This document shows, in pieces, positions 1 through 64,000 of a DNA stretch of 64,000 nt. The DNA is taken from positions 38,246 through 102,245 of the IMG/VR virus record IMGVR_UViG_2883497546_000001, one strand, 5' to 3'. The notes beneath the pieces are model-generated. The model searched no databases. It saw only the letters and a list, made by a program, of their open reading frames with translations, and was not told where the DNA came from. This DNA comes from a virus. Lineage: Duplodnaviria; Caudoviricetes. The position numbers and the translations under genes were made by a program. Positions within the stretch are counted from its first letter, which is position 1. Every line of letters starts with the position of its first letter.

Positions 1-1
1 G

Positions 2-2614
2 CGTTGGACCCGGAGCACCGTGGCCATCTCTTGGGACTACTTCCGCTCCGTGCTCGACCCCACCGCCAGGACCAGGAAATCTTCCATGTCGATCAACGGC
101 TTCGTCAGCTCCCTGACGGACATCGGTCACCCTCCGGGGCACCAGGCCGATATGGAGAAACACTTGAGGAACGGACTCAGCAACGGCTTGAAAAAAAGCG
201 TGCCCACCGGTCGGTCCCTCCCAGGCCCTCGCAGCCCGGACCCCAGCCTCAAGTGTCGTCTCCATCTGGTTGGTGCCACAGACTACCTTCTCCAGCTGTC
301 TGACTGTGGCCAGACGCCCCGCAAGGCCAGGACCGGCAAGATGGGCTCGGCGTATCGCACTTCGCTCAACAAGGTCAAGCCCCATACCATGACATCGGAG
401 AATGTCGCTCTCCGCGGGCCAGACTCCCTCGTGCACATCTCGCTCCTCGTCCAGATGTGGGCCGGCGTGCTCGACTCCATCAGCCAGTTGGACAAGCCAT
501 CCGGATTCAGCGGCAGGCATGTCAGCAGTTGGGCCACACGCCTCATGGTACCAGTGCCCATTTGCGCGCACCAGGACATGGAGGATTGGTTCCACCCCAC
601 AGTGCCTGCAGGTCACACTGCCCTCGTTAAGGAAGTGCTTGCCGTCGCGCGGGATGTGCTCTTCCCGGAAAAGGATGATGACGCACGCTTCACCTTCTCC
701 GCTGGAGGCCTCCGAAATCATACTCGCGCTCTGGGCATCCCCGTGGCCACCCGCCGCGCACTTATCAATCTCCTGGAGAATTTCTTCTCCATCCTGTCCA
801 ACCCGCTCCTCTTCGATGTCGTGTTGGACTACTATGACGTCCTCGCCACCCTCTACCGGATCCTCACCCAGGAGCGTCCCGAGGATTCCGAATGGCCCCC
901 TCAGCATGACTACTCCCGCCGTCTCCCCACGGAGGGCGGCGTCGAGCCCATCCACGCCATGCTGGAGAGCCTCTCCTCTGCTCTCAGCCTCCGTCAGCGC
1001 CGTCTCTATCCAGAGACTCCTCTCAGGGACTGGTCCCTCGATTTCCGGACAAACTTCATCCAGATCATCCTCTCCGCAGAAGCTGCTCTCAAGGCCTCTG
1101 CCGGCATTCTCAGAAAGGTCGTCCGCGGTGATGAGCATGGGCGTGATACCCTCGGAGTCGTCCACCACGTCACCTTCGAAGAGGGCATCCGGGCCATTTC
1201 TTGTGACTTCATCATGGAGACCGCCGGCACCGGCCCCAGCCTCGCCATCTTCGCCTCGGACATGGCCCATCTCACTCACGTGCCCGGCTATGCAGACTTC
1301 TTCCACGAAGGCTTCCACCTGATTTATAATGACATGGTTCGCCAGCAGATTCGCGACACCATCGCACTCCAGGTCAAGGATGGCCTCAGACCAGCACTCA
1401 ATGAAGAGAGCTTCTCCGACCTCGACACCCAGCTCAGTGAGATCTTCGTGCACCTCATGATGCACCTCTTCGTCTTCGATGGAGACTGGCGCCTCGCCCT
1501 CAGACAGCACGCCATCAGCTTCTCCACAAGCATGGCGAGCGCCTTCAACAACCCAGCAGATGTGCGGACTTCATTCCTGAATAATTTTGGCCCCATCAGC
1601 GTCGCCAGTCTCGTCACAAATGCCGCGAGTACTCGCGCGAAGCCCGGACATATCGGCATGCAGAGCCTGGGAGACCACGACTGGCCTGTTCTTTCTTCCG
1701 CCCACGGCTTCTTTGAAAACGTCATCGACATCCTCCGCCCCGTACTCACGGATCATGTCTGGATCTTTGACTCCGTGGATGCCCCTGAGAATGGTCCCGC
1801 CATGAAAGGAAGTGATCGCGTTATCCGCGGGTTCATGAAACGTTATGCGGATAATCTCGGATTCCTTCAAATTCTCTGGGAGCGCGCCATCTTCGTCTAT
1901 CAGATGTTTGTGGCCCGCGTCCTTCAGGAAACGGGCGACCATAAGCACTTGGGAGTGAAGCCTCCCCCCGATCATGCGGGAGCCTATGATGGATTGACAT
2001 ATCCCCCAAGTTGCAAACGCCCCTGCCGCGATTTGAAGGCTGCCGACTTCAAGGCATTTCGTGAAATCCAGCGCCAGCTCGATGCAGCCATCGGTGCCAC
2101 GCGGAATCACGGGCAGCCTGGCTACGCCCCTCTCATCGCTGCCACCGTGCTTCAGGGCAAGGCCGAGAAAGGTTATTGCCTCGATGCCACTCTCGTAGCC
2201 TGCCGCGTGCTCCATCGTTGTATGGTGGACATGGAGGCCCTCCTCGAGCTCAAGAAGAAGCGCATCGTCCGCTTCCTCCCGCGGGATGGCAGTACAGGAG
2301 CGATCGCGCTTTCTCCCCACGTGAGCTACTCACCCATGATGCTGGACCGCACTGCCACCCAGCTTTTCAGTTGCTCGCCCAATGCCCGGCGTATCCGCAC
2401 CGGCCTGCAAATCGCTACCCTCAAGACCTTTTGGGACATGGCCTCCCGCAACCGCGCACGACGCCTCATCTCCCTCTTGGACAAGGCGGGAAAAGCGAGG
2501 GCGGCACAGCGTGCCCTGGCATCGCGCAAGCAAAAGAACGCCGCAACTGCCAGTCGAAAGGCAAAAAAGTCTGTCAAGAAGCGCGCGAAACGCTCAACCC
2601 CTGCGGTCGCATGA
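2..2614 (+). CDS. Large hypothetical host protein, 5'-truncated by window edge (>864 aa)
   Basis: Frame is open from base 2 to the stop at 2614; GC3-biased codons; Lys/Arg-rich C-terminal tail; no recognised domain. Confidence 0.8.
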   Translation, partial: RWTRSTVAISWDYFRSVLDPTARTRKSSMSINGFVSSLTDIGHPPGHQADMEKHLRNGLSNGLKKSVPTGRSLPGPRSPDPSLKCRLHLVGATDYLLQLSDCGQTPRKARTGKMGSAYRTSLNKVKPHTMTSENVALRGPDSLVHISLLVQMWAGVLDSISQLDKPSGFSGRHVSSWATRLMVPVPICAHQDMEDWFHPTVPAGHTALVKEVLAVARDVLFPEKDDDARFTFSAGGLRNHTRALGIPVATRRALINLLENFFSILSNPLLFDVVLDYYDVLATLYRILTQERPEDSEWPPQHDYSRRLPTEGGVEPIHAMLESLSSALSLRQRRLYPETPLRDWSLDFRTNFIQIILSAEAALKASAGILRKVVRGDEHGRDTLGVVHHVTFEEGIRAISCDFIMETAGTGPSLAIFASDMAHLTHVPGYADFFHEGFHLIYNDMVRQQIRDTIALQVKDGLRPALNEESFSDLDTQLSEIFVHLMMHLFVFDGDWRLALRQHAISFSTSMASAFNNPADVRTSFLNNFGPISVASLVTNAASTRAKPGHIGMQSLGDHDWPVLSSAHGFFENVIDILRPVLTDHVWIFDSVDAPENGPAMKGSDRVIRGFMKRYADNLGFLQILWERAIFVYQMFVARVLQETGDHKHLGVKPPPDHAGAYDGLTYPPSCKRPCRDLKAADFKAFREIQRQLDAAIGATRNHGQPGYAPLIAATVLQGKAEKGYCLDATLVACRVLHRCMVDMEALLELKKKRIVRFLPRDGSTGAIALSPHVSYSPMMLDRTATQLFSCSPNARRIRTGLQIATLKTFWDMASRNRARRLISLLDKAGKARAAQRALASRKQKNAATASRKAKKSVKKRAKRSTPAVA

Positions 2615-2618
2615 CCCC

Positions 2619-3512
2619 TCACCCCATCCGCAGCCTCCGTATCTGCTCCGCCACCATCGCCTGTCGCTCCGGCCCATTCGCCCCGTGATAGTCATTATAC
2701 AGCGGATTCGACTTGTTCGTCTGGATGTCATCCGCCTGCTGCCCTCGCGTCAATCGTAGCGCCCCACTGCCACCCGTCTCCTGGCGATCCTCGCTCACCA
2801 GCGAGGCCATCGCGTGCAGCGCTCGAATCATCGCCGGATTATCTCCAATCGCCGGATCATTCACATCCAGCCGCGCCATCGCCGCCACCCGCTGCGCCCC
2901 TTGCAGGTTCGTCTCATACCGCTCACCCCATTCACGCTGCAGACCCTGCACCAGCGCCTCCCGACCGCTCGCCGCCTCCTGCTGATACTGCGAAAGCGCC
3001 CCCATCTGCTGTCCATTCCACCACTCCACCAGCTCCTGCGCCGCTGCCGCCGGGATGTGATGCTTGTGCGCCACCGCAGAAAAACCGCGCACCATCTCCT
3101 CATTCCACAGCTCCGCCGGCACATTCTCCGGCCGGGCAATCCCATACCCATCCGGCCTCTCCGGCACCCCCAGATTCTTCCGCCACGCCGCCACCTCCTC
3201 CGGCCTCGCCTCCGCACCCGGCGGCTGCATCCGCTGCCCCAGCTTCTTCTCCAGCTCCCCGTACGACTTCAGCACATCCTGAATCGGCGTCCCCTCAAAC
3301 TTCCTTATCGATCCCGCATAAGGCCGCAAATCCTCCGACAACCTCCCCGAAAGCCCCGGCGCAAACTTCCCATCCACCAGCCATTCGCCGCCACCAGCAG
3401 CACCGCCACCATTGCCAGCACCGCCACCATTGCCAGCACCACCACCGGCCATCCCACCCTGGTTCGCATACCCCTGCTGCGTCTCCACACTTCCGTTCAC
3501 GTCTTCAGTCAT
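2619..3512 (-). CDS. Phage capsid assembly scaffold-like protein (Bbp18-like position)
   Basis: 297 aa; Gly-rich N-terminus, KSYGELEKKLG, LGVPERPDGY and LQREWGERYETNL motifs typical of podophage scaffolds; downstream of portal and Bbp19-like gene. Confidence 0.75.
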   Translation of the reverse strand: MTEDVNGSVETQQGYANQGGMAGGGAGNGGGAGNGGGAAGGGEWLVDGKFAPGLSGRLSEDLRPYAGSIRKFEGTPIQDVLKSYGELEKKLGQRMQPPGAEARPEEVAAWRKNLGVPERPDGYGIARPENVPAELWNEEMVRGFSAVAHKHHIPAAAAQELVEWWNGQQMGALSQYQQEAASGREALVQGLQREWGERYETNLQGAQRVAAMARLDVNDPAIGDNPAMIRALHAMASLVSEDRQETGGSGALRLTRGQQADDIQTNKSNPLYNDYHGANGPERQAMVAEQIRRLRMG

Positions 3513-3639
3513 ATCAATATCGCTCTTTCGTTATTTGGTTTGTGATTAAACAATCAGTGCCGCCATTCATAGCCTCTGAAACAAGGCCCCTCACGTGTCC
3601 TATAGGACCCAGTGATGAAAATCATTCGCTTGGAAGTTC

Positions 3640-3725
3640 AGTCGCGGAGCGACGGCCGTGTCCTAGCCCGGCCTTTCAAGGCCGGATATGCAAGTGAGGA
3701 TTCGCGTCGCAGAGCGCCGCTCGAA
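3640..3725. repeat. REP-like element family R3 (AGTCGCGGAGCGACGGCCGT..TAGCCCGGCCTTTCAAGGCCGG); other copies start at 10197, 11246, 41436
   Basis: Four near-identical intergenic copies with internal palindrome CCGGCCTTTCAAGGCCGG. Confidence 0.8.
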
Positions 3726-4138
3726 TCGCCGAACCTTGCTGAGTTCAGGGACCCAAGTGTCGTCCCACTCGCACCGAGCCTCGGTCTGTCACCCCACTCA
3801 CCAAAACACTCGGTGGGGAGCCGCTGCGCCGGCTTCCAAACTAGGTGGGCGGAGGAGGTGTGGAACGCACGTAGAGCAAGCCGCCTGCACCTCCAAACTT
3901 CACCTGATGCCCTCTCAGCACCCACCACACCCCCTAGACCTTCTCACGGCCAACCTTCAAAAGCTAGTGCCTATTAGTGTCCATTAGTGGTTCCCCAATC
4001 AAACCACCTCCTCGTCCCTTGAGGCACCTATTCAACTTCATCCTCAGTCTCAGTCTCAGTCTCCGAAGTTCCTCTGTGTCTCTGTGTTGAATCCCATATA
4101 GGTGAACACACCCATTTCCCCCCTGCCACCAGCCCCCT

Positions 4139-4519
4139 TCACCCCATAATCACCCTCGGCTTCACCACCACCACCTCATCATCTTCATCCTCAAAATCCG
4201 ACACCGGCCCACCATCCTCACCCACAGCTCCCCTCACGCCACATCGCCCCACCATCATCACACCCTCATCCACCTCCGGACAAACCCGGTTCCCATACCT
4301 CCGCTTAAACTCCTCCGGCTGATATTCCCTATACCACGCCATCACCTCCGGCGTCTTATCACCCTTCGCCGGATCCGTCGGAAAAGGGCAGGGGACCACA
4401 CTCACCAAAGCCACCTCCTCACCATCCTCCACAGCCGCCTTACCCTTCACCACAGCCGAACGCGCCGTCACCTTCGCCACGCGCCTGGTACTCTTCACAG
4501 CCTCCTTCTTCTTCTTCAT
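4139..4519 (-). CDS. Phage hypothetical protein (head module)
   Basis: ORF with DPAKGDKTPEVMAWYREYQPEEFKRRY motif, co-oriented between Bbp19-like and scaffold genes; ATG at 4519 chosen. Confidence 0.65.
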   Translation of the reverse strand: MKKKKEAVKSTRRVAKVTARSAVVKGKAAVEDGEEVALVSVVPCPFPTDPAKGDKTPEVMAWYREYQPEEFKRRYGNRVCPEVDEGVMMVGRCGVRGAVGEDGGPVSDFEDEDDEVVVVKPRVIMG

Positions 4520-4652
4520 AACCTCAACCACCTCCCAACATCACAGATCCACCCCATCACCACTCCCTCAAAAATCCTCCGTGCCTTCGCGTCTCCGTGT
4601 CTCCGTGTCTCCGTGTCTCCGTGTTGAATCCCACGATCTCAAACACACCCAG

Positions 4653-4680
4653 CCGCTCACCGCTCACCGCTCACCGCTCA
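4653..4680. repeat. (CCGCTCA)4 heptamer tract containing the stop codon of the Bbp19-like gene
   Basis: Read directly; minus strand is (TGAGCGG)n. Confidence 0.9.
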
Positions 4681-5052
4681 CACCCCCACCACCACCGGCG
4701 CCGCCTCCATCTTCCCCTTAGACTTCGCCGATTCAACCCGCTCCAGCACATACCGCACCACCGCCGCCGACCCATCAAAGTGAATCCCCCCAATCAGCGC
4801 CGCCACCGCATTCGCCCTCGTCGCCACCGCATCAAACCTTGGCCTCTCACACGGAAAATGCGCACACAAATCCGCCAGCACCCGCTGCCCCTCCTTGGAT
4901 CCAAACACCCGCGCATACATCTTCCCCAGCTCCCACTCCTCCTCCTGCCTCCTCCTCAGCCCCTCCGCCGCCATCTCCGCCTGCCCCAAAACCGGTGTAC
5001 CATCATTCATCATAAAATATCTCCCAAAGAGAGTTTCACTCATCACGCCCAT
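4678..5052 (-). CDS. Bbp19-like phage protein
   Basis: YARVFGSKEGQRVLADL motif; next gene downstream of the portal, as in BPP-1-like phages. Confidence 0.75.
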   Translation of the reverse strand: MGVMSETLFGRYFMMNDGTPVLGQAEMAAEGLRRRQEEEWELGKMYARVFGSKEGQRVLADLCAHFPCERPRFDAVATRANAVAALIGGIHFDGSAAVVRYVLERVESAKSKGKMEAAPVVVGV

Positions 5053-5070
5053 CTCAGTCCCTCAACAATC

Positions 5071-5144
<74 letters not shown>

Positions 5145-5275
5145 CTTCCCTCAGTCTCCGAAGTTCCTCTGCGTCTCTGTGTCTCTGTGTTGAACCCACT
5201 GCACCCTACCACACCCATCACCCCTCCTCATTAGTGTCCCGTTAGTGCCCATGAGTGGTTCTCCAATCAAACCAT

Positions 5276-5632
5276 CGTCCTACCGCTTACCGTCCCACCG
5301 CTTACCGTCCCACCGCTCACCGTCCCACCGCTCACCGTCCCACCGCTCACCGTCCCACCGCTCACCGTCCCACCGCTCACCGTCCCACCGCTTACCGTCC
5401 CACCGCTTACCGTCCCACCGCTCACCGTCCCACCGCTCACCGTCCCACCGCTCACCGTCCCACCGCTCACCGTCCCACCGCTCACCGTCCTACCGCTCAC
5501 CGTCCCACCGCTTACCGTCCCACCGCTTACCGTCCCACCGCTCACCGTCCTACCGCTCACCGTCCTACCGCTCACCGTCCCACCGCTTACCGTCCCACCG
5601 CTCACCGCTCACCGCTCACCGCTCACCGCTCA
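5276..5632. repeat. About 22 x 15-bp tandem repeat (CGTCC[C/T]ACCGCT[C/T]AC) followed by (CCGCTCA)5 overlapping the portal stop
   Basis: Read directly; produces the spurious HRPTA and TVSGG repeat ORFs. Confidence 0.95.
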
Positions 5633-7323
5633 CCGAGCAGCCCCATCATCGGCGAATCCTTCGGAATCTTCCCCGCATTCGCCGCCGCCCGGCTCATCTG
5701 TTCCACCGCATCCGCCTGCTGCGCCTGTTGTTGCGCCTGCGCCCGCGCCGCACGCATCGCCGCCACCTCATCCGGGTCCCGATTATACTCCGGCGGCAAC
5801 CCTCGATTCCGCGCACTCCCGCGGATCATCTCATCCAGGTTGAAGTTATCCATCACATCCGGCGCCATCTGCGCGATCGACCCCACAAGGCTCAGCACAC
5901 TTCCCACCGCCGTATTATCCGCCTCCTTCAGCGCCAGCGCGATTCTTGAAGAAAACAGCACCTGCGGCTCCGGAATAAACAAATTCCCACGCCCATCGCT
6001 GCTGATCATCTCCCTCGGCGGCGACGGCAAAATCCCCCGACGCAGCAGAATCCGGAAGAAGCGCATCAGCTGCGCCGTCAGCCACTCCGTCACCAGCAGC
6101 GTATACGTCGCCGCAAACTGCCGCGCCTGCTCACCCACACGCGCCCGCACCTCCTCCGCCGTGATGTTCGCCCGCTCCATCCGCGAAATTGCCAGCCACA
6201 TATTCACCTGGAAGAACGCCTCAATCTGGCTCCGCTTCTGGTCCGCCCGCTGCACCCCCAGACCATAGTCACCCTCCATCCCCCACGCCTGCGGCCGCGC
6301 CGCATCCCCCGTCGCCGGGTCGAACCACGTGATCCCACCCGCGCGATAATCAATATCCCCCTTGAACCCCGTCGGAATCAGCAACGGCGGATTCGCCTTC
6401 TTCTCCGCCAGCACATCCAGGCACTTCTGCAGCAGGTTCAGCTGGCGCATATCCGGCAGCGCCATGAACGCCGGCGAATATCCATACGGCGCCGTCTCCT
6501 CATTCCCCTCCCACGTACTCCAGCGGGACACACTGAAAGGCATCTCATCATACCCCGCCACCCGCAGCGGCTGCTTCGCATCCTTCTCCATCCACACCGA
6601 GGCAAAAGGCTTGTTCACCCCGTCCATCTTCCCAATGATACGCTCCGCCTCCGCACGCGGATAAATGCAGTGCAGCACCGTGAATTGCGTATCCTGCTTC
6701 CCACGCCCCGCGTCAAAGCACTCCCGCACCTTCGCGCTCACCGTCTCCCGGCCAAACTTCTCCACCAGCTGCCGCGCCGTGAAGCGTTTCTCAAAATCCA
6801 GCGAATCCACCACACCATCCGCATTCTCCGCCATCGTATACGAGCCAATGCGATGATGCCGGAACACCACCGGCACATTCGGGTCCGCATCACTCTCCTC
6901 CGAGTACAGGCACGCCGTCCCGAAGCACGTCCGGTCACTCACAAACTCATAAGACTGCGGATAAAACTTCGACGCACTCAGATGCAGCCTCGCCAGTCTC
7001 GTCGCCTGCTGACACCACTGCTGCACCCGGAAATCACCCGCCAGCCCCGGAGGCGGATCAAACGAGAACCACACCTGGTCATGCGGGATGATATCTGAGG
7101 TCTGCCCTCTGACCGCCACATCCAGCGCATAGTATCCACTCCCATCATAGATCTGCGCCTCCTTCTGCCCGTCCGGCAGATGACTGCTGTTCGTGATGCT
7201 CGCCTTCCGCGGACAGAAATAATCCGCAATCATCTGCCACTGCGCATCCCACGGCGCCCGCGCACTCTTCCGCGCCTCATACGTCGCCACACACTCCTCC
7301 ACAATCTCCTTCTCGCTTCTCAT
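5623..7323 (-). CDS. Phage portal / head-to-tail connector protein (T7 gp8 / Bbp21 type)
   Basis: 566 aa; WQMIADYFCP, FGTACLY, GYDEMPFSVSRW, YGYSPAFMALPD, NPPLLIP and TAEEVRAR motifs of the head-tail connector family. Confidence 0.93.
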   Translation of the reverse strand: MRSEKEIVEECVATYEARKSARAPWDAQWQMIADYFCPRKASITNSSHLPDGQKEAQIYDGSGYYALDVAVRGQTSDIIPHDQVWFSFDPPPGLAGDFRVQQWCQQATRLARLHLSASKFYPQSYEFVSDRTCFGTACLYSEESDADPNVPVVFRHHRIGSYTMAENADGVVDSLDFEKRFTARQLVEKFGRETVSAKVRECFDAGRGKQDTQFTVLHCIYPRAEAERIIGKMDGVNKPFASVWMEKDAKQPLRVAGYDEMPFSVSRWSTWEGNEETAPYGYSPAFMALPDMRQLNLLQKCLDVLAEKKANPPLLIPTGFKGDIDYRAGGITWFDPATGDAARPQAWGMEGDYGLGVQRADQKRSQIEAFFQVNMWLAISRMERANITAEEVRARVGEQARQFAATYTLLVTEWLTAQLMRFFRILLRRGILPSPPREMISSDGRGNLFIPEPQVLFSSRIALALKEADNTAVGSVLSLVGSIAQMAPDVMDNFNLDEMIRGSARNRGLPPEYNRDPDEVAAMRAARAQAQQQAQQADAVEQMSRAAANAGKIPKDSPMMGLLGER

Positions 7324-7671
7324 CAGATAAAAAAGATAAGGTTACAGCATCACCACCACTCACCCTCCGCCATCACTCCATCACTCCATCATCGGCATCC
7401 GTGCACCAGCTCCACACCATCCGCCTTCGCGGTTCTCCCCATTTTGCACTTTGCACCTTTCATCTCTCACTTGGCATTCCCTCCAAAGAAGCCTCGCAAG
7501 TCAGCAGGATATCGTCCGATAATAACTTCTCCTCGTACACCACCACCCCCACCGTCATTCATACTCTGAGGCAGCCCACCATTCCCGGTGCTCATTTGAT
7601 TCGCAAAAATGAAGCCGCGCAGCACTTAAGCTGGGGGCTTACATAGAGCATACTCACTCAACTCACTAAGT

Positions 7672-7737
7672 CGCTATGCGTCTTGGAGTGCGGTGGCAAA
7701 GGCCTCCCTTGAGGCCGCGACACCGCTTTGAACGAAG
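7672..7737. repeat. REP-like element family R2 (CGCTATGCGTCTTGGAGTGCGGTGGC..GGCCTCCCTTGAGGCCGCGACACCGCTTTG); other copies at 9835, 15326 (partial), 18829, 20501 (paired arm to 20673), 26664
   Basis: Six intergenic copies with hairpin GCGGTG..GGCCTC/GAGGCC..CACCGC. Confidence 0.85.
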
Positions 7738-7939
7738 CGTTTCTGTCCTGATATTCCCAGAAGAATCTCGCATACGCCCTCTCGCATCACCCCACCGAAC
7801 CCAACACCCGATTCCAGCATTTCAGCTCCACACCACCCACCTTTCAGCCCTCTCTCCATTTTGCACTTTGCATCTTTCATCTCTCACTTTGCATTCCGGT
7901 TCCCACCTCGCCTTCACTTCAGCCCGCACCTTCCGCTCC

Positions 7940-8007
7940 CACGCCTCACGCCTCACGCCTCACGCCTCACGCCTCACGCCTCACGCCTCACGCCTCACGC
8001 CTCACGC
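7940..8007. repeat. (CACGCCT)9+ heptamer tract
   Basis: Read directly. Confidence 0.95.
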
Positions 8008-8013
8008 ATTCGT

Positions 8014-8116
8014 GCCCTGAAGGGGCACAGGAGCCCAGCCCAGGGTTAGGGAGCCTAAGCGACCGACACCCTGGGTGATCGAGTAAAAGAAGCTCGACCC
8101 TGAAGGGGTCGCAGAG
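8014..8116. repeat. REP-like element family R4 (CTGAAGG..CCCAGGGTTAGGGAGC..AGCGACCGACACCCTGGGT..CTGAAGG); related copies at about 10445-10555 and 15555-15657
   Basis: Palindromic CCCAGGGT/ACCCTGGG core flanked by repeated CTGAAGG. Confidence 0.75.
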
Positions 8117-8172
8117 CCGTCGAAATCACCGCGGACACTCCACTCCGAATACATATAACCACCGCTTACCGC

Positions 8173-8574
8173 TTACTGTCCACCCCCACCCAAAAGCGTC
8201 CCACCCCCCAGCACCTTCTCACTCCCCTGAGACGCATACGCATTTGTATACCCAGACCCCCATCCATACCCGCCCGTCTCACCCGCCAGCACCGTCTTCC
8301 TCAGACCCTTCCGGCGATTCAAATCCCGCCTCGTCTGCTCATCCGCCTGCGCCACCTCCGCACTCGTCGCCGTCGGGGGTGGGGGAGCCGGCGGTGGCGG
8401 AGCCGGGGTCGGCGGAATGTGAATCTTCGGCATCTTCGGGAACTTGATGGGCTCCTGCTTCGGAGCCGGAGGCGGAGCCTGACTCCTGCCACCCCCGAAG
8501 TTGAACCGCGTCAGCCTCCCACCCGGCTGTGCCTTCGCATAGTTCGTATAGTCGTATCCGTCGATCATTCTCAT
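8173..8574 (-). CDS. Small pre-portal virion protein (gp7.3/Bbp22-like), Pro-rich
   Basis: RRKGLRKTVLAG and C-terminal TLLGG motifs; located just upstream of the portal. Confidence 0.65.
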   Translation of the reverse strand: MRMIDGYDYTNYAKAQPGGRLTRFNFGGGRSQAPPPAPKQEPIKFPKMPKIHIPPTPAPPPPAPPPPTATSAEVAQADEQTRRDLNRRKGLRKTVLAGETGGYGWGSGYTNAYASQGSEKVLGGGTLLGGGGQ

Positions 8575-8599
8575 AAGCCTGCTCTGCTCTACTCCCTGG

Positions 8600-9133
8600 T
8601 TATCCTCCTAAAATCGTATCGCTCCCATACGGCTGCCCAAACGAGCGACCTCCACCCGACAGCAGCGTCCTCTTCTTCTTCAATCCCCCTGCGGTCCCCG
8701 CAGTACTCGCAGCCTGCGGCGGCGCTTGCGTGTACCCCGCTGCCGCCGTCGCCGCCCCTGAAGCGCCGCTGCCACCACCACCACCGATGCTTGCAGATTG
8801 TGTTTTCTGTCCCGACACCGCCGCCTTGGGCTTCGCCCCATACGGCCCGTCACCATACCCCACCTTGAAGTCCAGCTCCTTGGTCTTGTTCCCAGTGTTG
8901 GACTGATGTATCGCCAGCGCCATCATCCGGACAAAGTCCGGTTGATTCTGGATCCGCTTCGGTTCCCCTGGAATCGTCTTCGGCACCTTCGCGCCACCGC
9001 CATGATTCAGCCTGTCGAGCCTGCCATCCGGCCGGAAAGAAGGCATGGTAATAAAGCCATCAACATTCATACACCGTCCACAATGTACTTTCTGGTACCC
9101 GCCCATTCTAAGCCCCTCCCATCCCATGTCCAA
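8600..9133 (-). CDS. Phage hypothetical protein with similar C-terminal TLLSGG..TILGG motif
   Basis: 177 aa ORF, co-oriented, 25 bp from the next gene. Confidence 0.6.
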   Translation of the reverse strand: MDMGWEGLRMGGYQKVHCGRCMNVDGFITMPSFRPDGRLDRLNHGGGAKVPKTIPGEPKRIQNQPDFVRMMALAIHQSNTGNKTKELDFKVGYGDGPYGAKPKAAVSGQKTQSASIGGGGGSGASGAATAAAGYTQAPPQAASTAGTAGGLKKKRTLLSGGGRSFGQPYGSDTILGG

Positions 9134-9264
9134 TAAAATCTTCTACACCGCATCCCGACACAACCCCTCAGCTTCCTCCACTTTGCATTTTTCACCTTCC
9201 ATTTTTCATTTTGCATTCATCGCACAACACTCCACTCAGCCCGACCAAACCAAGAACAAGAACC

Positions 9265-9576
9265 TCATAACTCCTTCCTCACCGGAACCATCACATCCCA
9301 CCACCATCCCTCATACCCACGCATCACCCCCTTCGCAAAATCCTTCCCCGCCAGCCAGTCATACGGCGCGCGAAACGTCTTCACCCAACCCTCCGGCCTC
9401 GCCCCTCGCTTCGCATACGCCATCGAAAGCGGCCACCCCGTCGTCACACAGATCGACACCGGCGGCACAATGATCAAATACGCCATCACCACCAGCACCC
9501 CGAGCCACACCCATTTCTTGAGGCTCGACGACTCATACGGATCCTTCATCCACGCTTCCGGCTTGTTCTTCTTCAT
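9265..9576 (-). CDS. Small Trp-rich membrane protein, family W copy 1
   Basis: TM segment ending YLIIVPP, PEGWVKTFRAPYDWL, GYEGWWW; start could be 9549. Confidence 0.75.
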   Translation of the reverse strand: MKKNKPEAWMKDPYESSSLKKWVWLGVLVVMAYLIIVPPVSICVTTGWPLSMAYAKRGARPEGWVKTFRAPYDWLAGKDFAKGVMRGYEGWWWDVMVPVRKEL

Positions 9577-10675
9577 ACAGGTCTCAAATCTGGGTGTCGC
9601 ACCGACCAAAAGCAACTCCCACACCCATCTATCTGCATCCTGCTTTATCTCACCTCCGAAAAACGTCTCGTGGGCCACGCCGCACCCAGGGCAACAAAGC
9701 ACCTCGCCACACCCACCTCGCGCGCAGCACCTTGGAGTGCGTGCTCCCGCCTCGCACATGAGCGTCAATTCAAGAAAACCGTACTTGGGTGAACAGGGAA
9801 CCAGTGCACGGCCCATCAACTCAACGTACCAGTTCGCTATGCGTCTTGGAGTGCGGTGGCACAGGCCTCCCTTGGGGCCGCGACACCGCTTTGAACGAAG
9901 GGAAGTGGCCCGGATGTCGGAGAACTTCGGCGGAATCCAGCATCCAAGTTTCCCCGGGGGACTGTGTCCTGGAAATTAGATCATGATTTCGATCCATCAT
10001 GCTCATGCTCTCCGTTCAAAGCGATATCGCATCTCGCGGGCCGGGACTTGCCGCACGCAGTCCACGACGCGGATGTCCGATGCCCGATGTCGGAGGAGTG
10101 TGGCACCACAAGACCTCCGCACAACATGCATACCAGATTCAGGTGAGACATCACAAGGCGTGCCCTCCCCACAACGATGGCACTGACAAGATCCTCAGTC
10201 GCGGAGCGACGGCCGTATCTTAGCCCGCCTTTCAAGGCCGGGTAAAGCCCCAATCACACCAGCGTCGCGGAGCGACACCCGAACCACGACCTCCCCCTCG
10301 ATCCGCCAGCTTGGCAACGCTTCAAGCAAGCGGTTGATTCCACGTTTCAATTGAGTGACCATGAAATCTAGTATCTATTGAGGCTTGCGAAATAGACCGA
10401 CAATTCTCTGGTCTGTGATTTGGACTGAACTGCGAAGTTGCAGTCTGAAGGACTGCAGGACCCCGCGAAGAGAGACCAGGGTTAGGGAGCATCTAGCGAC
10501 CGACACCCTGGGTGGATGTGGAAAAAAATTGTCGGACTCTGAAGGAGTCCAGGAGAGCGTCGCCAGATCCTTCCGGGCATTCCGCCAGATCGCAGAACAT
10601 TCGAAACCTGTCAGTCTATCTCGCAAGCCTCAAGAATAGAAACGATCCCACCCAAAACCACAAAGAGCGAAACAC

Positions 10676-11062
10676 ATGAGTGCGGAAGAAGATCCCAGCT
10701 CCCCACCCATCACTATCTCCCAGGGGATTGCCACCTGGGTGGACCCAGAAACCGGTCAGGTGATGATGGGTACGGTCACTCCAGTGTTGGAGCACCTCTT
10801 CGATGACACCATGATCGAACTTCGCATTTCTTTTCCCAATGTTCCATCAGCAGCCGACGCCCAAAGACTGCGGAGCACATTGCCTGCACTGAAAGGACTC
10901 GCAGTACCCGATGCCTTGCAAGTTTTGGGTCAGTCCAAAGAATACCTCGTAGGGATATTCCACAAGCGGCCCGGCCGTGAGCTGGCTGAAGCATTGCAAG
11001 CCCTCGGCTACCGGATCATCACGTCCATCTTGCCTTCGCCACCGCAATCCTCCCAAAGCTGA
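10676..11062 (+). CDS. Hypothetical protein (128 aa) between direct repeats
   Basis: ATG ORF with ordinary composition, lower GC than neighbours. Confidence 0.6.
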   Translation: MSAEEDPSSPPITISQGIATWVDPETGQVMMGTVTPVLEHLFDDTMIELRISFPNVPSAADAQRLRSTLPALKGLAVPDALQVLGQSKEYLVGIFHKRPGRELAEALQALGYRIITSILPSPPQSSQS

Positions 11063-11656
11063 GCCTTTCGGCACACAGGTACCACCTTTCGCGCAGTGCT
11101 TTAGCGCTATTCGCCGCATGCCCGATGTCGGAGGAGTGCGGCACCACAAGACCCCACATAGCATACCCACCAGATTCCGATGAGCGGTCACAGAGTGTGC
11201 ATCCTCCACAGCGATGGCAATGGCGTTGGCACGGACAAGACACTCAGTCGCGAGCGACGGCCGTATCTTAGCCCTGCCTTTCAAAGCCGGGTAGTCATCA
11301 GACACCCGAACCCACCAGCGCATCCAGGAATCTCTGACTCCCTCAGCGCTCCACGACCCACGGAAAATCGTGCACAGAGCGGAGTCGTCTCGTGAGCCAC
11401 GCCGCGCCCCGGGCAACAAAACACCTCGCCACCTACCACCTTGCGCGCAGCGCCTTGGAGTGCGCGTGCGAAGCACCGCTTTGAACAGCGCCACATCACG
11501 CCCGCGTCAGCCCAGCGCATCCATACTCGCACATCCCGCCTTCGCAGGCCCCCCGGGCTTCCCAAATCACCCTCACCCTCACGCCCACGACAACAGTATT
11601 CCCCAACCACGTCTCATCCGCCTTCACCTCTCTCTCGCCCTCTCTCACCCAATCCG

Positions 11657-11920
11657 CTACATATTATACACCCGCTTCCAATACCAGGTGTCATACGCGC
11701 TTAATGGATCCTTCAACGGTGTGTGCAGTTGCAGGAAATACCACGGCCCCGAGTACACTCGAAACCACGGCTTGGGCTGCACAAACGGCAGGCCCGCTCC
11801 CGTCAGATGCCCCACCACCGGCACACTCAGCACATACACCAACGGCACCGCCAGGATGGAAAACACCCACCCCCACCCGTGGCCAGATTTCTCAGGCATC
11901 TTTTCAGAAGGTCCTTCCAT
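11657..11920 (-). CDS. Small Trp-rich membrane protein, family W copy 2
   Basis: VYVLSVP, PWFRVYSGPWYFL, TPLKDPLSAYDTWYW. Confidence 0.8.
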   Translation of the reverse strand: MEGPSEKMPEKSGHGWGWVFSILAVPLVYVLSVPVVGHLTGAGLPFVQPKPWFRVYSGPWYFLQLHTPLKDPLSAYDTWYWKRVYNM

Positions 11921-11958
11921 GGTTCACTTCGCCTCCACTCCATTCATTTCACTTCACT

Positions 11959-12324
11959 CTACCGCATCTCCTCCTTCATCAGCTTCTCAAACCTCCAATG
12001 GTAGTGCCATGTCCGGTAGCTCTCCAGCGGCTCATGCAGCGGTCGCACCCGCACCAGCCACTCCCACGGCTGCATATACAGATGCAGCCACCTCGGTCGC
12101 TTGTTGTACATCATCCCCCCCGGCGTACCCCCCATCCCACGGTACTCCACCATCGGCAAAGTCAGCACATACACCAACACCACACCCATCACCCCCAGCA
12201 CCGCCCAAGTCATCCCCCTGCCTCCCGCGCCACGTTTACGCTCATGCTCATGCTCATGCTCATGCTCATGCTCATGCTCATGCCCCTCCCGCGAGTCAGC
12301 ATCTTCTTCCGCAGCATTCTTCAT
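11959..12324 (-). CDS. Small Trp-rich membrane protein, family W copy 3, with (HE)7 tract
   Basis: VYVLTLP, PRWLHLYMQPWEWL, PLHEPLESYRTWHY; (CTCATG)7 at 12241-12282. Confidence 0.75.
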   Translation of the reverse strand: MKNAAEEDADSREGHEHEHEHEHEHEHERKRGAGGRGMTWAVLGVMGVVLVYVLTLPMVEYRGMGGTPGGMMYNKRPRWLHLYMQPWEWLVRVRPLHEPLESYRTWHYHWRFEKLMKEEMR

Positions 12325-12571
12325 AAGACACATGAACGAACCAGCCCCTGCTCCCGTCCAAGCGAACACGGCACCAGCGTCTCCCCAGCCTACAAAATCC
12401 CCCTCACCTCATCCACCCAAAAAAGATCCTCCTCCTCCTCGTACTCCTTCTCGCCCTCGAATCCCTCCACCACCACGCACGCAGGCAAGCACGCAATCCC
12501 ACCACTTTTCATTTTTCATTTCGCACCTCTCACTTTGCATTCCTCACCCACCAACCTTCCATCTTCCCCGC

Positions 12572-13315
12572 ATGACCCCCATACACCGCATCCCCCTCCG
12601 CATTCTCTTATCCCTCACGCTGGCTCTCCTCCTCAGCGTCACCATCACCTCCACCGTCACGGCCGACATCACCGCACCCAAGCCAGCCACCGCCAGTGCC
12701 AAGACCGCTGACGAAATCACCTTCGCCGCCCTCCAGGGCCGCGTCTGGGTCCTCGCCCTCGTCGACTTCCTCCACGACGCCAAGCTCAGCGAAAAAGACC
12801 GCAAAGCCGTCTACGCACTCTATCTCTATCACGAGCTCAAAGTCGCCGGCCTCGACGCCGAGCACGCCAACGGCGCCGCCGCCCTCGCCACCAATACCGC
12901 CATCTACCAGCGCACCCTCGGCGAAGACTTCCAGGCCAGGCTCACCCAGGCCATCCGCGTCCCCTTCGAGCGACCCTATCTCGAAAACCCCAAGCTCAAC
13001 GTCACCGAGCCCCAAAGACTCTCCATCACCTCCCACTTCAGAAAACTCCTCGACCCCATCCGCATCGCAGACAAGGACAAGCTGCCCACCCCCGAGTGGC
13101 TCACCGAAATGGATCTCAGCGCCGTCCTCATCAAAGACCTCAAGAACAGCCTCGACCTCTGGAACGACGGCAAAGTCGTCGACGAAGACGAAAACGAAAA
13201 ACTCTACGAAGCCGTCGAAAAGGATCTCGACCGCATCATCGATCGCATCGACGAAGACGAAGACCTCATCGACGAAGCCTGGAAAACCGCCGCCACCGCC
13301 TGGCTTAGGGAGTGA
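12572..13315 (+). CDS. Secreted hypothetical protein (247 aa), acidic helical C-terminus
   Basis: Signal-peptide-like N-terminus MTPIHRIPLRILLSLTLALLLSVTITSTVTA; strong C-ending codon bias. Confidence 0.8.
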   Translation: MTPIHRIPLRILLSLTLALLLSVTITSTVTADITAPKPATASAKTADEITFAALQGRVWVLALVDFLHDAKLSEKDRKAVYALYLYHELKVAGLDAEHANGAAALATNTAIYQRTLGEDFQARLTQAIRVPFERPYLENPKLNVTEPQRLSITSHFRKLLDPIRIADKDKLPTPEWLTEMDLSAVLIKDLKNSLDLWNDGKVVDEDENEKLYEAVEKDLDRIIDRIDEDEDLIDEAWKTAATAWLRE

Positions 13316-13325
13316 TGAGCGGCGA

Positions 13326-13586
13326 CTAAAACATCCACCACTCCTCGTACCGGGTCAGCGGCTCATTTAGCAGACTCGTTCGTTGCAGCCACATCCACGG
13401 TTCCGCCAGCCTCGCCGCCCAGGTCGGATATGGCGCCAGCGGATGCCTCCCCGGCAGCGACGGCCCAAGGCAGTGGAGCAGGGGAGGGATCCCCAGCACA
13501 TACACCAGCACCACTGCCGACGGAGCCAGCACCCACACCGTCCAGCGCCCGCGCTTTCGGACAGTTGGTGTATCAGCAACACTCAT
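13326..13586 (-). CDS. Small Trp-rich membrane protein, family W copy 4
   Basis: VYVLGIPP, PTWAARLAEPWMWL, PLTRYEEWW; ATGA overlap with the upstream paralogue. Confidence 0.8.
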   Translation of the reverse strand: MSVADTPTVRKRGRWTVWVLAPSAVVLVYVLGIPPLLHCLGPSLPGRHPLAPYPTWAARLAEPWMWLQRTSLLNEPLTRYEEWWMF

Positions 13587-13891
13587 GACGTAGGTGCCGT
13601 GAAATAGAAGAACCACTTCATCCACCACTCCCCATATTCATGCATCGGCTTGTGCAGCGGCGTATGGTTGTACAGCACGTCCCCCGGCGCCATGTACCAC
13701 TTCAGCCAGGTCGGCGCTGGCTTTGGCTTTCCCATATCCGGGTGACGCAACCCAGTCACCCAGAACATCAGCGGCGGCAGCGTCAGCAGGTACAGTATCA
13801 GAGCCCCCAGCACCACCATCAGGCTCAGCACCCACCCACTCCACCGCGGGCGTTTTACCGCTTGGGACTCCTTGTTCATCACCTCAGGCAT
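13583..13891 (-). CDS. Small Trp-rich membrane protein, family W copy 5
   Basis: LYLLTLPP, PTWLKWYMAP, TPLHKPMHEYGEWW. Confidence 0.8.
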   Translation of the reverse strand: MPEVMNKESQAVKRPRWSGWVLSLMVVLGALILYLLTLPPLMFWVTGLRHPDMGKPKPAPTWLKWYMAPGDVLYNHTPLHKPMHEYGEWWMKWFFYFTAPTS

Positions 13892-14027
13892 GGTAAATTC
13901 AGATTCCTCTTCATTGCGCCCAGCATCTATCCAAGTCCCGCCTCCCGCCAGTTCAAAAACAAACATCAACCTGAGCGCATCCTGTTCACTCATCTTTTTG
14001 GAGAGACCAGAGTCAAAACATCCATCA

Positions 14028-14094
14028 GGACCGCCCAGAGGGCCTTCGTCCACCCGTCACTCGCATGGCCACCCCCTCACTCTGACGCTCCCGC
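14028..14094 (+). repeat. About 67-bp element R5 (GGA..GCCC.GAGGGCCTTC.TCCACC..CGCCACCC..CTGACG.TCCACC); other copies at 19636, 27206, 28631, 43835, 44640, 51213; partial at 45364, 46821, 40826
   Basis: Seven full copies, all in + orientation, most ending roughly 50-75 bp upstream of an ATG. Confidence 0.8.
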
Positions 14095-14143
14095 CAAAAA
14101 GAGAAACGCCACTAACAGCCCGGCTCGGGACGGATATGGAACC

Positions 14144-14856
14144 ATGAGTGGTCCTGAACTTCATAACACGCCGCCTCGAACGTGGCCGTCAAAGGTCATC
14201 AGGCTCCTTCTACTCGGCTGCTTGTTGCTCGGCGTTGGGCTGGCGTTTCGCTCCATCTACGTCTCGCAAGACCGACCGCTCAAGCGAGAGCTTGCTTTGA
14301 GTATCGGCGTGGACGGTGTGAACTATCCTGTAACCTTCTACCGCACCTTTGCGAACCCCCCGGTCATTGGAGAAATCGTGGAGCACTCACCCCGTGAGCA
14401 CGGGGAACGGCCTTGATCGAGTGGAAACCCGGCACACGTCTGATGCATGTAGAAGGCAAAGGCTTTGCCGTCATTCTCAATCGTAGGCAATTGGACGCAC
14501 TTCGCGAATGCGCGGTGCAGATTCAAATGAAGCGTGTGCCATCATCAAAGCCCGATTTTCACATCCCAGAATCAACGGGTAAGCGATGGTTCCGGGTCAG
14601 CCTGAGAGACCCGGGACAGAAATCACGTGTTCTCTCCTGGAGGTATAGTCGATACGAAGCATCCAGTGTTGAAAAGTCAGTTCCAGAAAGTTTGAAAGAT
14701 TGGCTGGAGGTCACTTTTCCACAGCGTGCACCCTCCATCACCTTTTGTTTTCCAGCCCTGGATATCGAGCTTCGGCGGGATGAGTTCAACGCGTGTGCGG
14801 GAATGGATGTGGACATTGATATCCTGATCGACCAGACCCATGAGCCAAAGCAATAG
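14144..14856 (+). pseudogene. Possible frameshifted membrane-anchored protein (14144-14416 plus 14413-14856)
   Basis: First ORF has an N-terminal TM and stops early; second overlaps it with only a TTG start. Confidence 0.35.
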
Positions 14857-15057
14857 CGGAACAACAGATGTAGTGCGGCTTGTAGAATAGGCTGCCCAAT
14901 ACCGTCGCAGTCTTCCTGTTCTGTCCGAGGCATGAGACACAATTGCCTTTGTTTACACGGTGAAACCAAGGCGCACGAAGCGCACATCTGCCATGGTCTT
15001 TCATGTTCATCCATGTGAGGAGAAGTCGTGACCTCGCATGGCGGAAGGACGCACTCC

Positions 15058-15227
15058 CAAGGAGCGGCGTGCTTTAGCCGCCGTGGGAGCGTGAAAGGCA
15101 TGGCCTGCGCCGCACCGCGCACCATCATGTGACAAGACTCTTTTGGCTGCTGAAAGGGATGTTCACGGTCACTCGGTGTTGCAGACGGGGCGACGCTTCA
15201 ACGGCGGCTAAAGCACGCCGCTCCTTG
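15058..15227. repeat. REPIN-like inverted pair (CAAGGAGCGGCGTGCTTTAGCCGCCGT and its reverse complement)
   Basis: About 27-bp inverted arms roughly 115 bp apart. Confidence 0.8.
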
Positions 15228-15878
15228 GGGTGGCATCCTCGTCTGTTGTGGCAAGGCGATCGAGGCCCCATGCTCGAAGACCATGGATGCTCTCTCAACC
15301 CATGCATCAATGTGGGTAAGAGATAGGGCACGGGTCCCCTGAGGCCGCGACACCGCTTTGAACGGAGACCTACAGTCCCCGCCTTCCCCCAAAGCACTCG
15401 CGGAATCCATCATCTCCAACGTCCCAATCAGAATCCACTTTTGGCACATTCCATAACCCGGTGGGAAGCCGCTGCGTCAGCCTCCCACGGATACTTGCTG
15501 AACAAACGGACGATTCCCTGATCGGTGATTCGGACTGAACTGCGAAGTTGCAGTCTGAAGGACTGCCGGAACCCAGCTCAGGGTTAGGGAGCTTCTAGCG
15601 ACCGACACCCTGGGTGATGTGAAAAAAGTTGTCGGACTCTGAAGGTGTCCAGGAGAGCTTCGCCACGTCATTCCGGGAATTCCCCGCATAGGAGTCCACC
15701 CACTCTGACGCTTCCGTCCAATAGAAACGTCCGCAGAACATTCCCACCCAGTCATTAAATTCTGCGTCCTACGTGTCCTATGTGTCCTATGCTCCCCCAG
15801 CCAACCCTCCAACCCCCCCCGCCGACCCCGAACACCTCACATTGACACCCCATATGCCAGAATGTACTTTCTGGCACC

Positions 15879-16625
15879 ATGGATTCTATCAGCGAAAGTC
15901 TCGCATCCCCAGGCACCTCCGGCTCACCCATCCCGGAACTCTCCGCCCTCGCCCCCACCCACGAAGCCTTCGCCCAGGCCATCTCCCTCGGCGAGGAACC
16001 CGCAGCCGCCTGCCAGCGCCTCTTCCGCGGCAAGACTGCCGCCACCGCAGGGAAAAAGGCCGCCGCGCTTCTCGCAGACCCCGCCATCGCCGCACGCATT
16101 GCCGGGCTGCAGCGTCAGGCCGACCACATCGCCCGCCATCACGCGCACTTCACCAAGGCCGACCTCATCACCTTCCTCGTCGAGACCATCCAGACGCCCG
16201 TCAGCAGCGTCGACCAGCACCACCGCCAGTGCCAGGAGTGGACCCGCGACGAACTCACCACCTCCGGCCGCAGGGCAAACGCCACATCCCAGCAGAAAAC
16301 ACAATCGCCAACTTCAAAGAAGTCCACCGCCACCAAGGCATCCTCTAGAGCCGCGAAAGCAAACGACACCAGCAATGGGGCAGGGGAGGGACTCGGCACC
16401 ATCACCCAGGAAGCAGGCACAGGCACAGGCACAGGCGCTGAAACCGACACCGCACCCGCACCCCCCATCCTCCTCCGCAGCAAAACCAAAGTCCCCAGCA
16501 AACTCGACGCCGCAAAACTCCTCGCCACCCTCTGCGGCTGGCACGCCCCCGCTAAACTCGAAAGCAACGTCGCCCTTGGCCTCGCACCCACCGTGGAAGA
16601 AGCCCTCACCCGACTGCTGCGCTAG
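15879..16625 (+). CDS. terS: Terminase small subunit-like protein
   Basis: HEAFAQA..AAALLADPAIAARIAGL N-terminal helical motif and KTKVPSKLDAAKLLA..GW C-terminal motif; directly upstream of terL. Confidence 0.75.
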   Translation: MDSISESLASPGTSGSPIPELSALAPTHEAFAQAISLGEEPAAACQRLFRGKTAATAGKKAAALLADPAIAARIAGLQRQADHIARHHAHFTKADLITFLVETIQTPVSSVDQHHRQCQEWTRDELTTSGRRANATSQQKTQSPTSKKSTATKASSRAAKANDTSNGAGEGLGTITQEAGTGTGTGAETDTAPAPPILLRSKTKVPSKLDAAKLLATLCGWHAPAKLESNVALGLAPTVEEALTRLLR

Positions 16626-16655
16626 TCCACCGGTGCGACGGTGAGCAGTGCGACG

Positions 16656-16717
16656 GTAAGCAGTAAGCAGTAAGCAGTAAGCAGTAAGCAGTAAGCAGTA
16701 AGCAGTAAGCAGTAAGC
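16656..16717. repeat. (GTAAGCA)~9 heptamer tract downstream of terS
   Basis: Read directly; TAA on the sense strand in all frames. Confidence 0.95.
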
Positions 16718-17029
16718 CGCCGCCATACACGGAACGCCTCACTCAACCTTCGCTGCTCCGCTGCTTTGCGACGAAACCCACCAGCGCACTACCTCCCATG
16801 CGCCCAAGTCCCTCCCACGAGCCACCCTCCGCGCCCTCTGCCTCCTCCCGCGTCGAGACACATCACCTCCCATCACACCGCATACCACCAAACCCAACCC
16901 CTCCAATCCTCTGCGTCCTTTGCCCCTCATGCCCCTTTGCGGTTAACCCGAATCCACCCCTGACCCACCACCTCCCACAATCCAATTCCTCAGGCTATCA
17001 ACTATCAACCCTCAACTATCAACTTACCG

Positions 17030-18622
17030 ATGCTCACCGATAAACTCACCACCCTCCTCTCCGACAAAGCCTGGCGTCTACGCCACCTCTACCTCATCCT
17101 CCCCGAGGACACGAGCACCGCACAGGAAAACACCGGCATCATCCCCCTCGTCCTCCGAGCCGAGCAGGAAACCTTCATGCAGGCACGCCACACGCGGAAC
17201 TTCGTCCCCAAGGCGCGCAAATTGGGCATGTCCACCTTCATCGTCATCGACTACCTCGACGAATGCCTCTGGAATAAAGATACCCACTGCGCCCACGTCG
17301 ACTTCCGCAAGGACGACGCCGCCAAAAAGCTCGCCATCGCCCGACTCGCCTGGGAGCGCGGCCCCGAGCACCCCAATCCCGCCATCGCCGAAATCTGGCG
17401 CGGCCTCCACGCCAAGCTCAAACTCGTAAAGTCCAACGACTCCTGCCTCGCCTGGAGCAACGGCTCCCATCAAGAAGCCAACATGTCCTTCATGGGCGGC
17501 ACCCCGCGCCGCCTCCACATCTCCGAATACGGACCCCTCGCCGCCCAGCGACCCGAAGCCGCCGCCCGCGTCCGCCAGGGCTCCTTCAATGCCGTCCCCG
17601 CCACCGGCATCATCGATATCGAGACCACCATGGAAGGCGGCCCCATAGGCGAGTGTTATGAAATCTTCCGCCTCGCGTGCGATGCCACCGGCCGCCAGCT
17701 CTCACCCCTCGACTGGAAGCTCCACTTCTTCCCCTGGTACCACCATCCCTCCTACACCCTCCCACACCACACCCCGCGCAAGCCCGAGACCGAGCGTTAT
17801 TTCCGCGAGCTGAAATCAAAGCACAACATCACCATCCCATTGGAGCGACAGGCCTGGTACGAGCGCAAAGCCGCCGAGCAGCGCGAGAGCATGTACACCC
17901 AGTTCCCCTCCACCGCAGACGAGTGCGTGAAGGCCACCACGCGCGATCCCATCTACCCCGAGATCACCCTCCTGCGCACCCAGGGCCGGGTAAAAGACTT
18001 CAGCCACGAGCGCAGCCTCCCGTTATTCACCGCCTGGGACCTCGGCATCAGCGACTACACCTCCGGCTGGCTCATCCAGCCCTCCGGTCGCGACCTCCTC
18101 ATCCTCGCCTGGCATGAAGGCGAAGGCCACGGCGCCGCGAATGTCGCCGACGTCATCCGCAACTGGGAATCCCAGTTCAGCCGCCGCATCGCCATGCATT
18201 ATCTCCCGCACGATGCGAATATCCGCGAGAAAGGTTCCGGCCGCACGTATATCGACCAGCTCGCCGCTGCCGGCATCTCCCGCCACAGCATCCGCATCGT
18301 CCCCCGCACCCCCGATATCTGGACCGGCATCAATGACGTGCGCGATATCCTCCCCAAGTGCTGGTTCCACACCCGCACTGACCAACCTCGCAAGAGCCTC
18401 GAAGGCCGCGACCTCCCCTCCGGCCTCCAGTGCCTCGAAGCCTATCGCAAGCAGCCACCCACCCCCGGCGGCGCCCTTCGCCCCATGCCCCTCCACGACG
18501 CCTGCTCCCACAGCGCCGATGCCTTCCGCACCTTCGCCGAAGCCCACGCCGCCGGCCTCATCACCACCCACACCGGCCACGAACCCAAGCCCAAAGTCCT
18601 CATGGGCGTCCGCGGCGCATAA
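17030..18622 (+). CDS. terL: Terminase large subunit
   Basis: Walker A PKARKLGMST, Walker B LHISEYG, IETT coupling motif, nuclease motifs AWDLGISD, HYLPHDA and SHSADAFR. Confidence 0.93.
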   Translation: MLTDKLTTLLSDKAWRLRHLYLILPEDTSTAQENTGIIPLVLRAEQETFMQARHTRNFVPKARKLGMSTFIVIDYLDECLWNKDTHCAHVDFRKDDAAKKLAIARLAWERGPEHPNPAIAEIWRGLHAKLKLVKSNDSCLAWSNGSHQEANMSFMGGTPRRLHISEYGPLAAQRPEAAARVRQGSFNAVPATGIIDIETTMEGGPIGECYEIFRLACDATGRQLSPLDWKLHFFPWYHHPSYTLPHHTPRKPETERYFRELKSKHNITIPLERQAWYERKAAEQRESMYTQFPSTADECVKATTRDPIYPEITLLRTQGRVKDFSHERSLPLFTAWDLGISDYTSGWLIQPSGRDLLILAWHEGEGHGAANVADVIRNWESQFSRRIAMHYLPHDANIREKGSGRTYIDQLAAAGISRHSIRIVPRTPDIWTGINDVRDILPKCWFHTRTDQPRKSLEGRDLPSGLQCLEAYRKQPPTPGGALRPMPLHDACSHSADAFRTFAEAHAAGLITTHTGHEPKPKVLMGVRGA

Positions 18623-19036
18623 CGGAAACGTCGAGCCTAAGCGCAGAAGGCTGCTCCAGAAGCCTTTCAGTCGTGAACCTCACTCCGAATGCAAAATGAA
18701 AAGTGAGAAATGAAAAATGCAAAGTTACGCGTGCACCTCCGCATCGTGTCGAAGTGCGCCCGCATAAAAATCTGTGATGGGGATAAGCAAGGCAATCGCT
18801 CATCGCACACCGACCCATCATACCAGGTCGCTATGCGTCTTGGAGTGCGGTTGCACAGGCCTCCCTTGAGGCCGCGACACCGCTTTGAACGAAGGAACTT
18901 CATCCCGATGTCCCGGAGCACCCCAGCGAAGTCCAGCACTCCAAGCTTCCCACCACCACCACCACTTTGCATTTTTCATTCATCACTTTTCATTTTGCAT
19001 TCCCTTCGTCACAATCACCTCTGCTCCTCACCCCCC

Positions 19037-19618
19037 ATGTCCCGCCACACCAGGTTCATCGCCCTCGCCATCTTCGCGCTACTGCTCGGCATTCCCCTCG
19101 GTTATCTCGTGCTCGCCTGGCACCCGGCAGCACCGCTCACGTTCCATCTGGAACGCGGCGAGCCCACGGTGCGGAATGTGAAACTTCTAGGCAGCTACCG
19201 CGCACGCTGGGTCAGGGTTGAAAACTCCAGCTTCACGCCCATCGAATTTCGCGGCGCCACCCTCCTGCTCAAGTCTGGACCGATGACTTCTTGGGATGCG
19301 CCACCCGGCCTTATCTTGCTTGTGCATGGCGCCCTGATCACTCCAATTCCGCGCACATTCCCGCCCCCGCTGGTTGTTCCTGCACGCGGACGTATCGTGG
19401 CAGATGCCATGCTGGCTCCGCCGCTGGTGGAGGAGCTTCCGAAGGACAACGTTTGCGTCCTCTATCAATGGCAGTCCCTGCCTCGCTCGAAAGCATCCTC
19501 GATGGCGAAATGGCTGCAGGACCACGGACCAGCCTGGGCCGGGAAGTACATCCCTCGATTCGAACCATGGGAAGAGTACACCCCCCTGGAAGGAGCACTG
19601 CCACCTGAGGGGAATTGA
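19037..19618 (+). CDS. Array paralogue 1 (193 aa)
   Basis: MSRHTRFIAL..WHPAAPLTF..VENSS. Confidence 0.88.
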   Translation: MSRHTRFIALAIFALLLGIPLGYLVLAWHPAAPLTFHLERGEPTVRNVKLLGSYRARWVRVENSSFTPIEFRGATLLLKSGPMTSWDAPPGLILLVHGALITPIPRTFPPPLVVPARGRIVADAMLAPPLVEELPKDNVCVLYQWQSLPRSKASSMAKWLQDHGPAWAGKYIPRFEPWEEYTPLEGALPPEGN

Positions 19619-19757
19619 CGATCCATCCATCCTTCGGACCGCCCAGAGGGCCTTCATCCACCCGCACTCCGAGTCGCCACCCACTCACCCTGACGTTCCA
19701 CCCAAACAAGACTTCAGATTTGAACTCTCAATTTTCAAATTTCAAATCCTCACCCCC

Positions 19758-20294
19758 ATGTCCCGCCGCATAAAGCTCATCATCCTCGCCATCTTCCTCG
19801 TGCTGCTCGCCATTCCAACGGTACACTTCTACCTTCACTGGCGGCCCAGGAACCCTCTTCACTTTCAGTTGGTAAATGTTGAGCCACCAGTCGCCGGAGA
19901 TCCCAGGTACGCGCGCACAGCCCGAATCGTGGTCCACAACACCTGCGGCACCCCGATTCACCTCGAGTTTTCAGAGGTCACCAACTCCGATGCACGCGGG
20001 TACGGATACGGGCAGATCTATCCTGAGCTCCGGGTCGGGCCCCATTTGGAAGATACCATCGTCCCCTCGCACGGCAGCGTTGCAATGACCTCCACATGGT
20101 TCCTGGGGGTACCAGGCAACACTCCTCCTGCTGATGACTTGAAGGTGAAGTACACGTGGAACTCTGACCTCAAGTGGCGGACCAGACGCCTCTACCAGCA
20201 GCTCTTCGATCTAGCCCCCAATTTTTTCGCGGGGAAACTCCCTGCAATCGTGACCGACCTCGACACCACGCCACTGCAAGGAGCAGTAAAATGA
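19758..20294 (+). CDS. Array paralogue 2 (178 aa)
   Basis: MSRRIKLII..WRPRNPLHF. Confidence 0.9.
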   Translation: MSRRIKLIILAIFLVLLAIPTVHFYLHWRPRNPLHFQLVNVEPPVAGDPRYARTARIVVHNTCGTPIHLEFSEVTNSDARGYGYGQIYPELRVGPHLEDTIVPSHGSVAMTSTWFLGVPGNTPPADDLKVKYTWNSDLKWRTRRLYQQLFDLAPNFFAGKLPAIVTDLDTTPLQGAVK

Positions 20295-20874
20295 GCGGCC
20301 GGGTGACGTGATCTCCTGTGCCCGACGTTCCGCCCATCTCACAGCACATCTGAATTCCTTCGTTCGTGCGCACTCAATCAAGGAAGAACACCCCGTGAGA
20401 AAGCGCAGGACCTCGCCTCATGAATGAACGTCAGGTCAATAAATAGCCGATGGTGTCAGCAGGGAAATGACGCATAACATACCAACTCATCACCCCAGGT
20501 CGCTATGCGTCTTGGAGTGCGGTGGCACAGGCCTCCCTTGAGGCCGCGACACCGCTTTCAGAGGGGTAGCACCTTCGGAGTTGGAGCGTCACATCTCTCC
20601 ATGATCCTCAACCCCTCCGCCAAAAGCGGTTTCGCGCTTGAGCGCTTGCCACCGCACTCCAAGACGCAAAGCGCTTCTTCCCCGTGCCCGATGAAAGCGA
20701 GCCGAGGTCAGCGTTCGACACGCCCGCATCACCCCCACTTTGCATTTTTCATTCATCACTTTCCATTTTGCATTCCCTTCTTCACAATCACCACGGCCTG
20801 TCTCCGATAGTCTCCCCATTCACTCTATTTCTCGGCCCTGATTTGAAGGCCTAAATCATAGATCATAAATCGCG

Positions 20875-21423
20875 ATGTCCCGCCGCACGAAGGTCATTCT
20901 CCTACTGGTCTCCCTTGCGCTGGTGAGCCTCACCGCAGTGAACCTCGGTCTCGTCTGGGCTCCGGAGAATCCATTGCGCTTCCGCATCATCGCCCCGCCA
21001 CCAGAGAAACTGGAGAGAGCATTCCACGACGGCACGGCACACGTCAGCGGCTACCAGGTGGAAGTGGAGAATACCACAGGTGCCACCATACGCCTGCTGA
21101 GAGCGGAACTGTTCGGGCCGGAGGAGTCTGATGGCAGTCGGGTCCAATTCAGCAACGTGCAGACCGCGTCAGCTGCCGCGGAACAGGACCTGGTCATCCC
21201 CCCACATGGCTCTCGTCGCCTTGAGCTCTCCATGTTCGAGGCCACGTATGTCGCGGAACTTGCCCGGTCAGAAATGACCTGCACCTTCCTCTCCCGGTCC
21301 AAGGAGAACTACATGAATCTCCTCGACTATGTGGACCGCAAATGGCCATCCCTTTCCCTCTCCATGCGCTTCTACCCACTTCTGGATGGGAATTCCGTGC
21401 CAGTCCAGATGAGCGAGCAGTAG
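20875..21423 (+). CDS. Array paralogue 3 (182 aa), related to 39 and 40
   Basis: MSRRTKVIL..WAPENPLRFRIIAP. Confidence 0.9.
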   Translation: MSRRTKVILLLVSLALVSLTAVNLGLVWAPENPLRFRIIAPPPEKLERAFHDGTAHVSGYQVEVENTTGATIRLLRAELFGPEESDGSRVQFSNVQTASAAAEQDLVIPPHGSRRLELSMFEATYVAELARSEMTCTFLSRSKENYMNLLDYVDRKWPSLSLSMRFYPLLDGNSVPVQMSEQ

Positions 21424-21483
21424 ATCCTCCCTCGGATGGGTCCGTGCGTACTCCTCCAATCTCAGATCATAAATAGCCTCCCC

Positions 21484-22011
21484 ATGTCCCGCCGCACGAA
21501 GCTCATCATCACCACTCTCTTCCTCGTGTTGCTTGCCATTCCCGCGGTGCATTTCTATTTCCATTGGCGACCAGAGAATCCATTGCGCTTCCAGATCGGC
21601 AACGCTGGAGCGGGCTTTCCTCTGAATCCACATGACCTAAGAGTGCCTGTCATCGTCCGCAACTCCAGTGCCACGCCCATCCATCTCCAGTTCGCTATCA
21701 TCGCGACGAAGAAGAAGGAGCAGGTTGGCGCCATCCTGCCTCCAGTGTGGCTCGGGTCCAAGACGTACGACGAAGTCGTCCCTCCCTACGGTACCTTGGA
21801 AATGTATTGCTCGGAGAGGAACTTTATCGCTGACGCGCGCGCTCCCGGGTATCTGCAGGTAGCGTACATCTGGGATTCTAACCTCAGGTACCGGGCGAAG
21901 TCCCTGTATGGAGACCTTGGCTATCGCATCTCTCAGTGGCTGTCCCTCGACCTCCCTTACATCTCTCCTGAAAGCGACACCGCACCGCTGGAAATCGACA
22001 CGGGAAAGTGA
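21484..22011 (+). CDS. Array paralogue 4 (175 aa), related to 2
   Basis: MSRRTKLII..VHFYFHWRPENPLRF. Confidence 0.9.
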   Translation: MSRRTKLIITTLFLVLLAIPAVHFYFHWRPENPLRFQIGNAGAGFPLNPHDLRVPVIVRNSSATPIHLQFAIIATKKKEQVGAILPPVWLGSKTYDEVVPPYGTLEMYCSERNFIADARAPGYLQVAYIWDSNLRYRAKSLYGDLGYRISQWLSLDLPYISPESDTAPLEIDTGK

Positions 22012-22098
22012 ACTTGCTCCATCATCCCCGTCCCCTTCCTCCCCGCACCTTGATTTGAAATCCCCAATCACAAATCAAAAAATCATAAATAGCTCCCC

Positions 22099-22689
22099 AT
22101 GTCCCGCCGCACGAAGCTCATCATCGCCGCGCTCTTCCTCGTGCTGCTCGCCGTTCCCGCAGCCTACGTCGCACTCACCTGGCATCCCGCATTCCCGCTG
22201 CGCTTCCATCTTGAAAGCATCGACTCGGAACCGTTGGAAGAAGACCCTCGCTATCGGGGGCTGCGCGTGCGTGTTGAAAACACCAGCCCGATCCCGGTGC
22301 ATATTTGCGGAGGTATGCTGTATACGAACTTTGGAATACCTGTCTTTGGCGGTCCTGAAGGGCTCCTTCTGCCACTCGAGTTTAGAGACGGCATTCCATC
22401 GAGGAACCCTGATGAGCCGGTGATCGTTCCCGCACACGGAGAACTCCACATTCGCGGTGCCCTGGGCGCCAAACTGACGCAGATCCCGCAGGGAGGGGAA
22501 ATTTCCGTGCAATGCACGTGGGAAACCGCAACACGTGCCGGGGCTGGACGTGCGGTGAATTGGATCAGATACAGCTGTCCGCAATGGGAGACAGGGCGGC
22601 TTCCCATGATAGAGCCCCTGAGAACGACAGTGCCGCTGGAGACCAAAGGTCACGCACCAGCACCACCGCAAGAACCATCCGCACCCTGA
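22099..22689 (+). CDS. Array paralogue 5 (196 aa)
   Basis: MSRRTKLII..WHPAFPLRF..VENTS. Confidence 0.9.
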   Translation: MSRRTKLIIAALFLVLLAVPAAYVALTWHPAFPLRFHLESIDSEPLEEDPRYRGLRVRVENTSPIPVHICGGMLYTNFGIPVFGGPEGLLLPLEFRDGIPSRNPDEPVIVPAHGELHIRGALGAKLTQIPQGGEISVQCTWETATRAGAGRAVNWIRYSCPQWETGRLPMIEPLRTTVPLETKGHAPAPPQEPSAP

Positions 22690-22736
22690 TTTGAAATCCC
22701 CAATCACAAATCAAAAATCATAAATAGCGCTTCCCC

Positions 22737-23291
22737 ATGTCCCACCGCACAAAGCTCATCATCGCCGCGATTTTCCTCGTGCTGATCGCCATCCCGGCGG
22801 CATACGTCATACGCACCTGGCATCCTACCAATCCGCTTCGATTTCGGTTTTCCGAGGTCCACCCTGAGGCGGACCTCAAAAAGGGCATTCGCAAGATCAC
22901 TGTCACCGTGGAAAATGCCAGCGATGCTCCCGTCCAGCTCTACGGTGCGAGTATCGAAGTTCCCAACAGCAAGGGCAGGGCGCCTGAGCGGGCCGGCTTC
23001 TGCGGTCCCTGGAGTCATAGCTCGATTGGTGGCGCGAGTAGACCTGTCAGGTTCGTGGTGGTCCCGGCCCGGGGTACCACCCGCATCACCGCTGAGCTCC
23101 GTACTGAATATATGACGGATGGCAAAAGCGGCCGCCTTCAGGTGACCTATCATTGGATGTCAGTGACGAAGTCCAAAAGTGCCGGACTGTTTAAATGGAT
23201 CCACGGAGGCAGCCCGCAATGGTTGCGCAGCCTCAGCCCTGATTTCAAGATCAAGCCTGATATTGCTCCCCTGGAAGGAGTCGCAGAGTAG
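22737..23291 (+). CDS. Array paralogue 6 (184 aa)
   Basis: MSHRTKLII..WHPTNPLRF. Confidence 0.9.
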   Translation: MSHRTKLIIAAIFLVLIAIPAAYVIRTWHPTNPLRFRFSEVHPEADLKKGIRKITVTVENASDAPVQLYGASIEVPNSKGRAPERAGFCGPWSHSSIGGASRPVRFVVVPARGTTRITAELRTEYMTDGKSGRLQVTYHWMSVTKSKSAGLFKWIHGGSPQWLRSLSPDFKIKPDIAPLEGVAE

Positions 23292-23368
23292 TCGCCGGCC
23301 CGCATCAACTCCCAAGGTCTCCCAGCTCTCCCTTTCAAATCATCAATCAAAAATCATAAATAGTCCTC

Positions 23369-23989
23369 ATGTCCCGCCGCACGAAGCTCCTCATCACCCT
23401 GCTCTTCCTCGTGCTGCTCGCCATCCCCGCGGTGTACGTCGCCCTCACCTGGAGTCCCGTGAACCCCCTGCGCATCCGCATCGCACCCGCCGCAGGGAGG
23501 GCTCCACTGCCCATCGAGCCCTTAGGCTACTACGTGCTGCCCATTGAGGTGGAGAATACAAGCTCCACCACCGTGCATCTGATGCATGTGTCACCTAGCA
23601 TCAGTCCTCCATCCAGTACGTCACGCGGAGATTCTGCGGTGGAATTACCCTTTCTTCTAAACCACATTAGGAGCTTCAGCATCGTCATCCCACCACACAG
23701 CACTGTCCCCGCGCATCTGACTATCTATCGCAAGGACCTCGCCATTGCGGAGCTGAACGGCTCCCTCTGGGCTAAATATGGGTGGGTCTCCATAAGGAAG
23801 GCCACCACCATGAGATTCATGGAGTGGATTGGCTCCTTCCCGCCTGGCTCGTGGTGTGAGCCTGTGCCACATCCCCGACCTGACTATGACTCCGTACCCG
23901 TGGAGTTTCCCAAAGGCACCGCCGCCTCTTTTGGCATCTCTCTGGAACCCACGTCTGGCTTTGAAGGCAGGGGCCCTCTCTCCAGATAA
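23369..23989 (+). CDS. Array paralogue 7 (206 aa)
   Basis: MSRRTKLLI..WSPVNPLRI. Confidence 0.9.
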   Translation: MSRRTKLLITLLFLVLLAIPAVYVALTWSPVNPLRIRIAPAAGRAPLPIEPLGYYVLPIEVENTSSTTVHLMHVSPSISPPSSTSRGDSAVELPFLLNHIRSFSIVIPPHSTVPAHLTIYRKDLAIAELNGSLWAKYGWVSIRKATTMRFMEWIGSFPPGSWCEPVPHPRPDYDSVPVEFPKGTAASFGISLEPTSGFEGRGPLSR

Positions 23990-24124
23990 AGATAAGGTCT
24001 GGCACCGGCACTCATCCCATTTTGCATTTTTCATGCATCACTTTTCACTTTGCATTTCTACGGCCCGCACCAGCGCATTGATTTGAAATCTCCAATCTCA
24101 AATCATCAATCATAAATAGCCCCG

Positions 24125-24730
24125 ATGTCCCGCCGCACGAAGCTCATCATCCTCGCGCTCTTCCTCGTGTTGCTCGCCATCCCCGCGGCATACGTCGCCC
24201 TCACCTGGCATCCACAGAATCCCCTCCACTTCCACCTGGAGCGCATCCATCAGGCCTCGGAGCTGGACCACAAGGGCGGCCGCAGGCTCCGCATCAGAGT
24301 TGAAAATTCCAGTCACGCGGAAATCCACCTCTTCAAGGTCCTCATGGAAGAGCAGGGGAACAGTCCGGACTGGGTGGACCATTCTGGGTTTATCAACGCA
24401 GAATCTCAGCGCGAGCAGGGGATTCAAGTGCAGGAGCATGCCATCATCATCCCTCCCCGGAGCACCATCCACCTCACCGGATATCTTCGTCCTGAGCTGC
24501 TGTCCTCCGCACAGCAGGGCCGCATCGCTGCCCACTACTACTGGAATTCCCAAATCATCCGAAAGTCGGAGCGGGGAATGCGTTGGTTCAATCAACACAG
24601 TCCACGGATGCTGCGGAATCTCATCTTCCTGCCTGAGTACCTCGTGGATGAGGCTCCACTGGAATCCGCCCCAGGTGTGGAGATTCCCCCAACTCCACCA
24701 CCACCCGCCACCACTCCCACCCGTGAGTGA
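24125..24730 (+). CDS. Array paralogue 8 (201 aa)
   Basis: MSRRTKLII..WHPQNPLHF. Confidence 0.9.
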   Translation: MSRRTKLIILALFLVLLAIPAAYVALTWHPQNPLHFHLERIHQASELDHKGGRRLRIRVENSSHAEIHLFKVLMEEQGNSPDWVDHSGFINAESQREQGIQVQEHAIIIPPRSTIHLTGYLRPELLSSAQQGRIAAHYYWNSQIIRKSERGMRWFNQHSPRMLRNLIFLPEYLVDEAPLESAPGVEIPPTPPPPATTPTRE

Positions 24731-24785
24731 TTTGAAATCTCCAATCATAAATCATAAATCATAAATCATAAATAGCGTCCCTCCA

Positions 24786-25337
24786 ATGTCCCGCCGCACG
24801 AAGCTCATCATCCTCGCAGTCTTCCTCGTGCTGCTCGCCATCCCCGCGGCATACGTCGCGCTCACCTGGAGTCCGAAGGATCCCTTGCGCGTCCGTTTGA
24901 TCAGTATGGATATGCCGGGGGAGCAGGATCCATTCAAACAAATGACCATGCGCATGGAGTTGGAAAATACCAGTACGGTCCCCATTTTCGTTGGCGATGT
25001 GGTATTCCGCGCCCGGCGGAAAACCGGCGTCAATGGCGATCCTATGTTCCAGAGAATCTACCTTTTCTCACCGGACGGTTCGTCGAACTGGTTCCACACC
25101 ATCGCACCGCGCAGCACGCAACTTTTCTCTGCAGATGTCACCGGGTACGACCAGGCGACGGTGGACATGGACAGCGCCGAGATGGTGTACCTTTACGAAA
25201 GTGATACGGAACATCGCATCAATGAACTCTGGAGTCGCGGCATCGAGCGCGTCCCTTATTGGATCACAAAACACTTGCCCGAGCCATTGAGCGACAGTGA
25301 CCAGGCTGCGGCATCCATCGAGCCCCCACCTCACTAG
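24786..25337 (+). CDS. Array paralogue 9 (183 aa)
   Basis: MSRRTKLII..WSPKDPLRV. Confidence 0.9.
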   Translation: MSRRTKLIILAVFLVLLAIPAAYVALTWSPKDPLRVRLISMDMPGEQDPFKQMTMRMELENTSTVPIFVGDVVFRARRKTGVNGDPMFQRIYLFSPDGSSNWFHTIAPRSTQLFSADVTGYDQATVDMDSAEMVYLYESDTEHRINELWSRGIERVPYWITKHLPEPLSDSDQAAASIEPPPH

Positions 25338-25396
25338 AAGAGGCGAAGCGTTCCTGGCAATAGCTGTAGATAGTATCGTGCCAATCTTCTCCCCCC

Positions 25397-25504
25397 ATGT
25401 CCCGCCGCGCAAAGCTCATCCTCCTCGCGCTCTTCCTCGTGCTGCTCGCCATCCCGGTGACATATATCGCCCTCACCTGGCATCCGAACCTAGCGGTCGA
25501 GTAG
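25397..25504 (+). pseudogene. Leader-only array stub (35 aa)
   Basis: Translates MSRRAKLILLALFLVLLAIPVTYIALTWHPNLAVE-stop; homology ends at WHP. Confidence 0.85.
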
Positions 25505-25570
25505 CATCAGAGGGATGAACACTTTGCATTTTTCATTCATCACTTTTCACTTTGCATTCCCCTTCGCGAA

Positions 25571-25972
25571 ATGAGCTCTACCGTCCTCTCCCAAGCCCTC
25601 GCCCTCTACGACAGGGCAGGGGAGACCCAGACCGGGACCCCAACACAATCCCGCACCTTCGAGGAGGACCTCGCCGCCTTCATCCACACCGGCCGCGTCT
25701 ACATCACGCCCACCTGCGTCCTCTTCGCCAAAGCCGTCCCATCTCACCGCGAGTACCACGAGCCCTGGGACACCTGGGAGCCGCATGAGTGCGATGCCTG
25801 GCTCGTCTGGCTCGCCGCCGGAGACCTCGCCGAGTTTTTCCAATACGTGCCCTACGAGCTCCCGTGGCTCGTCTGGGCCCGCCGCGACCGCCTGCGTAAG
25901 TGGCCCTACGACCTCGCCCGCCGCCACATCCTGCAGGAGCACGCAACCGCCGCACTCGAAACTCCCTCCTAA
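25571..25972 (+). CDS. Phage-type hypothetical protein embedded in the array
   Basis: 133 aa, FEEDLAAF, DAWLVWLAAGDL and LPWLVWAR motifs; strongly C-ending codons like terL; not an array paralogue. Confidence 0.75.
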   Translation: MSSTVLSQALALYDRAGETQTGTPTQSRTFEEDLAAFIHTGRVYITPTCVLFAKAVPSHREYHEPWDTWEPHECDAWLVWLAAGDLAEFFQYVPYELPWLVWARRDRLRKWPYDLARRHILQEHATAALETPS

Positions 25973-26047
25973 GAGTTATCCTTCCCCACGCGTCTCCATT
26001 TTTGAGATCTCAAATTTGAACTCTCAAAGCTCAAATCATCAATATCG

Positions 26048-26545
26048 ATGTCCCGCCGCACCAAGCTCATCCTCCTGGGCATCTTTCTCGTCCTGCTCGC
26101 CATCCCGGTCTGGCATGTGGCCAGCAACTGGAATTCTCCGAACCCGCTGCGATTCCGTCTGGTGAGCCGGGAGAAAGATGGCAAGTATAGCGAGCGGGTG
26201 GTGATTGAGGCGCGCAATACCAGCACCTCGGCGAGGTGCATCCAGTCCGTCGTGTTGCAGCGCGTCCAGGAGCCTTACCCGCCGTTTCTGGGGGTCATCG
26301 AGCTCGGCCCGGTGATACCTGCCGGCGGCACCTTGCGCGGCAGCACCTCGGTGCCCTTGTCAAACAGGGCATCCACCGAACCTGAGGCCTTGGAAGTCAC
26401 CTATTTCCAGGCATCCATCGCGCGTCGCAAGATGCTTCAGTGGTATGGATCGATTTTGACGCGTCTCCCCAAATTCCAACATAAGCCTCTCTTGAGGCCG
26501 TCCATCTACGTGGAGTCAGAAGTGACCCTGGAGTCATCTCGCTGA
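26048..26545 (+). CDS. Array paralogue 10 (165 aa), WHV.SNW subfamily
   Basis: MSRRTKLIL..WHVASNWNSPNPLRF. Confidence 0.9.
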   Translation: MSRRTKLILLGIFLVLLAIPVWHVASNWNSPNPLRFRLVSREKDGKYSERVVIEARNTSTSARCIQSVVLQRVQEPYPPFLGVIELGPVIPAGGTLRGSTSVPLSNRASTEPEALEVTYFQASIARRKMLQWYGSILTRLPKFQHKPLLRPSIYVESEVTLESSR

Positions 26546-26859
26546 TATCTCATCGCATCTCATCGATGGCATAGCGCGCGAAGCGCAGGGCCATCAGGCC
26601 AGGAAACCACAGGTGATCGTATCAGGGAGCTGGCACCGTGCAGCACCACTCAGTGCACCAGATCGCTTTGCGTCTTGGAGTGCGGTGGCACGGGCCTCCC
26701 TGGAGGCCACGACACCGCTTTGAACGGAGGAGTCTTGTCCTGATGTCCTGGAGAACGTCACCGGAATCCAGTATTCAAAGCCCGCGTCAAAGAGGGACCC
26801 TGGGAACTTGAAGTGACGTACCGCACATCACTCCCCTAATTAGAGCATTTTCATTAAAA

Positions 26860-27187
26860 CTATAGCCATAAGTGAGGCGAATAAGGGCGTACTCGTCCCG
26901 GAGGGACGCTGGATGGTAGTCGGTGGTGGAGGCCTGTAATCAGGCCGGGAACCACCGGATCATGGAGGAAAAAGATGCTCCGTCCCGGATGGGACGGCGG
27001 AAGAGGTGGCGATCGTCTTTTCCTCGTGCCAGGAGACTGTGGTGCTCTTCCGGCGTCCCATCCGGGACGCAAGAGCGTTTGGTACGTGGATCCGGTGGTT
27101 GCGGTCGCTGAGGCTCCCTACACCACCGGCTACCATCCGGCGTCCCTCCGGGACGAGCTGCCAAAGCTCAATTTGAACTGGCTATAG
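26860..27187. mobile_element. MITE/REPIN-like nested inverted-repeat element
   Basis: Termini CTATAGCCA..TGGCTATAG; inner arms CGTCCCGGAGGGACG..GGTAG.CGGTGG paired with their reverse complement; no transposase. Confidence 0.65.
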
Positions 27188-27331
27188 CGTTATTTAAAAT
27201 CTCTAGGGCCGCCCCGAGGGCCTTCGTCCACCTTCACCACGAGTGGCCACCCATTCACCCTGACGTTCCACCTCAGTCTGATTTGAGATTTGAGATTTGA
27301 AATTTGGAATCTCAAATCATAGATATCCCCC

Positions 27332-27916
27332 ATGTCCCGCCTCACGAAGGTCACGCTCCTCCTGGTCAGCCTCCCCCTGGTTTCCCTTGCGGCGGTGGTG
27401 CTCCTCCTCACCTGGTCGCCGGCGGATCCTCTACGCTTCCGCCTTCTCCACGTACCCGTGCATGTGAATGCTTCCACGGTCAGTGACACCTACACATCCA
27501 TCCCTCCCTTTGAGATGGAACTGCGAAACACCAGTTCCTTTCCCATCGCGCTCCAAGACATCAACTTCGAAGACCGGGGGCGCGCCGCATATCAGGGTGC
27601 GTTCATCTACGCGAGGCCCCCAGATATGGAAGAGAAAGTCTTGAGCTACGCCCAAGTCACCATTGCAGGTCACGAGACCCTTCGCATCTCGTATGATCCT
27701 GGTCCCTTCGCCGTGCCGGCGATGGTCGCGGATAAGCCAGACATCCGCTACCGCTGGAAACTCAGCATCCTCGACAAGCTGGAGAGCGGCTTGAAGGATG
27801 GCCTGAGGAAATACGGTCCCGAAGCATGGTCCGGACTTCTCCCTGGTATCGAGTTAACCACCACCCTGGCGCCACTCGACGTCTCCGCCTTCAAGCCCAC
27901 CCCGGCTACTCCTTGA
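27332..27916 (+). CDS. Array paralogue 11 (194 aa)
   Basis: MSRLTKVTL..WSPADPLRF. Confidence 0.9.
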   Translation: MSRLTKVTLLLVSLPLVSLAAVVLLLTWSPADPLRFRLLHVPVHVNASTVSDTYTSIPPFEMELRNTSSFPIALQDINFEDRGRAAYQGAFIYARPPDMEEKVLSYAQVTIAGHETLRISYDPGPFAVPAMVADKPDIRYRWKLSILDKLESGLKDGLRKYGPEAWSGLLPGIELTTTLAPLDVSAFKPTPATP

Positions 27917-28013
27917 AACACCACGGCATCCCATGATTTGAAATCTCAAATCATAAATCATAAATCATAAATTGCCTCCGCGTCTCCCCATCTCCGTCCC
28001 TTCCTAGCTCCCC

Positions 28014-28571
28014 ATGTCCCGCCGCACGAAGCTCGTCCTCCTCGGCATCTTCCTCGTGCTGCTGGCCATCCCAGCCGTTTATTTCGTGCTCAACTGGCAA
28101 CCGGAGAAACCGTTGCGTTTTCGTCTGGTGAGCGGCGCGGACGCAGGGACCGGTCTTCCGGAGGGCAACCGTCTCGTCTTCGAAATTGAAAACACCAGCG
28201 CCGTACCTGTCTACCTCGAGGGGATACGGCTGGTGCAGGGCGGGGACGAAGCAAATCGGCACAGTCGACTGGGCAGCTTCTCGTCGCGGATGAGTTCCAG
28301 CAACCCGACCAAGATTCCCGCGCATGGCGCCGTGCCACTGAAGGGGGAGGTAGTATATATTCAAGAATCCAGGAAGGTTCCCATGGAACGCTTCTGGATT
28401 GAATATCGGTGGACTTCTCAACCCAAGTTCCTGGTTGCAACCCCGCTTAAGCGGCTCCGCCTTCATCTTCCCACATCCATCGCGTCACAGATGCCGGCCG
28501 TCAGTGCAAGCGTCGATGTCACCCCACTCGAAGTCTCCGGCCTCACGTCACAAGCGCCCTCATCTCCCTGA
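28014..28571 (+). CDS. Array paralogue 12 (185 aa)
   Basis: MSRRTKLVL..WQPEKPLRF. Confidence 0.9.
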   Translation: MSRRTKLVLLGIFLVLLAIPAVYFVLNWQPEKPLRFRLVSGADAGTGLPEGNRLVFEIENTSAVPVYLEGIRLVQGGDEANRHSRLGSFSSRMSSSNPTKIPAHGAVPLKGEVVYIQESRKVPMERFWIEYRWTSQPKFLVATPLKRLRLHLPTSIASQMPAVSASVDVTPLEVSGLTSQAPSSP

Positions 28572-28864
28572 CCATGCCAGCACGATCCAAAGCCTTCCAG
28601 GCCTAGGTGTGTTGGAAGGTGCAGTTTACAGGATAGCCCCGAGGGCCTTCGTCCACCCACACCGCGAGTCGCCACCCGCTCACTCTGGCGCTCCACCCCT
28701 TTCCTCCTCGTACTCGTCATGGACTTCCCTTGCTTGCACGCTCGCACGCCGCACCGCAAGATGCAGAGAGGCACCGTGCTTTGGAACGAGCCTCCCCTGG
28801 AAGAACTCAATGCTGATGCTGATATCCCCTCGCTCCCGGCCCGCGACTGGCCCTTCTCCTGGAT

Positions 28865-30151
28865 TCACTTCTTCTTCTGCTGCTCCGCTGCCGCGGCCGT
28901 GTCCTTCAACAAGTGGTGCTCGGTGACGGGGACGTGATTGATGATGGGGGCGAAGGAAGTGCTTCCGATCTTCGTCTCAAAAGACATCACACCATCCTTC
29001 ACCACGTGGGTGAGCTGCTTCGACTCACCCTTGAGGTAGGGGAACTTGAGCCGTACTTCCCGGGTGATGCAGGGCTCCAGCAGGTAGTTGGGCACGGTGC
29101 GCTCTCCCAGCGTTTCGTTCAGCACGTCCCGCACGTCCTGCAGATGAGCCTGGACGGTGGCGGGTGGTCCGGGCGCCACGGTGATGACGAGGGCGCCATC
29201 CGTGCGCGTCTCGTACTTCGCCACGCTGCGTTCATGGGCGCGAAACTTGGTGAGCAGGGAATTCATGCCGATGTGCAGTGTCTTCGACTGCTCCGGAGTG
29301 AGCAGGGAATTCGGAAGGGGAGGCAGGGCGAACCCGTCGAGAATGAAGCCCCAGTCCCAGTTCCAGCGGTACCGCTGCACGACTGAGACGGGCATGCGCT
29401 GGGATTGGCCGAGGGTGTAGAGGTTTGCCGGGTCGATGGGAGCGGGGTTGTCCTTCGGGGCGGGGCGCGTCTCCTGTTTTGCGATGTCCCTGAGCTGCGC
29501 CGCGAGGCTGTGCGAATTGACTCCCTGGTAGTGAAGGTGCATGCGACTGCTCCCGGGGCGCATCTGCACAGGCGTGATCGCGCCCTCGTCCTGCACGAGG
29601 ATGGAGGACATGTTCAGCAGGTCGCGCACCTCGATCATGCAGAGCACGTCAAAGAGCTCGCGCTGCGGCGGCGTGAGGAAGGCCTCCGCGCGCGAGCGGA
29701 GGGTGGCGAGAATCTCCGCGTGCTGCTTGGGGTGGATGCGGAGCTCCCACTTGTAGCCGGGCTCGGTGGGATCCACGGAGTAGCAGCGCTGTGCCCAGTC
29801 GCGGAGATAGCCCTCCAGCATGCTGTGCATGACCCAGGCGACCTGGGCATCCACGCCCAGCAGGCGGCGTATCTCGTTAGGGCCGTGAGGCCAACATGGC
29901 TCCCCATTGAGCACGTCGGTGCGGATGTTGCGAAGCTGGAAGGCCTCGATGATCGTGGCCGGCACTTCAATCCAGGGCTCTGCCTCCGTCGCTGCGGTCT
30001 TGCCTGCAGCAGCGTTGCTGTCCGCTTGCGCCATGGCACCTCCCTCCAGCGTAAATGCCATGCCGAGGCACAGGCACAAGCCAAAGCAAAAGGGGAGGGC
30101 CACTAACCCTCTGAATATAGGCAGACGTGACGGCAGTGGAGAGGAGTGCAT
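28865..30151 (-). CDS. Exported hypothetical protein (about 428 aa), antisense to the array
   Basis: Long ORF with GC3 bias on the minus strand and an N-terminal hydrophobic signal; start uncertain. Confidence 0.8.
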   Translation of the reverse strand: MHSSPLPSRLPIFRGLVALPFCFGLCLCLGMAFTLEGGAMAQADSNAAAGKTAATEAEPWIEVPATIIEAFQLRNIRTDVLNGEPCWPHGPNEIRRLLGVDAQVAWVMHSMLEGYLRDWAQRCYSVDPTEPGYKWELRIHPKQHAEILATLRSRAEAFLTPPQRELFDVLCMIEVRDLLNMSSILVQDEGAITPVQMRPGSSRMHLHYQGVNSHSLAAQLRDIAKQETRPAPKDNPAPIDPANLYTLGQSQRMPVSVVQRYRWNWDWGFILDGFALPPLPNSLLTPEQSKTLHIGMNSLLTKFRAHERSVAKYETRTDGALVITVAPGPPATVQAHLQDVRDVLNETLGERTVPNYLLEPCITREVRLKFPYLKGESKQLTHVVKDGVMSFETKIGSTSFAPIINHVPVTEHHLLKDTAAAAEQQKKK

Positions 30152-30432
30152 CAGATTGATGGAGAACTGAGGAGGGTGCGACGGAAGCAGGAGCAGCGAC
30201 AGTGGCGAGGCGTCGCAGGCTGCGAGCCGCTCATCATACGACCTTGCGCGCGCGCTGTGGAAGAAGTTTTTACGAAGGCACTCACATGCCGGTGATGCGT
30301 GGAACCCTGCCTCCCGCAATCATGCGCCGCATCGTGATGCTCCCGTGCCGGGCTGAACTTCTCCTTGCGGCTTTTGCTCGCGTGAAGTCTTTCGTGTATG
30401 GAGTTTCGCGCCTGATTACGATAGCATTCCCC

Positions 30433-30942
30433 ATGTCCCGCCGCATCAAGTTCATCCTCCTCAGCATCTTCCTTCTGCTGCTGGCCATCCCAGCTTGGCA
30501 CGTGGGGAGCAACTGGAATCCTCCGAACCCGCTGCGTTTTCGTCTCGTGAGCCGGGAGAATGTGCGGGAGATAGATGGCCGCGTGATGGAGCGGGTGGAA
30601 GTGGAAGTGCTCAATACCAGCACCTCGCCGAGGTATATCCAGGCCACCATGTTGAAGCGTGTCCATGAGTCTTACGACCCATTTCTGACCGTGTTCGACA
30701 GCGGCACAGTGATACCCGCCGGCGGTACCTTGCGTGGCGGCGCCTCGCTGCCGCTGGCGCAGGGGGACTCCACCGAACCTGCCCCCTTGGAAATTGCCTG
30801 CTACCAGGCATCCATCGCGCGTCACCGGCTGCTTCCGTGGTACCTCTGGCTTTGGACGCGCCTTCCCGAATTCCTGAAGTTGCATCTCTGGGTGCCGGAC
30901 ATATACGTCGTATCAAAAATGCCCTTGGAATCATCTTTCTGA
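30433..30942 (+). CDS. Array paralogue 13 (169 aa), WHVGSNW subfamily
   Basis: MSRRIKFIL..WHVGSNWNPPNPLRF. Confidence 0.9.
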   Translation: MSRRIKFILLSIFLLLLAIPAWHVGSNWNPPNPLRFRLVSRENVREIDGRVMERVEVEVLNTSTSPRYIQATMLKRVHESYDPFLTVFDSGTVIPAGGTLRGGASLPLAQGDSTEPAPLEIACYQASIARHRLLPWYLWLWTRLPEFLKLHLWVPDIYVVSKMPLESSF

Positions 30943-31018
30943 TATCTCATCTTCCCTAGCACCTCCCACGTCCCGGTCCTGACATCACAAATCACCAGTC
31001 AAAAATCATAAATAACGG

Positions 31019-31528
31019 ATGTCCCGCCGCACGAAGCTCATCCTCGTTGGCATCTTCCTCGTGCTGCTGGCCATCCCAGCTTGGCACGTGGGGAGCAACT
31101 GGAATCCTGCGAACCCGATCCGATTCCGTCTTGTGAGTCGGGAGACCCTGCAGGAGATAGATGGCCGCTTGATGGAGCGGGTGGAAGTGGAAGTGCTCAA
31201 TACCAGCACCTCGCCGAGGTATATCCAGACCACCATGCTGAAGCGCGTCAAAGAGCACTATGACCCGTTTTTGAATGTCCTCAATAGAGGTACGGTGATA
31301 CCTGCCGGCGGCACCTTGCGCGGCGGCGCCTCGCTGCCGGCGGCAAAGGAGGACTCCACCGAACCTGCCGCCTTGGTCGTCTTCTATACCCAGGCATCCA
31401 CCACGCGTCACCGGGTGTTTTCGTGGTACTACTGGCTTTTGGGACATCTTCCCGCATCCCTGCAGGAGCGTCTCTGGACTCCTGCCATCTACGTTCTATC
31501 AGAAACGACCCTTGAATCCTCTCCCTGA
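31019..31528 (+). CDS. Array paralogue 14 (169 aa), close to 13
   Basis: WHVGSNWNPANPIRF. Confidence 0.9.
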   Translation: MSRRTKLILVGIFLVLLAIPAWHVGSNWNPANPIRFRLVSRETLQEIDGRLMERVEVEVLNTSTSPRYIQTTMLKRVKEHYDPFLNVLNRGTVIPAGGTLRGGASLPAAKEDSTEPAALVVFYTQASTTRHRVFSWYYWLLGHLPASLQERLWTPAIYVLSETTLESSP

Positions 31529-31604
31529 TATCTCATCTTCCCCAGCACCTCCCACGTCCCGGTCCTGACATCACAAATCCCCAATCAAAAATCATCAATA
31601 ACGG

Positions 31605-32180
31605 ATGTCCCGCCGCACGAAGCTCATCATCACCGCACTCTTCCTCGTGCTGCTGGTCATTCCCGTGGTGTACGTCATCCTCTCATGGAATCCGCACGAG
31701 CCCTGGCGCGCCCGACTCGTGGCAGTGCAGGACCATCAAGGAGGAGAAAAGAAGGAAGTCGTGATCGAAGTTGAGAATATCTCCTCTGTGCCGTTATGCA
31801 TTTATATTGCCACGTTGGATGGTCCTGGTGTCCCTCCCGAGCAGTCCTTTCCTCTCCTCCTTGAGCCATTGGGGCCGACCGCACCCAGTCCTCCAGAATT
31901 GGGCGGTCAGTATTCTTTGCACGTCCCTCCTCGGGAGGTACAGCGCCTCCATGTCTCCGTGTCGATGGCCGACTTGGAGACGGTGCCTGCGAGTGCACGG
32001 TCCGTGGACCTCCTCTGGGCATCAGGCACAAAGCACCGCACCATCGCCGGCCTCTTGTGGCTGCAGCGCCATCTACCCAGTAGCAGCGAGGACTACGTGC
32101 CTTTCCCTTCGCTGGGCGGATCCACCTTGGCTCTCGATATCGGGGAATCCGCTTCTCAGACACTGGTTCATCATAAATAG
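31605..32180 (+). CDS. Array paralogue 15 (191 aa)
   Basis: MSRRTKLII..WNPHEPWRA. Confidence 0.9.
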   Translation: MSRRTKLIITALFLVLLVIPVVYVILSWNPHEPWRARLVAVQDHQGGEKKEVVIEVENISSVPLCIYIATLDGPGVPPEQSFPLLLEPLGPTAPSPPELGGQYSLHVPPREVQRLHVSVSMADLETVPASARSVDLLWASGTKHRTIAGLLWLQRHLPSSSEDYVPFPSLGGSTLALDIGESASQTLVHHK

Positions 32181-32232
32181 CCCACTTTGTGCCTTTGTGC
32201 CTGTTGCCTCCCTCCCTCCCTCCGTCCTCCCC

Positions 32233-32757
32233 ATGTCCCGCCGCACAAAGCTCATCCTCCTCGGCATCTTCCTTCTGCTGCTCGCCATTCCGGTGTGGCA
32301 CGTGGGGAGCAACTGGAATCCTCCGAGCCCGCTGCGCTTTCGTCTCGTGAGCCGGGACACCCCGTCGGAGATCGACGGTATTTGGAGCGAATGGGTGGAA
32401 GTTGAAGCGTTCAATACCAGCTCCGCTCCGAGATATATCGAGATGGTGACGTTGAAGCGTGTCAAAGGTCCTGACAACTCGTTCGACCCGTTTGTGCCGA
32501 GTATCATCTCCAGCGGCACGGTGATACCTGCGGGCGGCACCGTGCGCGGTGGCGGCTCACTGTCGGTGTCAAAGGAAGGCTCCACCGAACCTGATACTTT
32601 GGAAATTGTCTATTTCCAGGCATCCACCGTCCGTCATCAGGCGCTAGAGGGGTACTATTCGTTTTTGGCACGCCTGCCTGAACCTCTCCAGGAGCTTCTC
32701 TCGTGGTCCTCCGTCTGCACCGAGTCCAAAGCGCCCCTTGAGGAATCACCTCCCTGA
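32233..32757 (+). CDS. Array paralogue 16 (174 aa), WHVGSNW subfamily
   Basis: WHVGSNWNPPSPLRF. Confidence 0.9.
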   Translation: MSRRTKLILLGIFLLLLAIPVWHVGSNWNPPSPLRFRLVSRDTPSEIDGIWSEWVEVEAFNTSSAPRYIEMVTLKRVKGPDNSFDPFVPSIISSGTVIPAGGTVRGGGSLSVSKEGSTEPDTLEIVYFQASTVRHQALEGYYSFLARLPEPLQELLSWSSVCTESKAPLEESPP

Positions 32758-32873
32758 GATCTCAGCGCATCTCATCTCATCTGCCCCAGCACTTCCCTCC
32801 GGGCAGAGGAGTACCACCTCCCGCGTCCCGGTCCTGACATCACCAATCACCAATCAAAAATCATCGATAACTG

Positions 32874-33437
32874 ATGTCCCGCCGCACGAAGCTCATCATC
32901 ACCGCCCTCTTCCTCGTGCTGCTCGCCATCCCTGTGGTGTATGCCGTCCTCACGTGGCGCCCACAGAATCCCCTGCGCTTTCGCCAGTTGGGTGAGAGCG
33001 TCCTGAGGGATGAGACTGGAAAGGTATACTATAGTAGGAAGCTTCTGGAGGTGCGGAACATCAGCGTCGCCCCCGTGCTGTGCCTGTCGGGCACATATTC
33101 CTGGGAGTCGCCGGAAGGGGAGGGGACATTCTTTGCCTCATGGAGTCTGGGCGGAAGCACCATCGAGGAGCGTTTCATCCCACCTGGTGGCGCCATCCAG
33201 ATAGAGTTGGACCCTCCAAACCTCATGCCCGCAGAGTACAGCAAGCATCGGCAAGCAGGAGAGCAGCGCTCCGGGGAGGGGAGAGTCCATTACCGGTGGG
33301 GCTCCCGCGTGCAAGCATCGACTTCAAGTGCGTGTCTCTGGATTAGCGAGAAGCTTCCGGAAAGCATGTGGAACCTTGTGCCCCATCTGGATCCGTTCGA
33401 AGACGAAATCGATATGGATCTCTCGCCGCCACCCTAA
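32874..33437 (+). CDS. Array paralogue 17 (187 aa), close to 36
   Basis: WRPQNPLRFRQL..WGSRVQASTS. Confidence 0.9.
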   Translation: MSRRTKLIITALFLVLLAIPVVYAVLTWRPQNPLRFRQLGESVLRDETGKVYYSRKLLEVRNISVAPVLCLSGTYSWESPEGEGTFFASWSLGGSTIEERFIPPGGAIQIELDPPNLMPAEYSKHRQAGEQRSGEGRVHYRWGSRVQASTSSACLWISEKLPESMWNLVPHLDPFEDEIDMDLSPPP

Positions 33438-33493
33438 GCAAGTCACCCTGCCGCCTGCCAACCGTATTCCAAATCCTAAATCATCAATAGCGC

Positions 33494-34048
33494 ATGTCCC
33501 GCCGCGCGAAGTTCCTGCTCCTGACGCCGCTCTTCCTCCTGCTGGGCATCGTGGTGGTATACGTCTTCGTAAGCTGGCATCCCGCGAACCCGCTCCGCTT
33601 CCGGGTGGTGGATGCGTCACTGCCCTCGCTCTGGCAGTATCACGAGGATACACAGATCACCGTCGCCGTGGAGAACGTGACCTCCACGCCCATCTACCTG
33701 CGATACCTCACCCTGCCGAGTCCCCCGTGGGTGCCCGGCACGAGGAAGGTGTGCGGCTCCGTCGTCTCCAGAGAGCAGCATCGCCATCGTGTCGGAGCGC
33801 AGGGGAATTACCTCTTGGTGCCCGCGCACAGCACCATTCATGTAGCCGGCCTTGTCATGAATGAACGGCTTGAGGATGCCAGAGCCGGTCGATTGCGCGC
33901 CAGCTACACGTGGATGTCCCGTCTCAAATACCGTTGCAGCACCTTCTCGGAATGGTGTGGGCGCCGGGTACCTCAGAAGCTGTCCCGCTACCTGCCCCGG
34001 CCCTCCCACGGTGTGGATGAGTGCCCACTCGAAGCCACAGTACCCTGA
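33494..34048 (+). CDS. Array paralogue 18 (184 aa)
   Basis: MSRRAKFLL..WHPANPLRF. Confidence 0.9.
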   Translation: MSRRAKFLLLTPLFLLLGIVVVYVFVSWHPANPLRFRVVDASLPSLWQYHEDTQITVAVENVTSTPIYLRYLTLPSPPWVPGTRKVCGSVVSREQHRHRVGAQGNYLLVPAHSTIHVAGLVMNERLEDARAGRLRASYTWMSRLKYRCSTFSEWCGRRVPQKLSRYLPRPSHGVDECPLEATVP

Positions 34049-34152
34049 GCGCGGGTTCATGTAGGGGTGTTTGGCTAACACAGAGATGAAGCAAAGCAGA
34101 ACGTCTCGTGATGGGAGTGCCCCTGGCGGCGGGGACATGACTCTGCAACGAG

Positions 34153-34387
34153 CCACCTTGCGCGAAGCGCCTTGGAGTGCGTGTGCGAAGCACCGCTTTG
34201 GTGGGAAGCTTTGAGGTGCGGAGCTTCCTGCAGGCAGGCTTGCGTTGGGTGGTTCCGCATCACGAGAACGTATCGACCCGCCGCCGCCGCTTGGGGTCAT
34301 GGATAGATCCTGCGTCATCCACCTCGCGGTATTTCCTCCCAAAGCGGTGCTTCGCACGCGCACTCCAAGGCGCTACGCGCAAGGTGG
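34153..34387. repeat. REPIN-like element family R1 (CCACCTTGCGCGAAGCGCCTTGGAGTGCGTGTGCGAAGCACCGCTTTGG inverted arms); also 36732-36960, 38498-38732, single arms at 11437, 55611 and degenerate at about 9715
   Basis: About 49-bp inverted arms around a 130-140 bp core. Confidence 0.88.
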
Positions 34388-34519
34388 AGCCCGTTCATGA
34401 ACGCTCCTGGCCGTTCGTGTCGGACACGTCACGAGACGTTTCGATAGCGTTCTGTTAGCACCCCAGCGCGTATTCGTTTCGGCGGTGACAAGCAACCTTG
34501 CAGGTGTTAGATCCCGCCC

Positions 34520-34813
34520 ATGGGTGCAAATCGTTCCGGCAGGTCTCAGATGTTGGTGTGGATATTCGTGCTCGTGCCCGTGTTGTATATCTCAAGCGTC
34601 CCCTTCGTGAGGTTTGCCGCACTCCAGCCAGAGTGGAGAACCTACCCTCCCGGGAAAACCGGAGGGCCGGTCAGCGCATGGCATTATCGAGGGGCTGCAC
34701 CACCTTGGGTCAAGGTCTACACCGCGCCTTACGAATTGTTCAGGCTCATACCCCCGCTCGACCGTCCGCTGTACGCTTATCAAAGCTGGTGCTGGGATCT
34801 CCTGGGACGCTGA
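34520..34813 (+). CDS. Small Trp-rich membrane protein, family W copy 6
   Basis: VLYISSVP, PPWVKVYTAPYEL, PPLDRPLYAYQSWCW. Confidence 0.8.
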   Translation: MGANRSGRSQMLVWIFVLVPVLYISSVPFVRFAALQPEWRTYPPGKTGGPVSAWHYRGAAPPWVKVYTAPYELFRLIPPLDRPLYAYQSWCWDLLGR

Positions 34814-34967
34814 GCAAGCGCTCCACTCAACATACGGCACCTCCACCCTTTCCCCGGGGCATGACAGGCAAGCCATGAACCAGCCGCAGTGCTCACGTGC
34901 GGGACGTGCTGCCATTTGAATCGATCCGCCCGGTGACAAGCAACCGTCTGGGTGTAAACTCACGCCC

Positions 34968-35270
34968 ATGCGTGCAGGACGTTTAGGCAAGCCCCATCTG
35001 TTGGTGGGGGCTCTTGTACTCTTTGTGGTGATTCCCGTGCTCTATTTTTTGAGCGTCCCACCCCTGAAGTTTGCCGTGGTCAAACCAGAGCGGGTAATCC
35101 TTCCTTTCAAAAATACCGGGAAGACCGTGAGAGCATGGCATTATCGGGGAACGGAACCAGATTGGCTCAAAGCCTATGCCACGCCTTATGATTGGCTGAA
35201 GATCCGGCCCCCGCTTGGCCGTGTGCTGTACGCCTACCATAACTGGTGGTGGAAGACGCTGGCACGTTGA
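34968..35270 (+). CDS. Small Trp-rich membrane protein, family W copy 7 (tandem duplicate of copy 6)
   Basis: VLYFLSVPP, AWHYRG, PDWLKAYATPYDWL, YAYHNWWW. Confidence 0.82.
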   Translation: MRAGRLGKPHLLVGALVLFVVIPVLYFLSVPPLKFAVVKPERVILPFKNTGKTVRAWHYRGTEPDWLKAYATPYDWLKIRPPLGRVLYAYHNWWWKTLAR

Positions 35271-35376
35271 GCAACAATCGGCTCCACTCAATCCACCCTG
35301 TGCCTTCACCCATCTCACGGAGCAACCGAATCCACTCTGTGCCTGTTGCCTGTCACCACCCTCGTCCCTCCTCCCC

Positions 35377-35964
35377 ATGTTTCCTCGCATCCGGCACTTG
35401 CTCCTCGTTCTCTTCCTGGGGTTGTTATTTATTCCCCTGGCGTATGTGGCGCTCACGTGGAGCCCTCCGAATCCCCTCCGCTTCCGCGTGGCCGGCTATG
35501 GCTATGAAGCGCCGTCTCGTGAGGGGCAGTTTCGCGTCTCTGGAAAGCTGAACATGATCGTGGAGAACACGAGCAGCGCCCCTGTGAAGCTCTTCTTCGC
35601 TGTCTTGACGGAGCCGGGCAACCCAGCCAGGGGCATCGTCGACCCCTTTGGCCCTCATTGGACTGTAGCCATGCCCCACCATCCCACCAGCATGATCATC
35701 CCTCCGCACACCTCCCTTCCGTGCTTTAGCATCGTGCCCGAGGACGACTATCCGGCATCTGCCCTTGAGAAAATCGAACTGTCCTATCACTGGATATCTA
35801 CTACTCGAGCCAAGGTGAGTGAGGTCCGCGAATGGTTGTTCTTCCATGCCCCTGCATTCGTGAGGCCCCATATCACAATGGACTGGCCCTCGAGCAATGT
35901 AGACACCACCCCACTGCAGCCCGCGCTTCCCGGCCAGAGCCAACCTCAGAGCCGTGGCGGCTGA
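35377..35964 (+). CDS. Array paralogue 19 (195 aa)
   Basis: MFPRIRHLL..WSPPNPLRF. Confidence 0.88.
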   Translation: MFPRIRHLLLVLFLGLLFIPLAYVALTWSPPNPLRFRVAGYGYEAPSREGQFRVSGKLNMIVENTSSAPVKLFFAVLTEPGNPARGIVDPFGPHWTVAMPHHPTSMIIPPHTSLPCFSIVPEDDYPASALEKIELSYHWISTTRAKVSEVREWLFFHAPAFVRPHITMDWPSSNVDTTPLQPALPGQSQPQSRGG

Positions 35965-36114
35965 TATCTTGCCTGGAGTCATCTGGTTCGTTGGGCAACA
36001 TTCGCCTCAGCTCAATCCACCTTGTGACGCACCCATCTCATAGAGAGAAAGAAAAGAACCCACTCTGTGCCTTTTCCTGTTGCCTCTCTCCCTTCCTCCG
36101 TTCGTTCTCAGCCC

Positions 36115-36678
36115 ATGTCTCGCCGCGTAAAGCTCATCATCACCGCGCTCTTCCTCGTGCTGCTGGCCATCCCCACAGTGTATGTCATCCTCACCTGGAG
36201 CCCTCCGAATCCCCTCCGCTTCCGCTTGGTCGGCTATGAAGATCCGTCTCGTAAGGGGCAGTTTCGCGACTCTGGAAAGCTGAACATGATTGTGGAGAAT
36301 ACCAGCAGCGTCCCTGTGTATGTCGTATGGGCAACCATGAAGAGGGCGGGCAACCCAGATAGCGTGGCCGACCCCTTTAGCCAACTTAGGGAAGTATACG
36401 GACCCGATGACAGCGACAGCATGATCATCCCTCCCCACACCTCCCTCCCATGCTTTTGCCCCGTGCTCCAGGACGAGTATCCGGCATCCGCCTTTGAGAA
36501 TATCGAACTGTTCTACGGCTGGATGTCTGCCAATCGAGTCAAGGCAAGTCAGGCTCGCATTTGGTTGTTTTTACGTGTCCCTGAATTCGTGAGGCCCTGC
36601 ATCCCGATAAACTGGCCCACGCACGACCAGGATACTACTCCACTCCTGCCTGCCCTCTCCGCTCGCAGCTCCCCCTGA
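36115..36678 (+). CDS. Array paralogue 20 (187 aa), close to 19
   Basis: WSPPNPLRF..SGKLNMIVENTSS. Confidence 0.9.
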   Translation: MSRRVKLIITALFLVLLAIPTVYVILTWSPPNPLRFRLVGYEDPSRKGQFRDSGKLNMIVENTSSVPVYVVWATMKRAGNPDSVADPFSQLREVYGPDDSDSMIIPPHTSLPCFCPVLQDEYPASAFENIELFYGWMSANRVKASQARIWLFLRVPEFVRPCIPINWPTHDQDTTPLLPALSARSSP

Positions 36679-37050
36679 GTCGTCCCGGGAGATGAATCAC
36701 GCTTGTTTCACGGAGTCGTCCCCGCCATGCACCACCTTGCGCGAAGCGCCTTGGAGTGCGGTGCGAAGCACCGCTTTGGCGTGTGAGGTTGCGAGCATGG
36801 TGACGCTGGCTTTATCGCAAAGCCCAGAGCGGGGCAGCACGGTGCACGACTTGAAGGTGATGCCAATTTCGTGGCGTGGTCACCATCATGCTCCGCACTT
36901 CGAGCTCCCCACCAAGGGGGTGCTTCGCACACGCACTCCAGGGCGCTTCGCGCAAGGTGGCACGTGCAGGGGCAGAACTCATCTCCGTGAAAAGCTCGCT
37001 GATTTCTTGCATGGAGCCTGCACCTGCCCTCCTTTCCTCCCTCCTCACAC

Positions 37051-37593
37051 ATGTCTCGCCGCATAAAGATCATCATCACCGCCCTCTTCCTGGTGCTGCT
37101 CGCCATTCCGGCGGTGCATATCACCCTCACGTGGCGACCGGAGAATCCGCTGCGCTTTCATGTGGTGGGTGAGCGCATCGAGCAGATGCAACACTACAAA
37201 GAGAAGATTCGAGTCCTCACCCTCGAAGTGGAGAACACCGCCGCCACCAGCATCGTGCTGGGCTACGGCTACGTGGAGCCCGCGGGCGAGCAGGATAGGC
37301 CGAGAATGCTGGGCATGCTCGGTTGCTTGATCAACGCAAAGGGAAGATACGATCTCCCCGTGACCGTCGGCGCCCGGCAGACTGTTCCTTGCGAGCTGAT
37401 GTTTGAAGAAGACGTGCCTCACGATACCCCGCTGAAAGACGTGGTGGTGGGCTACAGCTGGCGCTCTACCTCCTTGAAGCGGGTGCAGGATTTCTCACGA
37501 TGGCTGCATGAGCACCTGCCAGAAAGCATCCACAGGCACGTACCGTTTCCCCGGACACCGATGGATGTGCAGCCGCTTCGTCCGCGCTCATGA
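37051..37593 (+). CDS. Array paralogue 21 (180 aa)
   Basis: MSRRIKIII..WRPENPLRF. Confidence 0.9.
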   Translation: MSRRIKIIITALFLVLLAIPAVHITLTWRPENPLRFHVVGERIEQMQHYKEKIRVLTLEVENTAATSIVLGYGYVEPAGEQDRPRMLGMLGCLINAKGRYDLPVTVGARQTVPCELMFEEDVPHDTPLKDVVVGYSWRSTSLKRVQDFSRWLHEHLPESIHRHVPFPRTPMDVQPLRPRS

Positions 37594-37739
37594 CACCAGG
37601 CACACGTCCCATCGAGCAAGGGGGAGGGCAGTGGCCGGTGAGAGCAGCCCCGGCCTTTTGCTGAATCTTTCTTTTGTTGCAAGGTTCCAGTGAATCAGGT
37701 TGTAATGGGCCCACGAGGTACGTGCCCCTCATCCCAGCC

Positions 37740-38420
37740 ATGAATGCCCACTCCTCCTCCACCGCCGCTTCACGCCGCGCGAGCCAGCCTTCCTTCCGCT
37801 TCAGTGGCTACCTCTTATCTTCCATCGCCCGGCAGACACCGCTCCTGTCCCGCCGTACGAAGGTGATCCTGCTCGCCCTGGTGGGCATCCCGCTGTTGTA
37901 CACCGTGCTCACCTGGGCTCCGCGCGAGCCGCTCCGCTTCCGCGTGGCCGGGCAGCACACACCCACCAGCGGCAATGCATACACCTCTGTCGGCGTGGTG
38001 ATTGAAAACACGAGCGCCACACCCGTGTGCCTGTTCAAGGCAGACCTGACTGCGGCACAGGCGTCGGATAACGGAGCAAGTCCCGAGCCCCTGCCCGCGA
38101 CCACGGATGCAACCGCCCGCGTCGGTCTCTTCCATCCCATGGAGCACCCGCACAGGCAAATGTCTGACAAGCGCTCCATGGTCATCATCCCAGGCCACAG
38201 CACTCTCGAAGTCGCCGCCCTCGTCGAGCATGCCAACGTCGATGCCGCGAAGACCGGCCAACTTCACTTCCAGTATGAGTGGATGTCCGACACCCGCCGC
38301 CGCGCCTCCACCGCCCTGCACTGGCTCCGCGCGCACGTGCCCCAGTCCTTCCAGTCCAAGATTCCCGTCCTCACGGATAATCAAAACTCCTGCCCCCTGC
38401 AAGCAGCAGCGGGGTCGTGA
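37740..38420 (+). CDS. Array paralogue 22 (N-terminally extended, or CTG start at 37845)
   Basis: LSRRTKVIL..WAPREPLRF; family ATG position reads CTG. Confidence 0.8.
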   Translation: MNAHSSSTAASRRASQPSFRFSGYLLSSIARQTPLLSRRTKVILLALVGIPLLYTVLTWAPREPLRFRVAGQHTPTSGNAYTSVGVVIENTSATPVCLFKADLTAAQASDNGASPEPLPATTDATARVGLFHPMEHPHRQMSDKRSMVIIPGHSTLEVAALVEHANVDAAKTGQLHFQYEWMSDTRRRASTALHWLRAHVPQSFQSKIPVLTDNQNSCPLQAAAGS

Positions 38421-38994
38421 GCGGTGAAACACAGGTGCACATGCATGGCTCGTGAGATCGCACTCGCGCACACGCAGTGCGCGTCCAATGGAAGTCACCA
38501 CCTTGCGCGAAGCGCCTTGGAGTGCGTGTGCGAAGCACCGCTTTGGGAGGAGACGTCACGAGGTGGATGACGCAGGATCGATCCATGACTCCAATCGGAG
38601 GTCGCGGGTCGCTGCGTTCTCGTGATGCAACCTCACCCAGCGTGAGACTGCCTGCCCGAAGCTCCGCGCCAGAAAGTTTCCCACCAAAGCGGTGCTTCGC
38701 ACACGCACTCCAAGGCGCTTCGCGCAAGCTGGTACCTGCATAGGAAACATTTCGTGCAACGCACTGGACGCGTCACGAGACGTGCAAACAAATCTTCCGT
38801 GCAGCGCCCTGATCTGACGCACGTGCTGCTCCTCGCGGGAGCCGCTTCGGCATGGCTCTCCCGGTGCGGAGGCACGCGGCGATGCCAGCGTCTCCCTTGC
38901 CACTCTTATCTTCCGGCACACTCCGGAAGATACCCGTAGATTTTTGGGGCGATATAAATCATAAATCATAAGGCATTAATCACAAACTCCCCCC

Positions 38995-39546
38995 ATGCCC
39001 CGCCGCATCAAGCTCATCCTCCTGGGCGTTGTCCTCTTCCTGCTCGCCATCCCCATCTGGCATGTGGGCAGCAACTGGGCTCCAGCGGAACCTCTTCGCT
39101 TCCGGCTCATCAACCGCGAGAAACACGCCGAGTCGACCTGGCAGGCGACGGGCCATCGCATTGAAAAGGTGGAAATCGAAGTGCGCAATACCAGCACCGC
39201 GCCCAGGGCCATGCAGAGCGCGTACCTCCGCTGGTTCTCAAGGAAGAACCATGTGATCTTACCCTACCACTCGCTCCTGGACCCCTTCGCTCAGGTCCCC
39301 GTCATCCCACCTGGCGGCACCTGGTGCGGGACTTGCGAGCTCTTCCTGCCCTTGTCGGAGTCTGAAAGTGAAAATAACGACCCCGGTTATGTTCAGGTCG
39401 ACTACACACATGCCTCCACGTTCCGGAGGCGGGTGTTCACGTGGTACTACTCACTCTGCGTTCGCTACTTTCCGCAGTCTCCGCGATTGCGCGCCTCGGT
39501 GAGCGAGTACACCTCGTCCACCGCCACCCTGGAGAACTTCCCCTGA
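38995..39546 (+). CDS. Array paralogue 23 (183 aa), WHVGSNW subfamily
   Basis: MPRRIKLIL..WHVGSNWAPAEPLRF. Confidence 0.9.
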   Translation: MPRRIKLILLGVVLFLLAIPIWHVGSNWAPAEPLRFRLINREKHAESTWQATGHRIEKVEIEVRNTSTAPRAMQSAYLRWFSRKNHVILPYHSLLDPFAQVPVIPPGGTWCGTCELFLPLSESESENNDPGYVQVDYTHASTFRRRVFTWYYSLCVRYFPQSPRLRASVSEYTSSTATLENFP

Positions 39547-39818
39547 GCCACCCACAGACTGCGCTCCCCCCCAATTTGCATTTTTCATTTCTCACTTCTT
39601 ATTTTTCATTTCCCTTCGTCATAAGCACGCATGCGTACACGCATAAGCACCTCCCACTCTGGGGGAATCACGCGAGAATGATGCGCGCATGACATGGAGG
39701 CACTGCCAGGGGACAAGGAGATGCCTCCTTGCCACGCCACCGATGCGGCTTTTTCGTCTGGGAGAAACGACTTGCTTCCAAACTCGCACGCATACGTCTA
39801 TTCTGACACCTTTCCCCC

Positions 39819-40367
39819 ATGCCCCGCCGCATCAAGCTCATCTTCCTGGGCGTTGTCCTCTTCCTGCTCGCCATCCCCATCTGGCATGTGGGCAGCAACT
39901 GGGCGCCGGTGAATCCCCTGCGCTTCCGGGTCATCAACCGCGAGAAATACTCCGAATCGACCTGGCAGGCGATGGGCCATCGCACTGAAAAGGTGGAAAT
40001 CGAAGTGCGCAATACCAGCACCGCGCCCAGAGTTCTGGAGAGCGCGATGCTCAGCTGGATGTCAGGGAAGAAAAAGGTGTTCGATCCCTTCAACGGCTTC
40101 GACGTCCTCGTTGAGAACCCCTTTGCTCAGGGCCCCGTCATCCCTCCCGGCGGTGCCTGGCGCGGGACCTGCAAACTCTTCCTGCCCTTGTCGGAGTCTG
40201 AACTTGAAAACAAGCTCGGCCACGTGCAAGTCGACTACTTCCATGCCTCCACGTTCCGGCATCGGGTGTTCAAGTGGTACCAGTCACTCTCCCTTCGCTA
40301 CTTCCCGGAGTCTCCGCGATGGAGCGGGGACACCTGGTCCACCGCCACCCTGGAGAACTTCCCCTGA
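39819..40367 (+). CDS. Array paralogue 24 (182 aa), close to 23
   Basis: WHVGSNWAPVNPLRF. Confidence 0.9.
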   Translation: MPRRIKLIFLGVVLFLLAIPIWHVGSNWAPVNPLRFRVINREKYSESTWQAMGHRTEKVEIEVRNTSTAPRVLESAMLSWMSGKKKVFDPFNGFDVLVENPFAQGPVIPPGGAWRGTCKLFLPLSESELENKLGHVQVDYFHASTFRHRVFKWYQSLSLRYFPESPRWSGDTWSTATLENFP

Positions 40368-40463
40368 GGCACCCACGAACTCATCGCCGCTGGCATTTGC
40401 TATTTCTCACTTCTCATTTTGCATTTCCCTTCGTCATAAGCACGCACACGCACACGCACACGC

Positions 40464-40802
40464 ATGAGCACCTCCCACTCCGCAGGTCGCACCCGCACAC
40501 TCCCGTGGCTTTTGGCGTGTATCCTCCCGCTGCTCTATCTCCTGAGCATCGCCCCCGTCACCCTGCTCACCGGCGGCTCGTGGGTGGAGTATTATCGCGC
40601 CCCTTATGAGTGGGCTTATGAAAACACCCGCTTCGGCGGCTACCTGCATCGCTACGAGTTCTGGTGGAACCGCATGCTCAGCGGATTCATCTACCCCACC
40701 GAGTTCGACCCGCCCTCCGTGCCCCAGCGCCCGCCTGCCGCACGTCCCCGGGCAGGCGTGCAGGATGGCGTGGAGCAGGGGAGCCCTGCTTTTGACAGAT
40801 GA
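40464..40802 (+). CDS. Small Trp-rich membrane protein, family W copy 8
   Basis: LLYLLSIAP, WVEYYRAPYEW, LHRYEFWW. Confidence 0.75.
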   Translation: MSTSHSAGRTRTLPWLLACILPLLYLLSIAPVTLLTGGSWVEYYRAPYEWAYENTRFGGYLHRYEFWWNRMLSGFIYPTEFDPPSVPQRPPAARPRAGVQDGVEQGSPAFDR

Positions 40803-40923
40803 TAAAGGGGCAGCGGAAGCGCGAAGCGCCTTCATCCACCGCCCAGACCATCGCCGCCTCCTGTGCCTGACGTTCCACGTGCAGCGGGGGAAGAGCTTCC
40901 CCGGTCTTGATAGGCAGATATAT

Positions 40924-41335
40924 AGTGTGGTGTCAGGCAAGTTTCTTCAATTATTCTGATGCTTCTGACATGGCGCAGAACCAGTTCAGTTGGCCGAACG
41001 AACTCCTACGCCGAAGGCGTTGCACATTGTCCAGCCCCGCAGTTCGGGGTCAGCTTGCGAAGCAAGCGCCACCTTGGGTGGTTGTCATAAGCGAATCGTA
41101 CGCCGAAGGTGTTCCACAAACAGCCGCTAAGGCCGGACAACATGGCTTACCGATGGACCGACTCTGTGGAACACCTTCGGCGTTCATGAATCATGATGCC
41201 GTCCCAGGGTGGCGCCCGCTTCGCGGGCTGACCCTGGGCTATGCATGTGCAACGCCTTCGGCGTGGGAGTTGCCAGGAACTCTAGCCGCATCCTGCTTCA
41301 TCTTATGATTTAACAAACTTGCGTGACACCACACT
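40924..41335. mobile_element. MITE-like element with 21-bp terminal inverted repeats and internal REP palindromes
   Basis: AGTGTGGTGTCAGGCAAGTTT and AAACTTGCGTGACACCACACT (1 mismatch); nested ACGCCGAAGG/CCTTCGGCGT arms; no ORF. Confidence 0.75.
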
Positions 41336-41632
41336 GGAGCATTTTAAGCAATGGCATCGCCATTCTCAGACTTCGATGAGAAGTTGGTTGAGAACCCAGT
41401 TCATGATGCAGGTCTCAGGATGGTATCGATGCTTCAGTCGCGGAGCGACGGCCGTATCTTAGCCCGGCCTTTCAAGGCCGGGTGGATGGTCGGTTATCAG
41501 TGTCGCGCAGCGACACCCGAATCCATGAGCTCACCCAAGATTCACCGGTTCGAGCGACGCAACTTCCAAGGCAGCCGGACTGCTTCGAGCGGCTCATGCG
41601 ACAGGCGTATCCATGGACCCCGGACATGGCAC

Positions 41633-41793
41633 AGGCCCAAGGAGCGGGAACGCCTCGTTCCCGTCAGCGGTCACCATGCTTGGCGATGTTGCATATCTAT
41701 CGAGTATCCCTTGAGTTCCAAAAGTGTGCTTCGGCGAATACACACCATAGACCCTTTCATCCACGGGAACGAGGCGTTCCCGCTCCTTGGGCC
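41633..41793. repeat. REPIN-like pair (GGCCCAAGGAGCGGGAACGCCTCGTTCCCGT and reverse complement); second copy at about 55315-55472
   Basis: About 31-bp inverted arms; the two copies share related cores. Confidence 0.85.
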
Positions 41794-42433
41794 TGCTGCG
41801 ATACGCTGGGTGGGTTTGCGTTCGCGTCCTCCATCGCAAGCGAAACTGCGTGGTGGATGGAGAAATAAACGCGCCTCGCGCTGCTCCCATTCACTTCACT
41901 CCACTCCGTGCTCCGTGCTCCGTGTGTGGGTATCCACCGCATATGCTCACGTCCTTGCCCACATTCGCCTCCACTGCCCATCCCATTTTGCATTTTTCAT
42001 TCATCACTTTTCACTTTGCATCGCACTGCACTGCACTGCATTTCGCATCCTCACCTCCACGCATGTCCCGCCCCGGCGTCCTCACAGAGCTGGCCGGGCA
42101 GGGCTTGGGCTGGGTTACCAAACTGCGCTCTCGCCATCTCCGCGCCGCCCTGATACAATCGCCGGAAAATCAAAATCCGCTCAGTCAGCTTAGCCTAACT
42201 CAGTTCAGTTTAGCTCAGTCCAGGTCCAGGTCCGCTCCATCCCATTTTCTCTCTTCAGGGACAACGTATGTACGTACATACGCACGCATACATGCCCGCG
42301 CACCCATCTGCGTGGAGGCATGGATAGATATCCATCGGTACCCAGAGCCAGCCAGCCGCGGCATCTCTGACATTTTAAATCTGAAATCTGAAGGTTGAAT
42401 TTTGAAACTTGAAGTTTGGCATCCCTCACTGCC

Positions 42434-43123
42434 ATGTCCCGCCGTTCCGCCATCTGGATCATGGTCCTCTTCCTGGGGCTCACCGGCATTCCCATGGTGT
42501 ATTGCATCCTCACGTGGAGCCCCGCGGAGCCGTTGCGCTTTCGCATCACGCGGGACCTCGGCACCGGCACCAGCTCCACCAGCCAGCTCGCGGCCTTCGC
42601 CAGGCCCCTGCGCGAACTGGAGGTCGAGGTGGAGAATACCCGGGGCGTCACCATCCAGTTCCATGGCGCCACCGTGTGGGTGCCGGACAGCTCCGGGAGT
42701 GAAGCACCCTTCTTCGGCCAGCTCGATCTCTCCAGCGAGATCCCCCGCGTATCTGCCCGGGTGAGCACAGGCACAGGCACAGGCTCAGGCAGCGGTGGTA
42801 CCACTGCTGCCAGCCGCATCATGAGCGGTGCCCGCAGCAGCGGCAGCAGCATCGTGCGCACACCGCTGACCGTCTCCATCCCCTCGCACCGCACACGCAG
42901 CTTTCGCATTCACGTGCTGGAGGGCAGCGGCCCCTCCTCCCACGCCGGCGAGCTCCGCGTGCAGTATCTCTGGACCTCCCAGCCGCGGCATCTCACCGGC
43001 AGGTCCCTCACCTGGCTGCGCCTGCATCTCCCCGCCATCTTCCGGTCACACGTGCCCCGCATCATCCCGGATGAAAGCACCACCACCATCCAGCTCACCT
43101 CCGGGCCGGGGACATCCGGTTAA
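42434..43123 (+). CDS. Array paralogue 25 (229 aa) with Gly/Ser/Thr loop insertions
   Basis: MSRRSAIWI..WSPAEPLRF..VENTRG. Confidence 0.88.
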   Translation: MSRRSAIWIMVLFLGLTGIPMVYCILTWSPAEPLRFRITRDLGTGTSSTSQLAAFARPLRELEVEVENTRGVTIQFHGATVWVPDSSGSEAPFFGQLDLSSEIPRVSARVSTGTGTGSGSGGTTAASRIMSGARSSGSSIVRTPLTVSIPSHRTRSFRIHVLEGSGPSSHAGELRVQYLWTSQPRHLTGRSLTWLRLHLPAIFRSHVPRIIPDESTTTIQLTSGPGTSG

Positions 43124-43195
43124 AGGATAAGACAAATTTGCATGCCACCCGTAATCTCCGATTTCAAATTCCAATTCTGAAATCATAGATACGGC

Positions 43196-43792
43196 ATGCC
43201 CCGCCGCACGAAGCTCTTCCTCAGCACTGCGTATCTCCTCGTGCTGTCCTGCATCCTGGTGGGGATGCTCATTCCGGTATGGAAGCCCAAGAATCCCCTG
43301 CGCATCCACCTTGAGCCCCTGCCCGAGCCGGATCCCGCAGGCGCATACGACTCTGCGGTGGTTATCGAAAACACCAGCGGCGCCACCATCTACATCACGT
43401 GCTACTGGTCCTCATTCGAAGGAGACGCACCTCCCGGCCCGTCGGGCTTCGCGCCCAAGGAGATTCCGGAGTACTTGAGCCTCGAGCCGCACGAAACTCA
43501 GCGCACGAGGATTTTTGTGCTGAGTTCCCCTCGCGGTACCACCGCGAGCACAGCCACAGGCACAGGCACAGGCACTGCCACGGACACACCATGGTTCGGT
43601 TATCAGTGGACTACTTCCGCGCAATTACAATTCAATCACGAGGTGGACAGACTCTACCAAAAATGTCCCACCTCCCTGCAGCGCCACTTCCCCCGTTGGC
43701 TTTTCCAAGAGTATAATATTGATATGGCTCCCACACCCACTTTGCGCGGATTCCCCGGAAAGGCACCACCGCCCGAGAATGAACCGAAGTGA
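43196..43792 (+). CDS. Array paralogue 26 (198 aa)
   Basis: MPRRTKLFL..WKPKNPLRI. Confidence 0.88.
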   Translation: MPRRTKLFLSTAYLLVLSCILVGMLIPVWKPKNPLRIHLEPLPEPDPAGAYDSAVVIENTSGATIYITCYWSSFEGDAPPGPSGFAPKEIPEYLSLEPHETQRTRIFVLSSPRGTTASTATGTGTGTATDTPWFGYQWTTSAQLQFNHEVDRLYQKCPTSLQRHFPRWLFQEYNIDMAPTPTLRGFPGKAPPPENEPK

Positions 43793-43959
43793 ACGACGAA
43801 TGGACGATGGGATACCGATGGCTCACCCGTTTCCGGATAGCCCGAAGGCCCTTCCACCACCCGCCCCACGAGTAGCCACCCACCCACGCTGACGGTCCAC
43901 CCAGAAGGAGATTTCAGATTTCAGATTTGAAATCATAAATCATAAATCATAAAGAGCCC

Positions 43960-44556
43960 ATGTCCCGCCGCGCGAAACTTCTCCTCACCGGCATCTTCCT
44001 CCTCCTGCTCGCCATCCCCGCCACCTACGTCGCACTCACCTGGCGTGTGGCAGACCCCCTTCGCTTCCGCTATGTGGGAATTGGAGAGGTGCACATGGTG
44101 GATAACCCCTTTGCTCCCGATGCCGGTGCCCCGAAACAGCGCTGGGTTTGGATATTCATCGAGGTGCAGAACACGACGAAGCTTCCCATCTACTTCATGG
44201 GCGGACAGCTGAGAGCAGAGCGGGACAGGGCATCTCCAAAACCATCCGCTTCGATCATTTGGGAGGCAGAGCCCATTCCGCGCCATGGCACCATCCGGCT
44301 GGGGGCCTTGGTGGAGGACGAAGCGGTCCAGCGCCTGGGACACGAGGCATTCGAAATCTCCTACGAATCACTCAGTGGGACTCAAATGAAAGCCTGTGAG
44401 CTGGTCTTGTGGGTGGAGGGATGGCTGCACAAGCACTTTCACATCGATAGGATTTCCGATTTCAACATGAACCGGACCAAATCCGTGACCGGGCTCATCA
44501 TCGACCCCACTCAGCTCCCGGAACCTTCTTCCTCCAAAACGACCTCATCTCCCTGA
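43960..44556 (+). CDS. Array paralogue 27 (198 aa), VADP subfamily
   Basis: WRVADPLRFRYVG. Confidence 0.9.
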   Translation: MSRRAKLLLTGIFLLLLAIPATYVALTWRVADPLRFRYVGIGEVHMVDNPFAPDAGAPKQRWVWIFIEVQNTTKLPIYFMGGQLRAERDRASPKPSASIIWEAEPIPRHGTIRLGALVEDEAVQRLGHEAFEISYESLSGTQMKACELVLWVEGWLHKHFHIDRISDFNMNRTKSVTGLIIDPTQLPEPSSSKTTSSP

Positions 44557-44771
44557 ATGTCGCTGCTCCATCCAAACCATGGACCAATGATGACGAAGAT
44601 AATGATAACCATAGCGATGCCGATGACTCACTCCAATCTGGATAGCCCGGAGGCCCTTCCACCACCCGCACCACGAGTCGCCACCCACCCACGCTGACGG
44701 TCCACCCAGAAGGAGATTTGAGATTTGAGATTTCAAATCTCAAATCTCAAATCTCAAATCATAAACAGCGC

Positions 44772-45359
44772 ATGCCCCGCCGCGCGAAACTCCTCATCAC
44801 CACTGCGCTGCTCGTGCTGCTTGCCATCCCCGCTGCCTACGTCGCGCTCACCTGGCATGTAGCAGACCCCTTTCGCTTCCGTTATGTGGGCCGTGGGGAG
44901 GTGGAAATGATGGAGAACCCCTTCGATGCCGATGCCGCGAAAGTGCCAGCGGTGTGGATATTCATCGAGATGCAAAACACGACGAACCTTCCCATCTACT
45001 TCGTGGGCGGAGGGGTGTGGACAGAGCGGGACAGGCATTCTCCACGGCCATGCATTTTCCTCTCTGCGCAGGGGGATCCCATTCCGCGCCAGGGCACCAT
45101 CCGGCTGGAGACCCTGGTGGACCCGGAAGTTCTCCAGCGCCTGGAGCACGATGCCTTCGAAGTCTCCTACGACTCGATCAGCGGGACGCAAGCCAGGGCC
45201 CGTGAGCTGGCATTTTGGGTGGAGATTCAGCTGTACAAGCATTTCCACAAGGGCATCGAGATGCTTCCCCTCCACAAGGACAGATCCGTGACCCCGCTCC
45301 TGAAAGCCCCGGCGACCCCCAAGACACCATCCACTCCCAACTCCACGTCATCTCCCTGA
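44772..45359 (+). CDS. Array paralogue 28 (195 aa), VADP subfamily
   Basis: WHVADPFRFRYVG. Confidence 0.9.
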   Translation: MPRRAKLLITTALLVLLAIPAAYVALTWHVADPFRFRYVGRGEVEMMENPFDADAAKVPAVWIFIEMQNTTNLPIYFVGGGVWTERDRHSPRPCIFLSAQGDPIPRQGTIRLETLVDPEVLQRLEHDAFEVSYDSISGTQARARELAFWVEIQLYKHFHKGIEMLPLHKDRSVTPLLKAPATPKTPSTPNSTSSP

Positions 45360-45449
45360 ATATCGCCACCCACCCACGCTGACGGTCCACCCAGAAGGAG
45401 ATTTGAGATTTGAGATCTCAAATTTCAAATCTCAAATCATAAACAGCGC

Positions 45450-46049
45450 ATGCCTCGCCACACCAAGCTTCTCATCGCCCTCACCCTGCTCGTGCTGCTC
45501 GCCATCCCTGCGATCTATGTAGCCTGCACCTGGAGCACGGAGAATCCGTTGCGCTTTGAAGCAGTGCGCCTGGAGAAGGACCCGTCACCCGTCGGAAGTA
45601 CGAAGCACGACCTGCTTCACCTGACCGTGAGGAATGTCAGCAAGCTGCCCGTCCATCTCTCCTTCGCGTCATTGCACCAGAAGAATCCTCACGACGCCGC
45701 TGCGGATGCCGTGCAGATAGGCGCCTTGATGCCGGACTTGCAGGACCGTCCTGAGAAGGGTCCGCGTCCTCTTCTCCTGCCCCCGGGCGGATCCATGCAG
45801 TGCATCGCCTACATCTCAGTCGATGGGGTGGGGGCACCGGAGGCATTGCGGGATATCGACGTGGGCTATTACTGGCGCTCGGATACTGCGGAGCGGGTGT
45901 GTTCCCTCTGGACCGGGTACAGTCACGTGCTCATGGGACCGGCGAAGAGTCGAATCTTACGACACGGAGATGCCCACCACCGCAGCCCACTCATACTCCC
46001 CGCCACCGCTTCCCCTCAGCCATCCTCGGGACAGGGGAGTGGTAAGTGA
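45450..46049 (+). CDS. Array paralogue 29 (199 aa), close to 31
   Basis: WSTENPLRFEAVRLE. Confidence 0.9.
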   Translation: MPRHTKLLIALTLLVLLAIPAIYVACTWSTENPLRFEAVRLEKDPSPVGSTKHDLLHLTVRNVSKLPVHLSFASLHQKNPHDAAADAVQIGALMPDLQDRPEKGPRPLLLPPGGSMQCIAYISVDGVGAPEALRDIDVGYYWRSDTAERVCSLWTGYSHVLMGPAKSRILRHGDAHHRSPLILPATASPQPSSGQGSGK

Positions 46050-46100
46050 CACCATCACCCACTCTGTGCCTTTGTTTTCCTTTTCACTCCGCAGCTCCTT

Positions 46101-46739
46101 ATGTCCCGCCGCGCGAAGCTCATCCTCGCCTCCCTCTTCCTCGTGCTGCTCGGCATTCCCGTCGCCTACATCGCGCTCACCTGGCATGTGGCAGACCCCT
46201 TTCGCTTCCGCTATGTCGGGCATGGAGAAGTGGAGATGCGGCCAGCACACCCTTTCATGACAGGCGGAGCGGGCACGGAGATGCAGACTACAGACCCTTT
46301 CTTTACAGGTGGAAAAGGCAAGGAGATACCCATGGTGCCGATATACATCGAGCTGCAGAATACGACGAGTGTGCCCATCAGCCTCATCGACGGAGACGTG
46401 AGGGGAAAGCTCGACAGGGCAGGTCCGCCATGTGCCCGTATCGAGTGGAGGCGGGGTCCCATTCCCCGCCATGGCACCGTCCGTCTGGTGTCCTACGTGC
46501 CTGTGGCGAATCTCCAGCGCCTGGAAAGCGAATCGCTCGACGTCTCCTACCTCTCGGTCAGCGGGACCCAGAGCACCGCCTATGACCTGGACCGGTGGTT
46601 GAGGGAAAAACTGTTCCTGCCGTTTCACATCGACATCAATCTCATCCCCTCAAGCGTGGACGCATCCGTGACCCCGCTCTTAAAAGCCCCGGCTCACCCT
46701 CCGGAGGCTTCCCCTGCCGCCTCGACTCAGCAACCCTGA
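46101..46739 (+). CDS. Array paralogue 30 (212 aa), VADP subfamily
   Basis: WHVADPFRFRYVG. Confidence 0.9.
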   Translation: MSRRAKLILASLFLVLLGIPVAYIALTWHVADPFRFRYVGHGEVEMRPAHPFMTGGAGTEMQTTDPFFTGGKGKEIPMVPIYIELQNTTSVPISLIDGDVRGKLDRAGPPCARIEWRRGPIPRHGTVRLVSYVPVANLQRLESESLDVSYLSVSGTQSTAYDLDRWLREKLFLPFHIDINLIPSSVDASVTPLLKAPAHPPEASPAASTQQP

Positions 46740-46863
46740 ATGGCGCCGGCTATCCAAACCACGGATAATGACTAAGATAGGGACTGGGATAACGATGACG
46801 AGGACAGTTCACCAAACGATGGATAGCCCGGAGGCCTTTTGTCGCCTTTTTGACACGCTCGTC

Positions 46864-47350
46864 AGCCCCTGAGGCACCATGGGCTCTAAACGTTAGCGTC
46901 CCTCCACAAAAATGGACGGTAGGGATGCGCTCCTGCGCGTCCGTAGATCGCGGGCGGAGGCGGGGGAGGGGATGCCGCGTCGCGAGGCCGCTTCGTGCCG
47001 CAGCTCCACACCACCTCCGCCCACCTGAAGTCGGACGCGCCATGAGCTTGTCCAGCGCATGCCTACCGCATCTTTGGTGAAGGGGCGCTTGCCTTGAAGT
47101 ATGTTTCATCGTCGAAACAAAGACACCCGCGAGCCCCTGAGGCACCATTAACTCTAAACGTTAGCGTCCCTCCACAAAAATGGACGGTAGGGATGCGCTC
47201 CTGCGCGTCCGTAGATCGCGGGCGGAGGTGGGGGCAGGGGATGCCACGTCGCGAGGCCGTTTCGTGCTGCAACTCCAGACCGCCTCCGCCCCCTATTTTC
47301 GGACGCGCAGGAGCGCATCCCTACCGCATCTTCGGTGAAGGGGCGTTTGC
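46864..47350. repeat. Tandem duplication (about 268-bp period) of a REPIN-like unit (GGTAGGGATGCGCTCCTGCGCGTCCG and reverse complement)
   Basis: Two near-identical units starting AGCCCCTGAGGCACCAT at about 46864 and 47132. Confidence 0.85.
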
Positions 47351-47799
47351 CTTTGAAGGACGTAGTCCGCGGAACCGCTTCGACTGTGCTTCGCAGTCTA
47401 CTGCGAAAGGCCGGAGCGATGGGCCTGAGGTGTGCCGGGCCGTTCTGGCGCCGCTTTCAGGGCGCAATGCATGTTGAGATGCCCTGTCCCAGGGAATCGG
47501 TCCCGTTCGGGCCCATCATCCCTGCGCTGGATTCGTGCGACCCTTCGGGCCGCGTACTGACTCAGCACCGACCGGTGCCACTCACCACCGTCGAGAATCC
47601 ATCTTATGTTAGTGCTTATTGGCAGGAGTGCCCCGATCCTCATACAGGGCTGTCGCCCCGGCTCCGCTTCGCCACGGCATCGTCCACCCCAGGAGTCATG
47701 CTGGAATGCTGGGTCATGGTGAGTCCCTGCCACTCCGTCGACGCGATACCGAAAAAACGTTCTCGATCTGAGCTCATCCATCCCCAATCATCGATAGCG

Positions 47800-48396
47800 A
47801 TGCCCCGCCGCACCCCGCTCCTCATCCTTATCACCCTGCTCGTGCTGCTCGCCACCCCTGCGATTTATGTGGCCTGCACCTGGAGCACGGAGAATCCCCT
47901 GCGCTTCGAAGCGGTGCGCCTGGAGATGGAACCCTCACGCGGAGTGAAGGAGGTCGGCATTCTCCACCTGACCGTGAGGAATGTCAGCAAGCTGCCCGTT
48001 TATCTCACCTTCGCGGGATTGAAGCAAAAAAATGCCAGCGGTGCCAGTGCTGCCTTCCAGGTGGTAGGCGGCATCGTCCCGCGGTTGCAGGACCGCCCTG
48101 GGGACCCCTCCAGTGCTCTTTACCTGCCGCCGGGCGGGTCCATGCAGTGCCGCGCCTACATCGTGGTCCAGGACGTGCATTCACCGAAGGCCTTGCAGGA
48201 TATTGATGTGAACTATCACTGGCGCTCCGGCACCGGCGAGAAGGCGCACACCTTCTGGGCACAACACATCTACCAGACCACGGACTGGCTTGAGAAACTG
48301 ATTCCCGCACCAGATCTGCAGCGCCACCGCAGCCCACTCACGCTCCCCGCCACCGCTTCCCCCCAGCCATCCCCAGGGCAGGGGAGTGGCAAGTGA
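47800..48396 (+). CDS. Array paralogue 31 (198 aa)
   Basis: MPRRTPLLI..WSTENPLRFEAVRLE. Confidence 0.9.
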   Translation: MPRRTPLLILITLLVLLATPAIYVACTWSTENPLRFEAVRLEMEPSRGVKEVGILHLTVRNVSKLPVYLTFAGLKQKNASGASAAFQVVGGIVPRLQDRPGDPSSALYLPPGGSMQCRAYIVVQDVHSPKALQDIDVNYHWRSGTGEKAHTFWAQHIYQTTDWLEKLIPAPDLQRHRSPLTLPATASPQPSPGQGSGK

Positions 48397-48497
48397 CGCC
48401 ATCACCCAGTCCCATCCTATCTACAGCCTCGACTCATCCCCCATTTCTCTTTTCACTTATCCCTTTTCACTCCGTCTCCGCATCTCCGCATCTCCCC

Positions 48498-49136
48498 ATG
48501 TCCCGCCGCGCCAAGCTCCTCATCACCGCGCTCTTTATCGTGCTGCTCACGGTACCGGTGGTGTACGGTTGTCTCTTCTGGTCCATCGAGCAGCCCTTGC
48601 GCTTCCGTTGCATCACCGTGCTTCCGGAGGATACAGGCAAGCTGCTTATCTCGCTGCCTCATGAGCCGGTCGTCCCCTTCATCTTCGAGGTACAAAACAC
48701 CAGGCCCTACCCCGTGTACTTCCAGGACATGAGTATCTTGGCATACTATCCGGAGTCGCCACTGCCGGATGGATACCTTTCCATGGACTATGTCACACGC
48801 AGCGTGCGGGATAAATCTTTGTGGGCCGCTCCGAGCCTGTACGGGCAATACATTCCCGCCCACGGCGTGACCCGCTTCGAAGTGCTCATGCGTCCGAAAA
48901 CCGTCAGCGAATTTGAAACGGGCAAAATCAAACTCGTCTCGTTTTGGGCAAGTGTTCCCAGAAGGCTGGCATACGACGCGCGAAACTGGGTGCACCCACG
49001 CCTGCGCAAAACGCTCAGGTTTGCGAGGCTCCCCTATGTGTCATCATCCCAGCAAGGCCCCGCCACCCTCGAAGGCCTGCCGGTCGTTATTCCTCGTCCC
49101 GTCATGAGCTCCCCGCCATCCCCACCACCTCCCTGA
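48498..49136 (+). CDS. Array paralogue 32 (212 aa)
   Basis: FWSIEQPLRFRC. Confidence 0.9.
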   Translation: MSRRAKLLITALFIVLLTVPVVYGCLFWSIEQPLRFRCITVLPEDTGKLLISLPHEPVVPFIFEVQNTRPYPVYFQDMSILAYYPESPLPDGYLSMDYVTRSVRDKSLWAAPSLYGQYIPAHGVTRFEVLMRPKTVSEFETGKIKLVSFWASVPRRLAYDARNWVHPRLRKTLRFARLPYVSSSQQGPATLEGLPVVIPRPVMSSPPSPPPP

Positions 49137-49203
49137 CATTCCTCCAAAAACGATTTCAGATTTGAAATCTCAAATCATAAATCATAAATCATAAATAGCC
49201 CCC

Positions 49204-49824
49204 ATGTCCCGCCGCACGAAGCTTCTCATCACCGCGCTCTTCCTCGTGCTGCTCGGCATTCCCGTGGGGTATGCCATCCTCTTCTGGTCCGTGGATCAGC
49301 CCCTGCGCTTCCGTTGCGTCACCGCGCTTCCGCAGGAGATGGCACAGGGACATCCCATGATGCCTCCTGAGACCGTCATTCCTCTCATCTTCGAAGTGGA
49401 AAACACCAAGCCGTATCCCGTCTACCTCTCGAACGTGATCATCCGGGAGTACACGCCGGGTTCGTCATCGCCTGATGGATATTTTCCCTTGAATTATCAC
49501 TCGCGCAAAGCGCCGGCCAGATCTTCGTCAGCCGTACCAAGCTTGTCCGCGCAATCCATTCCGGCCCATGGCGTGACCCGCTTCGAAGTGCTCATGAATC
49601 CGGCAGCCGCCCGCACACTCGGGCCGGACAAGGTAAGACTCATCCCTCATTGTGCCAGTCCTCCCAGGAAATGGGCGATCGATGCGCAAAACTGGTTGCG
49701 CGCCCGCCTTCCTGAAAAACTCGGCTTCGCGAAGCTCCCCCCAATCCCGTTCCAGAATAGCCCCGCCGCCCTCGAAGGCCCACCGGTCATTATTCCCCGC
49801 CCCGTTATGAGTTCCGCGCCCTGA
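49204..49824 (+). CDS. Array paralogue 33 (206 aa), close to 32
   Basis: FWSVDQPLRFRC. Confidence 0.9.
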   Translation: MSRRTKLLITALFLVLLGIPVGYAILFWSVDQPLRFRCVTALPQEMAQGHPMMPPETVIPLIFEVENTKPYPVYLSNVIIREYTPGSSSPDGYFPLNYHSRKAPARSSSAVPSLSAQSIPAHGVTRFEVLMNPAAARTLGPDKVRLIPHCASPPRKWAIDAQNWLRARLPEKLGFAKLPPIPFQNSPAALEGPPVIIPRPVMSSAP

Positions 49825-49889
49825 CGTTCCTCCAAATGAGTTTTCAGATTTGAAATCTCAAATCTCAAATCTCAAATCATCAATAGCCC

Positions 49890-50438
49890 ATGTCCCCCCG
49901 CACGAAGATAACCATCCTCTCCGTCTTCCTCCTCCTGCTCGGCCTTCCCGCGATCTATGTCGCGCTCACCTGGCAAGTGGCAGCCCCCTTTACCTTCCGG
50001 TACCTGGAGCGTGGCGAACCGCAGAAGTCGCTATTCACCCCCTCTGGCAGCTCTCCCTCGACTCCTTTGGTGCCCATATTCCTCGAGGCGCAGAACACCA
50101 GCAGTCGCCCCGTCCACCTCGGCGGGGTAGAGCTGCGGGCGCGCAGCGGGGGTCCCCGACAGCTCGTCTACACCATGTGGGGAGGACCTCCCATCCCGCC
50201 CCAGGGCACCGCCCGCGTGCAGGTCCTCGTGGATCCGGCAACGGCCCAGCGCGTGACACGCGAGGACTTCGAGGTCTCCTACAGGGCATTCAGCAAGACC
50301 AAAGAGAAGACAAAAGACATCTTCTATAAGCTGAAAAGCATGGCCCCGTCACTCCTGCACCGGGACGCGGATCCATTCACCAGCGCGAAGGATGAATTCG
50401 TGACCCCGCTCATCATCGACCCGGCCCACCAGGAATAG
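49890..50438 (+). CDS. Array paralogue 34 (182 aa), VADP-related
   Basis: WQVAAPFTFRY. Confidence 0.9.
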   Translation: MSPRTKITILSVFLLLLGLPAIYVALTWQVAAPFTFRYLERGEPQKSLFTPSGSSPSTPLVPIFLEAQNTSSRPVHLGGVELRARSGGPRQLVYTMWGGPPIPPQGTARVQVLVDPATAQRVTREDFEVSYRAFSKTKEKTKDIFYKLKSMAPSLLHRDADPFTSAKDEFVTPLIIDPAHQE

Positions 50439-50494
50439 ATTCCAGATTTGAGATCTCAAATTTCAGATCTCAAATCTCAAATCATCAAGAGCCC

Positions 50495-51085
50495 ATGCCC
50501 CGCCGCTCCAGAGGCATTCTCGCAGCCAGCATCATCACCGTCATCCTGCTTGGCCTGGCGCTCGCGTTTTATGTCGTCCTCGGGCTGCCGGTGAATCCCC
50601 TGCGGTTCCGCCCCATCGCCTACCTGGAGCACGACATGCTTCCCGTGGGCTTGCCCAAGAGTGGCGCGGAGTACGTTCACATGGCCGTGGAGAACACGTC
50701 CAACTCCACCGTGTATCTCGCGACGGCGGCTGTGCTCAGCGCGGGCCCATCGAAGAAATACACCCTCGCCTATCTCTCGCATGAGGAGCAGGGGCTGCTT
50801 GGTGCATCCTCCCCCCTCCGTGGCTATGTCATCGTCATTCCACCACGCAGCACCGTCCCTTGTATTGCCTCTGCCCCATCCGGGCGCCTAGTGGAACTCA
50901 GCCTCGGAATCGCGCCCGTGCAGTATGAGTGGACCACCGACGAAAGGTACCAGCTCCTGGAGGCCTGCGAGCGCATGTACCCCTACCTTCCCACGAGGCT
51001 CCGGTCTCACCTCCCTGCGCCCGGCATGCGCCACGATACCATCCCCCTCGAGCTCCCGCCAAACACCCCCGGCCCCAGTGAATAA
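50495..51085 (+). CDS. Array paralogue 35 (196 aa)
   Basis: MPRRSRGIL..LPVNPLRF..VENTS. Confidence 0.88.
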   Translation: MPRRSRGILAASIITVILLGLALAFYVVLGLPVNPLRFRPIAYLEHDMLPVGLPKSGAEYVHMAVENTSNSTVYLATAAVLSAGPSKKYTLAYLSHEEQGLLGASSPLRGYVIVIPPRSTVPCIASAPSGRLVELSLGIAPVQYEWTTDERYQLLEACERMYPYLPTRLRSHLPAPGMRHDTIPLELPPNTPGPSE

Positions 51086-51353
51086 TCAGAGCTCCTGCTC
51101 TTCATCGCATCCCCACCCACACCCATCTTCCGACTTGAAGTCTCAAACCACGGATGATGATTGCGACGACGAAGACGACAGCAACAACAACAACAATGCC
51201 TCGCCCGAATCTGGATAGCCCGAAGGCCCTTCGTCCACCCGCACCACGAGTCGCCACCCACCCACACTGACGCTCCACCCGGAAAGAGATTTCAGACGTG
51301 AGCTCCCAAATCTAAAATCATAAATCATAAATCAAAAATCATAAATAGCCCCC

Positions 51354-51950
51354 ATGTCCCGCCGCACGAAGCTCCTCATCACCACGCTCTTCCTCGTGCT
51401 GCTGGCCATGCCCATGGCATACGTCGTCCTCGCCTGGCATCCGCAGAATCCACTGCGTTTCCGCCAATTGGATGAGAAGGCCACCTATTACGCGTTCCCG
51501 TCGCCGGGTGGCTTGGTGGAAAAGGAATACCACAGCAGAATGATGATGGAAGTGCGGAACACCAGTGCTGCCACCGTACTGTTCATCTCAGGACATTTCA
51601 TCGGAGACTCGTCAGAAGGAAAGGAGGCATTCCGTGCCCAATGGTTTGCGCCTCCGGGACACATTGAAGCGCACCCCATCCCCCCAGGCGGCGCCATCCA
51701 GGTGGAGTTTCATTCCGCAACCGTGCTGGCCACGGCGGACCTCAATCTCCTGCAAGCGGGGAAACTCCGCCTCCGGGACGGGGTTATGCGGTACCAGTGG
51801 GGCTCCCACGTCCAGGCATCGACCTCGGGTGCATGTATCTGGCTTCGTGAAAGGTTGCCTGAATCCCTCGCAGACCACCTGCCCCACATGCTTCCGTTCG
51901 AAGACACCATCGACATGGATCTCCCGCCACCCACAAATCAAAAATCATAA
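51354..51950 (+). CDS. Array paralogue 36 (198 aa)
   Basis: WHPQNPLRFRQL..WGSHVQASTS. Confidence 0.9.
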   Translation: MSRRTKLLITTLFLVLLAMPMAYVVLAWHPQNPLRFRQLDEKATYYAFPSPGGLVEKEYHSRMMMEVRNTSAATVLFISGHFIGDSSEGKEAFRAQWFAPPGHIEAHPIPPGGAIQVEFHSATVLATADLNLLQAGKLRLRDGVMRYQWGSHVQASTSGACIWLRERLPESLADHLPHMLPFEDTIDMDLPPPTNQKS

Positions 51951-51973
51951 ATCAAAAATCATAAATAGCCCCC

Positions 51974-52507
51974 ATGTCCCGCCGCACGAAGCTCCTCATC
52001 ACCGCGCTCTTCCTCGTGCTGCTCGGCATCCTCGCGGTGTATCTGTTTCAATCATGGAAGCCGGAGAACCCCCTCCGCTTTCAGGTGGTGTCTGTCACTT
52101 CACCCACTCCAGCTACCGGCAGGCAATATCATCCTTATCTGCTGGAGTTCACCGTGACGAATACCTCCAGGGTGCCCATGACTCTGCATTTCGCGCGTCC
52201 GGCATTTCCACATCCCACGGGGAAACCGGATTATCTTCTCGACCATACAAGCGATTTCAAGATTCCAGCAGGCCGTACCGTCCGGTTCAAGCAACCCGTC
52301 ACCGGGCATTTTCAGCAAGGCGTCCTCGCACGTGAGCCCATCCCCGTGGAGTACTACTGCTCGTCAGCCTCCCAGCGATACGTGGCGGATGCCCTGGTCC
52401 GCCTGTACTTTGAATGTCCTGAAAAGTACCGGAAACTGATTCCCCGGACAGAGATGACCAGGTGGGAGACACCCCTCCAGCCCGCATCTCCACCGGTCAA
52501 TCCTTGA
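51974..52507 (+). CDS. Array paralogue 37 (177 aa)
   Basis: WKPENPLRF..EFTVTNT. Confidence 0.9.
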   Translation: MSRRTKLLITALFLVLLGILAVYLFQSWKPENPLRFQVVSVTSPTPATGRQYHPYLLEFTVTNTSRVPMTLHFARPAFPHPTGKPDYLLDHTSDFKIPAGRTVRFKQPVTGHFQQGVLAREPIPVEYYCSSASQRYVADALVRLYFECPEKYRKLIPRTEMTRWETPLQPASPPVNP

Positions 52508-52550
52508 AATCCCCAATCAGAGATCATCAATCGTAAATCATCAATAGCCC

Positions 52551-53063
52551 GTGTCCCGCCGCCCGAGTATAACCATCCTCTCCGTCTTCCTCGTGCTGCT
52601 CGGCATTCCCATGGTGTATCTGTTTCTATCGTGGGATCCGGGGAATCCCATCCGCTTTCGGGTCGTGGCTGTCACTCCCGCGACTCCTGCTCCCGGCCTC
52701 CCTGAGTATCCCTTCCTCGTGGAATTCACGGTGACAAATACCACCTTGGTGCCCTTGACCCTGCGTAGTGCCCGTCTGGAGCCACGCTTCCGTACCTTGC
52801 GTCCCGGCTACCTCGTGGAGCCTCCCTGCAGTGTCAAAATTCCGGCGGGCGGCACAGTCCATCTCAAGGTGCCCGCTACAGAAATTCTACGCGGTACCCT
52901 CGAAGACCCCGCCCCACTCATGGTAAGATATGATTGCACATCGAAGGTCAGGGACCTCGCGACCGATGCGCATGGTTGGTCGAAGAGTCGTTTTCCCATC
53001 ATACGCTTTGTGCTCATAGCGCAAATGTGTGCTCCCGAGTGGCTGACGCAACTTCAGCCCTGA
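52551..53063 (+). CDS. Array paralogue 38 (170 aa, GTG start), related to 37
   Basis: WDPGNPIRF..EFTVTNT. Confidence 0.88.
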   Translation: MSRRPSITILSVFLVLLGIPMVYLFLSWDPGNPIRFRVVAVTPATPAPGLPEYPFLVEFTVTNTTLVPLTLRSARLEPRFRTLRPGYLVEPPCSVKIPAGGTVHLKVPATEILRGTLEDPAPLMVRYDCTSKVRDLATDAHGWSKSRFPIIRFVLIAQMCAPEWLTQLQP

Positions 53064-53130
53064 GCCAGCCAGAGGGCTGAGTTTTGAAATCCCCAATCAA
53101 AAATCATCAATCATAAATCATCAATAGCCC

Positions 53131-53679
53131 GTGTCCCGCCGCCGCATCAAGCTCATCTTCCTCCTCGTCCTCGTGGCCACCGCGAGCCTCGTGGCGGTGC
53201 AGCTCGTGCTCACCTGGTCGCCGGAGGACCCGCTGCGCTTTCGCATCACCGCCCCACGCACCGCAGCTGCGGAGGCCCTGCCGGGCATTGAGTACGCGGT
53301 CACCGTGGAGAATACCACCTCCACCACCATCCACCTCATCCAGGCGGACGTGTTCGTTCCGGCGAAGGATGTGAAACCCGATGAGGCCGCTAACACCTAC
53401 GTCAGCTCCGTGCACATTCCCTACTCAGCCTCCGCCGGCACACCCCTCACCGTCATCCCACCGCACAGCACCTGCGAAGTCGTGCTGCCACTCCCTAAAG
53501 AATTCTCCCTCGAGAACCTGAAGGATGCCCACATCAGCTATTTCTCCACCTCGCGCAGCAAGGCCGCCATTTACAACGCCGTCGTCCACCTTAGAAAGAC
53601 CCTGCCCTCCCTGAAGCTCGACCCCTTGTTCCCGTATCTCGCCCCCGACACGCATCGTACCCCTCTGGAGTTCCAGTAA
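53131..53679 (+). CDS. Array paralogue 39 (182 aa, GTG start)
   Basis: WSPEDPLRFRITAPR. Confidence 0.88.
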   Translation: MSRRRIKLIFLLVLVATASLVAVQLVLTWSPEDPLRFRITAPRTAAAEALPGIEYAVTVENTTSTTIHLIQADVFVPAKDVKPDEAANTYVSSVHIPYSASAGTPLTVIPPHSTCEVVLPLPKEFSLENLKDAHISYFSTSRSKAAIYNAVVHLRKTLPSLKLDPLFPYLAPDTHRTPLEFQ

Positions 53680-53793
53680 AGAAAAGACACTTCCATGCAT
53701 TTACGGGCAGCGTCCCCATCCCTCTGCTAGACTCCCCCATCTGAAATTTGAGATCTCAAGTTTCAGATTTCAGATTTCAAATCTCCAGTGCTC

Positions 53794-54342
53794 ATGTTCC
53801 GCCGCCCGAAGGTCATCCTCTTCTGCATCCTCATGGCCATCGTGTGCCTCGTGATGGTGCATCTCTACCTCAACTGGAGACCGGCAAATCCATTGCGCTT
53901 CCGCATCACTGCCCCACGGTCGGTTCCCTCGGGAGGCGAAGGCGCGCGCATGGTGGACTACCCCGTCACCGTGGAAAATACCAGCTCCGCCACCATCCGC
54001 CTCATCATGGCGATCCCATTCCCCCCAAAAGAAAAGGACGGTGATGAGGATGAGTACGACAATCCTTCCATCGGCGAGGTGCGTCCCCCGCATCGCTCCG
54101 CCGAGCCCCTGGCCATCATCCCACCGCACGGCACCTGCGAACTCATCGTGTCACTCGTCCGCGACCGCTCTCCGGAGGATCTGAAGGGTGCCACCATGAG
54201 GTATTTCACCGTCACTCCCAGCAGGGCTGCCTTCATTCGCGCAGTGGTCCGCTTCCAAAGAGACTTCGCATACCTGAAGATCAACACCTTATTTCCGGAC
54301 GAGTCTTTCGACATGCATGAGGCCCACATACAGTTCCCATAA
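53794..54342 (+). CDS. Array paralogue 40 (182 aa)
   Basis: MFRRPKVIL..WRPANPLRFRITAPR. Confidence 0.88.
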   Translation: MFRRPKVILFCILMAIVCLVMVHLYLNWRPANPLRFRITAPRSVPSGGEGARMVDYPVTVENTSSATIRLIMAIPFPPKEKDGDEDEYDNPSIGEVRPPHRSAEPLAIIPPHGTCELIVSLVRDRSPEDLKGATMRYFTVTPSRAAFIRAVVRFQRDFAYLKINTLFPDESFDMHEAHIQFP

Positions 54343-54443
54343 AGACACTTCATTTACGCGCAGCATCCTCATCCCTCTGCTAGTCTCTCCGAAACCAAAT
54401 CCAAAATCATCAATCGAAAATCGTAAATCATAGATAGCCCCCC

Positions 54444-55097
54444 ATGTCCCGCCGTGCCAAGCTCATCTTCGTCGCCATCTTCCTGGCGTTGCTGAGCGTC
54501 CCTGCCATCTACCTCGGCCTCACCTGGCATCCGCAGAGCCCGCTGCGCTTCATCCCCACGCCCGGTGAGCACGCGCCTGTGCCCGTGGACAACGAAGTCA
54601 TGGTGCCCCTCACCATCGAGAATACCAGCCGCGCCCCCATCCACCTCCTCGTCGCCAGCTTCTACGACACCAGCCACACCGGCAAAAGCGACGACAGCCT
54701 GGGCGTCATCACCCCCGAGCTGCAGATCAACTCCGGCATCAGCACCAGTCCCGAGTACATCCTCATTCCCGCCAGCGGCCAGTTCTCCGGCATCGCCATG
54801 CTCGACCACGAAGGCTACACCCGCCTCCGCGACGGCAGCGCTCAGGTCGAGTACCTCTGGGCCTCCCGCATCAAGTACCAGGCCATCGAAGCCCTCGACC
54901 ACCTCCGCACCAGCCTCTCTCCCACGTGGTATCACCTCGTCCCCGAGCCCACCATCGGCCAGGACCGCACCACCCTGCAGCTGCCCCCCGCGCCACCCCT
55001 GGACCCCTCGCAGGCGCCATCCTTCCCATCATCCACGGAACCCTCGTTATCAAAAGCACCCCGCACACCTCCCCAGGTGCAGCTCCCACCGCCGTAG
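54444..55097 (+). CDS. Array paralogue 41 (217 aa)
   Basis: WHPQSPLRF..IENTS; strongly C-ending codons throughout. Confidence 0.9.
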   Translation: MSRRAKLIFVAIFLALLSVPAIYLGLTWHPQSPLRFIPTPGEHAPVPVDNEVMVPLTIENTSRAPIHLLVASFYDTSHTGKSDDSLGVITPELQINSGISTSPEYILIPASGQFSGIAMLDHEGYTRLRDGSAQVEYLWASRIKYQAIEALDHLRTSLSPTWYHLVPEPTIGQDRTTLQLPPAPPLDPSQAPSFPSSTEPSLSKAPRTPPQVQLPPP

Positions 55098-55824
55098 GGT
55101 GGTGGGCGGAGGTGGTGATTGATGATATCACACCCTATCGCACCGTGTGAAATCATGGGGAAGGCGCGTTCCTGGGCTGCGTGCAGGCCCGCGAAGCGCA
55201 TGCACATCAGGTTGCTACCAAAGGAAGTTGAAACCGGGTCCTTGTCTGCAAAACATCGGACTCCCTGGAGTGGTTCACGCCATCGAGGTATCCATGGATA
55301 CACGAGCATGGCACAGGCCCAAGGAGCGGGAACGCCTCGTTCCCGTCAGCGGCCACCATGCTGGGTGATGTGGCATGTCGAGCACGCGTACTATTCCAAG
55401 AGAGTACTTCGATAGATACACTCCAATAGACCTTTTCACCCACGGGAACGAGGCGTTCCCGCTCCTTGGGCCTTCTGCAACACCCTGGGCAGGTTCGTCG
55501 CGTGAGAGACCTGTTTTCAACTCGCCCTGGTGTAACATGAATCTGAATCAAAATCAGAAGCGTCTCGTGATCTGACCCACCCTCGCTGCTAGACACGACT
55601 CAGCGACTCACCACCTTGCGCGAAGCGCCTTGGAGTGCGTGTGCGAAGCACCGCTTTGGTCGGGAGCTTCGTCGCGCGGAGCCTCCTTCAGGCAGACTCA
55701 CGCTGGGTGGTTCCGCATCACAAGAACGCACCGACCGTTTTTTTGCGGGCCCTCTCACAGAGCTCGAACTCGGACTGGACCATGGTGAAATCTCACCTAC
55801 CAAGTCCCAAGCCAAAAATCTCCC

Positions 55825-56376
55825 ATGTCCCGCCGCGCGAAACTCTTCATCGCCTCCATCTTCATCATGCTGCTCGCCGTGCTCGGCTGGCAGTTCGTGA
55901 GTGCCTGGCGGCCGGAGAATCCGCTGCGCTTCCGCCATGTGGGTGGGAACATGGAGAGGGGGCCATTCGAAGAGGGATACTATCAGTCCATGCAGATGGA
56001 ACTGCGGAACACCAGCGGTGTGGACGTGATGTTGATATCGGGAACGTTTCGTGAGGAACTTGAATCGAAGGGGGAAGGGCTACTTTCCAGTGCTCATGTG
56101 GGGCGCAGGGGAATAGAGGCATTCACCGTCCCGGCCAGGGGCACCCTGATGGTGGACTTCTATTGTTCAACCACCGTGTCGGTAGACGCTTTCAAGAGCA
56201 TGCAGTCCGAAAAATGGCAGGCACGCAAAGGAAGCGTGCACTACGAGTGGGTATCCCGCTCCAAGGCGCGCGCCGTGCAGGCACACGACTGGCTTCACCG
56301 CACACTTCCAGCAGGCTTGGCGAAACTCCTGCCTGAGCTATCTCCATTCTCAGACACCACCACCGTAGAGCCATAA
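55825..56376 (+). CDS. Array paralogue 42 (183 aa)
   Basis: WRPENPLRF..LRNTS. Confidence 0.9.
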   Translation: MSRRAKLFIASIFIMLLAVLGWQFVSAWRPENPLRFRHVGGNMERGPFEEGYYQSMQMELRNTSGVDVMLISGTFREELESKGEGLLSSAHVGRRGIEAFTVPARGTLMVDFYCSTTVSVDAFKSMQSEKWQARKGSVHYEWVSRSKARAVQAHDWLHRTLPAGLAKLLPELSPFSDTTTVEP

Positions 56377-56384
56377 CCCACCAT

Positions 56385-56467
56385 CTCACCACTCACCACT
56401 CACCACTCACCACTCACCACTCACCACTCACCACTCACCACTCACCACTCACCACTCACCACTCACC
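56385..56467. repeat. (CTCACCA)11+ heptamer tract containing the stop of the DnaC-like gene
   Basis: Read directly; minus strand is (TGAGTGG)n. Confidence 0.95.
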
Positions 56468-57188
56468 CCACCTTCCTCAAGCTCTCCCACGCACACTCCA
56501 CCATGCCACCCGTCTGGCCGATGCGGTCCACCATCGAGGCGCCGACGGATTTGCCAAAGGCTTCCGCAGTCAGATTCGCAATCAAGACCGTGGGCAGGAT
56601 GTTCGCGTGACGGTGGTCGATGATATTCACCAGCGTGCGATTCTCCCACTCACTCTCGCTGCGCTCCTGGAATTCATCGATCACGAGGAAGGGTGCTTTG
56701 CGATAACGCTCCAGCACCGTCCACTCATCCTCCTGGCTCTGCGGATGCCACGCGCGGCGGATGGTCGCGAAGAGATCGTGCGAGCGCACATACACCCCCG
56801 GACTCTGCCCGCGCTGTCGACGCTGCTCCGCCAGCCACACCGCCATCACCGTCTTCCCCCGCCCGCGATCACCGAGAATCGCAAACGTGCCGCGGTTTGC
56901 TTGCAGCTTCTTCTGAATGGTCCGCACCATGCGCAGCGGAGCATCCTTGAGCAACTCCAGGTCAGCGATGGCACGCGGGGGCCATTCCTCCGACCAGTCC
57001 CGGGTCTTACGGATCTCTACCTGCTTCTGCTTCTCTTCCCAGCCGGTCTTGTTCTCCGCCACACACACCTCACAGAGGACCAGCGGAGCACGGTTGAAAA
57101 TGGACCGCAGGCTGCGCGCTTCCTCAGCACTCACACCTTCGACAGACGCACCACAGCGCGAGCAGGAAATGGGCTCACTCATCTTCAC
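56463..57188 (-). CDS. DnaC/IstB-like AAA+ helicase loader (phage replication)
   Basis: N-terminal CxxC..CxxC, Walker A GDRGRGKT, Walker B LVIDE, IIDHRH, TVLIANL, DR finger; overlaps the initiator gene. Confidence 0.88.
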   Translation of the reverse strand: MKMSEPISCSRCGASVEGVSAEEARSLRSIFNRAPLVLCEVCVAENKTGWEEKQKQVEIRKTRDWSEEWPPRAIADLELLKDAPLRMVRTIQKKLQANRGTFAILGDRGRGKTVMAVWLAEQRRQRGQSPGVYVRSHDLFATIRRAWHPQSQEDEWTVLERYRKAPFLVIDEFQERSESEWENRTLVNIIDHRHANILPTVLIANLTAEAFGKSVGASMVDRIGQTGGMVECAWESLRKVG

Positions 57189-58260
57189 AGTCCTCCAATC
57201 GATAGATTTTCACTTTGCTCACATTCACATCCGTTTGGATCTCGCCTGTTCGCTGTCCACGTTCCGCATGCATGGGTCTGCTTCCGCTTCCATGTCCGCG
57301 TTCGTTCCCGTTCGCGTTTGTACCTCCACCACTGGTGCGAGAGGCAGCACTGTGGCCATTTCCATTCGCTCCCGTCTGTCGCCGCAGTTCGGCCTTCGTC
57401 TTCTCGAGTGCTTTGGCGTCATCGTTCTTCCGTGTCCGGCAGGACCAGCGGAACTTCAGGTAGCCCGCAAACTTCACGATAGGCCTCGACACACCGTGCT
57501 CGTCTCGACGTGTGTAGTCGCCTGTTGAGTCGTGTTCGTTCCAAATCGTGGCTGCGTAGTCGGGGTCCACACCCAGGCTCACCGCAAGGGAGCGGCATTG
57601 CGTCTCCGACGTAGGCCACCCCGCCCCCGCGGGGTAAGGGGGAGAGACAGCAAGATCACCATGGGGTGGGTGGTGGGTGGTGGGTGGTGGCGTAACGCTA
57701 GCGTCGCGCTCAGCGCACGCTAAGCGTTCGCTAGGCGTGACGCTGAGCGTATCACTGAGCGTATCGCTGAGCGTATCGCTATGCGTCTTCTGATTTCTGC
57801 CGGAGGACACGGCCTTTCCAGGGACGCGGGCAGTGGGAGAGGCCGCAGCCTTGCGTGCCTCGCGCTTCGCATTCGTCATGGCTGCACCTTGCCGCCGCCG
57901 GCGGATGCGGTCCCGCTGCTTCTCCCGCTCATGCTCCAGCCGCACGTTTCGTCGTTTCCCATCCGCAGCCACGGGGAATTTCTCCAGCACCAGCGGCGAG
58001 ATCTGCGAGCCCTTGCGATACCCCACCAGCCGCGCCAGCAGGTCCAGGTCCGCCGGCAGGCCATCATTCGTCCACTGGTGCAGCAGCAGGTCCAGATAGT
58101 CGCAGCGTTCCACCTTCGTCAGGTGCCGCGTCCCGTGCGTCCACCGCTCGCAGTAGAAGTCAAACGCCGGTGCATCACGCTGCGCTGCAGTCGCCGTTGC
58201 TGCTCCCGCCAGAGCGCCCTCCTCGTCTTCCAGTTCAAGTTCCAGTTCGCTAGTCCTCAT
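57175..58260 (-). CDS. Phage replication initiator, DUF1376/YdaU-like N-terminal domain
   Basis: PAFDFYCERWTHGTRHL..YLDLLLHQW..LPAD..LARL..RNVRLEHE; paired with the DnaC-like gene. Confidence 0.85.
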   Translation of the reverse strand: MRTSELELELEDEEGALAGAATATAAQRDAPAFDFYCERWTHGTRHLTKVERCDYLDLLLHQWTNDGLPADLDLLARLVGYRKGSQISPLVLEKFPVAADGKRRNVRLEHEREKQRDRIRRRRQGAAMTNAKREARKAAASPTARVPGKAVSSGRNQKTHSDTLSDTLSDTLSVTPSERLACAERDASVTPPPTTHHPPHGDLAVSPPYPAGAGWPTSETQCRSLAVSLGVDPDYAATIWNEHDSTGDYTRRDEHGVSRPIVKFAGYLKFRWSCRTRKNDDAKALEKTKAELRRQTGANGNGHSAASRTSGGGTNANGNERGHGSGSRPMHAERGQRTGEIQTDVNVSKVKIYRLEDCEDE

Positions 58261-58528
58261 AAGTCGTCAAAGTTGCTATCGAAATTCTCGTCTTATCTCG
58301 TGCCCTCACGTCGCGCACAGCACCAGCATGCCCTCGCCGCCCTTGTCTTAGGGAAGCGATGGCCTTCGAATTCCTGCCCTTCATGCACATCAGGTCAGGA
58401 AACAGCGGGTGATTCTATCAGGGAAGGGCCGCAGTGCAGATCAACACAGGCCACCAGTTCGCAAAGCGACCTGGTGCGCTGCATGGGTTCGTCATATGCC
58501 ATTTCCCTGTTCATCTCATCCCATCTCA

Positions 58529-58744
58529 TCACAGTTTCCTAACCCGCCTCCCACGCGCTCCGCGAACGCTCTTCCGACAGAAGCCACGCAGATGAACCGG
58601 CGCCACCGCAGACTCCGGTTCATCCTCACCATCCTCCTCGCTCAGCGCCGGGGCCATCACCGGCGCCGGCACCACATCCGCCTTCACACAGGCGTCCGCA
58701 TACCGGCGTTCATACTCACCAGGGGAAAGGCGTTCAGTCGTCAT
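58529..58744 (-). CDS. Small phage hypothetical protein
   Basis: Co-oriented ORF overlapping the upstream stop; weak support. Confidence 0.4.
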   Translation of the reverse strand: MTTERLSPGEYERRYADACVKADVVPAPVMAPALSEEDGEDEPESAVAPVHLRGFCRKSVRGARGRRVRKL

Positions 58745-59165
58745 GTTCTTCTTCTTCATGATAGGCGGGTGGCTTCTCCCGTTGCAGTTGCTGCACCTTC
58801 GCCGTGCAGCGCACACACAGCCCCGGATGTGGCGCGAAGCCCGTGCTCGCACACCGCACCCCGCAGATCTCACACGAGTCATCATACTCTTGCTCTTGCT
58901 CGTGCTTGTGTCCCAGCGTCAGGCTTGGTGTTATATCTCCCTCATCCACCACATGGCCAAAGAGATCACCCATCGTCGTGATCTCCATCGGTGGCCGCAT
59001 CGCGTCCACCAGGCGTATCGCCTCCGCCACACCGCTCACCCCATCTGCCCGGTACAGCATGTCAATCACCGCCTCCAGCGTCGGCGCATGCAGATGCTGC
59101 TGCAGCCGCAGTCGCTGCCTGTGCCTGGGCGAGCCCCGCAGGTCTGTGTGTTCATGCCTGTTCAT
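58734..59165 (-). CDS. Phage hypothetical protein with C-terminal CxxC..CxxC Zn finger
   Basis: CEICG..CVRC. Confidence 0.6.
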   Translation of the reverse strand: MNRHEHTDLRGSPRHRQRLRLQQHLHAPTLEAVIDMLYRADGVSGVAEAIRLVDAMRPPMEITTMGDLFGHVVDEGDITPSLTLGHKHEQEQEYDDSCEICGVRCASTGFAPHPGLCVRCTAKVQQLQREKPPAYHEEEEHDD

Positions 59166-59229
59166 AAATGGAGTGATGGAGTGATGCGTGTGGTGGCCTC
59201 ACGCGAAGGACCCAGAAGCCGTGACGCGC

Positions 59230-59407
59230 AGCGTCCTTGGACTGCGTGCAGCCTGCTGCCGCTTTCCAGAGTCCACAGCCTGCTGTGGCGATGGTGACAC
59301 TCGCTCGTAAGGTGACGCGTCCTGAAAGCTTGGCGACTTCGTCGCTGTGAAGCGTGCATCAGGCTGCACTTGAGGAAAGCGGCAGCAGGCTGCGCGCAGT
59401 CCAAGGC
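59230..59407. repeat. REPIN-like pair (CCTTGGACTGCG.GCAGCCTGCTGCCGCTTTCC and reverse complement)
   Basis: About 33-bp inverted arms; core related to R1 and R2. Confidence 0.8.
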
Positions 59408-59569
59408 CTTCGGCACCGCTTCCGTATCCCTGTCCTTACGTTCATCTGCCAAAGCGGTGCTGCACGCAAGATGGCGCCTGTACTCATCATTCATCATCCC
59501 TCAATCCTCTGCTGCTTCGCTGCTTTGCGTTAAATCTCACCTCACTCCACCATCCGCATTTCAGCCTCC

Positions 59570-59893
59570 TCAATATTCCCCATCATCCCCGCGCATGAAG
59601 GACTCCGCATAACGCCGCATCGCCTCATTAAAGGCCTTGCCCGCCAGCTCCGCCGAGTCCCGCGTCGGGCCCTCGATGCTCCCGTTTCCCTCCACATCCG
59701 CGCAGTGCTCGCACGCCACATAGTAGCTGCGGCGCACACGCTCCCGCCCATAACTCCGCACCAGGAGTGACCGCCACCCGCACAGCGGGCACGCGGGCAA
59801 TCCATAGACCAGGTGCGTCTGATGATAGGCCACCGTCTCGGGCGCAGGCATAGACACAGCGGCGGCAGCGGAAATGGAATCACGAGAGGACAT
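59570..59893 (-). CDS. Lar (restriction alleviation)-like Zn-ribbon protein
   Basis: LPACPLCG..YYVACEHC pattern in a phage early region. Confidence 0.6.
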   Translation of the reverse strand: MSSRDSISAAAAVSMPAPETVAYHQTHLVYGLPACPLCGWRSLLVRSYGRERVRRSYYVACEHCADVEGNGSIEGPTRDSAELAGKAFNEAMRRYAESFMRGDDGEY

Positions 59894-60115
59894 GGGGAAA
59901 GGGACGAATAGTTGATAGTCGAAGGTTGATGGTTGATAGCCTGAGTCGGTGCGACAGTGAGCGGTGAGCGGTGCGACGGTGTCAGCTTGGACTACAAGGC
60001 TGTGGACTCTTAAGCAGGCGCATAACGACGAGTGATGGTGCAGAGGTGTTCAGCAGGGTCTGCCACCGTCGTATTGATTACCGTCGCACCGCTCACCGTC
60101 CTACTGTCCCACCGG

Positions 60116-60730
60116 CTACATCCCCGCCGCCTCCAAATCACCCGCGAGCTTCTGCATATCCCGGTGAAATCCAGACGGGCTTTCCGCATAGTCCGCCACG
60201 CGTCGTGTATCCGCGCCCAGCCAGCGGTCGGCGCAGTCCAGGTAGCACAGGCCATCGAAGACATTGCCCACGCGGAATTCATTCAGCGCATACAGCTTCC
60301 AGGTCGTCTCCTGGTCAAAGTCCTCCGGACCGCGATGCTCATTCGGCTGCGCGCCCAGGCTCTGGGAAATGGCGGAGCCTGCCAGGCACACCTCGCACAC
60401 CGCATCCGTGCGGTGCTCGCGATGCCACACATCCATATTGATGCGATAGATATCCGGCCGCCCCTCCACCTTGCGCAGGTCCGCCAGCGCCGCACGGATC
60501 AAGGCGGAAGGCTTCGCGGGAAGCGTCGCCCGCTGGGGACTCGTGACCGGAGAAGGGGTGCCTGTAGTCGCAGTCACAGCGGCACCAGCAGAAACATCAG
60601 CGTGCGTCACCGTGACGGTGCGGGTGGCTTCGGCCCCAACTTCAACTTCAAGTTCAGCTTCAGCTTCAGCTGGAGCCTGTGCCTGGGTCAGAGCCTGGTC
60701 TTGTGCAGAGTTGCATGTCGTCGATTGCAT
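60116..60730 (-). CDS. Phage hypothetical protein
   Basis: Globular C-terminus LPAKPSALIRAALADL..INMDVWH..CEVCLAG; start uncertain. Confidence 0.65.
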   Translation of the reverse strand: MQSTTCNSAQDQALTQAQAPAEAEAELEVEVGAEATRTVTVTHADVSAGAAVTATTGTPSPVTSPQRATLPAKPSALIRAALADLRKVEGRPDIYRINMDVWHREHRTDAVCEVCLAGSAISQSLGAQPNEHRGPEDFDQETTWKLYALNEFRVGNVFDGLCYLDCADRWLGADTRRVADYAESPSGFHRDMQKLAGDLEAAGM

Positions 60731-60977
60731 AACAGTTGGAAATGGTGGGTGGGTGGTTGTTTGGGGACGGGATTGGATTTGGAACTTGGGAAGTCGTGGA
60801 TAACTCATGAAGTGACTGGCAGAGGCAGAGGTAGAGACAGAGGCAGCGACATGCGCGGGTGTTGAAGTTGAAGGAAGTCGGGTCTCCAGACCGGACAGTG
60901 GTTGGCGGGTTTTCCTACCCGCCACTCCCACGAGTAGCAGCGATGCATCGTGGCGGCCTTTACAGCCACCGCATCTC

Positions 60978-61259
60978 TCAGACGAGCGCGAGTGTCAGCG
61001 CGAATATCAGGCTGAAGCACAGTGCGGAGAGCGCGAGCCCGAGCCAGAAGGCAATGGCCCCGACCACGGCACCGAGGCAGCTCTGGACCTCCGCGATCTC
61101 GTGCAGGTCCTCGCCCTTATCGCCGTCTCCCTCATCGTCCTCTTCCGCATATTCCAGTTCTTGCTCCTGCTCCTGCTCGTTCATGTAAGCGTTCTCGCGC
61201 TCGTCTTCGTGATTATCTTCGCGTTCGTCCGTCGTGTTCCAGTCAGAGGGATTACTCAT
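60978..61259 (-). CDS. Small acidic protein with C-terminal TM segment
   Basis: 93 aa from ATG 61259. Confidence 0.6.
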   Translation of the reverse strand: MSNPSDWNTTDEREDNHEDERENAYMNEQEQEQELEYAEEDDEGDGDKGEDLHEIAEVQSCLGAVVGAIAFWLGLALSALCFSLIFALTLALV

Positions 61260-61849
61260 AAGTGTGGTGGATTTGAGATTTGAGATTTGAAATTTCAGAA
61301 GGGGATGTCCCGGAGGGCGCCGGCATGGAGGGGCGTCGTGGCCCTGGTGTGGAGATGGGTGGTGGTTCGCAACCGCCCCTTTCTTTGCAGGGGAGGATGC
61401 CTCGAAGGCGGATGCCGGTTGCAACCACAGCAGCAGCATCAACTTCTTCTTCTCGCTGACTGCCTGCCACCCATCTCGGGCGGCGTTGGTTTCTCAGTCT
61501 AGTCTACGTGAGCAGCTCTACGGTCACTCACGCACGGCCGCGCGACTGCGCAGCGCCTCTCCGGGACAAATGGGATGATGGTTGATAGTCCATGGTTGAT
61601 AGTTGATAGCCTGATGGTGAAGGAGGTTAGGCGTCCCCGCCTGACAGCGGTCGTTAGGCCTCCGGCCTGACGTTTGGAGCATTGCTCGCCTCGCAAGGAG
61701 AGCACCCGTCCTGATGTGTGGTCACCTGCGTGGGATTCAACACAGAGGGCACGGAGACACAGAAACACAGAGTATTTGTAAAGAGCCGGTCAGGCCCTCA
61801 GTAACTCAGGCTATCAGCTATCAACCATAGACCATCAACCCTCGCAGCC

Positions 61850-61984
61850 TTACCCCCTCCACAGCATCTGCCACAGCCGGCGGCCGAGAAGGATGGCGGC
61901 GAAAAGCATGAGGAGCGCGACCGGCCACGGCGCCGTGATGGGGTCCAGCGCATAGAGAAGGTGAAGCATGGTGTAGGAGAACAT
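61850..61984 (-). CDS. 44-aa hydrophobic peptide
   Basis: MFSYTMLHLLYALDPITAPWPVALLMLFAAILLGRRLWQMLWRG; below the ORF-track cutoff; co-oriented. Confidence 0.45.
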   Translation of the reverse strand: MFSYTMLHLLYALDPITAPWPVALLMLFAAILLGRRLWQMLWRG

Positions 61985-62027
61985 GAGAGGATCGGGTGGA
62001 GTTCAGTGATGGAGTGATGGCTGCGGG

Positions 62028-62513
62028 TCAGGCCGCCTGTGTTGCCTGCCTGCCGCGGCGGCTGGGAGAGGGAAGGGGAGTGGCGGGTGCGCCTGCGCCT
62101 GCGCCTGTGCGTGCCTTCGCGCCATCCGTCCCCTTGCTCCTATTTCTGCTCTTCCGCGTGCCTGCGGCCTTCGGGGTGGCGGCCACCACGCCTTCCTTGC
62201 GCCGGCGCGAGTTTACCATGGGCAGGCCGTACTCCGCCTTCTTGCGGTCCTCCTGTTTGACTGCGCCCTCCTGGATGAGCCAGTGCACCGCTTCGCGAAT
62301 GGTGAAGCCGCGGCCACGGAGCTCCGCATACACCGGCCAGAGCGTGCTCCAGCGGCCCACAGGTCCGGTCTTGCGCTTCGCCCATTGGGGCTGCGCCTGG
62401 GCTGCCTGTGCCTTCAGGGTGGCCGAAGACGCGGCGGTGGCCGTGTTGGTCGTGGCGGCCGTGGTGGGTTGATCGTTCATTGGAGTGTTATCGAGAAGGT
62501 TATCGTGCTGCAT
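62028..62513 (-). CDS. Phage hypothetical basic protein, possibly DNA-binding
   Basis: TAATG overlap with the upstream gene; LWPVYAELRGRGFTIREAVHWL. Confidence 0.6.
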   Translation of the reverse strand: MQHDNLLDNTPMNDQPTTAATTNTATAASSATLKAQAAQAQPQWAKRKTGPVGRWSTLWPVYAELRGRGFTIREAVHWLIQEGAVKQEDRKKAEYGLPMVNSRRRKEGVVAATPKAAGTRKSRNRSKGTDGAKARTGAGAGAPATPLPSPSRRGRQATQAA

Positions 62514-62896
62514 TATCTCTTCCCCTTCGTGGGCGTTTGCGTGATGGCCTGGCGCAAGCTGGCTGGGGCAGAGGCAGGGGACTTGCCTCGTGAGCTCGCT
62601 CCCTCTCGCGGGCGTGTGCCTGCGTGGCCGCTGCTGTTTCTGCTGCTCCGTCGCCGTGGTGCGGTGCCATCCGCCCACACGCCGTCCCAAATCTTGTCCG
62701 CCAGGTGCGTGGCCTGCGCATAGGGCACCGGCAGGCGCACCCCACTGCGCAGGATGATTTCATGCCGCGCTCCGCGTCCCGTGCCGATGCGTACCGCCGC
62801 CACCTCACACGCAGAGATGGCATAGCACCCGCTGTAGATGGAACCCGACGCGCCGCCACGGAGTGGAGGTGGGTCGCTGATAGGATGGTGTAGCAT
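62513..62896 (-). CDS. Phage hypothetical protein, paralogue of 62967-63272
   Basis: ISACEVAAVR..EIILRSGVRLPV. Confidence 0.55.
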   Translation of the reverse strand: MLHHPISDPPPLRGGASGSIYSGCYAISACEVAAVRIGTGRGARHEIILRSGVRLPVPYAQATHLADKIWDGVWADGTAPRRRSSRNSSGHAGTRPREGASSRGKSPASAPASLRQAITQTPTKGKR

Positions 62897-62966
62897 AAAT
62901 GGATGGAAATGGTGGTCGTGCAGGTATCAACGTGGGTCCTTCATGGGGAGGGCAGCTGCAGCGACC

Positions 62967-63272
62967 TCAGCTGACGATTTCGAACAGCCCATTCCGGAAG
63001 GTCGGGTCGTTCACGGCAAATTTTTCCACGCGCAGGAGATTCTCCCTTATGGCCACAGCCTCTGCGTAGGTGAGCGGGACAGTGATGCCGGAACAGAGAA
63101 TCAATTCATTCCCCTCCACTCCGGGTTTCGCGCTCACGCGGAGCAGAGCCACTTCGGCAGGGTTCAGCATGATGCCAGTGTCAGTCCGTCCTGTGCGACG
63201 CGCCGTGCTGAGCGCAGGGCCCGAGGCGGAGGTGGTGGCCATCGCAGAAGGGTGGCTGGTGCGCGTGCTCAT
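62967..63272 (-). CDS. Phage hypothetical protein
   Basis: LNPAEVALLR..ELILCSGITVPL; ATGA overlap with the upstream gene. Confidence 0.6.
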   Translation of the reverse strand: MSTRTSHPSAMATTSASGPALSTARRTGRTDTGIMLNPAEVALLRVSAKPGVEGNELILCSGITVPLTYAEAVAIRENLLRVEKFAVNDPTFRNGLFEIVS

Positions 63273-63724
63273 GCCCTTCCTCCTTTCCGCTTCATTCCCC
63301 TGCTCGTGCTCGCACGCGCATTCACACGCGTGCGCGCTTCCGCAGCGCGCGGCTCCTCGGTGGCAGCCGGGAGAGCGTCGCCAGCCGTGGCCAGATGCGC
63401 GCTCGCTGCCGCAGATCCACGCGCCCGCTTCGCACCGTCATGCGCTCCCTTCTTTTCCTGGAGGGAAGGGCGGGCATCACCCGCGTCGGCATCATCGCCC
63501 GCATGGCTGAGGTTCGCATTCGCCTTCGCAGTCGCCTGCTTCCGCGCAGCCACATGTGCGGCGTACGAGTCAGAGCCGGCAGGCATCGGATTCCGCCGCA
63601 TGGCCTGGATGGCCAGCAGCCGGAGTTGCTGCCCCTTGGCCCGACCCTCCCGCCTGGCCAGCGCTGCCAGAGCGGCGTGCTCCGGAGCCTCCAGCGGGGT
63701 ATTGACATACACAATTGCATTCAT
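63269..63724 (-). CDS. Ribbon-helix-helix-like regulator (first early gene)
   Basis: YVNTPL strand then EHAALAALARREGRAKGQQLRLL helices. Confidence 0.6.
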   Translation of the reverse strand: MNAIVYVNTPLEAPEHAALAALARREGRAKGQQLRLLAIQAMRRNPMPAGSDSYAAHVAARKQATAKANANLSHAGDDADAGDARPSLQEKKGAHDGAKRARGSAAASAHLATAGDALPAATEEPRAAEARTRVNARASTSRGMKRKGGRA

Positions 63725-63729
63725 AGTTC

Positions 63730-63812
63730 GGTGTATAGACACCTAATACACGGGTGCCTATACACCCGCAAGAAATTTGTTGAAGAATCTTTTCAAAGGG
63801 TGTCGAGTCACC
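63730..63812. promoter_or_regulatory. Three GGTG-N6-CACC operator-like sites in a divergent promoter region
   Basis: GGTGTATAGACACC at 63730-63743, GGTGCCTATACACC at 63753-63766, GGTGTCGAGTCACC at 63799-63812. Confidence 0.65.
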
Positions 63813-63814
63813 GC

Positions 63815-64000
63815 ATGCCCAATCAGAGAAAAGCCGGGAAACGCATGGTCGGCTTCTACGCCACCGAAGAGGAAGCCACCGCCATGATGGAGGCCGCCAG
63901 GCGCGAGGGAAAAACCCTCGCCGACTGGCTCCGCGCGCTCATCCCCGACGAGGGGAAAAAGGCCACCGGCGCCAAGTCCACGAAGAAGAAATCTCAGTAG
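63815..64000 (+). CDS. Ribbon-helix-helix-like repressor (61 aa), divergent from the early operon
   Basis: RMVGFYATEEEATAMMEAARREGKTLADWLRALI fits the RHH pattern. Confidence 0.7.
   Translation: MPNQRKAGKRMVGFYATEEEATAMMEAARREGKTLADWLRALIPDEGKKATGAKSTKKKSQ

Follow-up and report, generated by a model that had tools for sequence, protein, structure and literature searches.

A tandem library of single-pass membrane proteins with Ig-like ectodomains inside a phage-derived element of Roseimicrobium

Why would a phage terminase operon hold dozens of divergent copies of one membrane-protein gene? An iterated HMM search in six frames of the window (the whole 64,000-nucleotide stretch analysed) found 42 intact full-length genes and one leader-only stub at positions 19037-56376, over 37.3 kb. 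There were exactly 43 matches, all 43 on the + strand, and each of the 42 full-length genes is uninterrupted, as the first-pass annotation had read them when it described intact co-oriented paralogues between terL and a DnaC-like gene. Per-gene E-values against the array-built HMM range from 1e-31 to 1e-58, and a chance origin of the matches is excluded. The array is a Roseimicrobium lineage-specific tandem library of single-pass membrane proteins with an Ig-like ectodomain, and the protein family is undescribed: none of the 42 members could be assigned in PADLOC, PHROGs, NCBIfam or Pfam, and the 249 representatives found among 1.84 billion proteins come, wherever the source is named, from Roseimicrobium. 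Clustering within a phage element holds for the 42 copies, whereas eight weaker ones are dispersed outside the array in the same genome (that of the soil bacterium Roseimicrobium sp. ORNL1), where they sit among housekeeping genes.

The array starts 415 nt 3' of terL (17030-18622, +, phrog_2); terS (15879-16625, +, phrog_51) is inverted with respect to the other late-operon genes and follows the canonical order in G022. Its first members are A01 (19037-19618; ectodomain 49% identical to B07 of the sister species G001), A02 (19758-20294), A04 (21484-22011; 75% identical to a third-strain copy on contig L037), A05 (22099-22689), A07 (23369-23989), A08 (24125-24730) and A09 (24786-25337), followed by the 35-aa stub (25397-25504, +), in which homology stops at the TM/ectodomain junction. 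A conserved 133-aa phage gene without a family match (25571-25972, +) then interrupts the series, which resumes with A10 (26048-26545) and A12 (28014-28571) and is interrupted again by an unrelated antisense insertion, a 398-aa gene also without a family match (28865-30061, -). Next come A15 (31605-32180), A16 (32233-32757), A17 (32874-33437; 49% identical to the distant A36) and A18 (33494-34048; 61% to B17), two genes of a second family, which encode short membrane proteins (34520-34813 and 34968-35270, +), A19 (35377-35964), A20 (36115-36678), A21 (37051-37593) and A22 (37845-38420; 62% to B21), whose start is uncertain and possibly an ATG at 37740. Beyond the third gene of the second family (40464-40802, +) lie A25 (42434-43123), A26 (43196-43792), A27 (43960-44556), A28 (44772-45359), A29 (45450-46049), A30 (46101-46739), A31 (47800-48396), A32 (48498-49136), A33 (49204-49824), A34 (49890-50438), A35 (50495-51085), the GTG-started A38 (52551-53063) and A39 (53131-53679), A40 (53794-54342), A41 (54444-55097) and A42 (55825-56376). 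The last is convergent, across a 7-nt tandem repeat (56379-56467), with the genes of a DnaC-like loader and a primosomal/replication protein (56463-58260, -). Two subfamilies can be recognised, one of A10, A13, A14, A16, A23 and A24, the other of A27, A28, A30 and A34. Array spacers have a median of 101 nt (coding fraction 65%) and are rich in REP-like repeats of a genome-wide type, which also interrupt the array.

Members of both species measure 165-229 aa and are predicted to be small single-pass inner-membrane proteins with a periplasmic ectodomain. The N-terminal tail is a basic stretch of 5-6 residues placed in the cytoplasm by the positive-inside rule. For all but one of 94 members the net N-terminal charge lies between +2 and +4, in line with the basic N-terminus already annotated, and a lipobox occurs in none of the 94. 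Median pairwise amino acid identity is 50% in the leader and 19% in the ectodomain; the conserved columns (W28, P33, R35, F36, the invariant N60, P110 and P168) coincide with the scaffold motifs named earlier. The predicted structure of A06 (22737-23291) has one TM helix, a seven-strand Ig-like beta-sandwich and an amphipathic helix (pLDDT 92.5), and together with its fold neighbours it supports the proposed Ig-like sandwich behind one TM helix. The best structural match among Ig-like folds had a Z of 7.9 (rmsd 2.8 A over 94 residues), the neighbours include LEA_2 and TMEM106B clusters (TM 0.45-0.51), and AT1g01470 (1xo8) was found at Z 5.9 (rmsd 4.8, 115 aligned), a score tied with many Ig-like folds. 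The suggested LEA_2 affiliation was not borne out by sequence, as no member of 42 exceeded the Pfam cut-off (PF03168) and a single one matched at E=0.18. The glycan-binding face of CBM2 is formed by surface tryptophans; the array-family profile matches a CBM2 domain (E=2e-4) through two generic Ig motifs, the tryptophan positions are not conserved in this profile, and membership of CBM2 was rejected. Class III (prepilin) motifs comprise a Gly/Ala-Phe cleavage site and Glu5, and type IV or archaeal pilins were discarded because the leader columns have neither; archaeal pilin fold matches are weak (Z 6.3, rmsd 5.6-7.0). None of the 42 members matched the BACON family.

The array likewise departs from the known types of gene array. 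An integron or CALIN array was rejected because the best integrase match in the genome (TIGR02249) reached 77.6 bits against a cut-off of 265, and the simple attC pattern RYYYAAC..GTTRRRY had no match on either strand of the array. A diversity-generating retroelement does not fit either, since the sole RT of the genome lies 2.46 Mb away, the variable region is the entire ectodomain, and what the copies share lies at the 5' and not the 3' end. Finally, PF00589 was absent within 300 kb of the array and PF00239 and PF07508 from the genome, so that no recombinase was found for a shufflon or invertase switch, and all units are co-oriented whole genes. The misfit to these three systems stated in the first-pass annotation is thereby upheld.

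Comparison between strains revealed a conserved locus whose set of genes is not conserved. The sister species G001 carries the same element at the same left host junction, with 52 copies in its array. Core phage proteins of the present strain (G000) and G001 are 83-95% identical and the dispersed chromosomal copies checked are syntenic orthologues (74-77%), whereas only 5 of the 42 ectodomains have a G001 partner at 49% or more, so array content is strain-variable. Three strains, G000, G001 and the one represented by metagenome contig L037, have the array directly after terL; on contigs L024 and L065 it surrounds the same 133-aa phage gene. Among the best 150 library matches, 97 match neither array at >98%, most at only ~30-50%. 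Gene order is shuffled between strains around the embedded phage gene, while the two arrays are broadly collinear (rho 0.76 for 13 hand-picked pairs).

Leader and ectodomain also differ at the nucleotide level. Synonymous identity is 0.75 in codons 1-10 against an expected 0.34-0.39, and 0.40 in the ectodomain (expected 0.36-0.39). Exact shared stretches of 20 bp or more occur in 116 pairs; A36 (51354-51950) and A37 (51974-52507) have 62 bp (-32 to +30) exactly in common, with ectodomains that are not closely related. Leader swaps were detected in A03 (20875-21423), whose ectodomain is 72% identical to B08 (80% in nucleotides) with a leader at only 53% in nucleotides (p=2e-6), and in A11 (27332-27916), with an ectodomain at 53% to B03 and a leader at 48% in nucleotides (p=6e-4). 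Recent duplicates are A14 (31019-31528) of A13 (30433-30942; ectodomain 69%) and A24 (39819-40367) of A23 (38995-39546), the latter pair with 99% nucleotide identity in the leader and a variable-site dN/dS of 1.24. AT-rich heptamer-repeat elements, exemplified at 22055-22098 (+), lie just upstream of most array genes, and 20 of the 33 clusters in the genome fall inside the array. Sigma70-like promoter matches numbered 11, versus 4.9 +/- 2.3 in shuffles, some of them being copies of the heptamer repeat. Homogenised leaders, chimeras and shuffled order fit a recombination-driven birth-and-death process, by analogy with staphylococcal esaG arrays, and it is very likely that diversification proceeds by crossover and conversion at the leader block without a dedicated recombinase. 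In such a scheme, a conserved block of ~150 bp, made up of the upstream heptamer repeats and the initial ~27 codons, would be the site of crossover and gene conversion, unequal recombination would duplicate, delete, reorder and re-leader ectodomain cassettes, and new duplicates would diverge, with selection relaxed or in part positive and the fold retained; no dedicated recombinase would be required.

Regarding selection, the ectodomains are constrained (orthologue dN/dS of 0.2-0.5). Values for orthologues range over 0.16-0.63, scaffold positions have 0.20 (0.13-0.31), and 94 of 96 units are intact in the two species pooled, although under neutrality only ~20% of genes would be stop-free at 0.1 substitutions per site. 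Selection thus keeps the genes intact. Diversifying selection in the strict sense, as originally proposed, is not supported, because recent duplicates, taken together, give a variable-site dN/dS of 0.79 (95% 0.67-0.93), and in no case does it clearly exceed 1. Variable-site values near 0.8-1 in these duplicates and the repeat-rich spacers could suggest a near-neutral expansion, in which the locus slips owing to its repeats and leaders and the copies do little; purifying selection largely refutes this most improbable of explanations.

The carrier is phage-derived. An active temperate prophage was rejected: no integrase was found near the element in either species, and its sizes of ~104 and ~98 kb are not packageable. 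Capsid, portal, terL, scaffold and tail-tube A genes have dS values of 0.29-0.44 between the two species, versus 0.31-0.79 for host genes, and dN/dS of 0.08-0.15. With no integrase nearby and purifying selection, the element looks domesticated, and it is better described as immobile, oversized, vertically inherited and podovirus-type. The portal (5623-7323, -) and a scaffold-position gene (2619-3512, -) lie within the window, and capsid-position, tail, ejection-position, fibre and lysis genes extend left of it to about -40 kb; within this leftward block, roles other than portal and fibre are inferred from gene order. The fibre was not found in G001 with the single query used. The 133-aa gene, normally between terL and portal, lies inside the array in four strains. 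The array is part of the terminase operon, and its genes share their orientation with terS, terL and the 133-aa gene inside one inverted block. This arrangement would suit a late-expressed cargo, made with the terminase on induction, that helps particles to mature, sets the time of lysis or acts as a decoy in the producer; however, related elements from another genus of the family are without the array, neither packaging nor lysis would call for 40-50 divergent versions, and several genes have promoter-like elements of their own, making such a role highly improbable.

What, then, could the library do? Overall, it looks like a fast-evolving defence library. Our preferred explanation, at roughly 40% probability and drawn by analogy with P22 SieA, is that it blocks DNA and protein ejection by related podovirus particles at the inner membrane. 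Each periplasmic ectodomain would recognise one variant of the trans-envelope ejection proteins and delivery by podovirus-type particles would thereby be blocked, the array being an accumulated exclusion repertoire against particles of sister strains or free relatives of the phage. The predicted anatomy, the linkage to terL and the same phage gene across strains, and the turnover of ectodomains against a stable core and stable dispersed copies are in agreement with this possibility. Moreover, the same element holds a plausible polymorphic target: three strains with capsid proteins at 94-98% identity have gp15-position proteins that reach only 28-33% over partial alignments; yet ejection-protein variability is common in podoviruses, so this correlation is not specific. 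Other points also stand against exclusion: members have no sequence similarity to known exclusion or defence proteins in the four databases searched, an orientation shared with terS-terL could point to late (lytic) expression instead of expression in the lysogen, and dN/dS is not clearly above 1. Furthermore, P22 SieA types <30% identical have the same target range (PMC10883804), and Sie proteins therefore need not be variant-specific.

The stable dispersed copies, together with feature-level look-alikes in Verrucomicrobiota and Acidobacteriota, suggest that the family began in a host envelope role, which weighs against exclusion. It is possible, if doubtful, that this role persists, in that an envelope accessory family whose Ig domains, of LEA_2/TMEM106-like or CBM-like type, bind glycans, lipids or membrane complexes has expanded in a recombination-prone, moron-rich locus, where diversity widens the range of substrates or partners and phage exclusion plays no part. 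The fold neighbours, the CBM2 match (were it not for its generic motifs), the native GC3 of the array (0.74 vs 0.75) and the many unrelated morons collected by the element would all agree with this, but it leaves unexplained both the near-complete turnover confined to the phage element and the hundreds of distinct variants in one genus. Rather unlikely, in turn, is an orphan immunity library against polymorphic periplasm- or membrane-acting toxins of competitors (T6SS, CDI or similar). The topology suits periplasmic immunity, the tandem paralogues with a recombining 5' homology block have the architecture of esaG/tsaI/tipC arrays (PMC9484751), and the element carries polymorphic-effector cassettes (Tox-MPTase4, LPD37). 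Nevertheless, no cognate toxin gene precedes the array, TssC/VipB was not found in G000 or G001, and the effector domains of the element are heterogeneous enzyme types, with small genes alongside, and not one family fitting a single immunity fold.

Returning to exclusion, a bolder version, which we consider only tentatively, would have 40-50 recombination-maintained Ig-fold receptors per cell, each specific to an ejection-machinery variant, while the domesticated phage itself delivers polymorphic effectors. If true, a weapon and an antibody-like shield would come as a pair in kin warfare, with hundreds of specificities genus-wide and no RT, integrase or Cas involved. If members do block phage ejection, they would provide dozens of small natural binders that fold well and act on DNA entry, a step whose structural basis is poorly understood, and envelope-level exclusion would be kept as a repertoire and not as one gene. 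A conserved locus with a replaced gene set is the mark of a conflict interface, here in a soil phylum that has been little studied. With the source strain in culture and its genome complete, the hypothesis can be put directly to the test.

Among known systems, P22 SieA, HK97 gp15 and TP-J34 Ltp are likewise prophage-encoded small envelope proteins, and SieA acts on podovirus ejection proteins (PMC10883804), which are polymorphic in the array's element too; SieA-type proteins are, however, single genes of broad specificity without detected sequence similarity to array members, and we found no report of large arrays in the exclusion literature. The polyvalent/MuF effector systems (PMC5512222) resemble the array's neighbourhood and not the array, as the gp16-position protein is a polyvalent effector with LPD3, Kinase-PolyVal and MuF_C domains, with more cassettes downstream. 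LEA_2/TMEM106B, PapD-like and CBM2 domains share the beta-sandwich topology, and the first also follow an N-terminal TM helix, but likeness is at fold level only (TM about 0.5 or less) and the array protein adds an amphipathic helix. In Vibrio cholerae, orphan-immunity arrays similarly record past conflicts, although they were built by displacement of effector-immunity modules beside T6SS genes (PMC5361080), whereas here one fold has grown by duplication and leader recombination, with no T6SS found by its TssC/VipB component. The arrays of esaG and tsaI in Staphylococcus and of tipC in Streptococcus, whose immunity function is proven (PMC9484751), share tandem non-identical paralogues, homology blocks that drive intergenic recombination, loss and expansion, and strain-variable content; theirs adjoin a cognate T7SS toxin and hold about a dozen copies (twelve esaG in RN6390), whereas ours, in the terminase operon of a phage element, has no toxin alongside and encodes an unrelated Ig-fold membrane protein in 42-52 copies, several-fold more than the tandem immunity arrays found in the literature. 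Finally, the BACON repeats of crAssphage (PMC6949934) are also a phage-borne tandem expansion of an Ig-like domain, but they belong to a named carbohydrate-associated family, whereas the array consists of separate membrane-anchored genes with a constant leader.

We found 43 matches to the array family in the window with an HMM iterated from the motif-bearing ORFs, all on the + strand from 19037 to 56376, and 42 of them are uninterrupted genes, so that the paralogue count, coordinates and motifs of the first-pass annotation were correct. A leader-only stub of 35 aa (25397-25504, + strand) is among the matches. In these small single-pass membrane proteins, a constant leader (median pairwise identity 50% aa, 65% nt) precedes a variable Ig-like ectodomain (19% aa, 37% nt). 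Other sequences break up the array: a conserved phage gene of 133 aa, an antisense gene of 398 aa, three members of a second family of short membrane proteins, and REP-like repeats, which are present genome-wide. Eight weaker family copies are scattered elsewhere on the chromosome amid housekeeping genes; one dispersed member (L046, G000 2227365-2229266) adjoins a tyrosine integrase gene. The second family, of ~90-aa membrane proteins, has about 20-25 copies in the genome, eight of them in the window (9265-13993, 34520-35270 and 40464-40802), with others 180 kb downstream and four in the array of a second Roseimicrobium species (G001); look-alikes occur in Verrucomicrobiota and Planctomycetota. 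An obligate partnership between the two families was rejected, as they are not detectably homologous (hhalign probability 4%) and the short family also clusters elsewhere.

AlphaFold2, run on the 42-member alignment, returned a confident model (pLDDT 92.5, pTM 0.84), in which a helix at residues 3-28 leads into a beta-sandwich and an amphipathic helix (143-164) precedes the last strand; together with generic Ig-like structure matches, this bears out the earlier proposal of an Ig-like beta-sandwich behind one membrane helix. A second member, modelled from its sequence alone, gave no useful structure (pLDDT 47). Foldseek and VIA gave generic Ig-like matches only, none with Z of at least 8, and a family's absence from such lists excludes nothing; they included a PapD-like chaperone (Z 7.9, rmsd 2.8 A over 94 residues), the LEA_2-like 1xo8 (Z 5.9) and TMEM106B. 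Searches of Pfam, PHROGs, NCBIfam and PADLOC assigned the array proteins to no family, the suggested LEA_2 included; a profile comparison with CBM2 matched weakly, through two generic motifs. Only the leader and the hydrophobic core are conserved, while loops and exposed strand positions all vary. From the basic N-terminus and the lack of a lipobox, the proteins are predicted to stay anchored in the inner membrane uncleaved and to hold the domain in the periplasm. An invariant Asn precedes Thr-Ser, but its reading as a glycosylation sequon was rejected, as the third position varies and cytoplasmic Ig folds share the motif; it reads as structural.

The host genome, that of Roseimicrobium sp. 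ORNL1 (G000), is one contig of 7,957,748 bp, in which the array sits within a podovirus-type element of ~104 kb, extending from ~40 kb left of the window to the window's right end. The element carries portal, terL, terS, DnaC-like and primosomal genes and two tail fibres; its scaffold, capsid, tail-tube, ejection and lysis genes were assigned from gene order and appearance. In a relative from another genus (G022), terS, terL, the 133-aa gene and the portal gene follow one another in that order, co-oriented and lacking an array. In both Roseimicrobium species, and probably also in metagenome contig L037, terS, terL and the 133-aa gene (window 15879-25972) are inverted relative to portal and capsid, and in Roseimicrobium the array has expanded inside and behind this inverted block. 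Left of the window, a polyvalent effector of 1920 aa (LPD3, Kinase-PolyVal, MuF_C) occupies the gp16 position, and the cassettes behind it carry LPD37, Tox-MPTase4 and a kinase domain (L001:1304-7066 and L042:11131-18796).

Several further features of the element and its relatives were recorded. In G001 the cassettes differ, the gp16-position gene appears split over two frames, and the site of the two tail-fibre genes (C15:142500-147300; L022:2500-7300) holds a transposase-like ORF, a methyltransferase-like gene and a large membrane protein, while an island of four unrelated genes lies between the last array gene and the remainder (L018:1048-6588). Inserted antisense between scaffold and capsid (L001:16777-20000 to window 2614) are a weak SIR2-like gene and one of 1109 aa; for the latter, G001 has a 25% homologue ~47 kb outside the element. 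A 15-bp tandem repeat of 24 copies is found directly downstream of the portal gene (5276-5635), and spacers are enlarged by numerous further short tandem repeats and REP-like elements. Small divergent genes at the right end (63269-64000), strongly kept in G001 (88% nt over 397 bp), may be a control switch of the element. Related podovirus modules of another genus, moron-inflated and with polyvalent gp16-position genes, occur in G022 (C35:173000-226000, L027-L030) and in G030 (C25, L032-L033), and may represent a wider class of domesticated effector-delivery elements.

The element of G001 lies at the identical left host junction and shares 83-95% identity with that of G000 in its capsid, portal, terL and tail tubes. 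Across capsid, portal, terL, scaffold and tube A, dS ranges over 0.29-0.44, against 0.31-0.79 in host genes, and dN/dS over 0.08-0.15. From the shared junction, core identity, host-like dS and low dN/dS, we infer vertical inheritance under purifying selection, and the element reads as domesticated; no integrase was found on its contig in G001, nor a tail fibre with the query used. Array content differs across strains: between terL and DnaC, G001 carries 52 full-size genes plus a fragment, and a partner there at 49% or more exists for just five of the 42 ectodomains. In an ectodomain tree, built by a quick method without bootstrap, genes of both species are intermixed, with small species-specific clusters. 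The dispersed copies, taken as a control, are syntenic orthologues at 74-77%, and turnover is restricted to the copies inside the phage element. Metagenome contigs also carry arrays, directly behind terS-terL in L037 and around the 133-aa gene in L024 and L065, with differing gene sets and orders; in soil-metagenome contigs (80% likeness), joints between non-adjacent array units, for which several strains or repeats may account, were left uncounted. Among 1.84 billion proteins the family has 249 representatives at 50% clustering, and 97 of the best 150 matches reach >98% with neither array; named relatives come from a Roseimicrobium MAG. It was not found in the 58 other genomes of the order searched, and 400 genomes of the phylum gave one marginal match (E=7e-4) in a low-sensitivity search scoring eight candidates per genome. 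Leader DNA and terL had no match in the scanned collections of viral, metagenome and genome contigs.

To examine how the array diversifies, codons for the same amino acid were compared in pairs with ectodomains less than 25% identical. Identity was 75% at codons 1-10 (85% within G000), 54% at codons 11-27 and 40% in the ectodomain, codon usage predicting 34-40%. Exact sharing of at least 20 bp occurs in 116 of 861 pairs, and A36 and A37 share 62 bp spanning the start codon. Translation-initiation constraint could contribute, but codon choice is position-specific out to codon 27, which points to homogenisation of leaders at the DNA level. Two cross-species orthologue pairs invert the usual pattern, their leaders falling well below their ectodomains in identity (53 vs 80% nt, p=2e-6; 48 vs 68%, p=6e-4), and the stub stops at this same leader/ectodomain junction. 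An AT-rich heptamer-repeat element precedes most array genes; of its 33 clusters in the genome, the array holds 20, and a few copies score promoter-like. The pattern matches the homology-block recombination of the tandem immunity arrays esaG and tipC (PMC9484751). As had been proposed, the array does not fit an integron, diversity-generating retroelement or shufflon: the defining tests of each mechanism fail. There is no tyrosine integrase near the element and no serine recombinase or integron integrase in the host genome, whose sole RT lies far from the element.

Orthologous ectodomains have dN/dS of 0.16-0.63 across strains. Pooled values are 0.20 (0.13-0.31) at scaffold and 0.48 at variable positions in cross-species pairs, and 0.38 and 0.79 (0.67-0.93) in recent duplicates, one pair reaching 1.24. 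These ratios indicate that the array genes are functional and diverge faster after duplication; the diversifying selection invoked earlier goes further than the data, since positive selection is not demonstrated. Neutral expansion is the least probable account of the array, as the orthologue ratios do not fit neutral evolution, and after drift at 0.1 substitutions per site only ~20% of such genes would stay open.

As for function, we tentatively favour, at a probability of about 40%, a repertoire that would exclude related podovirus-type particles by acting on their ejection machinery. The predicted topology is that of the P22 superinfection-exclusion protein SieA, and mutations that escape SieA fall in ejection proteins (PMC10883804); the gp15-position protein is 28-33% identical over partial alignments in three strains with capsids 94-98% identical. 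The polyvalent effector in the gp16 position, with its cassettes, and the restriction of turnover to the element's own copies also count in favour. However, homology to known exclusion proteins is lacking, divergent SieA types have broad specificity, and variable ejection proteins are common among podoviruses. That the array is a repertoire of Ig-fold membrane receptors in a domesticated phage, each specific to an ejection-machinery variant, is a credible but unlikely reading. Expansion of a host envelope family at a permissive locus is an unlikely but credible alternative; orphan toxin immunity is somewhat less probable, as no toxin adjoins the array and no TssC was found, and late phage cargo is improbable, only slightly less so than neutral expansion.

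Overall, the array is a real feature present across the genus, and the literature searched does not describe it: nothing relevant on Roseimicrobium prophages or such arrays was found there. It works like the known recombining immunity arrays, yet is not a member of them, differing in size, in protein fold and in its location in a domesticated phage.

What the first reader, a model, noticed from the sequence alone, without database searches (positions are those of the whole stretch)
21481..52030. The first 60-100 coding bases form a DNA-level direct repeat
Seen: CCCATGTCCCGCCGCACGAAGCTC(A/C)TCATCACCGCGCTCTTCCTCGTGCTGCTCG(C/G)CAT recurs almost verbatim (e.g. 22099, 23369, 24125, 24786, 31605, 32874, 49204, 51354, 51974), synonymous positions included. 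Signal anchors are usually the least conserved part of paralogues; here they are the most conserved, and downstream domains look less codon-biased. Inference: the leader is homogenised by conversion or crossover and serves as the recombination handle.
Basis: partly seen in the sequence, partly recalled or inferred. Interest (0 to 1): 0.8.

Follow-up and report, generated by a model that had tools for sequence, protein, structure and literature searches.

The report
Recombining leader in membrane-protein gene array
About 42 neighbouring genes for small membrane-anchored proteins in a soil Verrucomicrobium share a nearly letter-identical first 60 bases while the rest of each gene is unrelated at silent sites, most likely because the copies keep overwriting each other's front ends, a known process seen here in a new and unusually large gene family.

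Summary
Window 19037-56376 holds 42 same-strand paralogues plus one leader-only stub.

**What the genes encode.** Each has an N-terminal membrane anchor and an Ig-like/LEA_2-like beta-sandwich. The family has no Pfam, NCBIfam, PHROG or PADLOC match. It was found only in the window's genus, Roseimicrobium (named from R. gellanilyticum records), beside a phage terminase gene.

**Silent-site contrast.**

| Region | pS |
|---|---|
| Codons 2-21 | 0.31 |
| Codons 22-40 | 0.61 |
| Domain | 0.68 |

- Same-residue codon identity is 0.79, against 0.41 expected from codon usage.
- Leucine codon choice is position-specific.

**Tree tests.** Twenty well-supported domain clades are rejected by the leader (AU p=0.0002). 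They are not rejected by the adjacent 57 nt (p=0.195).

**Array versus dispersed copies.**
- Copies outside the arrays keep the leader peptide but use consensus codons only at the codon-usage rate (0.50 versus 0.79, p=5e-7).
- The effect therefore belongs to the array, not to the family. This favours short-tract conversion or unequal crossover, probably GC-biased (leader GC3 0.93).

**Limits.**
- Single events are not individually significant.
- A nucleotide-level function is not excluded.
- The "recombination handle" purpose is inferred.

**Earlier scan notes.** The scan has noted comparable 5'-block homogenisation in tandem pilin genes on other DNA, but not in this family.

The parts
19037..56376 (+). 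Whole tandem array: 42 paralogous genes (165-229 aa) plus one stub. All lie on the + strand. Most spacers are 23-270 nt, and eight gaps of 0.57-2.1 kb have no recognisable gene.
   Evidence: HMM search of all six-frame ORFs of the genome. Starts and ends. Gaps. Gap ORFs have no Pfam, PHROG or PADLOC hit.
24125..24184 (+). Reference copy of the 60-nt leader block (2 mismatches to the array consensus). It encodes the cytoplasmic MSRRTK stretch and most of the membrane helix.
   Evidence: AlphaFold2 helix at residues 3-28.
24185..24244 (+). Junction of the reference copy (codons 21-40: end of the helix plus W-x-P-x-N-P-L-x-F). It is conserved as protein, but its silent sites are saturated.
   Evidence: pS 0.61 and pN 0.34. 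Its tree is congruent with the domain tree.
24245..24730 (+). Variable ectodomain of the reference copy: an Ig-like/LEA_2-like beta-sandwich with the E-N-T-S, I-P-x-H-G-T and Y-x-W-x-S motifs.
   Evidence: AlphaFold2 pLDDT 93. Fold searches. Alignments A1 and A2.
19037..19618 (+). Family gene, 14/60 leader mismatches. Orthologue in R. gellanilyticum with 49% domain identity.
19758..20294 (+). Family gene, 5/60 leader mismatches.
20875..21423 (+). Family gene with a non-canonical leader (17/60). Its orthologue in the sister species has 72% domain identity but only 56% leader identity.
21484..22011 (+). Family gene, 7/60.
22099..22689 (+). Family gene, 5/60. Its orthologues on metagenome contigs L036 and L042 carry different leader blocks.
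22737..23291 (+). Family gene, 9/60.
23369..23989 (+). Family gene, 6/60.
24786..25337 (+). Family gene, 2/60. Its first 60 nt are identical to those of a non-orthologous gene on contig L036. Its own orthologue there carries another block.
25397..25504 (+). Leader-only stub: a complete leader, then a stop after 35 codons.
26048..26545 (+). Family gene of the W-H-V subfamily, 8/60. Its sister on L036 carries the canonical central block instead of the subfamily block.
27332..27916 (+). Family gene with a non-canonical leader (21/60). Orthologue in the sister species has 56% domain identity and 44% leader identity.
28014..28571 (+). Family gene, 6/60.
30433..30942 (+). Family gene of the W-H-V subfamily, 11/60.
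31019..31528 (+). Family gene of the W-H-V subfamily, 7/60. Together with the next gene it marks a duplication unit that ends at +55.
31605..32180 (+). Family gene, 6/60. Its upstream 400 nt through +55 match those of 31019, although the two domains are unrelated.
32233..32757 (+). Family gene of the W-H-V subfamily, 8/60.
32874..33437 (+). Family gene, 3/60.
33494..34048 (+). Family gene with a non-canonical leader (19/60). The leader is kept in its L040 orthologue but is canonical in the R. gellanilyticum orthologue.
35377..35964 (+). Family gene with a diverged leader (23/60). Its junction is 88% identical to that of its neighbour 36115.
36115..36678 (+). Family gene, 8/60.
37051..37593 (+). 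Family gene, 9/60.
37845..38420 (+). Family gene with CTG at the start position and a shortened anchor. Possibly decaying.
38995..39546 (+). Family gene, 11/60. Its leader is 98% identical to that of 39819, with no silent difference.
39819..40367 (+). Family gene, 11/60.
42434..43123 (+). Family gene, 20/60.
43196..43792 (+). Family gene, 21/60.
43960..44556 (+). Family gene, 11/60.
44772..45359 (+). Family gene, 14/60.
45450..46049 (+). Family gene, 15/60.
46101..46739 (+). Family gene, 7/60.
47800..48396 (+). Family gene, 14/60.
48498..49136 (+). Family gene, 13/60.
49204..49824 (+). Family gene, 7/60. Together with 49890 it marks a second duplication unit, ending at +60.
49890..50438 (+). 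Family gene, 11/60.
50495..51085 (+). Family gene with the most diverged leader (29/60).
51354..51950 (+). Family gene, 7/60. It shares a 62-nt exact run (-32 to +30) with 51974, although the two domains are unrelated.
51974..52507 (+). Family gene, 6/60.
52551..53063 (+). Family gene with a GTG start, 11/60.
53131..53679 (+). Family gene with a GTG start, 22/60.
53794..54342 (+). Family gene, 23/60.
54444..55097 (+). Family gene, 14/60.
55825..56376 (+). Last family gene, 12/60.
17030..18622 (+). Left boundary: phage terminase large subunit gene. It is 90% nt identical in R. gellanilyticum, where the array also starts right after it.
   Evidence: tblastn gives 31-32% identity to phage terminases. 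Weak Terminase_6C hit. Synteny.

Best explanation
**What the array is**
- It is an old birth-and-death family of bitopic membrane proteins. Each has a cytoplasmic MSRRTK stretch, one membrane helix and a periplasmic beta-sandwich.
- The ectodomains are saturated at silent sites.

**Proposed mechanism**
- The first ~60 coding bases of the array copies are kept alike by recurrent short-tract homologous recombination between the tandem copies. This means gene conversion patches of a few tens of bases and occasional unequal crossovers.
- Two ~26-nt conserved blocks flank a variable centre (codons 8-13). They are the only DNA homology between otherwise unrelated units, so exchanges start and end there.
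- This overwrites new silent and replacement changes alike. It uncouples each ectodomain from the leader and promoter in front of it. It also generates duplications and deletions of units of the form [ectodomain + spacer + next leader].
- A GC bias of conversion, and/or a preference for common codons, holds the same consensus in different lineages.
- Copies whose leader drifts too far leave the pool and then diverge freely.

**Shown and inferred**
- Shown: the silent-site contrast, its restriction to arrays, and the incongruence of leader and domain trees.
- Inferred: the recombination mechanism itself, its GC bias, and any benefit of the 'handle'.
For: **(1) Silent-site contrast**
- pS is 0.305 in codons 2-21, 0.61 in codons 22-40 and 0.675 in the domain. 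pN is equal (0.30 and 0.34) in the first two.
- Observed codon identity is 0.79 against 0.41 expected. Leu codons are position-specific.

**(2) The effect is array-specific**
- Dispersed family members in both genomes use the consensus codon at 33/66 = 0.50 of consensus-residue positions. Array copies use it at 824/1043 = 0.79 (Fisher p=5e-7).
- The value of 0.50 matches the ~0.52 that the codon table gives by hand calculation.
- Dispersed orthologue pairs show the normal pattern in the same codons: pS 0.36-0.65 and pN 0.10-0.23.

**(3) Incongruence with a matched control**
- Twenty domain clades are rejected by the leader (AU p=0.0002) but not by the adjacent junction (p=0.195).
- Leader identity is uncorrelated with domain identity (rho 0.06), whereas junction identity is correlated (rho 0.36).

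**(4) Concrete mosaics**
- The first 60 nt of 24786 are identical to those of a non-orthologous gene on contig L036. Meanwhile the two orthologue pairs (24786/L036+520 and 22099/L036+1133) have swapped central blocks at the same four sites.
- The L036 sister of 26048 carries the canonical block, letter-identical to that of 36115, inside a subfamily that otherwise has another block.

**(5) Decoupled leader divergence**
- In close pairs, leader pS is sometimes far below the domain pS (38995/39819: 0.00 versus 0.21).
- Sometimes it is far above (35377/36115: 0.59 versus 0.33).

**(6) Further indications**
- Leader GC3 is 0.93 against 0.76 in long ORFs of the genome. This is the expected trace of GC-biased conversion.
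- Local alignments between unrelated genes end at +50 to +70. Two duplication units end at +55/+60.
- Array content has turned over. Only about 5 of the 42 genes have a recognisable orthologue in the syntenic 51-gene array of R. gellanilyticum.
Against: - Single discordant clades are not rejected individually (AU p 0.17, 0.32, 0.22).
- Exact shared runs are short (median 13 nt, 99th percentile 32 nt), and few pairs have identical leaders.
- Leader similarity does not fall with distance in the array (rho -0.03).
- Leader similarity is not linked to silent-site similarity in the junction, so tract ends do not visibly vary.
- The 63-nt consensus of the two species differs at three replacement positions and at no silent position. 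Their neutral divergence is roughly pS 0.12-0.5. Unbiased neutral conversion alone would predict several silent differences.
- Within-genome silent identity is only slightly higher than between-genome identity.
- The linkage of ectodomain to downstream spacer is not significant (Wilcoxon p=0.11).
Confidence: 0.6

Rival explanations
1. The first 60 bases are a functional nucleotide element specific to the array genes. It could be the 5' end of short-leadered or leaderless mRNAs needed for Shine-Dalgarno-independent initiation. It could also be a shared binding site for a regulator or small RNA. Purifying selection on the bases themselves would then keep them alike. Recombination would be incidental.
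For: - The same codons are used in the two species and on five metagenome contigs. The consensus has no silent difference between them.
- Conservation starts sharply at -3 and ends at about +60 in most pairs.
- There is no Shine-Dalgarno sequence. The upstream region is AT-rich, with promoter-like hexamers ending 13-16 nt before several start codons.
- There is no distance effect and no linkage to the junction.
- Variable and invariant silent sites are broadly the same in both genomes.
Against: - Dispersed family members keep the peptide but not the codons.
- About a quarter of array genes have lost the element, yet they stay intact with constrained domains.
- RNAalifold finds no consensus structure. 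Rfam has no match there.
- No complementary copy exists elsewhere in the genome.
- This reading does not explain the tree conflict or the block swaps between orthologue pairs.
- Conservation is clearly weaker in the sister genome. Silent codon identity there is about 0.4-0.9 per site, against 0.8-1.0 here.
Confidence: 0.2
2. The array is a programmed cassette system. The leader repeats, with the heptamer-repeat spacers, would be sites at which a dedicated recombinase or a phage function moves ectodomain cassettes into an expressed position or exchanges them between elements.
For: - There are direct repeats at every unit boundary. The array sits in a phage-derived region next to the terminase gene in both species.
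- Array content has turned over almost completely between species.
- A leader-only stub is present.
Against: - Every unit has its own start codon and full leader, and most have promoter-like AT-rich spacers. There are no silent, 5'-truncated cassettes.
- No recombinase was found among the non-family ORFs of the array.
- All repeats are direct, so site-specific exchange would only delete.
- The repeat is imperfect and graded rather than a fixed core site.
Confidence: 0.07
3. General codon selection acts at the start of genes for exported or membrane proteins, such as choice of C-ending codons to avoid mRNA structure or to set translation speed. This would produce the apparent repeat without copying.
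For: - The leader is pyrimidine-rich (43% C, 21% G) and predicted to be unstructured.
- Nearly all third positions are G or C.
Against: - CTC and CTG, and GTG rather than GTC, are fixed at particular positions (p=2e-22).
- Dispersed copies with the same peptide are at the codon-usage expectation.
- This reading does not predict tree conflict.
Confidence: 0.05
4. The copies are recent duplicates. Their ectodomains diverged extremely fast under diversifying selection, and the leader simply shows their true young age.
For: - Ectodomain dN/dS of close pairs is high, at 0.33-0.84.
- Tandem duplicates are visible in the array.
Against: - Silent sites of the junction and domain are at saturation even at invariant residues. 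Codon identity there is 0.41 against 0.40 expected. Positive selection does not raise silent change.
- Orthologues across species can have more diverged leaders than unrelated paralogues have.
Confidence: 0.03

Closest known systems
Tandem lipoprotein-like (lpl) paralogue cluster of Staphylococcus aureus (Tsuru and Kobayashi 2008, PMC2568036)
   Same: - Tandem paralogues each carry a highly conserved nucleotide block that is proposed as the site of homologous recombination.
- Trees of the regions on either side of the block are incongruent.
- The evolving unit spans the 3' part of one gene, the spacer and the 5' part of the next gene.
- Gene content of the cluster differs between genomes.
   Different: - In lpl the block lies in the middle of the ORF, between two variable regions, and the evidence came from more than ten genomes of one species.
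- Here the block is only ~60 nt, sits at the very start of the ORF and encodes the membrane anchor.
- There are 42-51 copies here.
- The unit test is only suggestive (two clear cases, p=0.11).
- Only two genomes and short metagenome contigs were available.
erp (OspE/F-related, 'upstream homology box') genes of Borrelia cp32 prophages (review PMC10016077)
   Same: - The genes are prophage-borne surface or envelope proteins.
- They share one promoter/leader segment, while the rest of the ORF comes from many unrelated sequences that recombine.
   Different: - erp genes are lipoproteins with a lipobox and a conserved promoter/operator. They sit one locus per plasmid, across many plasmids.
- The genes here have an uncleaved anchor without a lipobox.
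- Upstream DNA shares only heptamer-repeat motifs.
- All ectodomains belong to one fold family.
- All copies sit in one chromosomal tandem array.
Concerted evolution of the 5' block of tandem type IV pilin genes
   Same: A conserved hydrophobic N-terminal helix is followed by a variable beta domain. The 5' block is homogenised between neighbouring genes.
   Different: - There is no prepilin peptidase motif and no Glu5.
- No assembly genes were seen.
- The structural match to archaeal pilins is only Z 5.6-7.0, within the tool's noise range.

Membership tests
Segmental concerted evolution in a tandem paralogue cluster (lpl type) | A nucleotide block conserved in every copy, silent sites included, next to variable regions | tested here: met
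   pS is 0.305 in the leader against 0.61 and 0.675 downstream. Codon identity is 0.79 against 0.41 expected.
Segmental concerted evolution in a tandem paralogue cluster (lpl type) | Phylogenies on the two sides of the block boundary are incongruent | tested here: met
   The joint constraint of 20 clades is rejected by the leader (AU p=0.0002) and accepted by the junction (p=0.195). Three single clades are each not rejected.
Segmental concerted evolution in a tandem paralogue cluster (lpl type) | The conserved unit spans the variable region, the spacer and the next gene's 5' part | tested here: inconclusive
   There are two clear units ending at +55/+60. Downstream spacers score 16.1 against 12.0 for upstream spacers (Wilcoxon p=0.11).
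Segmental concerted evolution in a tandem paralogue cluster (lpl type) | Homogenisation depends on the tandem context | tested here: met
   Dispersed copies score 0.50 against 0.79 for array copies (p=5e-7). Dispersed orthologues have pS 0.36-0.65 in the same codons.
Segmental concerted evolution in a tandem paralogue cluster (lpl type) | Recent rearrangements between strains are bounded by the block | not testable with these tools
   Only two genomes of the genus carry an array. The metagenome contigs are 3-6 kb long.
Borrelia erp / upstream-homology-box type | Conserved promoter and operator DNA upstream of the shared leader | tested here: not met
   Column conservation upstream of -3 is 0.3-0.6. 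Only heptamer-repeat motifs recur, and several genes have quite different spacers.
Borrelia erp / upstream-homology-box type | Lipoprotein signal with a lipobox cysteine | tested here: not met
   No Cys follows the hydrophobic stretch in the consensus. A 26-residue helix is predicted as an anchor.
Type IV pilin-like proteins | Class III signal: Gly/Ala before the hydrophobic helix, and Glu at +5 | tested here: not met
   The consensus M-S-R-R-T-K-L-I-I has no Gly/Ala cleavage motif and no Glu5.
Type IV pilin-like proteins | Fold: N-terminal helix plus beta-sandwich matching solved pilins | tested here: inconclusive
   Archaeal pilins match at Z 5.6-7.0 with rmsd 4.5-6.9, within the range the tool calls common.
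LEA_2 (PF03168) | Pfam profile match | tested here: not met
   There is no Pfam hit at E up to 1 for seven members.
LEA_2 (PF03168) | LEA_2-type beta-sandwich fold behind an N-terminal anchor | tested here: inconclusive
   The nearest Atlas structure cluster is 55% LEA_2, with TM 0.50/0.51. The PDB LEA14 entry 1xo8 matches at Z 5.9. The TMEM106B luminal domain appears among the Foldseek hits.
Site-specific cassette systems (integron, shufflon, recombinase-associated arrays) | A dedicated recombinase gene at the array | tested here: not met
   Non-family ORFs within the array have no Pfam, PHROG or PADLOC hit. Only an IstB/DnaC-like ATPase lies at the right edge.

The most novel reading that the evidence does not exclude
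The array is a phage-derived, recombination-driven repertoire.
- It would hold dozens of exchangeable ectodomain 'cassettes' for one membrane-anchored Ig-like scaffold.
- Each cassette would be bounded by the 60-nt leader on one side and heptamer-repeat spacers on the other.
- Units could then be gained, lost and swapped within and between Roseimicrobium strains far faster than point mutation allows.
- The products would act at the cell envelope against a matching diversity of phages or competitors' toxins, as a superinfection-exclusion or immunity repertoire.

Under this reading the leader homology would be maintained because it makes the repertoire evolvable.
Probability: 0.15. Interest if true: 0.8.

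Novelty: new member of a known kind. Interest (0 to 1): 0.45.

Why it matters
**As a case of a known process**
- It is a clean, quantifiable bacterial example of concerted evolution confined to about 60 bases.
- It comes with two internal controls that are rarely available: the adjacent 57 bases, and dispersed copies of the same family.
- It shows that a 'conserved signal anchor' can be a by-product of DNA exchange rather than of protein function. This is a caution for annotation and for motif-based inference.

**The gene family itself**
- The family may be the more interesting object. It has 42-51 fast-evolving, membrane-anchored beta-sandwich proteins of unknown function.
- It was found only in Roseimicrobium (its two other genomes held, of 40 relatives searched) and in unassigned metagenome contigs, and sits next to phage packaging genes in two species.
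- Gene content has turned over almost completely between those species.
- If it proves to be an exclusion or immunity repertoire, it would be a new kind of envelope defence in Verrucomicrobia.

Tried and rejected
**RNA and regulatory searches**
- RNAalifold on -10..+72 of 24 copies predicts no base pair.
- Rfam finds nothing in the leaders. Its only hit is an Acido-Lenti-1 match in a gap.
- No antisense or orphan copy of the leader exists elsewhere in the genome.

**Tests of recombination that gave nothing**
- Distance decay of leader similarity is absent.
- Linkage between leader similarity and junction silent sites is absent.
- Global AU tests against the full domain tree reject for both the leader and the junction. 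They are therefore uninformative, because the deep domain branches are unreliable.
- Single-clade constraints run with the fast search gave large likelihood losses for both regions. That is a search artefact, so the result was discarded. Rerun properly, three clades are not rejected.
- The clustering of differences in nt 22-45 cannot by itself separate patch conversion from a free-evolving centre between constrained flanks.
- The upstream versus downstream spacer test gives p=0.11.

**Family and fold searches**
- Pfam, NCBIfam, PHROGs and PADLOC give no family.
- There is no homologue in 50,697 phage records.
- The search for related loci could not use the alignment.
- The structure 'atlas' library was not available.

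**Divergence calibration**
- Calibration with recA failed because the wrong ORF was taken, and the gyrB pair may not be orthologous.
- Only rpoB (pS 0.12), the flanking genes and the dispersed family genes were used.

**Not attempted**
- No complex-prediction job was sent, because no binding claim is made.

Full report
**Observation**

A 21-nt piece of the reported repeat occurs 32 times in the window with up to 3 mismatches. All copies are on the + strand, and none is expected in shuffles. Each copy is the start of an ORF of about 165-230 codons.

A profile of 31 of these proteins, run over all six-frame ORFs of the 7.96-Mb genome, finds 42 members in one tandem array (window 19037-56376). 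It also finds eight dispersed members elsewhere. One further copy at 25397 is a leader followed by a stop after 35 codons. The finding's coordinates therefore cover only part of the array.

**What the genes encode**

- Seven members give no Pfam or NCBIfam hit. There are no PHROG or PADLOC hits either.
- An AlphaFold2 model from a 56-sequence alignment (pLDDT 93) has a helix at residues 3-28 followed by a beta-sandwich.
- Fold matches are generic Ig-like folds. Examples are MSP/PapD-like domains, the TMEM106B luminal domain, SgrA at Z 8.0 and LEA14 at Z 5.9. Archaeal pilins match at Z 5.6-7.0, within the range the tool calls common.
- The nearest Atlas structure cluster is LEA_2-like at TM 0.5.
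- With three positive charges before the helix, these proteins are most likely N-in, single-pass membrane proteins with a periplasmic domain. This is inference.

**Distribution and context**

- The family is small and restricted. It yields 232 clusters at 50% identity among 1.84 billion representatives.
- Among 40 relatives searched, it occurs only in the two other genomes of the genus.
- One of those genomes is Roseimicrobium gellanilyticum, according to the names.
- The window's genome fits Roseimicrobium sp. ORNL1, described as having a complete 7.9-Mb chromosome (PMC7330248). The identity is not proven.
- The array begins right after a phage terminase large-subunit gene. A portal gene lies further left, and an IstB/DnaC-like gene and a DUF1376 gene lie on the right.
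- R. gellanilyticum has a syntenic array of about 51 genes after the same terminase gene, which is 90% nt identical.

**Silent sites**

In a codon alignment of the 42 genes, pairs with the same residue have the same codon in 80-100% of cases through codon ~21. The value falls to 25-55% afterwards, even at invariant residues.

| Measure | Codons 2-21 | Codons 22-40 | Domain |
|---|---|---|---|
| pS (Nei-Gojobori) | 0.305 | 0.614 | 0.675 |
| pN | 0.30 | 0.34 | 0.61 |
| Observed codon identity | 0.79 | 0.48 | 0.41 |
| Codon identity expected from genome usage | 0.41 | 0.42 | 0.40 |
| GC3 | 0.93 | 0.76 | 0.71 |

- Two stretches that are equally conserved as protein (codons 2-21 and 22-40) therefore differ two-fold in silent divergence.
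- Leucine positions use CTC or CTG in a position-specific way (p=2e-22).
- Upstream of -3 there is no column conservation.
- Local alignments between genes with unrelated domains mostly start at -5..0 and end at +50..+70.

**Trees**

- Global tests against the whole domain tree reject for any short region and are uninformative.
- Twenty domain clades with SH-aLRT of at least 95 were therefore imposed as a constraint. Leader nt 4-63 rejects it (delta lnL 147, AU p=0.0002).
- The neighbouring nt 64-120, a control of the same size, does not reject it (delta lnL 40, p=0.195).
- Leader identity is not correlated with domain identity (rho 0.06, p=0.10). Junction identity is correlated (rho 0.36, p=6e-23).
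- Three particular clades tested singly are not rejected (p 0.17-0.32). The conflict is collective. An earlier fast-search version of those tests was an artefact and is discarded.

**Concrete mosaics**

- Gene 24786 and a gene on metagenome contig L036 have identical first 60 nt, although their domains are unrelated.
- The true orthologue of 24786 on that contig carries the block typical of 22099. The orthologue of 22099 there carries the block of 24786. The two haplotypes differ at the same four sites.
- In the W-H-V subfamily all members share one central block, except the L036 sister of 26048. That gene has the common block, letter-identical to that of unrelated gene 36115.
- In close pairs the leader can be less diverged than the domain at silent sites (38995/39819: 0.00 versus 0.21). 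It can also be more diverged (35377/36115: 0.59 versus 0.33).
- Orthologues between the two species with 56-72% identical domains have leaders only 44-56% identical. These non-canonical leaders evolve with pN about equal to pS.

**The discriminating control**

- Family members outside the arrays keep a recognisable leader peptide. There are eight in this genome and six readable ones in R. gellanilyticum.
- Where these copies have the consensus residue, they use the consensus codon in 33 of 66 cases (0.50). Array copies do so in 824 of 1043 cases (0.79) (Fisher p=5e-7).
- The value of 0.50 is what the codon table predicts (about 0.52, by hand calculation).
- Three dispersed orthologue pairs show pS 0.36-0.65 and pN 0.10-0.23 in codons 2-21. 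That is the ordinary pattern.
- The silent-site conservation is therefore a property of being in the array, not of the leader as such. A copying process between tandem copies predicts this. A sequence element required by the family does not.

**What argues for something more than neutral conversion**

- The same codons are used in R. gellanilyticum and on five metagenome contigs.
- The 63-nt consensus sequences of the two genomes differ at three replacement positions and at no silent one.
- Neutral divergence between the species is roughly pS 0.12 in rpoB, 0.2-0.25 at four-fold sites of the terminase and portal genes, and up to 0.36-0.65 in dispersed family genes.
- Within-genome silent identity barely exceeds between-genome identity.
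- Exact shared runs are short, there is no distance decay, and there is no linkage into the junction.
- A GC bias of conversion fits the GC3 of 0.93. It would leave only rare C/G transversions as neutral paths, which could reconcile these facts. This is inference.
- A nucleotide-level function limited to the array genes remains possible. However, no RNA structure, no Rfam family and no complementary sequence elsewhere support it.

**The 'handle'**

- Two duplication units are visible. The 400 nt upstream of 31605 through its +55 match the corresponding stretch of 31019, and the same holds for 49890 and 49204 through +60. In both cases the domains that follow are unrelated.
- This is what an unequal crossover between leaders would produce. 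It parallels the unit described for the S. aureus lpl cluster (PMC2568036).
- Across 32 related pairs, downstream spacers are more alike than upstream ones (16.1 versus 12.0), but not significantly (p=0.11).
- Only about 5 of the 42 genes have a recognisable orthologue in the sister array, so turnover is fast.
- That the homology is kept because it is useful is not shown.

**Comparison and verdict**

- The closest known cases are the lpl cluster (PMC2568036) and the Borrelia cp32 erp genes. In the erp genes one promoter/leader segment precedes many unrelated ectodomains (PMC10016077).
- The present case shares the principle with both.
- It differs from them in the position and shortness of the block, the copy number, the lack of a conserved promoter or lipobox, and the host phylum.
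- The scan has noted comparable 5'-block homogenisation in tandem pilin genes on other DNA, but not in this family.
- I rate the observation confirmed and the interpretation partly supported.
- The phenomenon is a new member of a known kind, set in an uncharacterised and possibly more interesting gene family.

Noticed in passing
window 19700-56470, spacers before most family genes (for example 24743-24773, 27280-27306, 44713-44760, 49172-49196, 51315-51346): - Most spacers carry 3-5 tandem copies of AT-rich heptamers (AAATCAT, AAATCTC, and GATTTGA on the complementary sense) directly before the start codon.
- GATTTGA and TCAAATC runs can pair as a hairpin.
- Copy number differs from spacer to spacer, and the same motifs occur in R. 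gellanilyticum and on metagenome contigs.
- They could be promoter or translation-enhancer elements, terminators, or slippage-prone switches.
   Followed up: partly
window 32185-32231, 35300-35376, 36040-36114, 46050-46100: - A second spacer type has no AT-rich heptamers. It has C/T-rich sequence with GCCTGTT/GCCTTTGT-like repeats.
- One R. gellanilyticum spacer has six exact GCCTGTT copies.
- Genes behind this spacer type still carry canonical leaders.
   Followed up: no
window 56379-56467: A near-perfect 12.6-copy heptamer array (CACCACT) lies directly after the last family gene, at the border with the IstB/DnaC-like gene.
   Followed up: no
window 41436-41482 (-): There is an Rfam match above the gathering score to the Acido-Lenti-1 small RNA motif (40.6 bits, E 6e-6). 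It lies inside a 2.1-kb gap of the array that has no recognisable gene.
   Followed up: no
window 5623-7323 (-), 17030-18622 (+), 56463-58260 (-): - The array sits inside a phage-derived region. It includes a portal gene (Head-tail_con, E 4e-100), a terminase large subunit, an IstB/DnaC-like ATPase and a DUF1376 protein.
- The portal and terminase genes are about 90% nt identical to those of R. gellanilyticum.
- A 37-kb array would not fit a normal podovirus genome, so the element is probably not a packaged phage in its present form.
   Followed up: partly
window 28572-30432, 34049-35376, 40368-42433, 46740-47799: Large gaps in the array contain long ORFs (for example 28865-30319 on the - strand, 484 codons). 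They have no Pfam, PHROG or PADLOC hit. Whether they are genes, decayed family members or insertions is open.
   Followed up: partly
genome G000:C1 positions 928637, 6161438 and 4752582, with orthologues in R. gellanilyticum (L044, L043, L048): Dispersed single-copy members of the family are kept as one-to-one orthologues between the two species. Array members are mostly not. The dispersed copies may represent the ancestral, stably functioning form of the family.
   Followed up: partly

Follow-up and report, generated by a model that had tools for sequence, protein, structure and literature searches.

Organization of the array

The window (the whole stretch of 64,000 nt that was analysed) belongs to a podovirus-type prophage region of a soil Roseimicrobium. 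A tandem array of paralogous genes lies between its terminase and replication genes; a profile HMM made from clear members and run on stop-to-stop frames finds 42 of them at 19037–56376, all on the same strand.

17030–18622, + strand: large terminase gene (terL), immediately 5′ of the array; matches phrog_2, and Pfam Terminase_6C below threshold (18.9 bits, cut-off 22.6 bits)
19037–56376, + strand: tandem array of 42 paralogous genes of 165–229 aa, from the HMM search
25397–25489, + strand: leader-only stub, family HMM positions 1–31, variable domain absent
56463–58260, − strand: right flank with a DnaC/IstB-like loader gene and a DUF1376 primosomal-type gene (phage replication module)

The encoded proteins consist of an N-terminal transmembrane (TM) anchor (MSRRTKLII..LLAIP..Y..LTW.P.NPLRFR) and, C-terminal to it, a variable Ig-like domain, and the AlphaFold2 model of the gene 8 product (pLDDT 92.8) displays a TM helix and a beta-sandwich. 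The proteins have no significant match in Pfam, PHROGs or PADLOC, and fold searches return only generic Ig-like or PapD-like sandwiches (Z at most 8). Start codon, full 37-aa leader and an upstream spacer of its own are present in each of the 42 units, and all units are in the + orientation. Leaderless cassettes are not found in the array; the single leader-only stub has a conserved non-family gene (25571–25972) on its 3′ side. Arrays of this type, 37–45 kb long and coding for unannotated, very fast-evolving Ig-like membrane proteins, constitute an undescribed object; at least three Roseimicrobium lineages carry one, in a conserved podovirus-type prophage region, with terL on one side and the replication genes on the other.

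Spacers and the genes they follow

30433–30942, + strand: gene 13 of WHVGSNW group A; its product is 72% identical to that of gene 14, and homology between the two units begins at the ATG
30943–31018, + strand: spacer s13, with a predicted sigma70-like site (CTGACA-16-AAAAAT) at 30979–31006
31019–31528, + strand: gene 14 (group A)
31529–31604, + strand: spacer s14, of the s13/s16 sequence family; promoter-like site at 31565–31592
32233–32757, + strand: gene 16 (group A); the spacer on its 5′ side is CT-rich and differs from those 5′ of genes 13 and 14
32758–32873, + strand: spacer s16, in which 40 nt are inserted into the s13/s14 sequence; promoter-like site at 32834–32861
35259–36678, + strand: genes 19 and 20, the counter-example
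38995–39659, + strand: gene 23 with the initial 113 nt of s23; its homologue is gene 24 with the initial 113 nt of s24 (39814–40480), and homology begins at −5
43960–44771, + strand: gene 27 and s27; about 100 nt at the start of s27 are common to s30
44713–44755, + strand: perfect 20-bp hairpin, (GAGATTT)3 and (AAATCTC)3, just 5′ of gene 28
44772–45449, + strand: gene 28 (hybrid) and s28, which is s27 minus an internal deletion
45450–46064, + strand: gene 29 and 15 nt of s29, homologous to gene 31 and 15 nt of s31 (47780–48411)
46101–46839, + strand: gene 30 and the first 100 nt of s30 (TGAATGGCGCC..ATCCAAACCA), common to s27
48498–49889, + strand: genes 32 and 33 with s32 and s33; homology from −4 of the ATG through the entire spacer to +61 of the next gene
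51322–52003, + strand: genes 36 and 37, with a 62-nt exact tract (−32 to +30) and unrelated domains
53131–54443, + strand: genes 39 and 40 with s39 and s40; 48–58 nt at the spacer starts in common

Genes 24, 31, 33 and 40 start at 39819, 47800, 49204 and 53794; genes 23, 27, 29, 30, 32 and 39 start at the first coordinate of their entries. The original prediction, whose gene numbering coincides with that of the HMM-based list (the starts of the genes it named agree), held that related genes are followed by the same spacer whatever gene comes next. Every spacer consensus string that it quoted is recovered from the sequence, and the downstream genes are indeed different for each quoted set. The rule as worded for the WHVGSNW genes applies to three of the six: the spacer of gene 10 shares just 9–19 nt with the set, and genes 23 and 24 carry a spacer of another type.

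The stretch 3′ of each gene tends to be inherited with that gene. In Mantel tests on 41 spacers, the first 40 nt after the stop codon correlate with the variable domain encoded upstream (r = 0.315, p ≤ 0.001) rather than with that encoded downstream (r = 0.006, not significant), as had been predicted, and the upstream signal persists when paralog groups are left out one at a time (r at least 0.198, p = 0.002). Among 21 pairs of spacers that are highly similar at the 5′ end, seven come after sister genes and none come before sisters; the other 14 are short spacers of heptamer repeats alone, found after unrelated genes. Over their final 40 nt, spacers consist largely of generic heptamer or CT-rich sequence and have a weak link to the upstream domain (r = 0.13, p = 0.007). 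Only about nine paralog groups bear on the pattern: five fit it, three are uninformative, and the one clearly opposite case is genes 19 and 20, whose upstream spacers have 118 nt in common and whose downstream spacers share nothing.

Spacers s13 and s14 differ at four of 76 nt and s16 has six mismatches to them over 76 aligned nt. The string CGTCCCGGTCCTGACATCAC is present in exactly three copies in the 8-Mb genome, after genes 13, 14 and 16. The overlap of s29 and s31 is limited to ~15 nt. The 3′ part of s27 is a generic repeat element of ~80 nt plus the heptamer palindrome listed above (centroid structure −28.2 kcal/mol, fold z = −6.7), and a spacer start like that of s30 also follows a related gene in metagenome contig L012. 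The heptamer-repeat sequence AAATCATAAATCAT has 10 of its 12 genomic copies inside the array; spacers in G001 contain other heptamers.

The leader segment and the position of junctions

Homology between sister units begins at −5 to 0 of the ATG in groups 13/14/16, 23/24, 32/33 and 27–28/30, and in these four groups the upstream spacers are of different kinds. In 13/14/16 and 32/33 it continues through the spacer, and its right-hand end lies at +59 to +84 of the gene that follows. Across all units, mean pairwise nucleotide identity rises from 0.41 at −10 to −1 to 0.91 at nt 0–9 and is at background after +110. Codons 2–18 are constant even at synonymous sites, with a same-codon frequency of 0.8–1.0 at most codons versus 0.2–0.5 expected; from about codon 19 the frequency drops to expectation at most codons. 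Exact tracts of at least 25 nt occur in 54 of 861 unit pairs; tracts of at least 17 nt mostly begin at −10 to +9, as do the longest ones between non-sisters. Adjacent non-sister genes are more similar to each other in nt 1–57 (permutation p = 0.0004), an effect that the same test does not find in nt 58–111.

Hybrid leaders are also present. Gene 28 matches gene 29 from −25 to +6 (ATGCCC, in a 30-nt exact tract) and is for the remainder a sister of gene 27. Gene 20 resembles gene 21 over nt 1–60, including a rare TCT Ser codon, and gene 19 from about nt 65. The exact tract of genes 36 and 37 lies ahead of unrelated domains; the reading frame of gene 36 extends into the heptamer spacer. The first 24 nt of gene 14 are those of genes 15 and 17, and the same spacer type precedes all three; most identities over the first 24 nt equal the family consensus, which leaves several hybrid assignments indecisive.

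Crossovers had been placed in the constant leader. This is supported for the extreme 5′ part of the coding leader, in view of the boundaries, the constant codons and the hybrids, with genes 19 and 20 as the exception. The proposed mobile unit of domain, spacer and next leader finds no support: taken over its full 120 nt, the leader correlates with its own variable domain (r = 0.357) and not with that of the upstream gene (r = −0.009), and the upstream unit owns at most the first 6–60 nt of the next leader. Genes 19 and 20, the age of the sister pairs, a recent pair in a related species that has no spacer in common, the lack of an integrase or reverse transcriptase nearby and the completeness of all 42 genes, on a single strand, likewise speak against such a cassette. 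The constant 57 nt have one consensus in three lineages, with identity within species equal to that between species; conversion therefore need not be frequent, and selection on RNA or DNA could explain the constancy.

Age of exchanges and turnover between lineages

Sister pairs have dS values of 0.24–1.5, and exchange events are thus rare and mostly old. Units 23 and 24 are 81% identical over 688 columns, and their spacers have diverged about as much as synonymous sites (16% versus 20%). In s13, s14 and s16, divergence is 5–8%, compared with 29–44% at synonymous sites of the upstream genes; these spacers are therefore either constrained, perhaps through a promoter-like site, or recently converted. 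Three sigma70-like sites are predicted in 30300–34200, all within s13, s14 and s16, where they end 12 nt before the ATG.

Synonymous differences are clustered in 13/14 (p = 0.002) and 39/40 (p = 0.0085), and not significantly in 10 other pairs. For 13/14 there are none at 18 sites in codons 49–72 and 12 at 16.5 sites in codons 73–96 (permutation test). A search for donors of these putative mosaic tracts identified none. Differences between sisters affect all codon positions and display no A bias.

In Roseimicrobium gellanilyticum the array has 51 genes. An array follows terL there and in L012, the terminases having 94.6% and 89% aa identity, respectively, to that of the window. The gene content of the array is subject to turnover between lineages that have conserved flanks: terL and portal are ~95% identical at the aa level between the two species, whereas best matches between arrays of different lineages are 26–65% identical with few reciprocal pairs, convincing orthologs between species number about eight (37–65%), and the third lineage displays the same turnover. 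The R. gellanilyticum array has almost no recent duplicates, and Mantel tests on it are not significant, so the spacer pattern is not replicated there. In b41/b42, its only recent pair, homology runs exactly from the ATG to two nucleotides past the stop codon; the two genes share neither flank and have no spacer in common.

Origin of the spacer pattern

The array is probably a tandem family under birth-and-death evolution, with general homologous recombination (unequal crossing-over and gene conversion) as the process that shapes it, and there is no sign of an active cassette-swapping machine. The near-constant segment of all units, the first ~54–57 nt of the coding sequence, would be the recombination substrate; array-specific heptamer repeats make up a large share of the spacer sequence just 5′ of it. 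Misaligned units may recombine, presumably by a RecA-type mechanism, through unequal crossing-over and short gene-conversion tracts. A new copy would begin at or just after the ATG, span the variable domain and 3′ spacer and end within the initial bases of the following gene; because new copies run in this way, the 5′ part of a spacer would recur after related genes regardless of the gene that follows. The spacer would thus go with the upstream gene, since the joints of old duplications and conversions would lie within the first ~60 bases of the gene that follows. Such events would be sporadic and mostly old, after which the variable domains diverge very fast at all codon positions, and some spacers could stay alike as a promoter-like element for the next gene or through recent conversion.

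Spacer similarity might mainly reflect retained function, with promoter or regulatory sites for the next gene under selection and unconstrained spacers decayed; the apparent travelling would then be a survivorship effect, silent on crossover position. The low divergence of s13, s14 and s16, the confinement of the three sigma70-like sites to them, and the recurrence of the s27/s30 spacer start in the third lineage, where the proteins are just 42–48% identical, are in keeping with this. Yet it leaves unexplained the exact start of homology at the ATG, the different classes of upstream spacer in sisters, and the hybrid leaders and adjacency effect in nt 1–57, and the 23/24 spacers have diverged about as fast as synonymous sites; we regard it as not very likely. 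That the spacers are alike merely through heptamer and CT-rich low-complexity sequence has a negligible probability: the 14 heptamer-only pairs after unrelated genes do behave in this way, but the explanation is refuted by the Mantel tests with their robustness to group removal, by the seven non-generic pairs, all after sisters and none before, and by the copy count of CGTCCCGGTCCTGACATCAC.

A programmed cassette system, in which leader-bounded units are actively exchanged, ectodomains are shuffled in frame behind varied spacers or promoters, and heptamer microsatellites might act as phase-variation switches, appears improbable. It would accommodate the 5′ segment constant at the DNA level, the hybrid leaders, the leader-only stub, the spacer hairpins, and the array-specific heptamer repeats of variable copy number just 5′ of ATG codons. 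Against it are the old sister pairs, the lack of species-specific homogenization of the leader, the scarcity of recent duplicates in the congener, and the absence of a single expression site, all 42 units being complete genes in one orientation. Nor is there an integrase, invertase or reverse transcriptase near the array: in a genome search the nearest PF00589 match is ~360 kb away and the sole RVT_1 match ~2.4 Mb away, and recombinases are absent among the flank ORFs, the set within which serine recombinases were sought. The distant RVT_1 match, the lack of A bias and the changes at all codon positions also argue against a diversity-generating retroelement. To a more elaborate proposal we would give little credence: a prophage-borne diversification device, with a library of 40–50 Ig-like membrane proteins (for superinfection exclusion or surface masking, for example), in which recombination in the constant 57 nt re-pairs spacer-borne promoters with ectodomains and heptamer slippage 5′ of each ATG switches genes on and off.

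With birth-and-death by homologous recombination, the spacer rule alone is unsurprising, as unequal recombination in a common 5′ segment predicts it; its value is that it pins the exchange site to nt 1–57 of each gene. The variable domains change faster than the neighbouring non-coding DNA. If the predicted sites are promoters, a gene would receive its promoter-like spacer from its upstream neighbour, which could uncouple its regulation from its own ancestry.

Relation to known systems

Expression of hmw1A and hmw2A of Haemophilus influenzae is controlled by 7-bp promoter repeats. There, as in the array, which is known from sequence alone, tandem heptanucleotide repeats lie directly 5′ of surface-protein genes. 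Silent-cassette gene conversion operates in Neisseria pilE/pilS, Borrelia vlsE/vls and Anaplasma msp2, with tandem variable cassettes between constant sequence, where recombination preserves the frame, as in the array. Silent cassettes lack start codon, leader and promoter and donate into a single expression site, whereas every array unit has an ATG, the full leader and its own upstream spacer; antigenic variation of the pilE/pilS or vlsE type is therefore rejected.

Mycoplasma variable surface lipoprotein loci include vlp (M. hyorhinis), vsp (M. bovis), vpma (M. agalactiae) and vsa (M. pulmonis). They resemble the array in their clustered paralogs with a conserved 5′ end (upstream region and membrane-targeting signal) and divergent exposed parts, in recombination within the conserved 5′ region and in short repeats near promoters. 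These loci comprise from a few genes up to dozens, which point in both directions; switching depends on a site-specific Xer-type recombinase or on homopolymer slippage, and one promoter or a few are active. The array differs in its 42 complete genes of one orientation, the absence of a recombinase within ~360 kb, a TM helix anchor in place of a lipobox, its location in the prophage of a soil verrucomicrobium and its old exchanges. A site-specific inversion shufflon of the Vpma/Vsa type is not supported, since all genes are on one strand and the flank ORFs include no recombinase. The vpma locus, one of the closest known systems, is described in PMC2268961.

Birth-and-death evolution by unequal crossing-over is a general model, applied for example to animal chemoreceptor and immune gene families; the concept is listed in PMC2258175. 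Like such families, the array has tandem paralogs in one orientation, gains and losses specific to each lineage, a small number of orthologs in close species, high dN/dS and duplication junctions in the most conserved segment; its units are head to tail, its breakpoints fall in common sequence (except in 19/20) and its content turns over between conserved flanks. Its size is unusual in a bacterium or prophage, constancy at the DNA level is confined to ~57 nt, and heptamer microsatellites fill the spacers. The array would be a good model for the origin and maintenance of large hypervariable families in bacteria or phages without a dedicated recombinase.

The gene array and its products

A hidden Markov model built from 22 clear members identifies 42 paralogous genes, all on the + strand, between positions 19037 and 56376 of the window; the gene numbers are those of the original prediction. 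Each gene encodes a leader of about 37 amino acids (MSRRTKLII..LLAIP..Y..LTW.P.NPLRFR), followed by a variable part of about 140–190 amino acids with a few conserved motifs (VxVxNTS..P, IP..GT, Y.W.S and PLE). The AlphaFold2 model of the gene 8 product (85 aligned sequences; pLDDT 92.8) predicts an N-terminal transmembrane helix and then an Ig-like beta-sandwich. Family members have no matches in Pfam, PHROGs or PADLOC, and fold searches (Foldseek against PDB and BFVD, and a VIA wide search) return generic beta-sandwich matches only. Archaeal type IV pilins reached a Z of about 7 in these searches and were set aside for want of a pilin signal motif. Named database matches are 'hypothetical protein' entries of Roseimicrobium gellanilyticum and of Roseimicrobium metagenome-assembled genomes.

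The complete 7.96-Mb genome around the window carries one array and about eight dispersed family copies. Among 40 relatives searched, the family is present in the two other genomes of the genus and in none from other genera. One diverged dispersed member (E = 3e-12; G000:C1:2227470-2229266, outside the window) has a tyrosine integrase gene about 1 kb away and may be on another mobile element.

Two array genes depart from the usual gene ends. Gene 22 (37740-38420) has CTG where the leader would normally begin with ATG; an open frame extends upstream to an ATG at 37740, and a start there would add a 35-amino acid N-terminal extension. The R. gellanilyticum ortholog (60% amino acid identity) has about 100 nt of this upstream stretch in common with gene 22. 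In gene 36, the original stop and the 5′ part of the spacer are lost (51936-51973); the frame runs on into the heptamer block as far as a TAA (..PPPTNQKS*), which leaves only 23 nt before gene 37.

Spacers resemble one another according to the upstream gene

Pairwise similarity was scored among all units for five segments: the variable domain of the upstream gene, the first 40 nt and the last 40 nt of the spacer, and the leader and variable domain of the gene that follows. The first 40 nt of the spacer correlate with the upstream variable domain (Mantel r = 0.315, p ≤ 0.001) and show no significant correlation with the downstream one (r = 0.006). The last 40 nt behave similarly at lower values (upstream r = 0.129, p = 0.007; downstream r = -0.03, not significant). 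When any one of the nine paralog groups is removed, the correlation of the spacer 5′ part with the upstream domain is still significant (r at least 0.198, p = 0.002). The spacer strings quoted in the original prediction are all present in the sequence, and its proposal that spacers follow the upstream rather than the downstream gene withstands this comparison. Within this window, the association is genuine and holds up statistically.

The 20-mer CGTCCCGGTCCTGACATCAC has exactly three copies genome-wide, one after each of genes 13, 14 and 16 (starts at 30433, 31019 and 32233). In the array of R. gellanilyticum, Mantel tests are not significant; as there is a single recent pair in that array, the tests are without power. 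In L012, a soil metagenome contig from a third lineage, a gene related to genes 27, 28 and 30 (42–48% amino acid identity) is again trailed by TGAATGGCACCGCCTCATCCA. The s13-type spacer (sN being the spacer after gene N) is absent after both WHVG-type genes of this contig.

The limits of homology between sister units, i.e., members of one paralog group, were located as follows.

Homology boundaries of sister units (left, relative to the start codon; right, as stated)
Group A (13, 14, 16): left, ATG (-5..0); right, +59..+84 of the next gene
Group A, gene 10: left, about the ATG; right, 9–19 nt past the stop only
Group B (23/24): left, -5; right, 113 nt past the stop
Group C (19/20): left, -118, upstream spacer in common; right, downstream spacer not in common
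Group D (27, 28, 30): left, about the ATG; right, one spacer start after all three, s28 being s27 with a deletion
Group E (29/31): left, -21; right, +15 past the stop
Group F (32/33): left, -4; right, +61 of the next gene
Group G (17/36): left, within generic heptamers; right, continues into the conserved leader of the next gene, spacers alike in heptamers only
Group H (39/40): left, +9; right, 48–58 nt past the stop
Group I (37/38): left, within generic heptamers; right, inside the gene (nt 214)

Five groups fit the pattern of a spacer retained with its upstream gene, one is clearly opposite and three are little informative. The pair 27/28, with 149 nt of upstream spacer in common, was considered as a counter-example and discarded: the stretch is a generic repeat that recurs in eight spacers, and s27 is itself homologous to s28. 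Between species, the four clear orthologs have at most 8–23 nt of flank in common. The sole recent pair in R. gellanilyticum, b41/b42 (87% nt identity), is homologous exactly from the ATG to 2 nt past the stop, with no spacer in common.

Probable exchange junctions in the constant start of the leader

Mean pairwise nucleotide identity among all units is 0.41 at -10..-1, 0.91 at nt 0-9 and 0.5–0.7 up to +110, after which it falls to background. Where non-sister genes agree in amino acid, they also agree in codon at a frequency of 0.8–1.0 over most of codons 2–18, compared with 0.2–0.5 expected from the codon usage of the variable domains. This excess is largely lost from about codon 19 onward, where most codons match the expected frequency even at conserved residues (P20, P33, L34). 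Thus, only about nt 1-57 (e.g., 24125-24181) are constant as DNA.

Exact tracts of at least 17 nt common to non-sisters start mostly at -10..+9. Over nt 1-57, non-sister genes resemble each other more when adjacent than when not (0.763 versus 0.727; permutation p = 0.0004), and over nt 58-111 there is no such adjacency effect (p = 0.82). Two genes are visible hybrids. Gene 28 has the 25 nt upstream of gene 29 plus ATGCCC, and then continues as a sister of gene 27. Gene 20 resembles its neighbour 21 over nt 1-60, including a rare TCT serine codon, and its sister 19 from about nt 65. Genes 36 and 37 are identical over 62 nt (-32..+30) despite unrelated domains. Codon constancy, tract starts, the adjacency effect, the two hybrids and the 36/37 tract together support the earlier idea that exchanges fall in the constant leader, and place them specifically in its first 60 nt or so.

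The two species have one and the same leader consensus, with the first 50 nt identical, and L012 genes begin with the same leader sequence. The adjacency effect in R. gellanilyticum is a trend only (p = 0.16). Leader identity is 0.735 and 0.675 within species and 0.704 between them; as the within-species values bracket the between-species value, there is no sign of species-specific homogenisation.

No Shine-Dalgarno sequence was seen ahead of the array genes. Most start codons follow CCCC or GCCC, with -10-like A/T blocks 8–12 nt upstream. The array transcripts may lack a 5′ leader or carry a very short one.

Mobile cassette or general recombination

The original prediction went further and defined a mobile unit consisting of domain, spacer and next leader. 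The leader as a whole does not fit such a unit: similarity over its 120 nt tracks the gene's own variable domain (r = 0.357) and not the domain of the upstream gene (r = -0.009). The nine leader pairs of highest similarity all belong to sisters, and their upstream spacers are unlike. Array units are all complete genes. Sister pairs are old (dS 0.24–1.5; dN/dS 0.41–0.96), and the three codon positions contribute evenly to their differences. No integrase was found within about 360 kb of the array and no reverse transcriptase within 2.4 Mb. The narrow homology limits of b41/b42, the short flanks that cross-species orthologs have in common and the lack of species-specific leader homogenisation likewise do not fit such a unit. 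The terms mobile unit and cassette exceed the evidence: events are few and mostly old, the sister species does not replicate the pattern, and no dedicated machinery is seen.

The spacer pattern is best accounted for by three processes. General homologous recombination would bring about unequal crossing-over and short gene conversion, with junctions in the roughly 57 nt at the start of each gene that are constant as DNA; variable domains would diverge very fast; and some spacers would be retained or converted. A search of public reads returned only four soil or rhizosphere metagenome runs, with 5–9% of the sequence words, and no RNA run. Their contigs are 150–320 nt long at low depth, and the joints have sides of less than 50 nt, in repeats or leaders, too short to bear on hybrid junctions, repeat-number variation or expression. 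The more interesting object is the array as a whole: a large, hypervariable and unannotated set of genes embedded in phage sequence, with heptamer microsatellites ahead of start codons.

Spacer composition and repeats

The 5′ part of the spacer is idiosyncratic and is the portion that tracks the upstream gene. The 3′ part is generic and takes two forms. One is a CT-rich block (..CTGTGCCTGTTGCC..CCCC); the other consists of tandem heptamers, AAATCAT and AAATCTC, often with an inverted GAGATTT ahead, which creates hairpins as long as 20 bp (z = -6.7). For AAATCATAAATCAT, 10 of the 12 genomic copies are within the array. Heptamers, as (AAATCAT)2-4 and (AAATCTC)3, lie just 5′ of many start codons in spacers across 19619-55824 (e.g., 24731-24785, 44713-44771 and 49137-49203), and (AAATCAT)n places TAA stops in all three frames. 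Different heptamers, (TGGTCAT)7 and (TAGTCAG)13, are found in spacers s42 and s44 of the R. gellanilyticum array (G001 C15). Heptamer repeats upstream of ATGs are candidate sites of slippage or phase variation.

Several long spacers also contain a repeat of about 80 nt (GGATAGCCCGGAGG..CTGACGGTCCACCC), as well as other genome-wide repeats. In the form GGATAGCCCGGAGGCCCTTC..CACGAGTCGCCACCC..CTGACGGTCCACCC, it is carried in a single orientation by at least eight spacers (s1, s10, s12, s26, s27, s28, s30 and s35; e.g., 44640-44712) and by L012 (9340-9420 and 11465-11540).

Spacers s13 and s14 differ at 4 of 76 nt (5%), with a synonymous-site difference (pS) of 0.29 between the upstream genes; either differs from s16 at 6 of 76 nt (8%), with pS 0.42–0.44. 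Synonymous differences between genes 13 and 14 are strongly clustered, with 0 of 18 sites in codons 49–72 and 12 of 16.5 in codons 73–96 (permutation p = 0.002). Donors for the divergent patches were sought in genes 10 and 16 and none was found, all four genes being mutually divergent there. The low spacer divergence and the clustering point either to recent conversion that took in the spacer together with portions of the gene, or to selective constraint on the spacer. The only sigma70-like matches in 30300-34200, CTGACA-16-AAAAAT, fall exactly in s13, s14 and s16 and end 12 nt before the ATG. The spacers are not neutral passengers.

Flanking genes and other lineages

On its left the array is flanked by podovirus-type packaging genes and on its right by a replication module.

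1-18622: left flank, with a T7-type portal (PF12236, E = 4e-100), small terminase (phrog_51) and large terminase (terL; phrog_2), the last ending 415 nt ahead of gene 1
25397-25489: leader-only stub
25571-25972 (+): non-family 133-amino acid gene within the array
28865-30319 (-): 484-amino acid open reading frame within the 1.9 kb that separate genes 12 and 13
56463-64000: right flank, with a DnaC-like loader and a DUF1376 primosomal-type gene

The layout recurs in R. gellanilyticum, where equivalent flanks enclose a 51-gene array. The flanks are about 90% identical in nucleotide sequence between the two species (terL 94.6% and portal 94.7% at the amino acid level), and the array between them is almost wholly different: only about eight array genes have convincing partners (37–65% amino acid identity), in partly colinear order. 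On L012 (12.8 kb), a terL with 89% identity is followed by an array. A separate search for related loci with terL as query gave nothing beyond its own genome. The array-bearing element may be defective or domesticated, since an insert of 37–45 kb seems oversized for a packaged podovirus genome.

The leader-only stub precedes the 133-amino acid gene in this genome and is the only pseudogene remnant found in the long spacers. The 133-amino acid gene is conserved far better than the surrounding array genes (78% amino acid identity in R. gellanilyticum and 70% in L012) and has no Pfam or PHROG match. The 484-amino acid open reading frame has no Pfam, PHROG or PADLOC match; a 37% identical homolog is at a comparable place in L012 (6597-7811, -). 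In the left flank, a 15-nt tandem repeat array (5273-5635; copies 93% identical) codes for SHRSP-like repeats, and a (CATGCT)n hexamer run occupies about 12250-12331, upstream of 12332.
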